A program made the translations under genes and the position numbers. Below are positions 1 through 64,000 of a stretch of DNA of 64,000 bases, one piece after another. This stretch comes from Balanoglossus misakiensis (lineage: Eukaryota; Animalia; Hemichordata). How positions within the stretch are numbered: the first letter of the stretch is position 1; each line of letters starts with the position of its first letter. The notes beneath the pieces are model-generated. The model was given only the letters and a program-made list of their open reading frames with translations. It ran no database searches and was not told the DNA's origin. The stretch spans positions 6,721,849 to 6,785,848 of the forward strand of contig CM082597.2 in assembly GCA_040954595.2 (NCBI GenBank). The letters are read 5' to 3'.

Positions 1-256
1 TGTGACTTGACAAGCATTTGCAGACACTGTACAGGCCATCCAGATGAAACCACATTGGAAACGACACCAAAACATGCTAACATACTAAAGTGACTTGGCA
101 AACAACTGATATCAGCCATATGTGGTTTATTTTCCAGTCATCGATGACAGCGCGAGACTTCATTCTGACCTTTCCACCCCCGACAGTATGGTTCAGCCCA
201 TTGTTTTCAATGATATGGTTTAACCCATATACTAGAAATGGGGTGAAAGTCTCTCT

Positions 257-383
257 CTATGTTCTATTTTGTTGTGAAGCTGTCAACTTAATAATTCTTC
301 TTCCCAAGTGGGCATTGTGTTGTTGCAGGTATCTAATCATATCAGCTTGCTTCTCCAAAATATCATCCACCTGATTACTATCC
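257..383 (-). CDS. TMEM192: Duplicated copy (distal) of the TMEM192 terminal coding exon
   Basis: Acceptor ...gttacag|G GAT AGT AAT. Encodes DSNQVDDILEKQADMIRYLQQHNAHLGRRIIKLTASQQNRT*, resembling the TMEM192 C-terminus (EKQ.D.I.YL..HNA.L..R). AATAAA on the - strand at 126-131. Whether it is used is unknown. Confidence 0.75.
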
Positions 384-544
384 CTGTAACAAACAAAATA
401 CAAAAACACTCATTAAAATCACAAATTTACTTCAATTCCAACACAAGTTAGCAATTTGACGCGCTCGCGTTTGTGTGTGGCTGGGCAGCAGGTGTCTGTC
501 GATGTCAAACTGCCATAGCTGTAGTATACTATGTTTACAGTATA

Positions 545-709
545 CAGTCAAACCTGTATTAGTGGCTACCTCTATATAGTGGCCACTTTGTTACAGTCCC
601 TGTGCAATTTACATATGCATTAATTGACCTGTATATAGAGGCCATTATCTGTCTATAAAGGCCAGTTCAGGAGAGTCCCTTAACTGGCCACTATAGACAG
701 GTTCGACTG
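545..709. mobile_element. Tc1/mariner-type MITE (TA-flanked)
   Basis: TA|CAGTCAAACCTGT ... ACAGGTTCGACTG|TA. Further copies at 17870-18034 and 26484-26628, partial at ~13869-14009, inverted at ~35260-35439. Confidence 0.75.
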
Positions 710-1399
710 TACTACAGCAGATCAACATCATCAGGCACCTGTGCATGGGTCCTAATACAATGTAATTGTTCTAACTGTGGCCAAAACAAATTTGCTGGCA
801 TACCAAATCCCCACCCCCAGAAATCAAATGGTTAATCTCCCCTAAGAAACAATACAACATATTTATTCCACATAAAGTGTAGAAAGAATTATTATCATAC
901 AATCAGCCACTGACTCACACAGTAACCTGCAATATAGGCCAACTCTTTCATTCTCTGTCAAAGTTTGCAACTGTTATCTTTGTGTAAAGAATTGTCCATT
1001 GTGTTACTTCCAGAACTTTTGACCTCAACTTGTGGGTGGATTCAACACCCCAGCCAGTTTAAAAATAGCTGTACTAGCCGAGATAAGAAGTGAATAGAAA
1101 TTGCTGACTAACAGTTAAATCAAAAACTGTTTATCTAGGAAATGAAGCCAAATGAAATGAAACTTAATTTCATATACAAGCAGCAAAAAATATAATAATA
1201 TGATCTGATGTTTTTGTAGTGTTGCTATGGTAACACTGTCAGTTGCCACCAAGTTGTCTTCAAGAAAAAAAAATTCACATTTCACTATTGGTATAATACC
1301 ATGTATCAGGATGAAATATGGTTCCTCACACAAATTCTGTATTGGGAAATTGGTTGCCAGAGATGGAACTTTCATGCAGACACAATGTGTATGTTTATA

Positions 1400-1620
1400 A
1401 TTAAGCAATAAAACACCCCCAGCCATGGTATACCTTGGCTGGGGGTGTTTTATTGCTATTATATTATGCCAGTATATTGAAACTTTGCATAAAACATTTT
1501 TAAAAGGCATTTTCTTTGACTATGATATATGACTGTGGTATATGGCTAATATATCACGGTCACGTGTCGTGTCTCGACCAATCAAATAGCGTGATTTACA
1601 CCATCAATATACTAGTATAA
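1400..1620. mobile_element. Non-autonomous insertion with a terminal palindrome, unique to unit 1
   Basis: Absent from paralogous sites (~15960, ~18717). Contains the 54-bp near-perfect palindrome 1404-1457 (agcaataaaacacccccagccatggta|taccttggctgggggtgttttattgct). Confidence 0.7.
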
Positions 1621-1621
1621 T

Positions 1622-1779
1622 ATAATTTGCAATGAATGTTTGCAAAGATTTGTGAAAATACAAGAAGAGACAAATAATTTGCAAAAATGTTTGCAAAGAT
1701 TTGTGAAAATACAATTGAAGAGACAAATAATTTGCAATGAATCTTTGCAAAGATTTGTGAAAATACAAGAAGAGACAAA
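1622..1779. repeat. ~52-bp tandem repeat (x3) upstream of TRIM-1
   Basis: ataatttgcaatgaatgtttgcaaagatttgtgaaaatacaagaagagacaa x3. One copy at ~15962 and one at ~18718; about 1.7 copies at 27865-27953. Confidence 0.85.
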
Positions 1780-2140
1780 CAGCTCACAATGTCTAATGAG
1801 TACCAAGAAATCTGGGACGGTTCATTGGTATAATGTGATGATGTGTCCCACTTTCAGTTCAATATATCGGTATTTGTCAACTGTACCCAGTCAAAGTTTA
1901 CATTCATTCTCTTCTCAGTGATTCATTGTGTTCAAGTTTGACCTTTTGACCTCAACTCTCAGGTACTCAGCCGGTACTAGGTAGACTCTGGTATTTGCTG
2001 AATCACTGAATTCAATTTATCATCTGACTTCGGTGGCTTGCCAAGTTTTTATAAACCCCCTATCTTAGTCAAAATTAATAACACTATACTGAACAGTGTG
2101 TTGCTATGTGATCACAAGCATTTTGACTCGAGCTTCAAAG

Positions 2141-4099
2141 ATGGCTGCAGCATATCCTGGAGGTTTTGAGTTAGACAAAGTTCTGAAAGAGCTTGGTGAG
2201 GATTTCCTCTCCTGTGCGATCTGTCTGGAACTGTTCAAGAAACCCAAAGTCTTGCCATGTGACCATTCATTCTGTGAGTCGTGTCTGACAAAGTTGGTGA
2301 AAGGAAAAGGTCGGTTGAAGTGTCCAACATGCCGTGAGGTATGTAAACTTCCTGCTGGTGGAGTGCCTCAATTGAAAGGTAACTTTTTCATCAACTCATT
2401 GGTCGATCTTTATCAGAGACAAGGTCCCAAAGGACAGGCCAAGTCTATGTGCAGTGGCTGTGGAGATAATGCAGCATCTCACCAATGTATTGACTGCAGT
2501 GAAAGGCTATGCACTTCCTGCACAAAATCACACCAGAAGTTTCTGAGAGGTCACAAGGTCATGACACTAGACGAATACAACAACACAAAATCGTCAACTC
2601 TCTTGAAGCAACAAAAAGTCTTCTGCAGTGTCCATCCTGAAAATGTTGTGAAATTCTACTGTGAGACCTGTAAGGTTATTGTGTGCACAGACTGTGCTAT
2701 TACCAAACATCCAAGTCCCAAACACACCAACACAGATCTGCAAGATGCTGCAAATGACTACACCAAACAGTTGAGAGATCTGTTGTGTCAGGTGACAGAA
2801 AAAGAATGGGGAGCAAAGACAAGCACAACACTGGCCAAACTGAAGAGAGAGACACTGATGGTCGAATGCCAGGAGGAAGAACAGAAAGTGAGACAGAAAA
2901 CAGCAAAGGTCATACAGAAGGCACAGAGGGAGGAGAAACAGTTGATTAAAGAGCTGCAGACAAAATATGGACAGAGAGTAAAGCAGACGGAGGCTCAAAT
3001 AGATGAATGGGAACTGAAACATGGCAACATTGCAAGCCAACGCTGCTACATAGAGACACTGATGCATCATGGGACACCAGCCCAGATCATGGCCACCAAG
3101 CAGGAGACAATACATCACATGGAGGAAATTATCTCCATGGAGACAGAAATTGATGCCAAAGTGGACATGGTGAAATTCCAGCCAGCTGAGGAGACCAAAG
3201 ATGGAGGAATGCTGGGATTGCTTCGTGAAGATTCAGTGTCAGTAGAGACAAAGAAAGGCTTGGTGAAGACCATTGGATGTAAAGGTAATAAAAGTGGCCA
3301 GTTCAATTGCCCTCTAGGTATCAGTATTAACAGACACGGAAACTTTGTCACTGCTGATGCTGGTAACAAGAGAGTACAAATCACTGACAGGGATGGGAAT
3401 TACAAATCAAGTTTCACATTCACTCAGTTTGCACAGCCTTTCTCACCATTCGATGTTGCAATATCAGCTGATGATGAATACTTCATGACAGATTGGTTTA
3501 ACAAACAAATAGTTGTGAGTGATGAGAATGGGTCTCTGATCAAATGCTTTGGGAAAGAAATCAAGAATCCCCTGCGCCTTGCTATTAGTCCTGTAGATGG
3601 AAGTGTGTATGTGAGTGATTGGGATGGAGAGGTCAGTGCTGACACAGACAAAGAGGGTCACTGCATCAGGAAATACACACATGATTGTCAGTACATCAAA
3701 TCATTTGGGAGTTTGGGCACAGGACAGGGACAGTTTGAAGGGCCGGACTTCTTGACTGTTGACAGTTGCGGAGTAGTGTTTGTATCAGACAAGAACAACC
3801 ATCGCATTCAAGCATTTAATGCAGATGGTGAGTTCCTGTTTGCATTTGGAGGTGTTGGTGAAGGTGATGGTAAGATTTATCGGCCAACAGGAATAGTGGC
3901 TGATAAAGCAGGATATCTGTATGTCTGTAACAAGGGAAACAACATAGTGCAGAAATTTGACAACAGAGGTAAATTCATCTGTCGCATTGATAAAGCTGAG
4001 GATGGGTTAGATCGCCCACAAGGTGTCGCTGTGACAGATGACATGGAAGTAGTGGTTGCTGACTGGGGCAATCACTGCCTCAAAGTCTTTGCACAGTGA
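2141..4099 (+). CDS. TRIM-NHL E3 ligase, copy 1 (RING, B-box1, B-box2, coiled coil, 6 NHL repeats; 652 aa; intronless CDS)
   Basis: C3HC4 RING CAIC...LPCDHSFCESC...CPTC; B-boxes CSGC..CIDC..LC..C..H and CSVH...YCETC..VC..C...H; NHL blades (F..P.GI, D..N.R(V/I)Q). First ATG (aagATGg) is at 2141; the ORF-track start 2096 is a GTG. No filamin domain seen. Confidence 0.93.
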   Translation: MAAAYPGGFELDKVLKELGEDFLSCAICLELFKKPKVLPCDHSFCESCLTKLVKGKGRLKCPTCREVCKLPAGGVPQLKGNFFINSLVDLYQRQGPKGQAKSMCSGCGDNAASHQCIDCSERLCTSCTKSHQKFLRGHKVMTLDEYNNTKSSTLLKQQKVFCSVHPENVVKFYCETCKVIVCTDCAITKHPSPKHTNTDLQDAANDYTKQLRDLLCQVTEKEWGAKTSTTLAKLKRETLMVECQEEEQKVRQKTAKVIQKAQREEKQLIKELQTKYGQRVKQTEAQIDEWELKHGNIASQRCYIETLMHHGTPAQIMATKQETIHHMEEIISMETEIDAKVDMVKFQPAEETKDGGMLGLLREDSVSVETKKGLVKTIGCKGNKSGQFNCPLGISINRHGNFVTADAGNKRVQITDRDGNYKSSFTFTQFAQPFSPFDVAISADDEYFMTDWFNKQIVVSDENGSLIKCFGKEIKNPLRLAISPVDGSVYVSDWDGEVSADTDKEGHCIRKYTHDCQYIKSFGSLGTGQGQFEGPDFLTVDSCGVVFVSDKNNHRIQAFNADGEFLFAFGGVGEGDGKIYRPTGIVADKAGYLYVCNKGNNIVQKFDNRGKFICRIDKAEDGLDRPQGVAVTDDMEVVVADWGNHCLKVFAQ

Positions 4100-4122
4100 A
4101 AGTGTCACATCTCAATGTATCA

Positions 4123-4310
4123 ACTGTAGTGAAACCTGTCTATAAACCAGACACCAATGGGAGTGAGAATATATGGTTCGCTTTGCAGAGGTGTCTGGTT
4201 TACAGAGGGTCTTTCAACATGTGGTTTTATGTGAAGGGCACTGGAAAGACTGTTCAGTATAGACAGGTTTCTCGATCAGACTGAGTTTGGTTTAGACAGA
4301 TTTTACTGTA
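4123..4310. mobile_element. Degenerate MITE in the TRIM 3' region
   Basis: Imperfect inverted ends (tgtagtgaaacctgtcta ... tagacagattttactgta) similar to the 545-709 family. Present after all three TRIM stops. Confidence 0.45.
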
Positions 4311-5610
4311 TTTCACTGAAATAAGGCTTACATGTGAAGGTGATGGCAGAACCTGGATGCATATATGCCACATTGGTTTGTAGATTAAGGCCCACTATTT
4401 GTTTGTTCAGTATTTCTGTCTGTAAATATGAACTTTAGTTCTTATTCCACACTATAATACAATTCCAAAATGGCCACTGTTCAGTTTCTTGAAAGAACCT
4501 AGACATGTGCATCATAATTATTGTTGATCAAAGAATTGAATTCAATTCAATTTTCAGCAAAAATAATGCTATCTGTACACATATAGGCTGAACATTGCAT
4601 CATATGCTGTAGGGGTTTCAACAACAAACTGCAGTTGATACAAACAACAACAAAACAAGCAGACACTTGCTGTCACAAAAACTTGAGATGATGACTAATG
4701 TATCGCTCAACTTCAGATTGCATCTGAAGTCACACACATGAAACCAACTGTAGAATGACTTATGACGGCAAACTGGTTGCCTGAGGTTCCTATTCTTCTG
4801 CAGAGACCATGTGCATACAACACTCTCACAACTATAGTTGACATTTCTGTTGGAATAGACAGATTTCTCCCAAAAGAGACATCTCTTTGATTCTTATGAG
4901 AGAACCCCCAGATTTGAAGGAGGAAATGTTTTTCCCATTTGTATCCATGTCAGCCCGATTGGAAAGATGGCAGCAAACTTGTAGTTTTTTTTTCCAGAGA
5001 TGACAAATCTTTCCGAAGGGGGGCATGCAAGTCATAGAGTATTCACATCAGCTGATATTTTTTATTGAACTCAATATTGAGACTTTGAATTTTGGGTTCT
5101 GAGTATAACCAAGATTACACAATTTAAATATTTTTGTGGTGTGGGTTTTTTTAGGTTTAGAAGTATCTTTGAAAAGATTTGTATTTCATGAAGGGACTAT
5201 GTCGCAGTCAACAGTGGCAGCAAAAAAAAAAAAAAAATTATTGACAAAAAATATTTTAGTACTTTCTATGAAGTTATCATGAATTTTGCAATTTGTCTGT
5301 AACATATTGTGAACATTTTACATTGTTTATAATTAATGCAAAGTATATCTGTTGTCCAATTGCTACATTAACACTTTACTGACTAACGATTCCACTGTTG
5401 CCAAGGTGACACTGATAACATGTTGTTTATTGAGTATGTCATGACCGCCTTGTTAATGTACAATTTTTGTCAGTAAAAAAATCTACAGTGACTTTTCACC
5501 GACACAAATCTGACTACACCCAGTTGGAGTCAGAGTCTTTGATATTTTGATGTAAACAGACAACTTTTTTCATCATTTTTCATGTCTTTTAAAGACAAAA
5601 AAGACAAAAA

Positions 5611-6026
5611 AATAATTTCGGAATTCTGGATAATTTATCAGAATTTCCTTTTAATCTTGGATTTCCTTCAACAGACATAAGTGTTGCCATCACCTTGATG
5701 CAACTGTTTCATATAATTCTCTAACAAAATCTGCTGAATTTGTTTTATTCAGCTGATTTTTTCCCCCAAAATTCAGCTGTAGTTTTCACTGATTTTTGCT
5801 TTTTTCCCCATAATCCTGTTGAATTTTTCACTGATTTTTCCCCCAAAAAATTCAGCAAAATTTTACACCAATCAGAGACTTTTGGAAAGGTGTGGCACAA
5901 AATATAGGATTAAAACAAAAATCTAAAGTCACATTTATAAACTTTTAATTATTATTTCTTCACCAATATTAAAAGTTTTCAAATATGAAACGTATTATTT
6001 TTGAAATGTGGAATTCCGAAATTAGT
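5611..6026. mobile_element. TIR-bounded non-autonomous element
   Basis: aatttcggaattc ... gaattccgaaatt inverted ends. Also present at ~31772-32185; absent at ~7130 and ~23030. Confidence 0.55.
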
Positions 6027-6039
6027 TTGGAACATGTAC

Positions 6040-8135
6040 ATATATAATTCAGCTCTATAACAAGACCAATGTTTTTTAGATCACTACATTTATTGAACAT
6101 TTCCACCATGTTATTTTTTGTGGAACAATGTTATCACATTTAGATGAATGATGAATTCATAGCTGAGTGTTATAAATATGTCTGTTGATAAATAATTTCA
6201 AAATATGTTTTCAGATTTTCTTTACTACAATTCAGAGTACTTCCTTAACCCTTTCACCCCCATTTCACTGTGTAAAGGTCCAACTCTGCCATTGGAGAAC
6301 AATGGAGTTAGACCAAACCATGGTGGAGAAAGGGTTAAAACAACTTAGCCTCTTCAGATCCTAATGTGTGTAGGTACTGTTTTTTAATCCATTTTAGTTT
6401 TTGAGCTTTAGTTTTTGAGCTTTAGTTTTTGAGATAACATGTAATGTGTTGACTGTTATCAGTGGTTTTCTACTTTCATGGACTTTAATCAAATTTCCTG
6501 TTTCAACAACTTTTTGTCATTTTACGGGAAATCATAGAATTCATTATTTGCAACATGTTGTCCTCACTTTATTTTTCCTGACTTTGTTTTTGACGATATA
6601 CATTTATAACTCATAAATAATCTGGACAACAAACATGAAAATTATTGATTATTTGGTTGACGATCGATGGACACTAATAACTCACAAATCTGGACAATGA
6701 ACATTACTGAGTTGTTTGGTTGACTGTTTTGAGACCTATTGTATGTTAGTATAATCACCAAGACACTATTTCTGTCGACTTCAGTACTTATCACATGAAC
6801 ATTCGACCACTTAACTTTAATTTACGACGACACAGCTAGCAACATTTTTTTGTAACCATTTAAATTCCTGTAGATTTCTTGATGAGGGGTTTATTATCGG
6901 GTCAACAGTGGCCTTGACATAAATTTGTTAGTGGACCACAATTTTTGGTGAAATCATTCAGTATTTTTTTTTTAAATAACCAAGAATACACTGTAATCAT
7001 GTTTAGTTTGTGTGGACTAACAGCTGATACATTTTAAGTGCAAAATTATATACATGTGGTGCATAAACAGGTTTTCTTTGATATTTTGATGTAAACAGAC
7101 AATTTTTTCTTGATTTTTCATGTTTTTAAAGACACATGTAGAATTCAGCACTATAACATGACCAGTGGTTTTTTAGTCCATTACATTTATTGAGCATTTC
7201 CACCATGTTATTTTTTGTGGAACAATGTTATCACACTTAGATGAATGATGAATTCATAGCTGAGTGTTATAAATGTCTGTTGATAAACAATTTTAAAATA
7301 TGTTTTCAGATTTTCTTTACAGAGTACTTCCTTAACCCTTTCACCCCCATTTCACTGTGTAAAGGTCCAACTCTGCCATTGGAGAACAATGGAGTTACAC
7401 CAAACCATGGTGGAGAAAGGGTTAAAACAACTTAGCCTCTTCAGATCCTAATGTGTGTATGGTACTGTTTTTTCATCCATTTTAGTTTTTGAGCTTTAGT
7501 TTTTGAGATTACTTGTAATGCGTTGACTGTAATCAGTGGTTTTCTACTTTCATGAAATTTAATCAGATTTTCCTGTTTCAACAACTTTTTGTCAATTTAC
7601 AGGAAATCATAGATACATTATTTGCAACATGTTGTACTCACTTTATTTTTCTTGACTTGGTTTTGACGATAACACATATAACTCATAAATAATCTGGACT
7701 GCAAACATGCAAATTATTGATTATTTGGTTGACGATCGATAGACACTTATAACTCACAAATCTGAACAATGAACATTACTGAGTTGTTTGGTTGACTGAT
7801 TTGAGACCTATTGTATGTTAGTATAATCACCAAGACACTGTGTTTCTGTCGACTTCAGTACTTATCACATGAACATTGGACCACTTTATTTTACGACCAA
7901 ACAGCTTGCAACATTTTTTTGTAACCAATTTAAATTCCTGTAGATTTTTTGATGAGGGGTTTATTATCAGGTCAACAGTGGCCTTGACATAAATTTGTTA
8001 GTGGATCACAATTTTTGGTGAAATCATTCGGGTTTTTTTAAATAACCAAGAATACACTGTTATCATGTTTAGTTTGTGTGGACTAACAGCTGATATATTT
8101 TAAGTGCAAAATTCATGTGGTGAATAAACAGGTTT
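6040..8135. repeat. Local ~1-kb direct duplication within unit 1
   Basis: ~6040-7075 is repeated at ~7135-8135; single copy in units 3 and 4. Confidence 0.8.
6249..6334. mobile_element. piggyBac-type mini-MITE
   Basis: TTAA|CCCTTTCACC ... GGAGAAAGGG|TTAA. Copies at ~7336, ~23247 and ~32408. Confidence 0.7.
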
Positions 8136-8191
8136 GCATAATTTCATTACGTTTCATATGTTTATATTTTTATAAGAAGCCCCAGTTAATA

Positions 8192-8341
8192 CTTGAAAGT
8201 TGGAGTTACTAGAGAATTAACACTTGTGGAATGACTGTGATTGCGAACATGTTGGTCTTTAAATATAAAAAAAAATTGCTGAAATTTTAGGGACAAGATT
8301 AAAGTTTTTAAAAATAAATACTTATATTGGTACACTATTTA
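8192..8341. repeat. Left copy of ~150-bp direct repeat flanking the LINE (putative TSD)
   Basis: cttgaaagttggag...tacactattta is repeated at 13194-13341; single copy at the empty paralogous sites (~24095-24241, ~33268-33412). Confidence 0.85.
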
Positions 8342-8470
8342 TTATTATTATTATTATTATTTTATTCATATACAGTAGGCCACCGGCCCAAATGTATACA
8401 TATGATTAATACACAAGATATGCATGAGGGTGCCCAACAAAATTAAGCATTTGAGGTTACAAAAAAAAAC

Positions 8471-11400
8471 TTAAGTTGAATCAGCTGCTGTATTTGCTCT
8501 TTTCTTCATAGCATAGAAAATGTATTTAGACAGATTTCGTATCACCGTGCTATTTTCAGACGTACAAAGCAAAACAAATTTTACATAGGATGGTGCAATA
8601 TAGAAGTGTGTAGGCAAATATTTGGCCCTTAAATCATCATAAAACGGACATACAATGCAGAAGTGAAATTCGTCTTCAATGACATTCTTGTCACAAAAAC
8701 AGCAAATTCTTTCAGGACGATTCAATAAAGGTCTATCAGATTCTATTCGTAAAGCATGTGCAGATACTCTTAAGCGACATAAGGCATTGCGATATTTTTC
8801 TTGAAGTGGAACAAAAAGGTACTTTTCCCGCCCAAATGTACACTTGAGATTACAATATGTATCCAACTTTGAATACATTGCCAGACCAGCATGCCATTCT
8901 TGAATAAAAACGTCTTGACATCGCTGTTTAAATAGACTGATAAAAGTATTTATGCACCCAACCCCTTGATTAATCCACACTTCCCCAAAACCTAGTGAAA
9001 ACAATAATTGCTTGACTCCAGAAGCCCAACAATCACGTCCCTTTTCTGCCTCAGAGTGTTCGAAATTATAACAATGGTAGGCAATACGGTAATGTGACAT
9101 CGTCAACAATTTGAACCAATATTTGATAACCCTAGTTAGCCTAAATGTGCGAATAGAAAAACGACCAAGTTCGCCCTTGACTGCAAGATTAGCTGTATTG
9201 TGTTTGAGCTTTAAAATAAAACGACAGAAATCATTATGCACTTTTTCAATCTGTTCCCCTGCATGTAACCCCCAAATTTCGCTTCCATACATCATGATGG
9301 GTAGAATCTTCCCATCAAAAACTTTGAAAGCCAGACTCACATCAATACAGTCAAACTTACATAATGCCCGCTTCACATTAAACAGCGCTTTCGTAGCTTG
9401 TAACGCTAGTTGACCTTGAGCCCGACTCCACAGACCAGAACTGGAAAATAAAATTCCAAGATAGCTGTATGCGGGAACAACCTCTACTCTCTGCCCATTC
9501 AAAAACCATTTCTCTGTAGATTTAAGTCTACCCGCTTTCCTAAAGACAATAATTTTTGATTTGGAAATATTGACTTTGAGCTTCCATTTGCTAGCATATG
9601 AAGATAAATTATTTAGTAATCTCTGAAGGCCAATTTGGGTTGTACTAAATAAAGACAAGTCATCAGCGAAAAGGAGAAAAAAGAGTTTTATAGTGGCAAT
9701 GTGAACTCCTGCATATTCATGTTCAACCGAACCCCCCAAGTCGTTAATGAATAACGTGAAAAGCAAAGGTGACAATAATATGCTGCCTTGCTGCACTCCC
9801 ATTTCACACCTGAAGAAATCTGTAATACCAGCTGGCGAACGAATGCACGCAGTTACATTAGCATACATCGATCGTAAAACAGAAAAAACCTTGCCCTTTA
9901 ACCCTGCTTTAAATAGCTTGTAAAATAAAAGACTGTGGTTAATGCGATCAAAAGCTTTTTCAAAATCAATGAAGGCGCAATACAGTCTTCCACGCAGATA
10001 TAAATACCTTGTAATAATGGTTTGCAAAATAAAAATATTATCAATAGTTGAGTATTTTTTGCGAAATCCTGCTTGTTGTTCCACTAGAGGAAAATGAATA
10101 TTCGACCAGGAAAGCAATCTCTGATAAATTATATCACTGAAAACCTTGTTAATGGTGGGTAACAATGTGATCCCTCTATAATTATTTACATCTTCCCTGG
10201 AGCCTTTTTTGTGAAGCGGGACAATCAACCCTTGCACCCATTGCTTTGGAAAACAGCCAGTGTTGAGAATTGTCTTAAAAATCTGAAGAATCAAATGTTT
10301 AAGTTGAATGGGAGAATTAATCAATATTTCTGGAGAGATCCCGTCAATCCCCGGGGCTTTGTTAGGTTTCAACCTGGAGAGCGAGTTATTCAATTCATCC
10401 ATTGTTATATCAGCATCAAGCTCAGCTAAGTCTAACTGTATATCCTGAAAGTCGTCCTCAGAGGTCAAACCCTCTAAAAAAGAATTAACTTCGTCAATAA
10501 AATCAGAATCCGATTGAGACGTATGTGTACCTGGTTCAGAAAAAAGTTTAGAAAAAAAGTTAAACCACTCGTCATTGCCAATATTTTCTGATGGTCCAGT
10601 ACATTTGGAACTAACTAGTGACCAGAAATGTTTTGAGTTCGGCTGTCTACTATACATTTCAAATTTAAGCTTCTCATTATCATAAAAAGCCCTTTTCTTA
10701 GCTTTTAATAAACACTGATAATTCTTTTTCAATTCCGTATACTTCTTCAGTGCATCTTCAGTTCTACTATTACGAAAATGATTGAGTGACCGACGTACAA
10801 CCCTTTTCATATTGGTACAATCTTGATCAAACCAGCTCTTTGAAATATTAACACCAGTGCCACCACCATGTGGTGGGCAATATTTCATATCCTCCACAGA
10901 AATATGTACTGACTCAATAAGGAGTGACGCTGCTTCAGGAATATTGCCATGGTCAAGTGCAGATGAAATATAATGCGAATAACGATTTCCTAGCTCCCCC
11001 TGCCAAAATAAATGAAAGGTGTCTCTGTGCTCCTCTTTCCAAATGTATTTTGGGAGCTCAACAACCTGCCCATTTGTCTCTATACTCCTAGTCACTGGTT
11101 GCCCCACCTTAATATTAAATAAGACTGGGTGATGATCCGACTCAGGGCGGTCAGAAATAGCAAAGTAACTAAACATCTCAAAGTTTACCAGCCTCGTCAA
11201 GACATAATCTATTACACTACCGCCTTGATCTTTTAAACAAGTGAAGTAGCCCTGGTTTTTATCTTCAAATAACCTGCCATTAACAATCCGCAACCCAGTG
11301 TGCTTACAAAAATCCAATAGTAAATGCCCATATGAATTCACTGTTTTATCTTTTGACACCCTAGGTGGCATGTGATCATCAAAAACGTACTCCTCAGTGA

Positions 11401-12007
11401 TGGGGAGAAAACCGGTATTGTCAAATGTAATGTAATCTGGTTCAACGGACGTTCTAGCATTAAAATCCCCCAGTATAATGAATTTAAAGTCTGGAAACCT
11501 AGCGGAGAGATTTACAAGGTCATCTTCAAGATAAACGAAATTACGCTCATCAGCATAAGAACTTGAACCTTGTGGCGAGAAATATACAACTCCAAAACAG
11601 ACTTTAAGTAAATCGGTGCTGAACTTTACCCATACAATATCCTTGGTAAAGTCACTTTCGAAAATTGTGACCCCGTTGGCCTTACCCAGATTTGAACGAT
11701 AATAAATGCTGATTCCCCCAGAAAATCTCCCAAAATGTTTCAATTTACTACGACTAATATGGCAATTGTCATACCCTCTGAGCAAAAATGATGCATCATT
11801 TGATGTCCAAGTTTCTGTCAAGAAAATCAAATCAAACTTCATCAAATACTTCAGTAAATCAGAATTGTTCCATTTGTTTTGTATACCATTAATGTTCCAC
11901 AGGATGCACGACACATAGTTTTCAGATGCACCCGGAGTCTCACGAACCTCCGCATATTTCTGTAGTGGTGGATTTGGCAGGTTCTCAGTTCCAAGATTCA
12001 TTTCCAT
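8471..12007 (-). CDS. LINE ORF2: AP endonuclease, reverse transcriptase and C-terminal CCHC-type domain (1178 aa)
   Basis: APE motifs WNING, LTETW, GDFNA, IDYVL, SDH. RT motifs KAPGIDG, NYRGITL, QAGFR, FIDFEKAFD, QQGSILLSPLLF, FADD. C-terminal RLRVSAH..RICCFC...EDEFHF...CPFY. Confidence 0.95.
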   Translation of the reverse strand: MEMNLGTENLPNPPLQKYAEVRETPGASENYVSCILWNINGIQNKWNNSDLLKYLMKFDLIFLTETWTSNDASFLLRGYDNCHISRSKLKHFGRFSGGISIYYRSNLGKANGVTIFESDFTKDIVWVKFSTDLLKVCFGVVYFSPQGSSSYADERNFVYLEDDLVNLSARFPDFKFIILGDFNARTSVEPDYITFDNTGFLPITEEYVFDDHMPPRVSKDKTVNSYGHLLLDFCKHTGLRIVNGRLFEDKNQGYFTCLKDQGGSVIDYVLTRLVNFEMFSYFAISDRPESDHHPVLFNIKVGQPVTRSIETNGQVVELPKYIWKEEHRDTFHLFWQGELGNRYSHYISSALDHGNIPEAASLLIESVHISVEDMKYCPPHGGGTGVNISKSWFDQDCTNMKRVVRRSLNHFRNSRTEDALKKYTELKKNYQCLLKAKKRAFYDNEKLKFEMYSRQPNSKHFWSLVSSKCTGPSENIGNDEWFNFFSKLFSEPGTHTSQSDSDFIDEVNSFLEGLTSEDDFQDIQLDLAELDADITMDELNNSLSRLKPNKAPGIDGISPEILINSPIQLKHLILQIFKTILNTGCFPKQWVQGLIVPLHKKGSREDVNNYRGITLLPTINKVFSDIIYQRLLSWSNIHFPLVEQQAGFRKKYSTIDNIFILQTIITRYLYLRGRLYCAFIDFEKAFDRINHSLLFYKLFKAGLKGKVFSVLRSMYANVTACIRSPAGITDFFRCEMGVQQGSILLSPLLFTLFINDLGGSVEHEYAGVHIATIKLFFLLFADDLSLFSTTQIGLQRLLNNLSSYASKWKLKVNISKSKIIVFRKAGRLKSTEKWFLNGQRVEVVPAYSYLGILFSSSGLWSRAQGQLALQATKALFNVKRALCKFDCIDVSLAFKVFDGKILPIMMYGSEIWGLHAGEQIEKVHNDFCRFILKLKHNTANLAVKGELGRFSIRTFRLTRVIKYWFKLLTMSHYRIAYHCYNFEHSEAEKGRDCWASGVKQLLFSLGFGEVWINQGVGCINTFISLFKQRCQDVFIQEWHAGLAMYSKLDTYCNLKCTFGREKYLFVPLQEKYRNALCRLRVSAHALRIESDRPLLNRPERICCFCDKNVIEDEFHFCIVCPFYDDLRAKYLPTHFYIAPSYVKFVLLCTSENSTVIRNLSKYIFYAMKKRANTAADST

Positions 12008-12043
12008 CCGTGGTTGTAGTACACGTGGGCTTCGGCCAACACC

Positions 12044-13051
12044 CTATCTATCACCAACTTTTATCAGATGAGGATCTTTCTTAGTGACATCAAGTATAAA
12101 AACCTCACCTTCGATAACTAACTTATCGTAGCGCAAATGTGCCTTTTTGTTGTCTCTTCTGGCAGCTGACAGGAAAGGACCCAGTTTTCTTCGCTTTTCT
12201 CGAATCAGAGGAGGGAGATCTTCAGAAACACGGAGCGGTCCATCACGAGCGAGATGTTTGCTTTCTCGGAAAACTTTATCCCTGCCTTTACATCTGTTAA
12301 ATTTCACCACCACTGGCTGTGGACGGGTTTTGGCTTTGGTCAGTCTATGTGCCCGCTCTATTTCAATGTTCTCACTTTCCAGTGCCAGCTCTTTGTCAAT
12401 GAAGTCTCGCACCTTCGTTTCAGTATCTTCCCAATTTTCACTCTCATCTTGCTGCAGCCCATGTATAATTAAATTATTTCTGCGAAGTTGGCCATTTGTA
12501 TAATCCTGTTGTGATTCCATTCGGTCCAGTCTGTTTCTCAGTTCGATATTTTCAGATTCCAGTTCACCTATTCGTTGGTTCGCTGCAGCTATTTCCTGTT
12601 CCACACCTTTTAAGCCTTCCTTCAGCTCCACTGCTCTTTTTTCCGCCTTTATTTCAAGTTGGGAAAACTTGTCTTCGAGAGATACGTGCAGTTTTGACAT
12701 CTGAGCGTCAATAAACGCTTTCAGTTCGTCGACAATAGCATTCTTGTCTGTATTCTGGATTTGGGTTGGAGTTGGCAAAATATCTTCACCGCTGGAGGCA
12801 AATTTTGCTTCTGTTAATTTGCTTTGTCGTGTTTTCCTGTCCGTTGTTGATTCTGTCTTGTCCGTGGCTGGAGCTTTGGGGCCGGGGTTGCGTTCAACAT
12901 CGCCACATGTCAAAAGCGTCAAGAACAATGCCATGCAGACAAAGGAATTCACAGGTACCTTGTCAGTGCCAACGTGGCCGCCGAGCATTGCTTGCAGAGG
13001 CTGAGAGAAACATCCAATTCTTTGCCGCCACACTGTCAGTGCAACACCCAT
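12044..13051 (-). CDS. LINE ORF1: N-terminal 2A leader, coiled coil and L1-type RRM/CTD (335 aa from the first ATG)
   Basis: ATG at 13051 (MGVALTVWRQRIG). Heptad-rich region, then RRNNLIIHGL...IERAHRL...PVVVKF...VSEDLP...RRKL...YDKLVI, typical of L1/Transposase_22-like ORF1p. Confidence 0.88.
   Translation of the reverse strand: MGVALTVWRQRIGCFSQPLQAMLGGHVGTDKVPVNSFVCMALFLTLLTCGDVERNPGPKAPATDKTESTTDRKTRQSKLTEAKFASSGEDILPTPTQIQNTDKNAIVDELKAFIDAQMSKLHVSLEDKFSQLEIKAEKRAVELKEGLKGVEQEIAAANQRIGELESENIELRNRLDRMESQQDYTNGQLRRNNLIIHGLQQDESENWEDTETKVRDFIDKELALESENIEIERAHRLTKAKTRPQPVVVKFNRCKGRDKVFRESKHLARDGPLRVSEDLPPLIREKRRKLGPFLSAARRDNKKAHLRYDKLVIEGEVFILDVTKKDPHLIKVGDR
12878..12916 (-). other. 2A/StopGo ribosome-skipping motif LLTCGDVERNPG|P
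   Basis: Exact D(V/I)ExNPGP consensus. Differs by one residue from the last 13 aa of T2A (LLTCGDVEENPGP). Confidence 0.9.
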
Positions 13052-13193
13052 GACCACTTGTACTATTTCTTCTCTACTTCAAGTAAACGTATATGCAACT
13101 TTTCAGCCGCCAATTGCCAACAAACAGGAAATTTTTGGGAAAAGTTGGAGACACCAGACATACGCGACGTCTACGGTAGTTCAGTAAACAGCG

Positions 13194-13341
13194 CTTGAAA
13201 GTTGGAGTTACTAGAGAATTAACACTTGTGGAATGACTGTGATTGCGAACATGTTGATCTTTAAATATAAAAAAAATGCTGAAATTTTAGGGACAAGATT
13301 AAAGTTTTCAAAAATAAATACTTATATTGGTACACTATTTA
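13194..13341. repeat. Right copy of ~150-bp direct repeat flanking the LINE (putative TSD)
   Basis: Matches 8192-8341 with about two substitutions and a small homopolymer indel. Confidence 0.85.
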
Positions 13342-14546
13342 GAAATCCTGCATTTTTGACACACAATTTAGCATTCAGGACGCAATATTTATTTGACTTG
13401 CATCATTCAAGGGGACACAGTATCAGAGCGAACTCAAAACAATGTGCATGGTCATTCCTGACAGTAGCCGTATGTACACTACAGCACGTATCAGGGTCAG
13501 CCTCAACTGTGACGCCAATCATGGTTGAATCAGTTCTGAAAATAAACTTCCAACTAAAATTCACTGTATCACTAAACTGCAAATTAACATTTGGGTCTGT
13601 TCTAAATGTACCTTATACATGACAAGGTGGGTGTACACTTGCATAGGCCACCAGGAGGGACTGGGCATAGGGTTACTTCTGTCAATTGGAAAACGGAATT
13701 GAGATGATGACAGAGCTCAACATTGATACATCAGTCAGGAAAATGTGAATCACCTCGTCCACTTGTGCGTCAAATGACAAAACAAACACAGTCTGGCTGC
13801 AACACTAAAGCTGTACTACATGCAAAATCCCCCTCCACGGTCAAACTTCAACACTTCAAAACACAGCACCTCTATGTAGTGGCCACTTTGTTACAGTCCC
13901 TGTGCAATTTACATATGCATTAATTGACCTGTCTATAAAGGCCATTATCTGTCTATAAAGGCCAGTTCAGAAGAGTCCCTTAACTGGCCACTATAGACAG
14001 GTTCGACTGTACTACAGCAGATCAACATCATCAGGCACCTGTGCATGGGTCCTAATACAATGTAATTGTTCTAACTGTGGCCAAAACAAATTTGCTGGCA
14101 TACCAAACCCCCACCCCCAGAAATCAAATGGTTCTTCCCTAAGAAGCAATACAACAGATTTATTCCACATAAAGTGTAGACAGAATTGTTATCATACAAT
14201 CAGCCACTGACTCACACAGTAACCTGCAATATAGGCCAACTCTTTCATTCTCTGTCAAAGTTTGCAACTGTTATCTTTGTGTAAAGAATTGCCCATTGTG
14301 TTACTTCCAGAACTTTAGACCTCAACTTGTGGGTGGATTCAACACCCCAGCCAGTTTAAAAATAGCTGTACTAGCCGAGATAAGAAGTGAATAGAAATTG
14401 CTGACTAACAGTTTAATAAAAAACTGTTTATCTAGCAATTGATGCCAAATGAAATGAAACTTAATTTCATATACAAGCAGCAAAAAATATAATAATATTA
14501 TCTGATGTTTTTGTAGTGTTGCTATAGTAACACTGTTAGTTGTCAC

Positions 14547-15809
14547 CAATGTTTCAGCTAGCGCACGGCCTTGCGACATTCGACGCAATAAATGTTGGAT
14601 TGTGGCAACAAAATAATCTTTATGGGTCACTTTGACGCATTCTTACTGAGTGAGCAACAATATGACTGATTGTCACCTCCCGTACTTTTGCTTTGCGTCC
14701 ACCTTTGCTTTCACTGGAACTTGTTACTCCCTTTCAATTTTTGATAATTTAGTGAACACAACTGGGTGATTGCACACCTTGCACGGCTTGAATCACCCAA
14801 GAAGCAACACAGCTCTGCACGCTGTCAAGACCAGTGCGCTGCCATTTTATTCAGTGCACAAGTTATCTTTACACAGGCGTCCTATAAATAGCATCAATAG
14901 CCTAGTAACACAAGCAACGCACAGAGCTTAGGCGCATTGTAACAACTTAGCTAAACTTAACAAATGATGAAGCAACTTTTGTTGGAGGTCATGCCATGTG
15001 TCTGTGCGTCTGCACAGGCTTACAAAATTAACAGCAGCCCAGGGCCGGTAATAATTGCGCAGGGCAGGTATATAACGTAAATTTCATCGTCACCTGCCCT
15101 GATTTATGCCAATAACTTGATAAGGGAAACTTTTAAATACTTTGCACCATTTGACTTAGTTTAGAATATGAATGGTATGATTGCAAAAAAAAATTATTAT
15201 CAAAGCAATTGATCTGATCCTAAATGTTGATCTTTTTGCTCCCAATAATAATATGTGATAAAATTTCTTCATCAATGGCAGTACATAATTAACACACAAT
15301 CTGAGATGTCTTAGGATATGTCCAATTTCTAAAAATTAAATACATGTACCGGGTAGTAGGATATAAAAGATAACCCTCACTGAAAACTTGTGAATTTGGC
15401 ATGAGCAGGCAGACTGTTTCATCGAGGATGGCATAAACAGGGGGGGGGGGATTCCACTCTGGCAAGGAGGGACTGTAATATCTCTAGCTGGGCAGGTAAA
15501 TTTTCAGAGTGTGTATCTAATGGGCAGGTAAGCAAGCAAAACAGAAATCTTAAGGCCTGACTGCATAATTAGAGAGCAGACTGCAGACACCCGATTATAA
15601 TAATTTATATCGATGTTTAGGGGCCATAGTGATGTCCAAAAGAAGCTATGATTATGTAAATGTTATGGAAATTAGCCCTGACTCTATGATTTTTAACTAG
15701 GGAGAACCCTGTCCTGATATATTGTCCCTCGAAAATATGATTTGTTCCCCTTTCTAACCTGCTGCGGGTCACAATGTCCCCATGCTTTCAATAGCTGGCT
15801 GAAACATTG
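14547..15809. mobile_element. 1263-bp non-autonomous TIR transposon with 6-bp TSD (hAT-like)
   Basis: tgtcac|CAATGTTTCAGCTAGC ... GCTGGCTGAAACATTG|tgtcac. Empty site 'agttgccaccaagttg' at ~1241 and ~18562. Confidence 0.85.
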
Positions 15810-16457
15810 TGTCACCAGGTTGTCTTCAAGAAAAAAAATTCAAATTTCACTATTGATATAATACCATCCATCATGAAGAAATATGGTTCCTCACACAAAT
15901 TCTGTATCGGGAAATTGGTTGCCAGAGATGGAACTTTCATGCAGACACAATGTGTATGTTTATAATTTGCAATGAATGTTTGCAAAGATTTGTGAAAATA
16001 CAAGAAGAGACAAACAGCTCACAATGTCTAATGAGTACCAAGAAATCTGGGACGGTTCATTTGTATAATGTGATGATGTGTCCCACTTTCAGTTCAATAT
16101 ATCGGTATTTGTCAACTGTACCCAGTCAAAGTTTACATTCATTCTCTTCTCAGTGATTCATTGTGTTCAAGTTTGACCTTTTGACCTCAACTCTCAGGTA
16201 CTCAGTCGGTATAGGTAGACCCTGGTATTTGCTGAATCACTGAATTCAATTTATCATGTGACTTTGGTGGCTTGCCAAGTTTTTATAAACTACAGCACGT
16301 ATCAGGGTCGGCCTCAACTGTGACGGCAATCATGGTTTAATCAGTTCTGAAAATAAACTTCCAACTAAAATTCACTGTATCACTAAACTGCAAATTACAG
16401 CTACATTTGTGTAACATTTGGGTCTGTTCTAAATGTACGTTATACATGACAAGGTGG
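15810..16457 (+). pseudogene. TRIM-deleted unit: TRIM upstream region fused directly to TRIM downstream region
   Basis: Follows the TRIM upstream sequence to 'ttttataaac' (16290), then continues as 'tacagcacgtatcaggg', which lies ~5.3 kb further on in unit 3 (~19048 vs ~24380). Confidence 0.85.
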
Positions 16458-17581
16458 GGCACATCTTAGTTTTTGGACTGTTTTATTTTTGGCATATGAA
16501 AACCATGACACATCTGGGAAAAAATCTTGATATAAAGAAAGATGTACTCTGAAATTTAAAAATTGAACAATTACAACTACTGTGTCTACTGACCCTCAAG
16601 GGACAAGGGTGTTTCACTTCTGTTGCAATGTCATTTCCATTAACACAAGTTCAGTTGCCAGTTAGCTATTCATTACACATAATAGCAAGACATAACAGTC
16701 TGTTTACGTGTGGGTGCGTTTAATACTAACAATAAAGGCTGTCCCTTATATGATCAGAATATTTTGATTCGAGTAATTACAAGAAAATTAACATATCAAT
16801 TTAGTTTCAATTCTAGCAACTGAAATGATTTATCATAGCTGAGACAACATCTCTGCTTTGAAGATATGTTTTCTGGCATCAAAACATAAAGTAAGTTTCC
16901 TATGAAGACAACGTTCAGAAAGATTTTCAGGTAGGCTTGGAGGAAATAATGCTATCCAAATATGCGTCACAGTACAAGTATAAAAATCTCTCATAACTAC
17001 CCATCATGCATCAGTCAGACTGTGCTACTTGTATCATAGAGCAAAACTAGCAAACATATCCAAATATCAAAGTTGTCTGTTGAAAAGTTTTATACAAAAC
17101 CATATAACTTTTAAATAGCTTCCAAGAATATTGTAATACATCGAGTGTTCAATGGGAAAATGTACATAGATAGCGTGAAAACATTCTAGACATTTGATGA
17201 GCACAAAGTGAAAAGACACTGATAGAGTTATGATATCAAGTCAAAATGGATTGCAACAGTAATTGCCACTGTAACTGGACACGCTGGTAGTAGAAACAAC
17301 ATTTGTTAGAGTTTATGGTTGAACCCTTTGACTTGACAAGCATTTGCAGACACTGTACAGGCCATCCAGATGAAAAAACATTGGAAACGACACAAAAACA
17401 TGCTAACATACTAAGTGACTTGGCAAACAACTGATATCAGCCATATGTGGTTTATTTTCCAGCCATCGATGACAGTGCGAGACTTCATTCTGACCTTTCC
17501 ACCCCCGACAGTATGGTTCAGCCCATTGTTTTCAATGATATGGTTTAACCCATATACTAGAAATGGGGTGAAAGTCTCCCT

Positions 17582-17708
17582 CTATGTTCTATTTTGTTGT
17601 GAAGCTGTTAACTTAATAATTCTTCTTCCCAAGTGGGCATTGTGTTGTTGCAGGTATCTAATCATATCAGCTTGCTTCTCCAAAATATCATCCACCTGAT
17701 TACTATCC
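17582..17708 (-). CDS. TMEM192: Duplicated copy (middle) of the TMEM192 terminal coding exon
   Basis: Intact acceptor, 127-nt coding part, same peptide as 257-383, TAG at 17582-17584, AATAAA on the - strand at 17451-17456. Confidence 0.75.
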
Positions 17709-19124
17709 CTGTAACAAACAAAATACAAAAACACTCATTAAAATCACGAATTTACTTCAATTCCAAACCAAGGTAGCGATTTGACGCGCTCGCCTTTGTG
17801 TGTGGCTGGGCAACAGGTGTCTGTCGATGTCAAACTGCCATAGCTGTAGTATACTATATCTACAGTATACAGTCAAACCTGTATTAGTGGCTACCTCTAT
17901 ATAGTGGCCACTTTGTTACAGTCCCTGTGCAATTTACATATGCACTAATTGACCTGTATATAGAGGCCATTATCTGTCTATAAAGGCCAGTTCAGGAGAG
18001 TCCCTTAACTGGCCACTATAGACAGGTTCGACTGTACTACAGCAGATCAACATCATCAGGCACCTGTGCATGGGTCCTAATACAATGTAATTCTTCTAAC
18101 TGTGGCCAAAACAAATTTGCTGGCATACCAAATCCCCACCCCCAGAAATCAAATGGTTCTCCCCTAAGAAGCAATACAACAGATTTATTCCACATAAAGT
18201 GTAGAAAGAATTGTTATCATACAATCAGCCAATGACTCGCACAGTAACCTGCAATATAGGCCAACTCTTTCATTCTCTGTCAAAGTTTGCAACTGTTATC
18301 TTTGTGTAAAGAATTGTCCATTGTGTTACTTCCAGAACTTTTGACCTCAACTTGTGGGTGGATTCAACACCCCAGCCAGTTTAAAAACAGCTGTACTAGC
18401 CGAGATAACAAGTGAATAGAAATTGCAGACTAAGTTTTATAAAAAAAACTGTTTATCTAGGAAATGAAGCCAAATGAAATGAAACTTAATTTCATATACA
18501 AGCTGAATAAATATAATAATATGGTCTGATTTTTTTGTAGTGTTGCTATAGTAACACTGTCAGTTGCCACCAAGTTGTCTTTAAGAAAAAAAAATTCACA
18601 TTTCAGCATTGGTATAATACCGTCTATCAGGATGAAATATGATTCCTCACACAAATTCTGTATTGGGAAATTGGTTGCCAGAGATGGAACTTTCATGCAG
18701 ACACAATGTGTATGTTTATAATTTGCAATGAATGTTTGCAAAGATTTGTGAAAATACAAGAAGAGACAAACAGCTCACAATGTCTAATGAGTACCAAGAA
18801 ATTTGGGACGGTTCATTGGTATAATGTGATGATTTGTCCCACTTTCAGTTCAATATATCGGTATTTGTCAACTGTACCCAGTCAAAGTTTACATTCATAC
18901 TCTTCTCAGTGATACATGCATGTTCAAGTTTGACCTTTTGACCTCAACTCTCAGGTACTCAGCCGGTACGAGGTAGACCCTGGTATTTGCTGAATCACTG
19001 AATTCAATTTATCATGTGACTTTGATGGCTTGCCAAGTTTTTATAAACCCCATAACTCATTATAACACTATACTGAACAGTGTGTTGGTATGTGATTACA
19101 AGCATTTTGACTCGAGCTGCAAAG

Positions 19125-21074
19125 ATGGCTGCAGCATATCCTGGAGGTTCCGAGTTAGACAAAGTTCTGAACGAGATTGGTGAGAATTTCCTCTCCTGTG
19201 CGATCTGTCTGGAACTGTTCAAGAAACCCAAAGTCTTGCCATGTGACCATTCATTCTGTGAGTCGTGTCTGACAAAGTTGGTGAAAGGAAAAGGTCGGTT
19301 GAAGTGTCCAACATGCCGTGAGGTATGTAAACTTCCTGCTGGTGGAGTGCCTCAATTGAAAGGTAACTTTTTCATCAACTCGTTGGTCGATCTTTATCAG
19401 AGACAAGGTCCCGAAGGACAGGCCAAGTCTATGTGCAGTGTCTGTGCAGATAATGGCGCATCTCACCAATGTATTGACTGCAGTGAAAGGCTATGCACTT
19501 CCTGCACAAAATCACACCAGAAGTTTCTGAGAGGTCACAAGGTCATGACACTAGACGAATACAACAACACAAAATCGTCAACTCTCCTGAAGCAACAAAA
19601 AGTCTTCTGCAGTGTCCATCCAGAAAATGTTGTCGAAGTCTACTGTGAGACCTGTATGGTTTCTGCATGCACGGCTTGTGCTGTTACCAAACACAACAAA
19701 CACACCAACACAGATCTGCAAGATGCTGCAAATGACTACACCAAACAGTTGAGAGATCTGCTGTGTCAGGTGACCGAAAAAGAACTGGGAGCAGAGAGAA
19801 GCAAAACAGATGCCAAACTGATGAGACAGAAACTGATGGTCAGATGCCAGGAGGAAGAACAGAAAGTGAGACAGAAAACAGCAAAGGTCATACAGAAGGC
19901 ACAGAGGGAGGAGAAACAGTTGATTAAAGAGCTGCAGACAAAATATGGACAGAAAGTAAAGCAGACGGAGGCTCTAATAGATGAGTGGGAACTGAAACAT
20001 GGCAACATTGCAAGCCAACGCTGCTACATAGAGACACTGATGCATCATGGGACACCAGCCCAGATCATGGCCACCAAGCAGGAGACAATACATCACATGG
20101 AGGAAATTATTTCCATGGAGACAGAAATTGATGCCAGAGTGGACATGGTGAAATTCCAGCCAGCTGAGGAGACCAAAGATGGAGGAATGCTGGGATTGCT
20201 TCGTGAAGATTCAGTGTCAGTAGAGACAAAGAAAGGCTTGGTGAAGACCATTGGATGTAAAGGTAACAAAGGTGGCCAGTTCTATGGCCCAAATGGTATC
20301 AGTATTAACAGACACGGAAACTTTGTCACTGCTGATGAGGGTAACAAGAGAGTACAAATCACTGACAGGGATGGGAAATACAAATCAAGTTTCACATTCA
20401 CTCAGTTTGCACAGCCTTTCACACCACGCGATGTTGCAATATCAGCTGATGATGAATACTTCATGACAGATAGGAATAACAAACAAATAGTTGTGAGTGA
20501 TGAGAATGGGTCTCTGATCAAATGCTTTGGGAAAGAAGTCAAGAATCCCCTGCGCCTTGCTATTAGTCCTGTAGATGGAAGTGTGTATGTGAGTGATTGG
20601 GATGGAAAGGGTGCTGACACAGACAAAGAGGGTAACTGCATCAGGAAATACACACATGATTGTCAGTATATCAAATCATTTGGTAGTTTTGGCACAGGAC
20701 AGGGACAGCTTAGAGGGCCTCAGTTCTTGACTGTTGACAGTTGTGGAGTAGTGTTTGTATCTGATATGGGCAACAATCGCATTCAAGCATTTAATGCAGA
20801 TGGTGAGTTCCTGTTTGCATTTGAAAAATTTGGTGAAGGTGATGGTAGGCTTCGTTCAATAACAGGAATAGTGGCTGATAAAGCAGGATATCTGTATGTC
20901 TGTGATACGAAAAACAAGAATGTGCAGAAATTTGACAACAGAGGTAAATTCATCTGTCGCATTGATAAAGCTGAGGATGGGTTAGATCGCCCAGCTGGTG
21001 TAGCTGTGACAGATGACATGGAAGTAGTGGTTGCTGACTGGGGCAACGACTGCCTCAAAGTCTTTGCACAGTGA
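19125..21074 (+). CDS. TRIM-NHL E3 ligase, copy 2 (649 aa; intronless CDS)
   Basis: Same architecture as copy 1; ATG at 19125. Confidence 0.93.
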   Translation: MAAAYPGGSELDKVLNEIGENFLSCAICLELFKKPKVLPCDHSFCESCLTKLVKGKGRLKCPTCREVCKLPAGGVPQLKGNFFINSLVDLYQRQGPEGQAKSMCSVCADNGASHQCIDCSERLCTSCTKSHQKFLRGHKVMTLDEYNNTKSSTLLKQQKVFCSVHPENVVEVYCETCMVSACTACAVTKHNKHTNTDLQDAANDYTKQLRDLLCQVTEKELGAERSKTDAKLMRQKLMVRCQEEEQKVRQKTAKVIQKAQREEKQLIKELQTKYGQKVKQTEALIDEWELKHGNIASQRCYIETLMHHGTPAQIMATKQETIHHMEEIISMETEIDARVDMVKFQPAEETKDGGMLGLLREDSVSVETKKGLVKTIGCKGNKGGQFYGPNGISINRHGNFVTADEGNKRVQITDRDGKYKSSFTFTQFAQPFTPRDVAISADDEYFMTDRNNKQIVVSDENGSLIKCFGKEVKNPLRLAISPVDGSVYVSDWDGKGADTDKEGNCIRKYTHDCQYIKSFGSFGTGQGQLRGPQFLTVDSCGVVFVSDMGNNRIQAFNADGEFLFAFEKFGEGDGRLRSITGIVADKAGYLYVCDTKNKNVQKFDNRGKFICRIDKAEDGLDRPAGVAVTDDMEVVVADWGNDCLKVFAQ

Positions 21075-24000
21075 AAGTGTCACATCTTCATGTATCAACT
21101 GTAGTGAAAGCTGTCTATAAACCAGACACCAATGGGAGTGAGAATATTGTTCGCTTTGCAGAGGTGTCTGGTTTACAGAGGGTCTTTCAACATGTGGTTT
21201 TATGTGAAGGGCACTGGAAAGAGTGTTCGGTATAGACAGGTTTCCCGATCAGACTGAGTTTGGTTTAGACAGATTTTACTGTATTTCACTGAAATAAGGC
21301 TTACATGTGAAGGTGATGGCAGAACCTGGATGCATATATGCCACATTGGTTTGTAGATTAAGGCCCACTATTTGTTTTTTCAGTATTTCTGTCTGTAAAT
21401 ATGAACTATTGTTCTTATTCCACACTATAATACCATTCTAAAATGGCCACTGTTCAGTTTGTTGAAAGATCCTAGACATGTGCATCATTATTATTGTTGA
21501 TCAAGGAATTGAATTCAATTCAATTTTCAACAACAATAATAATGCTATCTGTACACATATAGGCTGAACATTTCATCATATGCTGTAGGGATTTCAACAA
21601 CAAACTGCAGTTGATACAAACAACAACAAAACAAGCAGACACTTGCTGTCACAAAAAAACTTGAGATAATGACTAATGTATCGCTCAACTTCAGATTGCA
21701 TCTGAAAGTCACGCACATGAAACCAACTGTAGAATGACTTATGACGGCAAACTGGTTGCCTGAGGTTCCTATTCTTCTGCAGAGACCATGTGCATACAAC
21801 ACTCTCACAACTAGAGTTGAAATTTCTGTTGGAATAGACAGATTTCTCCCAAAAGAGACATCTCTTGGATTCTTATGAGAGAACCCCCAGATTTGAAGGA
21901 GGAAATGTTTTACCCACTTGTGTCCATGTCTGCCCGATTGGAAAGATGGTGGAAAACTTGTAGTGTTTTTCCTGACATGACAAATCTTTCCGAAGGGGGA
22001 CATGCAAATCATACAGTATTCACATCAGCTGATATTTTTTATTGAACTCCATATAGAGACTTTGAATTTTGGGGTTCTGAATATAACCTAGATTACACAA
22101 TTTAAATATTTTATGGTGTGGGATTTTAGGTTTACAAGTATCTTTAAAAGATTTGTATTTCATGAAGGGACTATGTCGCAGTCAACAGTGGCAGCAGAAA
22201 AGCAATTTACAGAAAAAAAATATCAGTACTTTTATGAAGTAATCAAGAATTTTTGCATTTTGTCTGTGACATATTGTGAACATTTACATGGTTCATAATT
22301 AAAGCAAAGTATATCTGTTGCCCAATTGCTACATTAACAGTTAAGTGACTAACAATTCTACTGTTGCCAAGGTAACACTGATAACATGTTGTTTATTGAG
22401 TATGTCATGACCTCCTTGTTACTGTACAATTTTTGTCAGTCAAAAAATCTACAGTGACTTTTCACCGTCACAAATCTGACTACACCCAGTTGGGGTCAGA
22501 CCGAAATCAGGACAGGTATCACAAAACAATTAAAACCCCAGTAACTTCCAACTTTGGGCAATCTTCTCAATATTATTGTTTTCAGTATCAACTGTGGTTT
22601 CTTGTTCTTCTCTGTGAGACATAAATAATTTCTCAGTTTTTGGTTTTTCAACACAGCTATTTTGTAGTAATCAGCATTGTTATTGTTGAAATATGAATTA
22701 AAGTCAACAATAACAGTGGCTGTTACTCATATACAGTCTTTGTTGAGAAGCTAAAAAATGAACATTTCACAAAGCTCTCCAGAGAAGAACAAGAAACTGG
22801 ATTTGATGCATGAGAGAAAAATACAGAAAAAAAATTCCAAATGTAAGCATTACTGGGGCTTTAACACAACAATTTTATGTCACAACAGATCAACAAAGAA
22901 ACATCTGAACATTCACTCGTATCTGTCAGTTCTGGACATCAATCTTCAATTTTATTCTGTGCCACTAAGTCTTTGAAATTTTGATGTAAACAGACATTTT
23001 GTATTCTTTATTTTTCATGTTTTTTAAAGAACAGTTTATAATTCAGCAATATGACATGACCAATGTCTTTTTAGATCACTACATTTATTGAACATTTCCA
23101 CCATGTTATTTTTCATGGAACAATATGTTATCACACTTAGATGAATGATGAATTCATAGCCGAGTGTTATAAATATGTCTGTTGATAAATAATTTCAAAA
23201 TATGTTTTCAGATTTTCTTTACTACAATTCAGAGTACTTCCTTAACCCTTTCACCCCCATTTCACTGTGTAAAGGTCCAACACTGCCATTGGAGAACAAT
23301 GGAGTTAGACCAAACCATGGTGGAGAAAGGGTTAAAACAACTTAGACTCTTCAGATCCTAACGTATGTAGCTACTGTTTTTTAATCCATTTTAGTTTTTG
23401 AGCTAAGGGAGGATTTCATGTTATGTGTTGACTGTAATCAGTGGTTTTCTATTTACATGAACTTAAATCAAATTTTCCTGTTTCAAAAACTTTTTGTCAT
23501 TTTACAGGAAATCAAAGATACATTATTTGCAACGTGTTGTATTCACTTTATTTTTTCTTGACTTTGATTTTGACGATATACACGTATAACTCATAAATAA
23601 TCTGGACAACAAACGTGCAAATTATTGATTATTTGGTTGACGATCGATAGACACTTATAACTCACAAATCTGGACAATGAACCTTACTAATTTATTAGGT
23701 TGACTGTTTGTATGTTAGTATAATCACCAAGACACTGTGTTTCTGTCGACTTCGGTACTTATCACATGAACATTCGACCACTTAACGTTAATTTACGACC
23801 AAACAGTTTGCAACATTTTTTTTTGTAACCAGTTTAAATTCCTGTAGATTTCTTGATGAGGGGTTTATTATCAGGTCAACAGTGGCCTTGACATAAATTT
23901 GTTAGTGGACCACAATTTTTGGTGAAATCATTCAATGTTTTTTAAATAACCAAGAATACACTGTAATCATGCTTAGTTTGTGTGGACTAACAGCTGATAC

Positions 24001-25592
24001 ATTTGGTGTGCAAAATTGATGTGGTGAATAAACAGGTTTTCATAATTCTATTACGTTTCATATGTTTATTTTTTATAAGAAACCCCAGTTAATACTTGAA
24101 AGTTGGAGTTACTAGAGAATTAACACTTGTGGAATGACTGTGATTGCGAACATGTTGATCTTTAAATATAAAAAAAAACTGAAATTTTAGGGACAAGATT
24201 ACAGTTTAAAAAAATAAATACTTATATTGGCACACTATTTAGAAATCCCGTATACTTGACACACAATTTAGCATTCAGGACGCAATATTTATTTGACTTG
24301 CATCATTCAAAGGGACACAGTATCAGAGCAAACTCAAAACAATGTGCATGGTCATTCCTGACAGTAGCTGTACGTACACTACAGCACGTATCAGGGTCGG
24401 CCTCAACTGTGACGCCAATCATGGTTGAATCCGTTCTGAAAATAAACTTCCAACTAAAATTCACTGTATCACTAAACTGCAAATTATAGCTACATATAAC
24501 ATTTGGGTCTGTTCTAAATGTACCTTATACATGACAAGGTGGGACGCGCCTTAGTTTTTGGACTGTTTTATTGTTGACATGAAAACTATGACACATCTGG
24601 AAAAAAAATCTTGATATAAAGAAAGATGTACTCTGAAATTTAAAATTGAACAATTACAACTACTGTGTCTACTGACCCTCAAGGGACAAGGGTGTTTCAC
24701 TTCTGTTGCAATGTCATTTCCATTGACACAAGTTCAGATGCCAGTTAGCTATTCATTACACAAAATAGCAAGACATAACAGTTTGTTTACGTCTGGGTGT
24801 GTTTAATATTAACAATAAAGGCTGTCCCTTATATGTTCAGAATATGTTGATTCCAGTAATTACAAGAAAACATATCAATTTAGTTTCAATTGTAGCAACT
24901 GTTATGATTTATCTGAGCTGAGACAACATCTCTGCTTTGAAGATTTGTTTTGTGGCATCAAAACACAAAGTGAGTTTCCTATGAAGACAACATTCAGAAA
25001 GATTTTCAGGTAGGCTTGGAGGAAATAATGCTATCCAAATATGCGTTAGAGTACAGGTATAAAAATCTCTCATAACTACCCATCATGCATCAGTCAGACT
25101 GTGCTACTAGTATCATAGAGCGAAACTAGCAAATATCAAATTTGTCTGTTGAAAAGTTTTATACAATACCATATAACTTTTAAATAGCTTCCAGGAATAT
25201 TGTAATACATTGAGTGTCCAATGGGGAAATGTACATAGATAGCGTGAAAACATTCTAGACATTTGATGAGCACAAAGTGAAAAGACACTGATAGAGTTAT
25301 GATATCAAGTCAAAATGGATTGCAACAGTAATTGCCACTGTAACTGGACACGCTGGTAGTAGAAACAACATTGGTTAGAGATTATGGTTGAACCCAGTGA
25401 CTTGACAAGCATTTGCAGACACTGTACAGGCCATCCAGATGAAACCACATTGGAAACGACACCAAAACATGCTAACATACTAAGTGACTTGGCAAACAAC
25501 TGATATCAGCCATATAAGGTTTATTTTCCAGCCATCGATGACAGCGCGAGACTTCATTCTGACCTTTCCACCCCCGACAGTATGGTTCAGCC

Positions 25593-26128
25593 TAGCTGCA
25601 ATGATTGTAGCGGGTGCTGCTAGGTGCATTACCGCTACAAGACCTTGTGTGTAATTTTCCAATCAACTTTCGGTCGTCAGCTCAGTTATGGGGTTTAACT
25701 CTTACCTCCGATAACATTTGAAAACCGAACGGGTGCATCCCCCCAAAAAACACCTCCGACGCCCAAATTTCCCCCAAAATTGTCCTGCTTCCATTAAAAA
25801 AACGATAAATCCACTGAAGTTTCGCCGATGTGTTCCACCATGTTAGAGCAAACATGGCGGACAAAGTTTGTAAACATCGGCGAAACTTCAGTGGATTTAT
25901 CGTTTTTTTAATGGAAGCAGGACAATTTTGGGGGAAATTTGGGCGTCGGAGGTGTTTTTGGGGGGGATGCACCCGTTCGGTTTTCAAATGTTATCGGAGG
26001 TAAGAGTTAAACCCCATAACTGAGCTGACGACCGAAAGTTGATTGGAAAATTACACACAAGGCCTTGTAGCGGTAATGCTGCACACCAGTCAACCAAGCA
26101 GCACCGGCCGCTACAATCATTGCAGCTA
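25593..26128. mobile_element. 536-bp foldback (long-TIR) element with probable 9-bp TSD
   Basis: ggttcagcc|TAGCTGCAATGATTGTAGCGG ... CCGCTACAATCATTGCAGCTA|ggttcagcc. Arms are ~240 bp, nearly perfect, with a ~42-nt loop. Empty sites at ~190 and ~17515. TSD could also be read as 7 or 5 bp because the target is GG..CC symmetric. Confidence 0.9.
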
Positions 26129-26195
26129 GGTTCAGCCCATTGTTTTCAATGATATGGTTTAACCCATATACTAGAAATGGGGTGAAAGTCTCTCT

Positions 26196-29100
26196 CTATG
26201 TTCTATTTTGTTGTGAAGCTATTAACTTAATAATTCTTCTTCCCAAGTGGGCATTGTGTTGTTGCAGGTATCTAATCATATCAGCTTGCTTCTCCAAAAT
26301 ATCATCCACCTGATTACTATCCCTGTAACAAACAAAATACAAAAACACTCATTAAAATCACAAATTTACTTCAATTCCAAACCAAGGTAGCGATTTGACG
26401 CGCTCGCGTTTGTGTGTGGCTGGGCAACAGGTGTCTGCCGATGTCAAACTGCCATAGCTGTAGTATACTATGTTTACAGTATACAGTCAAACCTGTATTA
26501 GTGGCTACCTCTATATAGTGGCCACTTTGTTACAGTCCCTGTGCAATTTACATATGCATTAATTGACCTGTCTATAAAGACCAGTTCAGGAGAGTCCCTT
26601 AACTGGCCACTATAGACAGGTTCGACTGTACTACAGCAGATCAACATCATCAGGCACCTGTGCATGGGTCCTAATACAATGTAATTGTTCTAACTGTGGC
26701 CAAAGCAAATTTGCTGGCATACCAAACCCCCACCCCCAGAAATCAAATGGTTCTCCCCTAAGAAGCAATACAACAGATTTATTCCACATAAAGTGTAGAC
26801 AGAATTGTTATCATACCAATATCAGCCACTGACTCACACAGTAACCTGCAATATAGGCCAACTCTTTCATTCTCTGTCAAAGTTTGCAACTGTTATCTTT
26901 GTGTAAAGAATTGTCCATTGTGTTACTTCCAGAACTTTTGACCTCAACTTGTGGGTGGATTCAACACCCCAGCCAGTTTAAAAACAGCTGTACTAGCCGA
27001 GATAAGAAGTGAATAGAAATTGCTGACTAACAGTAAAATCAAAAACTGTTTATCTAGCAATTGATGCCAAATGAAATGAAACTTAATTTCATATACAAGC
27101 AGCAAAAAATATAATAATATTATCTGATGTTTTTGTAGTGTTGCTATAGTAACACTGTTAGTTGTCACCAATGTTTCAGCTAGCGCACGGCCTTGCGACA
27201 TTCGACGCAATAAATGTTGGATTGTCGCAACATAATAATCTTTATGGGTCACTTTGACGCATTCTTACTGAGTGAGCAACAATATGACTGATTGTCACCC
27301 CTGCACTTTTGCTTTGCGTCCACCTTTGCTTTCACTGTAACTTGTTACTCCCTTTCAATATTTGATAATTTAGTGAACACAACTGAGTGATTTCACACCT
27401 TCCACAGCTGTAATCACCCTACAAGCAACACAGCTCTGCACGCTGTCAAGAGCAGTGCGCTGCCATTTCATTCAGTGCACAAGTTATCTTTACACAGGCG
27501 TCCTATAAATAGCATCAATAGCCTAGTAACACAAGCAACGCACTGAGCTTATGCGCATTGCAACAACTTAGCTAAACTTAACAAATGATGAAGCAAATTT
27601 TGTTGGAGGTCATGCCATGTGTCTGTGCATCTGTACATACTTATAAAATTAACAGCACCCCAGGGCTAGTAATAATTGCGCAGGGCAGGTAAATTATAGG
27701 AAATTCGATAGATAGTATTTTGGATTAGCAACTGATAAGGACAGGTGGGGGTAACACAGAAAAATAAACAAGCACAAAGACTGCAATTACTGTTTATTGG
27801 GCGAAAAATGCACAACAAAACTCCGCCATAACTTTAATGTTTGCAACCCCCCCCCCCCCCCCTTTGTTTGCAAAGATTTGTGAAAATACAAGAAGAGACA
27901 AATAATTTGCAATGAATGTTTGCAAAGGTTTGTGAAAATACAAGAAGAGACAAACAGCTCACAATGTCTAATGAGTACCAAGAAATCTGGGACGGTTCAT
28001 TGGTATAATGTGATGATGTGTCCCACTTTCAGTTCAATATATCGGTATTTGTCAACTGTACCCAGTCAAAGTTTACATTCATTCTCTTCTCAGTGATTCA
28101 TTGTGTTCAAGTTTGACCTTTTGACCCCAACTCTCAGGTACTCAGCCGGTCCTAGGTAGACCCTGGTATTTGCTGAATCACTGAATTCAATTTATCATCT
28201 GACTTTGGTGGCTTGCCACGTTTTTATAAACCCCTAACTCAGTCAAAATTAATGACACTATACTGAACAGTGTGTTGCTATGTGATTACAAGCATTTTGA
28301 CTCGAGCTGCAAAGATGGCTGCAGCATATCCTGGAGGTTCCGAGTTAGACAAAGTTCTGAACGAGCTTGGTGAGGATTTTCTCTCCTGTGCGATCTGCCT
28401 GGAACTGTTCAAGAAACCCAAAGTCTTGCCATGTGACCATTCATTCTGTGAGTCGTGTCTGACAACACTGGTGACAAAGAAAGGTAAGCTGAACTGCCCA
28501 ACATGCAGTACGCCATGTCAGCTTCCTGGTGGGGGTGTGACTGAACTGAAAGTCAACTTTTTCATCAACTCGTTGACAGATCTGTATCTGAAAAAGCGTC
28601 CTACAGAGAGTGACTCAAAGCCTTCTGTGTGTAACGGATGTGAAGAAAATGATGGAACTCACTATTGCATCGACTGCAGTGTGAATATGTGTGATTCCTG
28701 CACTAAACCGCACAGAAAAATTCTGAAAGGTCACAAGGTCATGACACTGGATGAATACAAAAATACAGAATCGTCAACTCTCCTGAAGCAACAAAAAGTC
28801 TTCTGCAGTGTCCATCCTGAAAATGTTGTCGAAGTCTACTGTGAGACCTGTATGGTTTCTGCATGTACAGCTTGTGCTGTTACCAAACACAACAAACACA
28901 CCAACACAGATCTGCAAGATGCTGCAAATGACTACACCAAACAGTTGAGAGATCTGCTGTGTAAGGTGACCGAAAAAGAACTGGGAGCAGAGAGAAGCAA
29001 AACAGATGCCAAACTGATGAGACAAAAACTGATGGTCGGATGTCAGGAGGAAGAACAGAAAGTGAGACAGAAAACAGCAAAGGTCATACAGAAGGCACAG

Positions 29101-32100
29101 AGGGAGGAGAAACAGTTGATTAAAGAGCTGCAGACAAAATATGGACAGAGAGTAAAGCAGACGGAGGCTCTAATAGATGAGTGGGAACTGAAACATGGCA
29201 ACATTGCAAGCCAACGCTGCTACATAGAAACACTGATGCATCATGGGACACCAGCCCAGATCATGGCCACCAAGCAGGAGACAATACATCACATGGAGGA
29301 AATTATCTCCATGGAGACAGAAATTGATGCCAGAGTGGACATGGTGAAATTCCAGCCAGCTGAGGAGACCAAAGATGGAGGAATGCTGGGAATGCTTCGT
29401 GAAGATTCAGTGACAGTAGAGACAAAGAAAGGCTTGGTGAAGACCATTGGATGTCAAGGTAACAAAGGTGGGCAGTTCAAAAGCCCTCATGGTATCAGTA
29501 TTAACAGACACGGAAACTTTGTCACCACTGAATTTGATAACAAGAGAGTACAAATCACTGACAGGGATGGGAAATACAAATCAAGTTTCACATTCACTCA
29601 GTTTGCACAGCCTTTCAGACCCCTCGATGTTGAAATATCAGCTGATGATGAATACTTCATGACAGATAGGAATAACAAACAAATAGTTGTGAGTGATGAG
29701 AATGGGTCTCTGATCAAATGCTTTGGGAAAGAAGTCAAGAATCACCTGCGCCTTGCTATTAGCCCTGTAGATGGAAGTGTGTATGTGAGTGATTGGGATG
29801 GAAAGCCCAGTGCTGACACAGACAAAGAGGGTAACTGCATCAGGAAATACACACATGATTGTCAGTACATCAAATCATTTGGGAGTTTTGGCACAGGACA
29901 GGGACAGTTCAGAGGGCCTGACTTCTTGACTGTTGACAGTTGTGGAGTTGTGTTTGTATCAGACACGAACAACCATCGCATTCAAGCATTTAATGGAGAT
30001 GGTGAGTTCCTGTTTGCATTTGGAGAATTTGGTGAAGGTGATGGTAAGATTTATCGGCCAACAGGAATAGTGGCTGATAAAGCAGGATATCTGTATGTCA
30101 GTGACAGGGGAAACAACAATGTGCAGAAATTTGACAACAGAGGTAAATTCATCTGTCGCATTGATAAAGCTGAGGATGGGTTAGATCGCCCACGAGGTGT
30201 CGCTGTGACAGATGACATGGAAGTAGTGGTTGCTGACTGGGGCAATCACTGCCTCAAAATCTTTGCACAGTGAAAGTGTCACATCTCAATGTATCAACTG
30301 TAGTGAAACCTGTCTATAAACCAGACACCAATGGGAGTGAGAATATTGTTCGATTTGCAGAGGTGTCTGGTTTACAGAGGGTCTTTCAACATGTGGTTTT
30401 ATGTGAAGGGCACTGGAAAGAGTGTTCGGTATAGACAGGTTTCCAGATCAGACTGAGTTTGGTTTAGACAGATTTTACTGTATTTCACTGAAATAAGGCT
30501 TACATGTGAAGGTGATGGCAGAACCTGGATGCATATATGCCACATTGGTTTGTAGATTAAGGCCCACTATTTGTTTTTTTTCAGTATTTCTGTCTGTAAA
30601 TATGAACTATTCTTATTCCACACTATAATACCATTCTAAAATGGCCACTGTTCAGTTTGTTGAAAGAACCTAGACATGTGCATCATTATTACTGTTGATC
30701 AAGGAATTGAATTCAATTCAATTTTCAGCAATAATAATGCTTATCTGTACACATATAGGCTAGACATTTCATCAAATGCTGTATGGGTTTCAACAACAAA
30801 CTGCAGTTGATACAAACAACAACAAAACAAGCAGACACTTGCTGTCACAAAAAACTTGAGATGATGACTAATGTATCGCTCAACTTCAGATTGCATCTGA
30901 AGTCACGCACATGAAACCAACTGTAGAATGACTTATGACGGCAAACTGGTTGCCTGAGCTTCCTATTCTTCTGCAGAGACCATGTGCATACAACACTCTC
31001 ACAACTATAGTTGACATTTCTGTTGGAATAGACAGATTTCTCCCAAAAGAGACATCTCGTTGATTCTTATGAGAGAACCCCCAGATTTGAAGGAGGAAAT
31101 GTTTTACCCACTTGTGTCCATGTCAGCCCGATTGGAAAGATGGCAACAAATTTGTAGTTTTTTTCCCAAGATGACAAATCTTTCCAAATAGGGACATGCA
31201 AATCATGCAGTATTCACATCAGCTGATATTTTTTTTAATTGAACTACAGATAGAGACTTTGAATTTTGGGTTCTGAGTATAACCAAGATTACACAATTTT
31301 TAAATTGTTTTGTGGTGTTGGTTTTTTTTTTTTAGTTTACAAGTATGTTTGAAAAGATTTGTATTTCATGAAGGGACTATGTCGCAGTCAACAGTGGCAG
31401 CAAAAAGGCAATTTACTGAAAAAAATATCAGTGCTTTTTATGAAGTTATCACGAGTTTTGCATTTTGTCTGTAACAAATTGTGAACATTTACATGGTTCA
31501 TAATTAAAGCAAAGTATATCTGTTGTCCAATTGCTACATTAACAGTTAACTGACTAACAATTCCACTGCTGCCAAGGTAACACTGATAACATGTTTTTTA
31601 TTGAGTATGTCATGACCTCCTTGTTACTGTACAATTTTTGTCTGTAAAAAATCTACAATGACTGTTCACCGACAAAATCTGACTACACCCAGTTGGAGTC
31701 AGAGTCTTTGATATTTTGATGTAAACAGACAGCTTTTTCACGATTTTTCATGTTTTTTAAAGAGAAAAAAAATAGTTTCGGAATTCCGGATAATTTTTCA
31801 GAATTTCCTTTTTATCTTGGATTTTCTTCAACAGACATAAGTGTTGCCATCACCTTGATGCAAATGTTTTATATATTTCTCCAACAAAATCTGCTGAATT
31901 TGTTTTATTCAGCTGATTTTTTCCCCAAGATTCAGATGTACTTTTCACTGATTTTTTGCTTTTTACCCAAAATTCTGTTGAATTTTTCACAGATTTCCCC
32001 CCCAAAAAATTCAGCAGAATTTTACACCAATCAGAGACTTTTGGAAAGGTGTGGCACAAAATATAGGATTAAAACAAAAATCTAATGTCACATTTATAAA

Positions 32101-35100
32101 CTTTTAATTATTATTTCTTCACCAATATTAAAAGTTTTCAAATATGAAACGTATTATTTTTGAAATGTGGAATTCCGAAATTAGTGTGGAACATGTACAT
32201 ATATAATTCAGCTCTATAACAAGACCAATGTTTTTTAGATCACTACATTTATTGAACATTTCCACCATGTTATTTTTTGTGGAACAATGTTATCACACTT
32301 AGATGAATAATGAATTCATAGCTGAGTGTTATAAATATGTCTGTTGATAAATAATTTCAAAATATGTTTTCAGATTTTCTTTACTACAATTCAGAGTACT
32401 TCCTTAACCCTTCCACCCCCATTTCACTGTGTAAAGGTCCAACTCTGCCATTGGAGAACAGTGGAGTTAGACCAAACCATGGTGGAGAAAGGGTTAAAAC
32501 AACTTACCCTCTTCAGATCCTAATGTGTGTAGGTACTGTTTTCTAATCCATTTTAGTTTTTGAGCTTTAGTTTTTGAGATTACATGTCATGTGTTGACTG
32601 TTATCAGTGGTTTTCTACTTTCATGAACTTTAATCAGAATTTCCTGTTTCAACAACTTTTTGTCATTTTACAGGAAATCATAGAATTCATTATTTGCAAC
32701 ATGTTGTACTCACTTTATTTTTCTTGACTTTGTTTTTGACGATATACACTTATAACTCATAAATAATCTGGACAACAAACGTGCAAATTATTGATTATTT
32801 GGTTGACGATCGATGGACACTAATAACTCACAAATCTGGACAATGAACATTACTGAGTTGTTTGGTTGACTGTTTTGAGACCCATTGTATGTTAATGTAA
32901 TCACCAGGACACTGTGTTTCTGTCGACTTCAGTACTTATCACATGAACATTCGACCACTTAACTTTAATTTACGACCAAACAGCTAGCAACATTTTTTTG
33001 TAACCAGTTTAAATTCCTGTAGATTTCTTGATGAGGGGTTTATTATCAGGTCAACAGTGGCCTTGACATAAATTTGTTAGTGGACCACAATTTTTGGTGA
33101 AATCATTCAGTTTTTTTTAAATAACCAAGAATACACTGTAATCATGTTTAGTTTGTGTGGACTAACAGCTGATACATTTGTTGTGCAAAATTGATGTGGT
33201 GAATAAACAGGTTTTCATAATTCTATTACGTTTCATATTTCATTTTTAAAAGAAACCCCAGTTAATACTTGAAAGTTGGAGTTACTAGAGAATTAACACT
33301 TGTGGAATGACTGTGATTGCGAACATGTTGATCTTTAAATAAAAAAAATCCTAAAATTTTAGGGACAAGATTAAAGTTTTAAAAATAAATACTTATATTG
33401 GTACACTATTTAGAAATCTTGCATTTTTGACACACAATTTAGCATTCAGGATGCAACGTTTATTTGAGTTGCATCATTCAAGGGGCCGGGACACAGTATC
33501 AGAGCGAACTCAAAACAATGTGCATGGTCGTATCAGGGTCGGCCTCAACTGTGACGGCAATCATGGTTGAATCAGTTCTGAAAATAAACTTCCAACTAAA
33601 ATTCACTGTATCACTAAACTTCAAATTATAGCTACATATAACATTTGGGCCTGTTCTAAATGTACCTTATACATGACAAGGTGGGTGTACACATTCATAG
33701 GCCACCAGGAGGGACTGTGCATAGGGTTACTTCTGTCAATTGGAAAACGGAATTGAGACGATGACAGAGCTCAACATTGATACATCAGTCAGAAAAATGT
33801 GAATCACCTCGTCCACTTGTGCGTCAAATGACAAAACAAACACAGTCTGGCTGCAACACTAAACCTGTCAGGGTTGGCGCTATAGACTTTGCAGTTTTTA
33901 CGTGCAGTGCACGCAACGGGTATAATTTATCTATGTGCAGCCCCACTTTCTTTGAGCGCGCATTGTAAGAGACCTGAAACCCCCACAGTATAAGTAGAAT
34001 CGCCTCATTTCATGACCTGATGATGACCCCATACTGCTAACGTCGTGCAAGCGTTCATTCATGAGTACGGCGAGTGGACAAATTTTGTAACATTTTGGGG
34101 AAACTTTTTTGACGCGTGCATGACCTGCTGCACTTGCAACATAGTCATAATACCGATATAGTTGCCTAGCTACTGCAGATCAATAGCCACTTTTAGCCGG
34201 CATGAGAAACGTTTGCGCGCAGTGCTCGCAACGCTGCGTCTTTTCTTGATTGCAATCATTACAATCTTGCGTGAAAACGTAAATTATCAGCGCTAACGCG
34301 AACCCTGCCTGTACTACATGCAAAATCTCCCATCACGGTCAAACTTCACCTCTTCAAAATGCTTCAGCCAATCACTGCCCCTTTTATATCTCCTGTGTGT
34401 ATACAATCCCATACGTGTGAACGATGATGTAGATAACCTGCGACATTGTTGGCTGTACTCACGAACTCAAGGTTGTACAAGGTTAGATAAGATTGATATG
34501 TCCATGCAGCACCTTTGTTATGCAAATCCGGATGCCACTTCATTATTTGCATATAATAAAGAATACAACTGTGATTGAGCCTCTGTGATTTACACCCTCA
34601 AGAACAACTCTTTGTAAATTTAAAGGGAAATTATATTATATCATGCTACAGTCCGCGATTCTAATTGAACGAGAGCGATGGTAAAATACTGTTACTGCTG
34701 GCATTGGTAAAACGGGCCCCTGAACTAGCATGCAGCAGGGAAAATGTGCGGTTAAACCACAGTCAGGTGGGATTAAACCAAATAAATAACATAAAAAAAC
34801 TTGAATTTACGGACTTTTAATTTTGAAACTGCTCCACTCTTAATTTTTTGCAGATTTGTCACTTTTTGTCATCTGCTTCATGTTTCATGCTCGATCCAAG
34901 GCTGCTCGTGTTTACATTCATCGTCGCCATGTTGGTTCACGATCGTAATTTCTCTTCCTGACGCTGTTTCGTTAAGAAAAATGACACTGATATGCCACAA
35001 AAACAATTGTTGATATAATATAATAGCAATAACCCCCGCCTCAGTCGGGTATACACTCGATTTGGGTACAATTCACTCCTTATAGCACTCGCCCGACGGC

Positions 35101-38100
35101 TCGAGCTATATGTCTCGAATTGTACCCAAATCTCGTATATACCCGCCTGCGGTTATTGCTTAATTAGCTGTATTATTCGGCCTTATTTCCAGTATTTTCA
35201 TTCTGTATATCACATGCAATTTCTGTACTCTAAACAGCATGCTAATAAAATACCCAGTACAGTCCAACCTGTCTATAGTGGCCAGTCAAGGGACTTTCCT
35301 AAACTGGCCTTTATAGACAGGTGGCCTTTGTATAGAGGTTAATTAACACGCATGTGAATTGCACAGGGACTGTAACAAAGTGGCCACTATGTAGAGGTGA
35401 CCAATATAGGAGTGGCCACTATAACAGGGTTTTTACTGGACTCTGTTTATCAACATATCATGTATGTGTGTAATGACCACTGTTATCGTTGATTATAAAT
35501 TCTAGTCTGGACTTAATTCAAATTTTGCACAATAACAATGCTTATTATACACATATATCAGTTGATAAGCTAAATGCTTGGCATTTCATCATGTTTCATA
35601 AAATTAGACAAGAAATATCCAAACCAAAAATATTGCAAAAAGTTACAGCTAATAAAGCTTTAACTCACTTAAAGCCAATATCTGCTGTCTGTATGTGAGA
35701 CTGCAAGAATCCAGACATCAAGTCAACTTGTTCCACATCAGGCAGAGCCTTCTCTTTGTTAAATCTCACACTCCGTACTGAAATGAAAACAAAATATTCA
35801 AAGGTCAATTTAGAAAGGGTTTAATCCACAGACCCTTATTTACTGTCTACTTTTGGTCTTGCTGAGTTCAACAAAGCTAAGGGAGGCTGGTATTATCGGT
35901 TGTCTGTACTAGAAGATTACAAGAACAAAGTAAGTGACTTCTGACATCATTTAAAGGACAATGATCGTCTTATGCCAAACCAGAGACTCTGGTTACAAAA
36001 ATTGTACAGTCAGTGAAGGCAGTAGCTGTCCTAATCCTATAGACTGCAGTAAGAACAAGTTAATTGCACTTCCCAAATTTTCATGCAGGTAACTCCATTT
36101 GATTGTTTTCAGGTCAAAATAGCGCCCTCAGCGGTGATTTTGAAAGCCACAATTTTGTGGCTATTTGCCCAGTTCAGCAGTTCATGTGTCATATAATGCC
36201 ACTTATGTGACAAACTCAAAATTTCAGCTAATAGTTTATAAACATTTACTGGTTATTTTTGTCTTTGAAAATCTACTGCTAGCAGGCAATAGGACGACAA
36301 TTGTCTTATGCGCATGTGTCAAACCAGAGACTCTGGTTACATAAATTGTAAGTATACAGGCAGTGCCAAAGGCAGTGTGTGTTGTCTTAACAACAGACAA
36401 GATGGCTGCAACCATAGTTTATGTTGGAGATCGGGAAAAGACAGCAAATGGGGGTAAAAGAAGGGAGAAAACTGAAGTCAACTTATACATTAGTGCACAT
36501 ATGAAAGATGGAAGGATTTGAAGTAATCTAGTTCTACTATTTAAATGCTTCGAATTCAAAATTTGCAGAACATTTGGATTGGACGTAATGTTTGTACACA
36601 CGAAATTATGCACATGCACATAAGACAATCATTGGCATTTAGAAACATAATATATTATCTACAGTTATGATTAGGTATTGTACATATTTCAAAAATTAAT
36701 CCAAGGCAAGTCTTGCTGTAATATTCTTACCAATGTATACAATGATGCAGGGCAATACAATCACCACTTCTACAGTGATCAATAATTGCAGATAGTTGAT
36801 TGGTTCAAAGACGTTGCCCACTTTCTTGTCCAGTTCCAAATCCCACACCAACATCACTATCATTAACATCAGAGCATTGCCTGTCATGAAAAATAATAAT
36901 AGTGAGGTCTTATATAGTGCATGCATCCACAATTGTGCAGAATGCACTTTACAATTATTACCCCTGGTCTTTGGACCAAAATTAAAGGGACAAAGTCTCT
37001 CTCTCGCTGCCCTTTTTCCATTAATTATGTTTGATATAAGACACCATATATGTTATTCTGTCTACATGTGGATATATAGTGAATCAACGTTCAACCACAC
37101 ACAACTTCCATCCCGCTTGTAGGATATGAGAGTAAAAATGTCGCCTAAATGAATAAATGGTAGAGACCGATTATTCATTTTTGTGAGTTTTTTCACTCTC
37201 GTGTCTACAAGTCCGATGGAAGTTGTGTGTAGCTTGCAAAAATGAATAATCGTTCTCTTCTATTTATTCATTTTCATGATACTGTTACTCTCATATCCTA
37301 CAAACGGGATGGAAGTAGTGTGTGGTTGAACATTGATTCACTATATATCCACATGTAGAATAAAGTACATAAACAGTGTCTTTATTAATAAAAAAGGGCA
37401 GCGAGAGAGTGAGACTTTGTCCCTTTAACTCACCTACAGACATCATGACGAACGGAACCCTTCGAACATTTTTGGTGATTCTGTAGAACTCCAAATAGCC
37501 ATTTCTGCGAAACATATAGTGATGATAGCGCAGATATCTCTCAATAAGTGCAACAACCAGCCACATTGCAGCATGAGTGTAGACCAATAGGGAGAAGGAA
37601 AACATGTACAGCCGATGTGTGTCTGTCGTTGCCTTGACAACAGCTGTTTCAACTGTCAATATTGTACTGTTAGGATAGACAGCTGGTTCTATCACATACG
37701 GAAGCACGTAACATAGGACTCCCAAGCAAACCTATAGAATGAAAATAAAGAAATTTGCATTGTTCAGGAATAACTTGAAGCTGAATGTTATCAGTGATCT
37801 AGATAAAAGCCAGTCACTGGTCGCAATTTCTGTATGACTAACTCAGCATGTCATTTGATGCAATTTGTGCCTGTATGTTGCAATTTAAACAAGTGATATA
37901 TAAAAGGGTGCCACACCCAAATATTCTGTCAAAGGGGACATATCCCCCCTTGTTGATGCCATACTGAATGGAACACTGCGGTCCAAGTCAGATTTATAAA
38001 TATGTACCTAGCTAAAGAAACAATTGGGATTTGGGTTACTTACAAAGAGTACAGCCTGGAATATTGATATGCAGACAGTGGGAACTGGTTTGAATCTGGG

Positions 38101-40125
38101 TTCATTCTGGGTCCCCAGTTGAAGTATCAACTGTTCCTGATCATCAATGGAAGGTGTCAGAGATGCCTCCTGGTCAAAGAAATACCCCTACAGATATAAA
38201 AGATGACATGTAATTGTTTACAATGTGGGAGATACACATGAGGCTATAGCCCGACACTTGTTTTGCTGCCTGAGATTGTATGGCACATGCATCTAACCTT
38301 GAGGAGAAGGCAAACACCATAGATGCTGGTCTGCAGAACTTGTATCAGGGTCATAAAATATCATTCCTCAAGGTACAATATATAGAGAGAAAGAAATGTT
38401 TTGCTGTTTTGTGTGGGTGCTGTTTCAAGGTTCATCAGAGACCTTATGCTTTTTCATAGGAAATCTCCCTACAGGTTTTTTAAAGCTCTGTTTTTGAGTC
38501 ACTTTGAGGAAAGTAAATATTTCTCTGAGTCGGCCCTATAGTTTGGTTCAATTCGTAACTTCTATTTTCTGATGCTTTTTTGTTAAGATTGAGAAAATGA
38601 CAATAGTATGCCACAAAATCAATTTTTGATAAAATTAAAAATATAATAACAATAACCCCAACCACAGTCGGGTATACACTTGATTTGAGTACAATTCACT
38701 CCATATAGTACTCGCCTAACAGCTCATGCTATATGTCGCTAATAATTGTAGTACCCAATTTTCATGTATACCTGCCTGGGATAGGGGGTATTGCTTCATT
38801 TCTTGGATGCAGGCTTCAATGGTTTCCCTGTCTTTTATTATAGGGACAAAGTCTCTCTCTCGCAGCCCTTTTTCCATTAATTATGTTTGATACAAGACAC
38901 CATTGATGTTATTCTACATGCTGATATATAGTGAATCAACGTTCAACCACATACACCTTCCATCCCGTTTGTAGGATATGAGAGTAAAAATCTCGCCATA
39001 ATGAAAAACCGGTCTCTACCATTTTTTATTCATTTGGCCCGTGGGGCGAGTTTTTACTCTCATATCCTACAAACGGGATGGAAGGTGTATGTGGTTGAAC
39101 GTTGATTCACTATATATCCACATGTACATTAACATAAACGGTGTCTTGTATCAAACATAATTAATGGAAAAAAGGGCAGCAAGAGAGAGACTTTGTCCCT
39201 TTATATAGTTGTTAAAATCTTGAACAGCGAGTGGTACTTCAGGAGGGACTGACATTATCAAATACACCACTTCCGGTACACAGGCCTGAGGGAACATAAC
39301 ACGTGTACAAGATTCTCAATGGACTGTGTGTTACGTTCGCTCATGCACGTCTGCCAAGTATGGTATGTGTGGTCTGTCTGTAATAAGCGTGGTCAAGGAC
39401 ATATCCACAATGCAACTCCACTAAAATCTGCTCAAACCTCGATGAAGAAACAATGGGCTCAGACTGCGGGAAGGGCAAAGCATGACATAAATTCTGTATA
39501 CCACTTCATGTATAAATGCTAAGTATTCTCGATCACACTGCATTGATGTGCATTGCAGTTAGCTGCAGCATAGACGTACTCTGCAGAGGGATCTTTTGAA
39601 TTGAACTGCCATCCAGGACTCTACCATTCTCTGGTGGCGAGGGTCAGCATTGGGGTTAGGGTTAGCGTTATGACTGTAATGTGTATTTAATTTTAAAATG
39701 GCTTAAGTGATTAAGCTTTGTGAAGTTTTTGTTTTTAAATAAAGGTATATTTAATAAGGTCATAACAACACCCTATTAACGCTAACCCCAATGCTACCCA
39801 TCGCCACAAGAGAATGGTAGAGTCCAAAGGGGCAGTTCGATTCAAAAGATCCTTCTGTAGTTATACCGTAGCTCGAGGTTTATTTGTCTGGTGCTGGGGT
39901 TGGACGGCCAAACGTCAAACCCATAACACCAGGCAATACTGCAGCTGTGATGTAGTGTGTTCGAATGGATACAGAAATGATGTAGAGTGCCCCAGCTAAC
40001 CACAGTCACTCCACACGTTCGACCGTGCCCAACCATAACAATATCCTGTACAACTACAAGCTCGTGTGTACAATATAATGTTTTCTTACCCCTTGTCGAC
40101 TACTGTTGGTTCCTAAGCTGACCAT
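26196..40125 (-). CDS. TMEM192: Transmembrane protein 192 homolog, six coding exons, 287 aa
   Basis: Exons 40125-40090 (MVSLGTNSSRQG), 38187-38044 (..PRFKPVPTV..), 37731-37434 (..ERYLRYHH..RNGYLEFYR.TK..RR.P..), 36880-36731 (GNALML..EV..LPC), 35777-35669 (VRSVRFNKEKALPDV..IGF), 26322-26196 (DSNQVDDILEKQADMIRYL..HNAHL). All introns are GT-AG, phases 0,0,1,1,2 are compatible, total 864 nt. Motifs match TMEM192 as recalled. Confidence 0.88.
27169..27690. mobile_element. Left part of the same 6-bp-TSD element as 14547-15809, truncated
   Basis: Same insertion point (tgtcac|caatgtttcagctagc). Homology stops at ~27690, followed by ~170 bp of unrelated sequence and a poly-C run before rejoining the 52-bp repeat. 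Confidence 0.75.
28315..30273 (+). CDS. TRIM-NHL E3 ligase, copy 3 (652 aa; intronless CDS), nested antisense in TMEM192 intron 5
   Basis: Same architecture; ATG at 28315; lies between TMEM192 exon 5 (35669) and the nearest exon 6 (26322). Confidence 0.93.
   Translation: MAAAYPGGSELDKVLNELGEDFLSCAICLELFKKPKVLPCDHSFCESCLTTLVTKKGKLNCPTCSTPCQLPGGGVTELKVNFFINSLTDLYLKKRPTESDSKPSVCNGCEENDGTHYCIDCSVNMCDSCTKPHRKILKGHKVMTLDEYKNTESSTLLKQQKVFCSVHPENVVEVYCETCMVSACTACAVTKHNKHTNTDLQDAANDYTKQLRDLLCKVTEKELGAERSKTDAKLMRQKLMVGCQEEEQKVRQKTAKVIQKAQREEKQLIKELQTKYGQRVKQTEALIDEWELKHGNIASQRCYIETLMHHGTPAQIMATKQETIHHMEEIISMETEIDARVDMVKFQPAEETKDGGMLGMLREDSVTVETKKGLVKTIGCQGNKGGQFKSPHGISINRHGNFVTTEFDNKRVQITDRDGKYKSSFTFTQFAQPFRPLDVEISADDEYFMTDRNNKQIVVSDENGSLIKCFGKEVKNHLRLAISPVDGSVYVSDWDGKPSADTDKEGNCIRKYTHDCQYIKSFGSFGTGQGQFRGPDFLTVDSCGVVFVSDTNNHRIQAFNGDGEFLFAFGEFGEGDGKIYRPTGIVADKAGYLYVSDRGNNNVQKFDNRGKFICRIDKAEDGLDRPRGVAVTDDMEVVVADWGNHCLKIFAQ
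33869..34307. mobile_element. 439-bp non-autonomous TIR element with 5-bp TSD (hAT-like termini)
   Basis: cctgt|CAGGGTTGGCGCTA ... TAACGCGAACCCTG|cctgt. Empty site 'aaagctgtactac' at ~13807. Confidence 0.8.
34635..35162. mobile_element. Non-autonomous element ending in a long imperfect hairpin
   Basis: Hairpin ~35025-35160 (agcaataacc...gggtatac...gtacaattc / gaattgtac...tatacccg...ggttattgct). Related hairpin at ~38646-38797; ends resemble the 1400-1620 element. Left boundary approximate. Confidence 0.5.
36986..37424. mobile_element. Kolobok-like palindromic MITE in TMEM192 intron 3
   Basis: TTAA|AGGGACAAAGTCTC ... GAGACTTTGTCCCT|TTAA with long inverted arms. Confidence 0.75.
38842..39200. 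mobile_element. Second copy of the Kolobok-like palindromic MITE (intron 1)
   Basis: TTAT|AGGGACAAAGTCTC ... GAGACTTTGTCCCT|TTAT; arms ~160 bp. Confidence 0.75.
39560..39947. mobile_element. Degenerate inverted-repeat element
   Basis: TAGCTGCAG ... CTGCAGCTG ends; inner inverted arms (ggatcttttgaat..ggactctaccattctc / gagaatggtagagtcc..attcaaaagatcc). No clear TSD. Confidence 0.55.
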
Positions 40126-40330
40126 TTTACAGCATTCTTGAAGGAAATACTCAGTGGGATATCATTCAGCCATAAAATGTCGTATTTTTCAGCCACGCCA
40201 CCTTTTTTTCTGCCACGGCTAACTGTCTGTCACTGTAACAGTCCTCGCCAGGCCGCCGCCATGTTCAAGTTGACATGACCTCAGTATGACCTCTTGGGAT
40301 GTGTTGACGTCAGAGGCTGCTGACCTCAGA
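40126..40330 (-). promoter_or_regulatory. Probable TMEM192 5' UTR / proximal promoter
   Basis: Immediately upstream of the ATG; relatively CpG-richer; YY1-like gccgccatgtt (~40255-40265) and perfect CRE TGACGTCA (40305-40312). Motif presence only. Confidence 0.4.
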
Positions 40331-40398
40331 GATTGACGCGACAAGACGATGACGATGAAAAATAAACGGTGGTCTTGTTGAATGCTCATGCAAAATTA

Positions 40399-40558
40399 CA
40401 TTCATTCATTCATTAATTCATTAATGCATTCATTAATTCATTAATTAATTAATTAATTCATTCATTCATTCATTCATTCATTCATTCATTCATTCATTCA
40501 TTCATTCATTCATTCATTCATTCATTCATTCATTCATTCATTCGTTCATTCGTTCGTT
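40399..40558. repeat. (TTCA)n microsatellite with TTAA/TTCG variants
   Basis: Directly visible. Confidence 0.95.
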
Positions 40559-41021
40559 TATTGCTTTTAGTAGTAGCAAAATAATCCATTGTATAATGTT
40601 TTACTATATCAAAAGTACAATCACCTTAATTTACTCTATGCCGTCTTCCAGGGCCGGTGTTGCTATGGTGATGGCGAAGGGCCGGCCGCCGCCCAGCCAG
40701 CCTGCAACTTGGTTTGTTCCATTATTTTGTGGGGACGGGCGAGGGTGACTTGTCACCTGTGGCTTCAGAAAATACGACGTTTGTTTCCAAAAGCCTTTCT
40801 TTCAAAACCGCAGAGCCAAGAAATGCATTTGCTTGAACTTGATATTAATAGCAAAACTGGTTTTAAAAAAATTAGAGCAAATGACTAATTTTCCAAAAAG
40901 TCTAAAAACGGTATACGTCAAAAAACGCGAAAACATTGTCATATTGAAAGGAATGCGTAATGACAAAAGAAAACAACAGGGCCATTGGAAAATATATTGT
41001 TCATGGTTCCAAGAATCGAAG

Positions 41022-41298
41022 TAGATAGTGAAATATAGTCACTTTGGAACAGTATTTTTGAAACAGTGCGACCGGAGCTTGATCACGCAATGGTGTTAAT
41101 TATTCAGCGTTGATGTGTCAGCAACAGGCGGAATAATATGTCCGTAAATAGATAGTAGTTGGTATCCTTGGTCTCTGTTCATGATTGGCCTCCGTTGTTT
41201 GATATAGATGGATGCGTGATCAAGCTCCGTTGTTGTCGAATCGAAACGTCGCACTGTTTCAAAAATACTGTTCCAAAGTGACTATATTTCACTATCTA
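41022..41298. mobile_element. MITE with ~50-bp perfect TIRs (TAG...CTA)
   Basis: tagatagtgaaatatagtcactttggaacagtatttttgaaacagtgcgac and its reverse complement. Confidence 0.75.
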
Positions 41299-41374
41299 AC
41301 AGGGCCATTGTTTGTCACTTGCCATTTTTACGTTTCCTTGCAATAAAATGTCAAGCCGTCTACTGACATGTCTA

Positions 41375-42182
41375 AGGCTGCATTCACAAACACCTCTGGA
41401 GGGGGGGGGGGCGGGAGAATTCAATTTTTTTACCGCTAATTTTCACACGCCCCCCTTCCGAACTGCCAATATTTTCAAATCCCCCCCCTTCCGAACTGCC
41501 AAAATTTTGAAATCCCCCCCCCCCCATTTTCTTTCACAGAGCAAAACATATCACCTATCTATCTTGTAAAAAGAAAAACAGCGCTCCCATGAAAAGAATT
41601 TGAAGCTGATGTTTCCCCTCATCAGTGGGTATTAAAACTGAACATTGTTTTTATTTTTTAAGTACATATATTTGTATTCTGTGTTGGGAGACATTGTAAA
41701 TCGAGAATTGAAGGGGGTGGGTTTGGGAGGGGGTGTCCCCCTCCCACGTAAGAAAATTTTCTAAAATACAGAGCTCAAAGTTGCATTTTAATGAACCCGG
41801 CAAAAGCAACTTAACTCAACTACCTGTATGTTGGGGAAGACAAATTTAACCGTCGCCGCTCAAAGTTATCATGGGGTGGGGCAAGTCCCCTGATCTGGGA
41901 CACTAGATAAACCAGTCAATGATTGAAAGGTGTTGATGAATGGAGGGGGTGGGTGTGGGAGGGGGTGTCCCCCTCCCACATTAGAAAATTTTGTAAAATA
42001 AAGGGCGCGAAACTGCATTTTTGTGGACTCAAAATAAATATTTAGTCGTTAAAGTTTTCAAGTCCCCCCCTTTCAGTCCCTAAATTATTTCAAATCCCCC
42101 CCCTTACATACCCTCAATTTTTTCAAATCCCCCCCTCAATTCTCCTGCCCCCCCCCTCCAGAGGTGTTTGTGAATGCAGCCT
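41375..42182. mobile_element. ~800-bp MITE with poly-G/poly-C TIRs
   Basis: AGGCTGCATTCACAAACACCTCTGGAGGGGG ... CCCCCTCCAGAGGTGTTTGTGAATGCAGCCT; internal direct repeat at ~41712 and ~41944. Confidence 0.8.
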
Positions 42183-42384
42183 ATATGACATGTAATTTTT
42201 TTACACCCCGTCGTGACAAGCTTCTTTTACATTAGCCTATCCTCCCCATAAGACAATGGTACAGTCCAAGATCCCGACTCTTCACTTCAATGAATTCAAT
42301 GAATGGGAAACTAATTCTTTTTCAGCTTAAAACGGTTCATAAAGCACTTTTTGTGCTTTAAAATTTAATTGTAATCAAAAACGG

Positions 42385-45300
42385 GATAGCTCATGAAAAT
42401 CATCCAAGAATGACAATTTTTCGACTTTGCAAAATTTCAAAATTTTTTCATTTTTTGACAAAAATCATGGGTTATACCTCATGAAAATCATCCAAAAATG
42501 ACAATTTTTCGACTTTGCGAAATTTCAAAATATCTTCATTTTTTGACAAAAATCATGGGTTATAGCTCATGAAAATCATCCAAAAATGACAATTTTTCGA
42601 CTTTGCGAAATTTCAAAATTTCTTCATTTTTTGTCAAAAATCATGGGTTATAGCTCATGAAAATCATCCAAAAACGACAATTTTTCGACTTTGCGAAATT
42701 TCAAAATATCTTCATTTTTTGACAAAAAATCATGGTGAAAAAACCATGGGTTATAGCTCATGAAAATCATCCAAAAATGACAATTTTTCGACTTTGCGAG
42801 ATATCAAAATTTCTTCATTTTTTTTAAAAAAGCATGGGTTATAGCTCATGAAAATCATCCAAAAATGACAATTTTTCGACTTTGCGAGATATCAAAATTT
42901 CTTCATTTTTTTGAAAAAAGCATGGGTTATAGCTCATGAAAATCATCCAAAAATGACAATTTTTCGACTTTGCGAAATATCAAAATTTCTTCATTTTTTT
43001 AAAAAAAGCATGGGTTATAGCTCATGAAAATCATCCAAAAATGACAATTTTTCGACTTTGCGAGATATCAAAATTTCTTCATTTTTTTGAAAAAAAAACC
43101 ATGGGTTATAGCTCATGAAAATCATCCAAAAATGACAATTTTTCGACTTTGCGAGATATCAAAATTTCTTCATTTTTTTTAAAAAACCATGGGTTATAGC
43201 TCATGAAAATCATCCAAAAATGACAATTTTTCGACTTTGCGAGATATCAAAATTTCTTCATTTTTTTGAAAAAAGCATGGGTTATAGCTCATGAAAATCA
43301 TCCAAAAATGACAATTTTTCGACTTTGCGAGATCTCAAAATTTCTTCATTTTTTTGAAAAAAGCATGGGTTATAGCTCATGAAAATCATCCAAAAATGAC
43401 AATTTTTCGACTTTGCGAGATATCAAAATTTCTTCATTTTTTTGAAAAAAGCATGGGTTATAGCTCATGAAAATCATCCAAAAATGACAATTTTTCGACT
43501 TTGCGAGATATCAAAATTTCTTCATTTTTTTGAAAAAACCATGGGTTATAGCTCATGAAAATCATCCAAAAATGACAATTTTTCGACTTTGCGAGATATC
43601 AAAATTTCTTCATTTTTTTGAAAAAAACCATGGGTTATAGCTCATGAAAATCATCCAAAAATGACAATTTTTCGACTTTGCGAGATATCAAAATTTCTTC
43701 ATTTTTTTGAAAAAACCATTGGTTATAGCTCATGAAAATCATCCAAAAATGACAATTTTTCGACTTTGCGAGATATCAAAATTTCTTCATTTTTTTGAAA
43801 AAACCATGGGTTATAGCTCATGAAAATCATCCAAAAATGACAATTTTTCGACTTTGCGAGATATCAAAATTTCTTCATTTTTTTGAAAAAACCATGGGTT
43901 ATAGCTCATGAAAATCATCCAAAAATGAAAATTTTTCGACTTTGCGAGATATCAAAATTTCTTCATTTTTTTGAAAAAACCATGGGTTATAGCTCATGAA
44001 AATCATCCAAAAATGACAATTTTTCGACTTTGCGAGATATCAAAATTTCTTCATTTTTTTGAAAAAACCATGGGTTATAGCTCATGAAAATCATCCAAAA
44101 ATGACAATTTTTCGACTTTGCGAGATATCAAAATTTCTTCATTTTTTTGAAAAAACCATGGGTTATAGCTCATGAAAATCATCCAAAAATGACAATTTTT
44201 CGACTTTGCGAGATATCAAAATTTCTTCATTTTTTTGAAAAAAACCATGGGTTATAGCTCATGAAAATCATCCAAAAATGACAATTTTTCGACTTTGCGA
44301 GATATCAAAATTTCTTCATTTTTTTGAAAAAACCATTGGTTATAGCTCATGAAAATCATCCAAAAATGACAATTTTTCGACTTTGCGAGATATCAAAATT
44401 TCTTCATTTTTTTGAAAAAACCATGGGTTATAGCTCATGAAAATCATCCAAAAATGACAATTTTTCGACTTTGCGAGATATCAAAATTTCTTCATTTTTT
44501 TGAAAAAACCATGGGTTATAGCTCATGAAAATCATCATAAAATGACAATTTTTCGACTTTGCGAGATATCAAAATTTCTTCATTTTTTTGAAAGAACCAT
44601 GGGTTATAGCTCATGAAAATCATCATAAAATGACAATTTTTCGACTTTGCGAGATATCAAAATTTCTTCATTTTTTTGAAAGAACCATGGGTTATAGCTC
44701 ATGAAAATCATCCAAAAATGACAATTTGTCGACTTTGCGAGATATCAAAATGTCTTCATTTTTTTGAAAGAACCATGGGTTATAGCTCATGAAAATCATC
44801 CAAATATGACAATTTTTCGACTTTGCGCGATATCAAAATTTCTTCATTTTTTTGAAAAAACCATAGGTTATAGCTCATGAAAATCATCCAAAAATGACAA
44901 TTTTTCGACTTTGCGAGATATCAAAATTTCTTCATTTTTTTGAAAAAAGCATGGGTTATAGCTCATGAAAATCATCAAAAAATGACAATTTTTCGACTTT
45001 GCGAGATATCAAAATTTCTTCATTTTTTTGAAAAAAGCATGGGTTATAGCTCATGAAAATCATCCAAAAATGACAATTTTTCGACTTTGCGAGATATCAA
45101 AATGTCTTCATTTTTTTGAATATAGCATGGGTTATAGCTCACGAAAATCATCCAAAAATGACAATTTTTCGACTTTGCGAGATATCAAAATTTCTTCATT
45201 TTTTTGAAAATACCATGGGTTATAGCTCATGAAAATCATCCAAAAATGACAATTTTTCGACTTTGCGAGATATCAAAATTTCTTCATTTTTTTGAAAAAA

Positions 45301-48300
45301 CCATGGGTTATAGCTCATGAAAATCATCCAAAAATGACAATTTTTCGACTTTGCGAGATATCAAAATTTCTTCATTTTTTTGAAAAAACCATGGGTTATA
45401 GCTCATGAAAATCATCCAAAAATGACAATTTTTCGACTTTGCGAGATATCAAAATTTCTTCATTTTTTTGAAAAAAACCATGGGTTATAGCTCATGAAAA
45501 TCATCCAAAAATGACAATTTTTCGACTTTGCGAGATATCAAAATTTCTTCATTTGTTTGAAAAAACCATTGGTTATAGCTCATGAAAATCATCCAAAAAT
45601 GACAATTTTTCGACTTTGCGAGATATCAAAATTTCTTCATTTTTTTGAAAAAACCATGGGTTATAGCTCATGAAAATCATCCAAAAATGACAATTTTTCG
45701 ACTTTGCGAGATATCAAAATTTCTTCATTTTTTTGAAAAAACCATGGGTTATAGCTCATGAAAATCATCCAAAAATGACAATTTTTCGACTTTGCGAGAT
45801 ATCAAAATTTCTTCATTTTTTTGAAAAAAGCATGGGTTATAGCTCATGAAAATCATCCAAAAATGACAATTTTTCGACTTTGCGAGATATCAAAATTTCT
45901 TCATTTTTTTGAAAAAACCATGGGTTATAGCTCATGAAAATCATCCAAAAATGACAATTTTTCGACTTTGCGAGATATCAAAATTTCTTCATTTTTTTGA
46001 AAAAAGCATGGGTTATAGCTCATGAAAATCATCCAAAAATGACAATTTTTCGACTTTGCGAGATCTCAAAATTTCTTCATTTTTTTGAAAAAAGCATGGG
46101 TTATAGCTCATGAAAATCATCCAAAAATGACAATTTTTAGACTTTGCGAGATATCAAAATTTCTTCATTTTTTTGAAAGAACCATGGGTTATAGCTCATG
46201 AAAATCATCATAAAATGACAATTTTTCGACTTTGCGAGATATCAAAATTTCTTCATTTTTTTGAAAGAACCATGGGTTATAGCTCATGAAAATCATCATA
46301 AAATGACAAATTTTCGACTTTGCGAGATATCAAAATTTCTTCATTTTTTTGAAAGAACCATGGGTTATAGCTCATGAAAATCATCCAAAAATGACAATTT
46401 TTCGACTTTGCGAGATATCAAAATGTCTTCATTTTTTTGAAAGAACCATGGGTTATAGCTCATGAAAATCATCCAAAAATGACAATTTTTCGACTTTGCG
46501 AGATATCAAAATTTCTTCATTTTTTTGAAAAAAGCATGGGTTATAGCTCATGAAAATCATCAAAAAATGACAATTTTTCGACTTTGCGAGATATCAAAAT
46601 TTCTTCATTTTTTTGAAAAAAGCATGGGTTATAGCTCATGAAAATCATCCAAAAATGACAATTTTTCGACTTTGCGAGATATCAAAATTTCTTCATTTTT
46701 TTGAAAGAACCATGGGTTATAGCTCATGAAAATCATCATAAAATGACAATTTTTCGACTTTGCGAGATATCAAAATTTCTTCATTTTTTTGAAAGAACCA
46801 TGGGTTATAGCTCATGAAAATCATCATAAAATGACAAATTTTCGACTTTGCGAGATATCAAAATTTCTTCATTTTTTTGAAAGAACCATGGGTTATAGCT
46901 CATGAAAATCATCCAAAAATGACAATTTTTCGACTTTGCGAGATATCAAAATGTCTTCATTTTTTTGAAAGAACCATGGGTTATAGCTCATGAAAATCAT
47001 CCAAAAATGACAATTTTTCGACTTTGCGAGATATCAAAATTTCTTCATTTTTTTGAAAAAAGCATGGGTTATAGCTCATGAAAATCATCAAAAAATGACA
47101 ATTTTTCGACTTTGCGAGATATCAAAATTTCTTCATTTTTTTGAAAAAAGCATGGGTTATAGCTCATGAAAATCATCCAAAAATGACAATTTTTCGACTT
47201 TGCGAGATATCAAAATGTCTTCATTTTTTTGAATATAGCATGGGTTATAGCTCATGAAAATCATCCAAAAATGACAATTTTTCGACTTTGCGAGATATCA
47301 AAATTTCTTCATTTTTTTGAAAAAAGCATGGGTTATAGCTCATGAAAATCATCCAAAAATGACAATTTTTCGACTTTGCGAGATATCAAAATTTCTTCAT
47401 TTTTTTGAAAAAACCATGGGTTATAGCTCATGAAAATCATCCAAAAATGACAATTTTTCGACTTTGCGAGATCTCAAAATTTCTTCATTTTTTTGAAAAA
47501 AGCATGGGTTATAGCTCATGAAAATCATCCAAAAATGACAATTTTTCGACTTTGCGAGATATCAAAATTTCTTCATTTATTTGAAAAAAGCATGGGTTAT
47601 AGCTCATGAAAATCATCCAAAAATGACAATTTTTCGACTTTGCGAGATATCAAAATTTCTTCATTTTTTTTGAAAAAACCATGTGTTATAGCTCATGAAA
47701 ATCATCCAAAAATGACAATTTTTCGACTTTGCGAGATATCAAAATTTCTTCATTTTTTTGAAAAAAGCATGGGTTATAGCTCATGAAAATCATCCAAAAA
47801 TGACAATTTTTCGACTTTGCGAGATATCAAAATTTCTTCATTTTTTTGAAAAAAACCATGGGTTATAGCTCATGAAAATCATCCAAAAATGACAATTTTT
47901 CGACTTTGCGAGATATCAAAATTTCTTCATTTTTTTGAAAAAACCATTGGTTATAGCTCATGAAAATCATCCAAAAATGACAATTTTTCGACTTTGCGAG
48001 ATATCAAATTTCTTCATTTTTTTGAAAAAACCATGGGTTATAGCACATGAAAATCATCATAAAATGACAATTTTTCGACTTTGCGAGATATCAAAATTTC
48101 TTCATTTTTTTGAAAGAACCATGGGTTATAGCTCATGAAAATCATCATAAAATGACAAATTTTCGACTTTGCGAGATATCAAAATTTCTTCATTTTTTTG
48201 AAAGAACCATGGGTTATAGCTCATGAAAATCATCCAAAAATGACAATTTTTCGACTTTGCGAGATATCAAAATTTCTTCATTTTTATGAAAAAAGCATGG

Positions 48301-51300
48301 GTTATAGCTCATGAAAATCATCCAAAAATGACAATTTTTCGACTTTGCGAGATATCAAAATGTCTTCATTTTTTTGAATATAGCATGGGTTATAGCTCAT
48401 GAAAATCATCCAAAAATGACAATTTTTCGACTTTGCGAGATATCAAAATTTCTTCATTTTTTTGAAAAAAGCATGGGTTATAGCTCATGAAAATCATCCA
48501 AAAATGACAATTTTTCGACTTTGCGAGATATCAAAATTTCTTCATTTTTTTGAAAAAAGCATGGGTTATAGCTCATGAAAATCATCCAAAAATGACAATT
48601 TTTCGACTTTGCGAGATATCAAAATTTCTTCATTTTTTTTGAAAAAACCATGTGTTATAGCTCATGAAAATCATCCAAAAATGACAATTTTTCGACTTTG
48701 CGAGATATCAAAATTTCTTCATTTTTTTGAAAAAAGCATGGGTTATAGCTCATGAAAATCATCCAAAAATGACAATTTTTCGACTTTGCGAGATATCAAA
48801 ATTTCTTCATTTTTTTGAAAAAAACCATGGGTTATAGCTCATGAAAATCATCCAAAAATGACAATTTTTCGACTTTGCGAGATATCAAAATTTCTTCATT
48901 TTTTTGAAAAAACCATTGGTTATAGCTCATGAAAATCATCCAAAAATGACAATTTTTCGACTTTGCGAGATATCAAATTTCTTCATTTTTTTGAAAAAAC
49001 CATGGGTTATAGCACATGAAAATCATCATAAAATGACAATTTTTCGACTTTGCGAGATATCAAAATTTCTTCATTTTTTTGAAAGAACCATGGGTTATAG
49101 CTCATGAAAATCATCATAAAATGACAAATTTTCGACTTTGCGAGATATCAAAATTTCTTCATTTTTTTGAAAGAACCATGGGTTATAGCTCATGAAAATC
49201 ATCCAAAAATGACAATTTTTCGACTTTGCGAGATATCAAAATTTCTTCATTTTTATGAAAAAAGCATGGGTTATAGCTCATGAAAATCATCCAAAAATGA
49301 CAATTTTTCGACTTTGCGAGATATCAAAATGTCTTCATTTTTTTGAATATAGCATGGGTTATAGCTCATGAAAATCATCCAAAAATGACAATTTTTCGAC
49401 TTTGCGAGATATCAAAATTTCTTCATTTTTTTGAAAAAAGCATGGGTTATAGCTCATGAAAATCATCCAAAAATGACAATTTTTCGACTTTGCGAGATAT
49501 CAAAATTTCTTCATTTTTTTGAAAAAAGCATGGGTTATAGCTCATGAAAATCATCCAAAAATGACAATTTTTCGACTTTGCGAGATATCAAAATTTCTTC
49601 ATTTTTTTGAAAAAACCATGGGTTATAGCTCATGAAAATCATCCAAAAATGACAATTTTTCGACTTTGCGAGATCTCAAAATTTCTTCATTTTTTTGAAA
49701 AAAGCATGGGTTATAGCTCATGAAAATCATCCAAAAATGACAATTTTTCGACTTTGCGAGATATCAAAATTTCTTCATTTTTTTGAAAAAACCATGGGTT
49801 ATAGCTCATGAAAATCATCCAAAAATGACAATTTTTCGACTTTGCGAGATATCAAAATTTCTTCATTTTTTTGAAAAAAGCATGGGTTATAGCTCATGAA
49901 AATCATCCAAAAATGACAATTTTTCGACTTTGCGAGATATCAAAATTTCTTCATTTTTTTGAAAAAAACCATGGGTTATAGCTCATGAAAATCATCCAAA
50001 AATGACAATTTTTCGACTTTGCGAGATATCAAAATTTCTTCATTTTTTTGAAAAAACCATGGGTTATAGCTCATGAAAATCATCCAAAAATGACAATTTT
50101 TCGACTTTGCGAGATCTCAAAATTTCTTCATTGTTTTGAAAAAAGCATGGGTTATAGCTCATGAAAATCATCATAAAATGACAATTTTTCGACTTTGCGA
50201 GATATCAAAATTTCTTCATTTTTTTGAAAGAAGCATGGGTTATAGCTCATGAAAATCATCATAAAATGACAATTTTTCGACTTTGCGAGATATCAAAATT
50301 TCTTCATTTTTTTGAAAGAACCATGGGTTATAGCTCATGAAAATCATCATAAAATGACAAATTTTCGACTTTGCGAGATATCAAAATTTCTTCATTTTTT
50401 TGAAAGAACCATGGGTTATAGCTCATGAAAATCATCCAAAAATGACAATTTTTCGACTTTGCGAGATATCAAAATGTCTTCATTTTTTTGAAAGAACCAT
50501 GGGTTATAGCTCATGAAAATCATCCAAAAATGACAATTTTTCGACTTTGCGAGATATCAAAATTTCTTCATTTTTTTGAAAAAACCATGGGTTATAGCTC
50601 ATGAAAATCATCCAAAAATGACAATTTTTCGACTTTGCGAGATATCAAAATTTCTTCATTTTTTTGAAAAAAGCATGGGTTATAGCTCATGAAAATCATC
50701 AAAAAATGACAATTTTTCGACTTTGCGAGATATCAAAATTTCTTCATTTTTTTGAAAAAAGCATGGGTTATAGCTCATGAAAATCATCAAAAAATGACAA
50801 TTTTTCGACTTTGCGAGATATCAAAATGTCTTCATTTTTTTGAAAAAAGCATGGGTTATAGCTCATGAAAATCATCCAAAAATGACAATTTTTCGACTTT
50901 GCGAGATATCAAAATTTCTTCATTTTTTTGAAAGAACCATGGGTTATAGCTCATGAAAATCATCCAAAAATGACAATTTTTCGACTTTGCGAGATATCAA
51001 AATGTCTTCATTTTTTTGAAAGAACCATGGGTTATAGCTCATGAAAATCATCCAAAAATGACAATTTTTCGACTTTGCGAGATATCAAAATTTCTTCATT
51101 TTTTTGAAAAAAGCATGGGTTATAGCTCATGAAAATCATCAAAAAATGACAATTTTTCGACTTTGCGAGATATCAAAATTTCTTCATTTTTTTGAAAAAA
51201 GCATGGGTTATAGCTCATGAAAATCATCCAAAAATGACAATTTTTCGACTTTGCGAGATATCAAAATGTCTTCATTTTTTTGAATATAGCATGGGTTATA

Positions 51301-54300
51301 GCTCATGAAAATCATCCAAAAATGACAATTTTTCGACTTTGCGAGATATCAAAATTTCTTCATTTTTTTGAAAAAAGCATGGGTTATAGCTCATGAAAAT
51401 CATCCAAAAATGACAATTTTTCGACTTTGCGAGATATCAAAATTTCTTCATTTTTTTGAAAAAACCATGGGTTATAGCTCATGAAAATCATCCAAAAATG
51501 ACAATTTTTCGACTTTGCGAGATCTCAAAATTTCTTCATTTTTTTGAAAAAAGCATGGGTTATAGCTCATGAAAATCATCCAAAAATGACAATTTTTCGA
51601 CTTTGCGAGATATCAAAATTTCTTCATTTATTTGAAAAAAGCATGGGTTATAGCTCATGAAAATCATCCAAAAATGACAATTTTTCGACTTTGCGAGATA
51701 TCAAAATTTCTTCATTTTTTTTGAAAAAACCATGTGTTATAGCTCATGAAAATCATCCAAAAATGACAATTTTTCGACTTTGCGAGATATCAAAATTTCT
51801 TCATTTTTTTGAAAAAAGCATGGGTTATAGCTCATGAAAATCATCCAAAAATGACAATTTTTCGACTTTGCGAGATATCAAAATTTCTTCATTTTTTTGA
51901 AAAAAACCATGGGTTATAGCTCATGAAAATCATCCAAAAATGACAATTTTTCGACTTTGCGAGATATCAAAATTTCTTCATTTTTTTGAAAAAACCATTG
52001 GTTATAGCTCATGAAAATCATCCAAAAATGACAATTTTTCGACTTTGCGAGATATCAAATTTCTTCATTTTTTTGAAAAAACCATGGGTTATAGCACATG
52101 AAAATCATCATAAAATGACAATTTTTCGACTTTGCGAGATATCAAAATTTCTTCATTTTTTTGAAAGAACCATGGGTTATAGCTCATGAAAATCATCATA
52201 AAATGACAAATTTTCGACTTTGCGAGATATCAAAATTTCTTCATTTTTTTGAAAGAACCATGGGTTATAGCTCATGAAAATCATCCAAAAATGACAATTT
52301 TTCGACTTTGCGAGATATCAAAATTTCTTCATTTTTATGAAAAAAGCATGGGTTATAGCTCATGAAAATCATCCAAAAATGACAATTTTTCGACTTTGCG
52401 AGATATCAAAATGTCTTCATTTTTTTGAATATAGCATGGGTTATAGCTCATGAAAATCATCCAAAAATGACAATTTTTCGACTTTGCGAGATATCAAAAT
52501 TTCTTCATTTTTTTGAAAAAAGCATGGGTTATAGCTCATGAAAATCATCCAAAAATGACAATTTTTCGACTTTGCGAGATATCAAAATTTCTTCATTTTT
52601 TTGAAAAAAGCATGGGTTATAGCTCATGAAAATCATCCAAAAATGACAATTTTTCGACTTTGCGAGATATCAAAATTTCTTCATTTTTTTTGAAAAAACC
52701 ATGTGTTATAGCTCATGAAAATCATCCAAAAATGACAATTTTTCGACTTTGCGAGATATCAAAATTTCTTCATTTTTTTGAAAAAAGCATGGGTTATAGC
52801 TCATGAAAATCATCCAAAAATGACAATTTTTCGACTTTGCGAGATATCAAAATTTCTTCATTTTTTTGAAAAAAACCATGGGTTATAGCTCATGAAAATC
52901 ATCCAAAAATGACAATTTTTCGACTTTGCGAGATATCAAAATTTCTTCATTTTTTTGAAAAAACCATTGGTTATAGCTCATGAAAATCATCCAAAAATGA
53001 CAATTTTTCGACTTTGCGAGATATCAAATTTCTTCATTTTTTTGAAAAAACCATGGGTTATAGCACATGAAAATCATCATAAAATGACAATTTTTCGACT
53101 TTGCGAGATATCAAAATTTCTTCATTTTTTTGAAAGAACCATGGGTTATAGCTCATGAAAATCATCATAAAATGACAAATTTTCGACTTTGCGAGATATC
53201 AAAATTTCTTCATTTTTTTGAAAGAACCATGGGTTATAGCTCATGAAAATCATCCAAAAATGACAATTTTTCGACTTTGCGAGATATCAAAATTTCTTCA
53301 TTTTTATGAAAAAAGCATGGGTTATAGCTCATGAAAATCATCCAAAAATGACAATTTTTCGACTTTGCGAGATATCAAAATGTCTTCATTTTTTTGAATA
53401 TAGCATGGGTTATAGCTCATGAAAATCATCCAAAAATGACAATTTTTCGACTTTGCGAGATATCAAAATTTCTTCATTTTTTTGAAAAAAGCATGGGTTA
53501 TAGCTCATGAAAATCATCCAAAAATGACAATTTTTCGACTTTGCGAGATATCAAAATTTCTTCATTTTTTTGAAAAAAGCATGGGTTATAGCTCATGAAA
53601 ATCATCCAAAAATGACAATTTTTCGACTTTGCGAGATATCAAAATTTCTTCATTTTTTTGAAAAAACCATGGGTTATAGCTCATGAAAATCATCCAAAAA
53701 TGACAATTTTTCGACTTTGCGAGATCTCAAAATTTCTTCATTTTTTTGAAAAAAGCATGGGTTATAGCTCATGAAAATCATCCAAAAATGACAATTTTTC
53801 GACTTTGCGAGATATCAAAATTTCTTCATTTTTTTGAAAAAACCATGGGTTATAGCTCATGAAAATCATCCAAAAATGACAATTTTTCGACTTTGCGAGA
53901 TATCAAAATTTCTTCATTTTTTTGAAAAAAGCATGGGTTATAGCTCATGAAAATCATCCAAAAATGACAATTTTTCGACTTTGCGAGATATCAAAATTTC
54001 TTCATTTTTTTGAAAAAAACCATGGGTTATAGCTCATGAAAATCATCCAAAAATGACAATTTTTCGACTTTGCGAGATATCAAAATTTCTTCATTTTTTT
54101 GAAAAAACCATGGGTTATAGCTCATGAAAATCATCCAAAAATGACAATTTTTCGACTTTGCGAGATCTCAAAATTTCTTCATTGTTTTGAAAAAAGCATG
54201 GGTTATAGCTCATGAAAATCATCATAAAATGACAATTTTTCGACTTTGCGAGATATCAAAATTTCTTCATTTTTTTGAAAGAAGCATGGGTTATAGCTCA

Positions 54301-57300
54301 TGAAAATCATCATAAAATGACAATTTTTCGACTTTGCGAGATATCAAAATTTCTTCATTTTTTTGAAAGAACCATGGGTTATAGCTCATGAAAATCATCA
54401 TAAAATGACAAATTTTCGACTTTGCGAGATATCAAAATTTCTTCATTTTTTTGAAAGAACCATGGGTTATAGCTCATGAAAATCATCCAAAAATGACAAT
54501 TTTTCGACTTTGCGAGATATCAAAATGTCTTCATTTTTTTGAAAGAACCATGGGTTATAGCTCATGAAAATCATCCAAAAATGACAATTTTTCGACTTTG
54601 CGAGATATCAAAATTTCTTCATTTTTTTGAAAAAACCATGGGTTATAGCTCATGAAAATCATCCAAAAATGACAATTTTTCGACTTTGCGAGATATCAAA
54701 ATTTCTTCATTTTTTTGAAAAAAGCATGGGTTATAGCTCATGAAAATCATCAAAAAATGACAATTTTTCGACTTTGCGAGATATCAAAATTTCTTCATTT
54801 TTTTGAAAAAAGCATGGGTTATAGCTCATGAAAATCATCAAAAAATGACAATTTTTCGACTTTGCGAGATATCAAAATGTCTTCATTTTTTTGAAAAAAG
54901 CATGGGTTATAGCTCATGAAAATCATCCAAAAATGACAATTTTTCGACTTTGCGAGATATCAAAATGTCTTCATTTTTTTGAATATAGCATGGGTTATAG
55001 CTCATGAAAATCATCCAAAAATGACAATTTTTCGACTTTGCGAGATATCAAAATTTCTTCATTTTTTTGAAAAAAGCATGGGTTATAGCTCATGAAAATC
55101 ATCCAAAAATGACAATTTTTCGACTTTGCGAGATATCAAAATTTCTTCATTTTTTTGAAAAAAGCATGGGTTATAGCTCATGAAAATCATCCAAAAATGA
55201 CAATTTTTCGACTTTGCGAGATATCAAAATTTCTTCATTTTTTTGAAAAAACCATGTGTTATAGCTCATGAAAATCATCCAAAAATGACAATTTTTCGAC
55301 TTTGCGAGATATCAAAATTTCTTCATTTTTTTGAAAAAACCATGGGTTATAGCTCATGAAAATCATCCAAAAATGACAATTTTTCGACTTTGCGAGATCT
55401 CAAAATTTCTTCATTGTTTTGAAAAAAGCATGGGTTATAGCTCATGAAAATCATCATAAAATGACAATTTTTCGACTTTGCGAGATATCAAAATTTCTTC
55501 ATTTTTTTGAAAGAAGCATGGGTTATAGCTCATGAAAATCATCATAAAATGACAATTTTTCGACTTTGCGAGATATCAAAATTTCTTCATTTTTTTGAAA
55601 GAACCATGGGTTATAGCTCATGAAAATCATCATAAAATGACAAATTTTCGACTTTGCGAGATATCAAAATTTCTTCATTTTTTTGAAAGAACCATGGGTT
55701 ATAGCTCATGAAAATCATCCAAAAATGACAATTTTTCGACTTTGCGAGATATCAAAATGTCTTCATTTTTTTGAAAGAACCATGGGTTATAGCTCATGAA
55801 AATCATCCAAAAATGACAATTTTTCGACTTTGCGAGATATCAAAATTTCTTCATTTTTTTGAAAAAACCATGGGTTATAGCTCATGAAAATCATCCAAAA
55901 ATGACAATTTTTCGACTTTGCGAGATATCAAAATTTCTTCATTTTTTTGAAAAAAGCATGGGTTATAGCTCATGAAAATCATCAAAAAATGACAATTTTT
56001 CGACTTTGCGAAATATCAAAATTTCTTCATTTTTTTGAAAAAAGCATGGGTTATAGCTCATGAAAATCATCAAAAAATGACAATTTTTCGACTTTGCGAG
56101 ATATCAAAATGTCTTCATTTTTTTGAAAAAAGCATGGGTTATAGCTCATGAAAATCATCCAAAAATGACAATTTTTCGACTTTGCGAGATATCAAAATGT
56201 CTTCATTTTTTTGAATATAGCATGGGTTATAGCTCATGAAAATCATCCAAAAATGACAATTTTTCGACTTTGCGAGATATCAAAATTTCTTCATTTTTTT
56301 GAAAAAAGCATGGGTTATAGCTCATGAAAATCATCCAAAAATGACAATTTTTCGACTTTGCGAGATATCAAAATTTCTTCATTTTTTTGAAAAAAGCATG
56401 GGTTATAGCTCATGAAAATCATCCAAAAATGACAATTTTTCGACTTTGCGAGATATCAAAATTTCTTCATTTTTTTGAAAAAACCATGTGTTATAGCTCA
56501 TGAAAATCATCCAAAAATGACAATTTTTCGACTTTGCGAGATATCAAAATTTCTTCATTTTTTTGAAAAAACCATGGGTTATAGCTCATGAAAATCATCC
56601 AAAAATGACAATTTTTCGACTTTGCGAGATATCAAAATTTCTTCATTTTTTTGAAAAAAACCATGGGTTATAGCTCATGAAAATCATCCAAAAATGACAA
56701 TTTTTCGACTTTGCGAGATATCAAAATTTCTTCATTTTTTTGAAAAAACCATTGGTTATAGCTCATGAAAATCATCCAAAAATGACAATTTTTCGACTTT
56801 GCGAGATATCAAAATTTCTTCATTTTTTTCAAAAAACCATGGGTTATAGCTCATGAAAATCATCCAAAAATGACAATTTTTCGACTTTGCGAGATATCAA
56901 AATTTCTTCATTTTTTTGAAAAAACCATGGGTTATAGCTCATGAAAATCATCCAAAAATGACAATTTTTCGACTTTGCGAGATATCAAAATTTCTTCATT
57001 TTTTTGAAAAAACCATGGGTTATAGCTCATGAAAATCATCCAAAAATGAAAATTTTTCGACTTTGCGAGATATCAAAATTTCTTCATTTTTTTGAAAAAA
57101 CCATTGGTTATAGCTCATGAAAATCATCCAAAAATGACAATTTTTCGACTTTGCGAGATATCAAAATTTCTTCATTTTTTTGAAAAAACCATGGGTTATA
57201 GCTCATGAAAATCATCCATAAATGACAATTTTTCGACTTTGCGAGATATCAAAATTTCTTCATTTTTTTGAAAAAAACCATGGGTTATAGCTCATGAAAA

Positions 57301-60300
57301 TCATCCAAAAATGACAATTTTTCGACTTTGCGAGATATCAAAATTTCTTCATTTTTTTGAAAAAACCATGGGTTATAGCTCATGAAAATCATCCAAAAAT
57401 GACAATTTTTCGACTTTGCGAGATATCAAAATTTCTTCATTTTTTTGAAAAAAGCATGGGTTATAGCTCATGAAAATCATCCAAAAATGACAATTTTTCA
57501 ACTTTGCGAGATATCAAAATTTCTTCATTTTTTTGAAAAAACCATGGGTTATAGCTCATGAAAATCATCCAAAAATGACAATTTTTCGACTTTGCGAGAT
57601 ATCAAAATTTCTTCATTTTTTTGAAAAAACCATGGGTTATAGCTCATGAAAATCATCCAAAAATGACAATTTTTCGACTTTGCGAGATATCAAAATTTCT
57701 TCATTTTTTTGAAAAAAACCATGGGTTATAGCTCATGAAAATCATCCAAAAATGACAATTTTTCGACTTTGCGAGATATCAAAATTTCTTCATTTTTTTT
57801 GAAAAAACCATTGGTTATAGCTCATGAAAATCATCCAAAAATGACAATTTTTCGACTTTGCGAGATATCAAAATTTCTTCATTTTTTTGAAAAAACCATG
57901 GGTTAAAGCTCATGAAAATCATCCAAAAATGACAATTTTTCGACTTTGCGAGATATCAAAATTTCTTCATTTTTTTGAAAAAACCATGGGTTATAGCTCA
58001 TGAAAATCATCCAAAAATGACAATTTTTCGACTTTGCGAGATATCAAAATTTCTTCATTTTTTTGAAAAAACCATGGGTTATAGCTCATGAAAATCATCC
58101 AAAAATGACAATTTTTCGACTTTGCGAGATATCAAAATTTCTTCATTTTTTTGAAAAAACCATGGGTTATAGCTCATGAAAATCATCCAAAAATGACAAT
58201 TTTTCGACTTTGCGAGATATCAAAATTTCTTCATTTTTTTGAAAAAAGCATGGGTTATAGCTCATGAAAATCATCCAAAAATGACAATTTTTCGACTTTG
58301 CGAGATATCAAAATTTCTTCATTTTTTTGAAAAAAGCATGGGTTATAGCTCATGAAAATCATCCAAAAATGACAATTTTTCGACTTTGCGAGATATCAAA
58401 ATTTCTTCATTTTTTTGAAAAAAACCATGGGTTATAGCTCATGAAAATCATCCAAAAATGACAATTTTTCGACTTTGCGAGATATCAAAATTTCTTCATT
58501 TTTTTGAAAAAACCATTGGTTATAGCTCATGAAAATCATCCAAAAATGACAATTTTTCGACTTTGCGAGATATCAAAATTTCTTCATTTTTTTGAAAAAA
58601 GCATGGGTTATAGCTCATGAAAATCATCCAAAAATGACAATTTTTCGACTTTGCGAGATATCAAAATTTCTTCATTTTTTTGAAAAAACCATGGGTTATA
58701 GCTCATGAAAATCATCCAAAAATGACAATTTTTCGACTTTGCGAGATATCAAAATTTCTTCATTTTTTTGAAAAAACCATGGGTTATAGCTCATGAAAAT
58801 CATCCAAAAATGACAATTTTTCGACTTTGCGAGATATCAAAATTTCTTCATTTTTTTGAAAAAAGCATGGGTTATAGCTCATGAAAATCATCCAAAAATG
58901 ACAATTTTTCAACTTTGCGAGATATCAAAATTTCTTCATTTTTTTGAAAAAACCATGGGTTATAGCTCACGAAAATCATCCAAAAATGACAATTTTTCAA
59001 CTTTGCGAGATATCAAAATTTCTTCATTTTTTTAAAAAAACCATGGGTTAAAGCTCATGAAAATCATCCAAAAATGACAATTTTTCGACTTTGCGAGATA
59101 TCAAAATTTCTTCATTTTTTTTTAAAAACCATGGGTTATAGCTCATGAAAATCATCCAAAAATGACAATTTTTCGACTTTGCGAGATATCAAAATTTCTT
59201 CATTTTTTTTTAAAAACCATGGGTTATAGCTCATGAAAATCATCCAAAAATGACAATTTTTCGACTTTGCGAGATATCAAAATTTCTTCATTTTTTTGAA
59301 AAAACCATGGGTTATAGCTCATGAAAATCATCCAAAAATGACAATTTTTCGACTTTGCGAGATATCAAAATTTCTTCATTTTTTTGAAAAAACCATGGGT
59401 TATAGCTCATGAAAATCATCCAAAAATGACAATTTTTCGACTTTGCGAGATATCAAAATTTCTTCATTTTTTTGAAAAAAGCATGGGTTATAGCTCATGA
59501 AAATCATCCAAAAATGACAATTTTTCGACTTTGCGAGATATCAAAATTTCTTCATTTTTTTGAAAAAAGCATGGGTTATAGCTCATGAAAATCATCCAAA
59601 AATGACAATTTTTCGACTTTGCGAGATCTCAAAATTTCTTCATTTTTTTGAAAAAAGCATGGGTTATAGCTCATGAAAATCATCCAAAAATGACAATTTT
59701 TCGACTTTGCGAGATATCAAAATTTCTTCATTTTTTTGAAAAAAGCATGGGTTATAGCTCATGAAAATCATCCAAAAATGACAATTTTTCGACTTTGCGA
59801 GATATCAAAATTTCTTCATTTTTTTGAAAAAACCATGGGTTATAGCTCATGAAAATCATCCAAAAATGACAATTTTTCGACTTTGCGAGATATCAAAATT
59901 TCTTCATTTTTTTGAAAAAACCATGTGTTATAGCTCATGAAAATCATCCAAAAATGACAATTTTTCGACTTTGCGAGATATCAAAATTTCTTCATTTTTT
60001 TGAAAAAACCATGGGTTATAGCTCATGAAAATCATCCAAAAATGACAATTTTTCGACTTTGCGAGATATCAAAATTTCTTCATTTTTTTGAAAAAAACCA
60101 TGGGTTATAGCTCATGAAAATCATCCAAAAATGACAATTTTTCGACTTTGCGAGATATCAAAATTTCTTCATTTTTTTGAAAAAACCATTGGTTATAGCT
60201 CATGAAAATCATCCAAAAATGACAATTTTTCGACTTTGCGATATATCAAAATTTCTTCATTTTTTTGAAAAAAGCATGGGTTATAGCTCATGAAAATCAT

Positions 60301-62750
60301 CCAAAAATGACAATTTTTCGACTTTGCGAGATATCAAAATTTCTTCATTTTTTTGAAAAAACCATGGGTTATAGCTCATGAAAATCATCCAAAAATGACA
60401 ATTTTTCGACTTTGCGAGATATCAAAATTTCTTCATTTTTTTGAAAAAAGCATGGGTTATAGCTCATGAAAATCATCCAAAAATGACAATTTTTCGACTT
60501 TGCGAGATATCAAAATTTCTTCATTTTTTTGAAAAAACCATGGGTTATAGCTCATGAAAATCATCCAAAAATGACAATTTTTCGACTTTGCGAGATATCA
60601 AAATTTCTTCATTTTTTTGAAAAAACCATGGGTTATAGCTCATGAAAATCATCCAAAAATGACAATTTTTCGACTTTGCGAGATATCAAAATTTCTTCAT
60701 TTTTTTGAAAAAACCATGGGTTATAGCTCATGAAAATCATCCAAAAATGACAATTTTTCGACTTTGCGAGATATCAAAATTTCTTCATTTTTTTGAAAAA
60801 AACCATGGGTTATAGCTCATGAAAATCATCCAAAAATGACAATTTTTCGACTTTGCGAGATATCAAAATTTCTTCATTTTATTGAAAAAACCATTGGTTA
60901 TAGCTCATGAAAATCATCCAAAAATGACAATTTTTCGACTTTGCGAGATATCAAAATTTCTTCATTTTTTTGAAAAAACCATGGGTTATAGCTCATGAAA
61001 ATCATCCAAAAATGACAATTTTTCGACTTTGCGAGATATCAAAATTTCTTCATTTTTTTGAAAAAACCATGGGTTATAGCTCATGAAAATCATCCAAAAA
61101 TGACAATTTTTCGACTTTGCGAGATATCAAAATTTCTTCATTTTTTTGAAAAAACCATGGGTTATAGCTCATGAAAATCATCCAAATATGACAATTTTTC
61201 GACTTTGCGAGATATCAAAATTTCTTCATTTTTTTGAAAAAACCATGGGTTATAGCTCATGAAAATCATCCAAAAATGACAATTTTTCGACTTTGCGAGA
61301 TATCAAAATTTCTTCATTTTTTTAAAAAAACCATGGGTTAAAGCTCATGAAAATCATCCAAAAATGACAATTTTTCGACTTTGCGAGATATCAAAATTTC
61401 TTCATTTTTTTTAAAAAACCATGGGTTATAGCTCATGAAAATCATCCAAAAATGACAATTTTTCGACTTTGCGAGATATCAAAATTTCTTCATTTTTTTG
61501 AAAAAACCATGGGTTATAGCTCATGAAAATCATCCAAAAATGACAATTTTTCGACTTTGCGAGATATCAAAATTTCTTCATTTTTTTGAAAAAACCATGG
61601 GTTATAGCTCATGAAAATCATCCAAAAATGACAATTTTTCGACTTTGCGAGATATCAAAATTTCTTCATTTTTTTGAAAAAAGCATGGGTTATAGCTCAT
61701 GAAAATCATCCAAAAATGACAATTTTTCGACTTTGCGAGATATCAAAATTTCTTCATTTTTTTGAAAAAAGCATGGGTTATAGCTCATGAAAATCATCCA
61801 AAAATGACAATTTTTCGACTTTGCGAAATATCAAAATTTCTTCATTTTTTGACGAAAATCATGGGTTATAGCTCATGAAAATCATCCAAAAACGACAAAT
61901 TTTCGACTTTGCGAAATTTCAAAATATCTTCATTTTTTGACAAAAATCATGGGTTATAGCTCGTGAAAATCATCCCAAAACGACAATTTTTCGACTTTGC
62001 GAAATGTCATAATTTCTACATTTTTTGACAGAACTCATGAGTTATAGCTCATGAAAATCATCCAAAAATGACAATTTTTCGACTTTGCGAGATATCAAAA
62101 TTTCTTCATTTTTTTGAAAAAATCATGGGTTATAGCTCATGAAAATCATCCAAAAATGACAAATTTTCGACTTTGCGAAATATCAAAATTTCTTCATTTT
62201 GTTGAAAAAACCATGGGTTAAAGCTCATGAAAATCATCCAAAAACGACAATTTTTCGACTTTGCGAAATATCAAAATTTCTTCATTTTTTTGAAAAAACC
62301 ATGGGTTATAGCTCATGAAAATCATCCAAAAACGACAATTTTTCGACTTCGCGAAATTTCAAAATTTCTTCATTTTTTGACAAAAATCATGGGTTATAGC
62401 TCATGGAAATCATCCAAAAATGACAATTTGCCGACTTTGCGAAATTTCAAAATTTCTTCATTTTTTGTCAAAAATCATGGGTTATAGCTCATGAAAATCA
62501 TCCAAAAACGACAAATTTTCGACTTTGCGAAATTTCAAAATATCTTCATTTTTTGACAAAAATCATGGGTTATAGCTCGTGAAAATCATCCAAAAACGAC
62601 AATTTTTCGACATTGCGAAATTTCAAAATTTCTTCATTTTTTGACAAAAATCATGGGTTATAGCTCATGAAAATCATCCAAAAATGACAATTTTTCGACT
62701 TTGCGGAATTTCAAAATTTCTTCATTTTTTGACAAAAATCACGGGTTACA
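42385..62750. repeat. Satellite array, 88-bp monomer, roughly 230 copies
   Basis: catgggttatagctcatgaaaatcatccaaaaatgacaatttttcgactttgcgagatatcaaaatttcttcatttttttgaaaaaa(c/g); period measured 43981->44069. Copy number is length divided by 88. Confidence 0.98.
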
Positions 62751-63294
62751 GAAACGAGAGCAGTACGGTAAACAATTTTCATCTGCATATATTTCGTATA
62801 TTTCACATCGTTATTTTTATTTCCGGGTTTACGAAGCTCTAAAAAGTTTAGGGTCGCTGGGTTAAAATGAGGGTAGGTCGCGCGGGTAATCGGAACAGCA
62901 CATATTTTTTACTTTGGCCTAAGCTTCCACCTGAGCCCCGTTATTGTAAGGACTATGATGTTTTAAAAGATAGCCCAAATTTCCTCAAAACTTACCTTCT
63001 CTAAATAATGTTTAAAGACTGTTTTACATGTACAAGAATTTAGGTTTTAATCATGTTTTCCTTTTCTTTCATAATTGTTAATAGCTTGGTATATTATGCG
63101 ACTTGAGAGGTGATTTTTATATAGAAGGCGTTTTTAAATAAATATTATATTATTATGATTTTTATATTCGATAAACATGTACTGCCCCAACCTGATTAAA
63201 TTCAACCGATAGCGCAGACCCGATTTTCGTTTTCATTCTTTCTTTGATCGAGCGGTGACCGTATACCTTTAATGCGCCCACACCGGGCCGAGTA

Positions 63295-63610
63295 TATTAT
63301 ACACATGATGACTGACAATGAGGGCAACAGTGTATTTTGATGTCCGAGGGCGCTGCTAGTCACAACTAAAACAGTCTTGTTTTGGTGTGACTGGTAGTCC
63401 CGAGGTCATCAAAAATACACTGTTGCCCGAATATGTCAGTCATCATGAGTTTTGTAACACACCAAACACGGAATTATATCAAGACGGGGCAACAGTACCG
63501 GGCAGAAACTGATCGAAATGATGCCCTAGGCAACAGTTCGAAATGACTAACGTCACGTGACGGCGTATTGACGAATCACGATCGAGGGTTCGCTGCATGG
63601 TGCATTACAA
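63295..63610. mobile_element. Non-autonomous element with long terminal hairpin
   Basis: Imperfect palindrome 63304-63447 (catgatgactgaca..gggcaacagtgtatttt / aaaatacactgttgccc..tgtcagtcatcatg). Outer boundaries approximate. Confidence 0.5.
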
Positions 63611-64000
63611 ACCCAAATGATTAATTGTTTTACGTAATACCCTGGTGTGAGTGGGGGTTACCGTGGTAGTGCGCATGCTCATAATATACCTACATTTCAA
63701 CGTTTAGCCTACGCACCTGTTGCAGGAACAGAATGTTAAGACTGACATTAAAAATACATCAACAAAATTGAACCATCATAGACAATCTTGCGACGAGACT
63801 TCTGTGGGTCAACCTTGGCAGACAGCCGGGTGATCTGGGGCAAATCCCGACAATGTCATGCCCCTCACACACCCCTCGCCTCCCCTCCCCAAGATTAGTA
63901 ATAGTCCCGCCTGTAAAAGTGAACGCGGAGAACGTAACAACATTGATTGAATATTGATTGGACCTTTTGTTAACGAATTACGCAAAACTCGCTTTTGCTA

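Follow-up and report, generated by a model that had tools for sequence, protein, structure and literature searches.

The three TRIM-NHL genes found in the window, a 64,000-nucleotide stretch of Balanoglossus misakiensis DNA, are probably best understood as recent tandem copies of a large acorn-worm family, in which the top face of the propeller has diverged faster than neutral and which would serve as an inherited cytosolic sensor repertoire. The closest reading is that of a diversified sensor family of the TRIM5/finTRIM kind built on the NHL fold; the immune role is suggested by analogy and by indirect hints, namely the birth-and-death array, death-effector domain (DED) fusions in relatives, and the antiviral TRIM56. 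The preliminary description of this DNA had proposed diversifying selection on a ligand-binding face. Support for this proposal comes from a codon test on preset sites, from the recurrence of the amino-acid pattern in three other acorn worms, and from conserved orthologues that serve as a negative control. New in the present analysis are the mosaicism of the genes, the gene loss in a fourth unit, the absence of the LIN41 basic pocket, and the death-effector domain in some family members.

Gene array and domain architecture

The window carries three intact tandem genes, each a single ORF with the order RING-Bbox1-Bbox2-coiled-coil-NHL (Table 1), and the copies are 85–90% identical to copy 1. 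PF00097 scores above the cut-off in all three, giving each the N-terminal C3HC4 RING of a TRIM-NHL protein. The B-boxes match PF00643, and the region from the B-boxes to the coiled coil, the latter assigned from position and homology, aligns through to the family profile. No transmembrane segment was found in the copies (maximum 19-residue hydropathy 1.2–1.5). Nor do they match the filamin domain PF00630, profile positions 369–456 being skipped, and the domain is absent from Ptychodera flava (P. flava) P0001 too. The filamin domain occurs in TRIM2/3/71 and not in TRIM32 or Brat, and is not required for TRIM-NHL. Judged by their domains, the copies are members of TRIM-NHL class VII (subfamily C) and predicted E3 ligases. 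A model folded from one sequence was poor (pLDDT 45), and an alignment-based AlphaFold model was used instead, in which the NHL propeller has 24 strands in six blades (pLDDT 96). A Foldseek search returned a TM of 0.90 to the TRIM2 NHL, the nearest solved structures being TRIM2, TRIM3 and Thin (TM 0.86–0.90). Since the identity to any solved member is only ~30%, the copies are not taken as orthologues of TRIM2/3/71, whatever the database names say.

Table 1 Features of the TRIM-NHL array, in window positions
Feature	Position	Strand	Remarks
Duplicated block around copy 1	1688..7076	+	92.6% identity with 27865-33216; within it, 1727-5534 vs 18718-22500, 93.6% identity
TATA-like box	2050..2055	+	~80-90 bases upstream of ATG; in all three copies; putative promoter element
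TRIM-NHL copy 1	2141..4099	+	652 aa, single ORF; RING aa 25-64, B-box1, B-box2 158-196, coiled coil, NHL aa 373-652
Divergent tract private to copy 1	2651..2866	+	B-box2 and coiled-coil start, codons ~171-242
Six-bladed NHL propeller, copy 1	3257..4096	+	Equivalents ~20235-21071 (copy 2), ~29431-30270 (copy 3)
Two-ORF LINE retrotransposon in unit 1	8342..13193	-	ORF2 endonuclease-reverse transcriptase 8474-12043; ORF1 within 12047-13078
Fourth unit without gene	13868..16290	+	Upstream part kept to TATA-like box, then jump to downstream spacer
TRIM-NHL copy 2	19125..21074	+	649 aa; divergence greatest in blades 4-5; one-codon indel in blade-3 b-c loop
TRIM-NHL copy 3	28315..30273	+	652 aa
Divergent tract, copy 3	28465..28770	+	Late RING to B-box1, codons ~51-152; dS 0.3-0.9

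A fourth unit has lost its TRIM-NHL gene. The jump in this unit shows a 5-base overlap (16286–16290), and tblastn found no TRIM remnant either there or further within the window. The LINE in unit 1, flanked by a 150-base direct repeat (8192–8341 and 13194–13341), is a passenger outside the TRIM-NHL system. An AATAAA signal is absent within 1.8 kb downstream of each of the three copies, an Rfam scan of 1–42400 gave no match, and 33800–42400 holds no long ORF of note.

Could the array be an assembly artefact of stacked haplotypes, with the differences being allelic? The 3–7% divergence of the flanks would fit very heterozygous marine invertebrates. We nevertheless consider this very improbable. 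One diploid locus cannot give three different states in three copies, as seen at ten positions of the propeller and at that of the indel; among the units, moreover, one has gained a LINE and one has lost its gene. Furthermore, another sample gives 57 and 65 contigs over a 246-base stretch, depths that were not taken as copy number. The face-specific variation would hold even if two of the copies were allelic.

Variation and selection on the propeller top face

The variable sites had been described as lying on one face, and this is borne out by the predicted structure. With top and bottom faces set from predicted secondary structure, 42 of the 46 variable positions fall in the top half (42/153 versus 4/126 in the bottom half; Fisher p=1e-8). 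When only surface loops are considered, 31/96 positions vary in the d-a and b-c loops (top) versus 2/55 in the a-b and c-d loops (bottom; p=2e-5). These structure-derived classes, together with 14 positions from the literature, replaced a first top-face definition that had been drawn after the data were seen (35/82 versus 11/198). The 14 positions are RNA contacts of zebrafish LIN41 (PMC5908797), which were fixed beforehand and transferred to the copies; 11 of the 14 equivalents vary, as opposed to 31/139 other top positions (p=4e-5).

The motifs and codon strings quoted in the preliminary description all agree with the alignment of the three copies, as do the multi-base codon changes: two or three bases differ in 33/113 top-half codon differences versus 0/20 in the bottom half, summed over the three pairs. 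Two of its statements need narrowing. Not all blades are variable in both of their loops: the three LIN41-contact equivalents in blade 3 (476, 478 and 495) are invariant. And the near-identical framework applies to the propeller bottom and the distal coiled coil, but not to the whole gene, in which copies 1 and 3 carry divergent tracts. A separate DNA sample adds variants at codons 392, 435, 437 and 452–453, and 7 of its 24 listed differences were assigned by hand to the bottom half.

The three genes are mosaics made by segment exchange between paralogues. Across 146 informative codons there are 46 runs versus 89 expected, while the per-codon runs test inside the NHL alone is not significant (p=0.06). 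The divergent tract of copy 3 is 63% identical to P. flava P0001, compared with 57% for copy 1 and 56% for copy 2, and was likely imported from a paralogue that is older and lies beyond the window.

At the DNA level, where the selection tests use three sequences, the 14 contact codons have a pN of 0.33–0.45 versus a flank divergence of 0.03–0.07 and a bottom-half pS of 0.035–0.058. A fixed-site codon model gives these codons an omega of 8.2–8.4 (p ~4e-9). When the local rate is freed, omega is 3.3–5.5 (p 1e-5 to 0.016) and that of the neighbouring codons 0.7–1.0; this holds with and without double-base changes and at three window widths, and p stayed below 0.02 in all 12 fits. The site-blind comparison of M1a and M2a gives a 2dL of 29.5, with omega 7.8 on 16% of sites; p rises to 0.04 once the rate may vary among sites, and to 0.08 when double-base changes are allowed as well, which is the most lenient null. 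The four codon models agree in flagging ten codons (390, 392, 407, 435, 437, 551, 571, 581, 598 and 627, numbered as in copy 1), each of which lies in the top half. For the top half taken together, the mean pN/pS is only ~1.0–1.4. The ORFs and the propeller bottom face are under purifying selection.

Two complications, both missed in the preliminary description, weaken a naive dN/dS reading, namely the recombinant mosaics and the raised synonymous change beside the loops (9/41.5 sites versus 6/112.8 elsewhere, p=0.005; a local rate 2–3 times higher near the contact sites). Because of recombination among the copies, the single-tree assumption fails. It could be argued that there is no positive selection at all: the top loops would be free of constraint, and gene conversion between numerous old paralogues would homogenise framework and flanks but stall at, or import, divergent loop patches, mimicking a high dN/dS. 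The sharp tract borders of the mosaic genes, the local synonymous rate, the site-blind result under the most flexible null and the frequent multi-base codon differences would all fit. We judge this explanation improbable, since the preset contact codons retain their elevated omega with the local rate freed, and the bottom loops, which are equally exposed, are practically invariable. In addition, many independent clades of three other species vary at the same positions, and purifying selection acts on the ORFs and the bottom face.

Relatives and the LIN41 contact positions

The nearest relatives of the copies are acorn-worm TRIMs (best 62%), and the first 70 matches are all from acorn worms; an NHL-only homologue search was dominated by bacterial multi-NHL proteins. 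In a quick tree, from which P0050 was left out for its short match, the relatives form dozens of lineage-specific paralogues in species-specific clades. Among 33 disjoint close pairs from P. flava, G. talaboti and S. kowalevskii, contacts differ at 209/425 positions versus 228/1810 in bottom loops, 47/135 proteins having been left out for short profile matches, nearly all non-hemichordates among them. Pair by pair, contacts exceed bottom loops in 29/33, fall below them in 3 and tie in 1. As a negative control, proteins with the LIN41 contact signature, which is carried by P0092, P0096, P0099 and P0118, were compared over their last 300 residues: contacts differ at 0/13 and 1/13, bottom loops at 25/54 and 13/54. 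Judged by these proteins, true LIN41 orthologues hold the contact positions fixed.

The conserved RNA-binding basic pocket of LIN41, as judged by residue identity, is absent from the three copies, a point likewise missed in the preliminary description. Of the 14 contact equivalents, 2, 2 and 4 are Lys/Arg in copies 1, 2 and 3 versus 8 in LIN41; copies 1 and 2 share at most one of these residues with LIN41, and copy 3 shares two. Across the family, the contact positions are rich in Tyr (13%), Asn (12%), Gly (12%) and Asp (11%). With the basic pocket absent, we consider a protein or some other non-RNA surface a somewhat likelier ligand than an RNA hairpin of the LIN41 type.

The binding face may truly be under selection without pathogens being the driver. 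The copies would then be specificity variants of a Brat/LIN41/TRIM2-like regulator that binds RNA or protein, tracking targets within the animal itself that evolve fast, for instance RNAs of transposons, selfish elements, or proteins of gametes and of allorecognition. LIN41 and Brat read RNA with the same surface, and quick change of the top face among developmental NHL subfamilies is already published (PMC5908797), so that such divergence is not specific to immunity. The nearest solved structures, as noted, are TRIM2, TRIM3 and Thin, and the top half of copies 2 and 3 is slightly basic (K+R 24 and 23 versus D+E 21). On the other hand, developmental NHL orthologues keep the contact positions fixed, Lys/Arg is sparse at the contact equivalents, and lineage-specific paralogues, gene loss and DED fusions would suit defence genes better. 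On balance, an endogenous driver seems unlikely.

Known TRIM systems and a proposed sensor repertoire

Most of what is known of TRIM-NHL proteins concerns conserved, single-copy genes that regulate mRNA and cell fate. With class VII, or Marin subfamily C (TRIM2, TRIM3, TRIM32, TRIM71/LIN41, Thin/Abba, Mei-P26 and Brat), the copies share the RING, B-boxes, coiled coil, six-bladed NHL and ligand face. They differ in having no filamin domain, in their single coding ORF, and in forming a tandem birth-and-death multigene array; moreover, their ligand face is hypervariable rather than fixed, and the LIN41 RNA-contact residues are not kept. TRIM56 and TRIM32 are antiviral members of subfamily C, but single-copy ones, in contrast to the putative diversified repertoire here.

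Positively selected TRIM repertoires have been described for vertebrate B30.2 TRIMs. TRIM5alpha and the fish finTRIMs (class IV, B30.2/PRY-SPRY) are reported as clustered, duplicated TRIM E3 genes with recombination and with positive selection on loops of the C-terminal recognition domain (PMC2657112). The copies are likewise clustered and recombinant, with positive selection on ligand-binding loops, albeit weaker under the most flexible site-blind null. Their recognition domain, however, is NHL rather than B30.2/PRY-SPRY, making them a functional analogue and not a member. Also, finTRIMs came to light as transcripts induced by virus, and for TRIM5 the capsid is known as a ligand; for the copies a foreign ligand is a prediction. 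Within the NHL-like proteins, human TRIM56 is reported to bind viral RNA through its NHL-like domain and to restrict viruses (PMC11768893). Our literature search found no description of a diversified acorn-worm TRIM-NHL family.

For the sensor repertoire that we favour, the following mode of action is proposed. Each copy would bind a different foreign ligand and then tag it with ubiquitin. From general TRIM biology, the coiled coil would pair two chains and so display two propellers, binding to a repetitive target would bring the RINGs together and thereby start ubiquitination, and either degradation of the target or a signal would follow. Family members in which a death-effector domain replaces the RING would link the propeller to caspase signalling; the P. 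flava gene models P0061 and P0204 are DED-filamin-NHL. Diversity would come from duplication, selected point mutation and segment exchange, the last of which would homogenise the framework while the loops stay different. More broadly, marine invertebrates may possess a large germline-encoded repertoire of NHL-propeller cytosolic receptors, whose paratope, formed by the six top loops, owes its diversity to selection and segment exchange and whose effectors (RING ligase or death-effector domain) are swappable, a proposal to which we give slightly less than an even chance.

Hemichordates are the sister group of echinoderms, near the deuterostome base. An NHL-based repertoire in this phylum, if true, would mean that the strategy of combining a TRIM with a hypervariable recognition domain arose on another fold as well. 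Invertebrates would thereby have an equivalent of the TRIM5/finTRIM and NLR repertoires, carried by a fold best known from RNA control in development, and a large family mis-annotated as 'TRIM2/3/45/71-like' would become candidate intracellular immune receptors. The three copies constitute a ready experiment, with near-identical scaffolds differing at ~40 top-face residues, in which ligand specificity can be compared directly.

Variation and probable selection on one face of the propeller

The preliminary description quoted a series of motifs that differ between the three NHL domains, and every one matches the alignment of copies 1–3. An alignment-based AlphaFold model of the domain has 24 strands (pLDDT 96) and matches the propellers of TRIM2, TRIM3, Thin and TRIM71 with TM scores of 0.82–0.90. 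By the usual convention, the top face of a propeller comprises the d-a and b-c loops. With residue classes drawn from the strand boundaries of the model, which are topological classes and not measured surfaces, 42 of 153 top-half positions vary among the copies versus 4 of 126 in the bottom half; for loop positions so classified, the counts are 31/96 (top) and 2/55 (bottom). Variable sites are concentrated on one face, as had been proposed.

An independent set of sites was provided by the 14 RNA-contacting residues of zebrafish LIN41 given by Kumari et al. 2018 (PMC5908797). Transferred to copy 1 through profile alignments, these correspond to residues 389, 390, 407, 408, 435, 452, 453, 476, 478, 495, 536, 551, 581 and 599, all 14 in the top class. 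As a check on the mapping, four database proteins show LIN41 residues at the contact columns (13 of 14 columns filled). Eleven of the 14 contact positions vary among the copies versus 31 of the 139 other top positions (p = 4e-5). Copies 1, 2 and 3 carry 2, 2 and 4 basic residues there, versus 8 in LIN41, whose RNA-binding pocket is not retained.

At the contact codons pN is 0.33–0.45; in the bottom half pN is 0.003–0.014 and pS 0.035–0.058. Our own codon models of the three sequences, run site-blind, favored M2a over M1a (2dL 29.5, omega 7.8), with p = 0.002 when double-base changes were allowed, 0.04 with site-rate variation and 0.08 with both. This drop matters because synonymous variation is itself raised at invariant codons beside the loops, being 0.22 per site versus 0.05 elsewhere and 0.08 in the flank, in windows partly chosen around variable sites. 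In a fixed-site model (12 fits), the sites were set beforehand and a free local rate was given to contact codons and their neighbors. Omega was then 3.3–5.5 at the 14 contact codons (p = 1e-5 to 0.016), hence above one, 0.7–1.0 at neighboring codons and 0.44–0.58 over the remainder. These values at preset sites support diversifying selection, which for three recombining sequences we regard as highly probable, short of certainty. The earlier proposal of such selection on one binding surface is supported at the contact codons and falls short in the site-blind test under its most flexible null.

An expanding and contracting array

Copies 1–3 encode, in order, a RING, two B-boxes, a coiled-coil region and NHL; domain and profile searches of the proteins found no filamin domain. 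Judged by this domain content, they are members of the TRIM-NHL class. They are not orthologues of LIN41, nor members of the TRIM5/finTRIM groups, yet they evolve like the latter. The best 70 of 120 matches listed come only from the acorn worms Ptychodera flava, Glandiceps talaboti and Saccoglossus kowalevskii, the closest among the matches listed being 62% identical over the full length. The database has no entry for the protein of the window itself, whose source, judged by these matches, is likely another acorn worm. A rapidly built tree of 76 NHL domains contains many species-specific clades; in it, copies 1–3 form a single clade (SH-aLRT 98) adjoining three P. flava proteins.

Features of the array and its surroundings
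Feature	Position	Strand	Description
TRIM-NHL copy 1 ORF	2141–4099	+	no frameshift, no internal stop
TRIM-NHL copy 2 ORF	19125–21074	+	no frameshift, no internal stop
TRIM-NHL copy 3 ORF	28315–30273	+	no frameshift, no internal stop
Two-ORF LINE interrupting unit 1	8342–13193	-	full-length, both ORFs open
88-base satellite	42386–62748		231 copies, 96% match, 28% GC

The copies are embedded in duplicated blocks 92–94% identical across 3.8–5.4 kb, with immediate flanks diverging by 3–7%. A fourth unit has lost its gene and retains the upstream sequence up to a TATA-like box at 16290. Its deletion junction (16286–16290), directly after that box, has a 5-base overlap, which suggests microhomology-mediated loss of the whole gene.

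Informative sites are clustered: over 146 codons they fall into 46 runs where 89 would be expected; the same analysis found no comparably long runs in the 3' flank. In copy 3, dS reaches 0.3–0.9 along a RING/B-box1 tract; a B-box2 tract is private to copy 1, and in blades 4–6 most differences are carried by copy 2. The mosaicism likely arose from segment exchange drawing on more paralogues than lie within the window. Where selection maintains differences between genes that undergo gene conversion, synonymous divergence is expected on theoretical grounds to peak locally around the selected sites.

The LINE has an endonuclease-reverse transcriptase frame of 1190 aa and an (AAT)n 3' tail. Its flanking direct repeat (150 bases, 97% identical) is unusually long and likely a target-site duplication. 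Close to the start of ORF1 is a DxExNPGP motif similar to a 2A ribosome-skipping peptide; 2A-type peptides in non-LTR elements are already published. Several direct and inverted repeats of 150–260 bases at 36981–39203 (77–83% identity) are possibly old non-autonomous DNA transposon copies. The satellite begins 12 kb from copy 3, and the array may adjoin heterochromatin.

The pattern in other proteins and DNA

Leaving out copies 1–3, 88 of 135 proteins were kept and 33 disjoint closest pairs of acorn-worm NHL domains formed, some of them possibly allelic or based on duplicate gene models. Differences affect 209/425 contact, 780/2892 top-loop and 228/1810 bottom-loop positions; the contact rate is higher than the bottom-loop rate in 29 pairs, lower in 3 and equal in 1. 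Three P. flava pairs (database homologues P0002/P0010, P0023/P0026 and P0016/P0019) differ at only 0–2 of the 14 contact positions, as if the ligand had become fixed in some sub-clades of the family.

In six of 17 non-hemichordate pairs the pattern is reversed, with the top conserved: two of these six carry the LIN41 signature, three are of cnidarian type, and the sixth is a further pair. The remaining 11, drawn from database homologues P0079–P0113, are top-biased in 10 cases; on these comparisons, top-face hypervariability reaches at least one further lineage beyond acorn worms.

In one separate DNA sample, contigs cover the gene in many variant forms, a stretch of 246 bases being spanned by 57 and 65 contigs. 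They show further states, alleles and paralogues not being separable, at codons 392, 435, 437 and 452–453, including KS, LG and YG at 452–453 (hand translation from loose contig ends); 7 of the 24 listed differences lie in the bottom half.

A candidate immune-sensor repertoire

A full-text search that covered few subscription journals found no published description of TRIM-NHL arrays, in hemichordates or in any other invertebrate group, that are hypervariable and under positive selection. In related reports, the NHL RNA-binding surface evolves rapidly between subfamilies (PMC5908797), TRIM subfamily C and domain swaps specific to amphioxus are described (PMC3503706), NHL and B-box orthogroups are expanded in merulinid corals (PMC11639872), and primate TRIM2 shows weak selection outside known domains (PMC3845644). 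Indirect support for an immune role comes from two other groups: finTRIMs were discovered as virus-induced genes and have the evolutionary pattern of copies 1–3, but on B30.2 (PMC2657112), and TRIM56 uses an NHL-like domain to restrict viruses (PMC11768893). Two predicted P. flava gene models, P0061 and P0204, join a death-effector domain to B-box/filamin/NHL or filamin/NHL of this family, and a domain search of the two found no RING match.

The genes of the array keep their TRIM scaffold intact and the body of the propeller conserved, the ligand face evolves faster than neutral, and the array expands and contracts. On this analysis we lean towards the copies being immune sensors in the full sense. 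Every paralogue would have its own binding specificity, for a ligand that would be foreign and itself evolving; binding would lead to ubiquitination or, in members bearing a death-effector domain, to death signalling.
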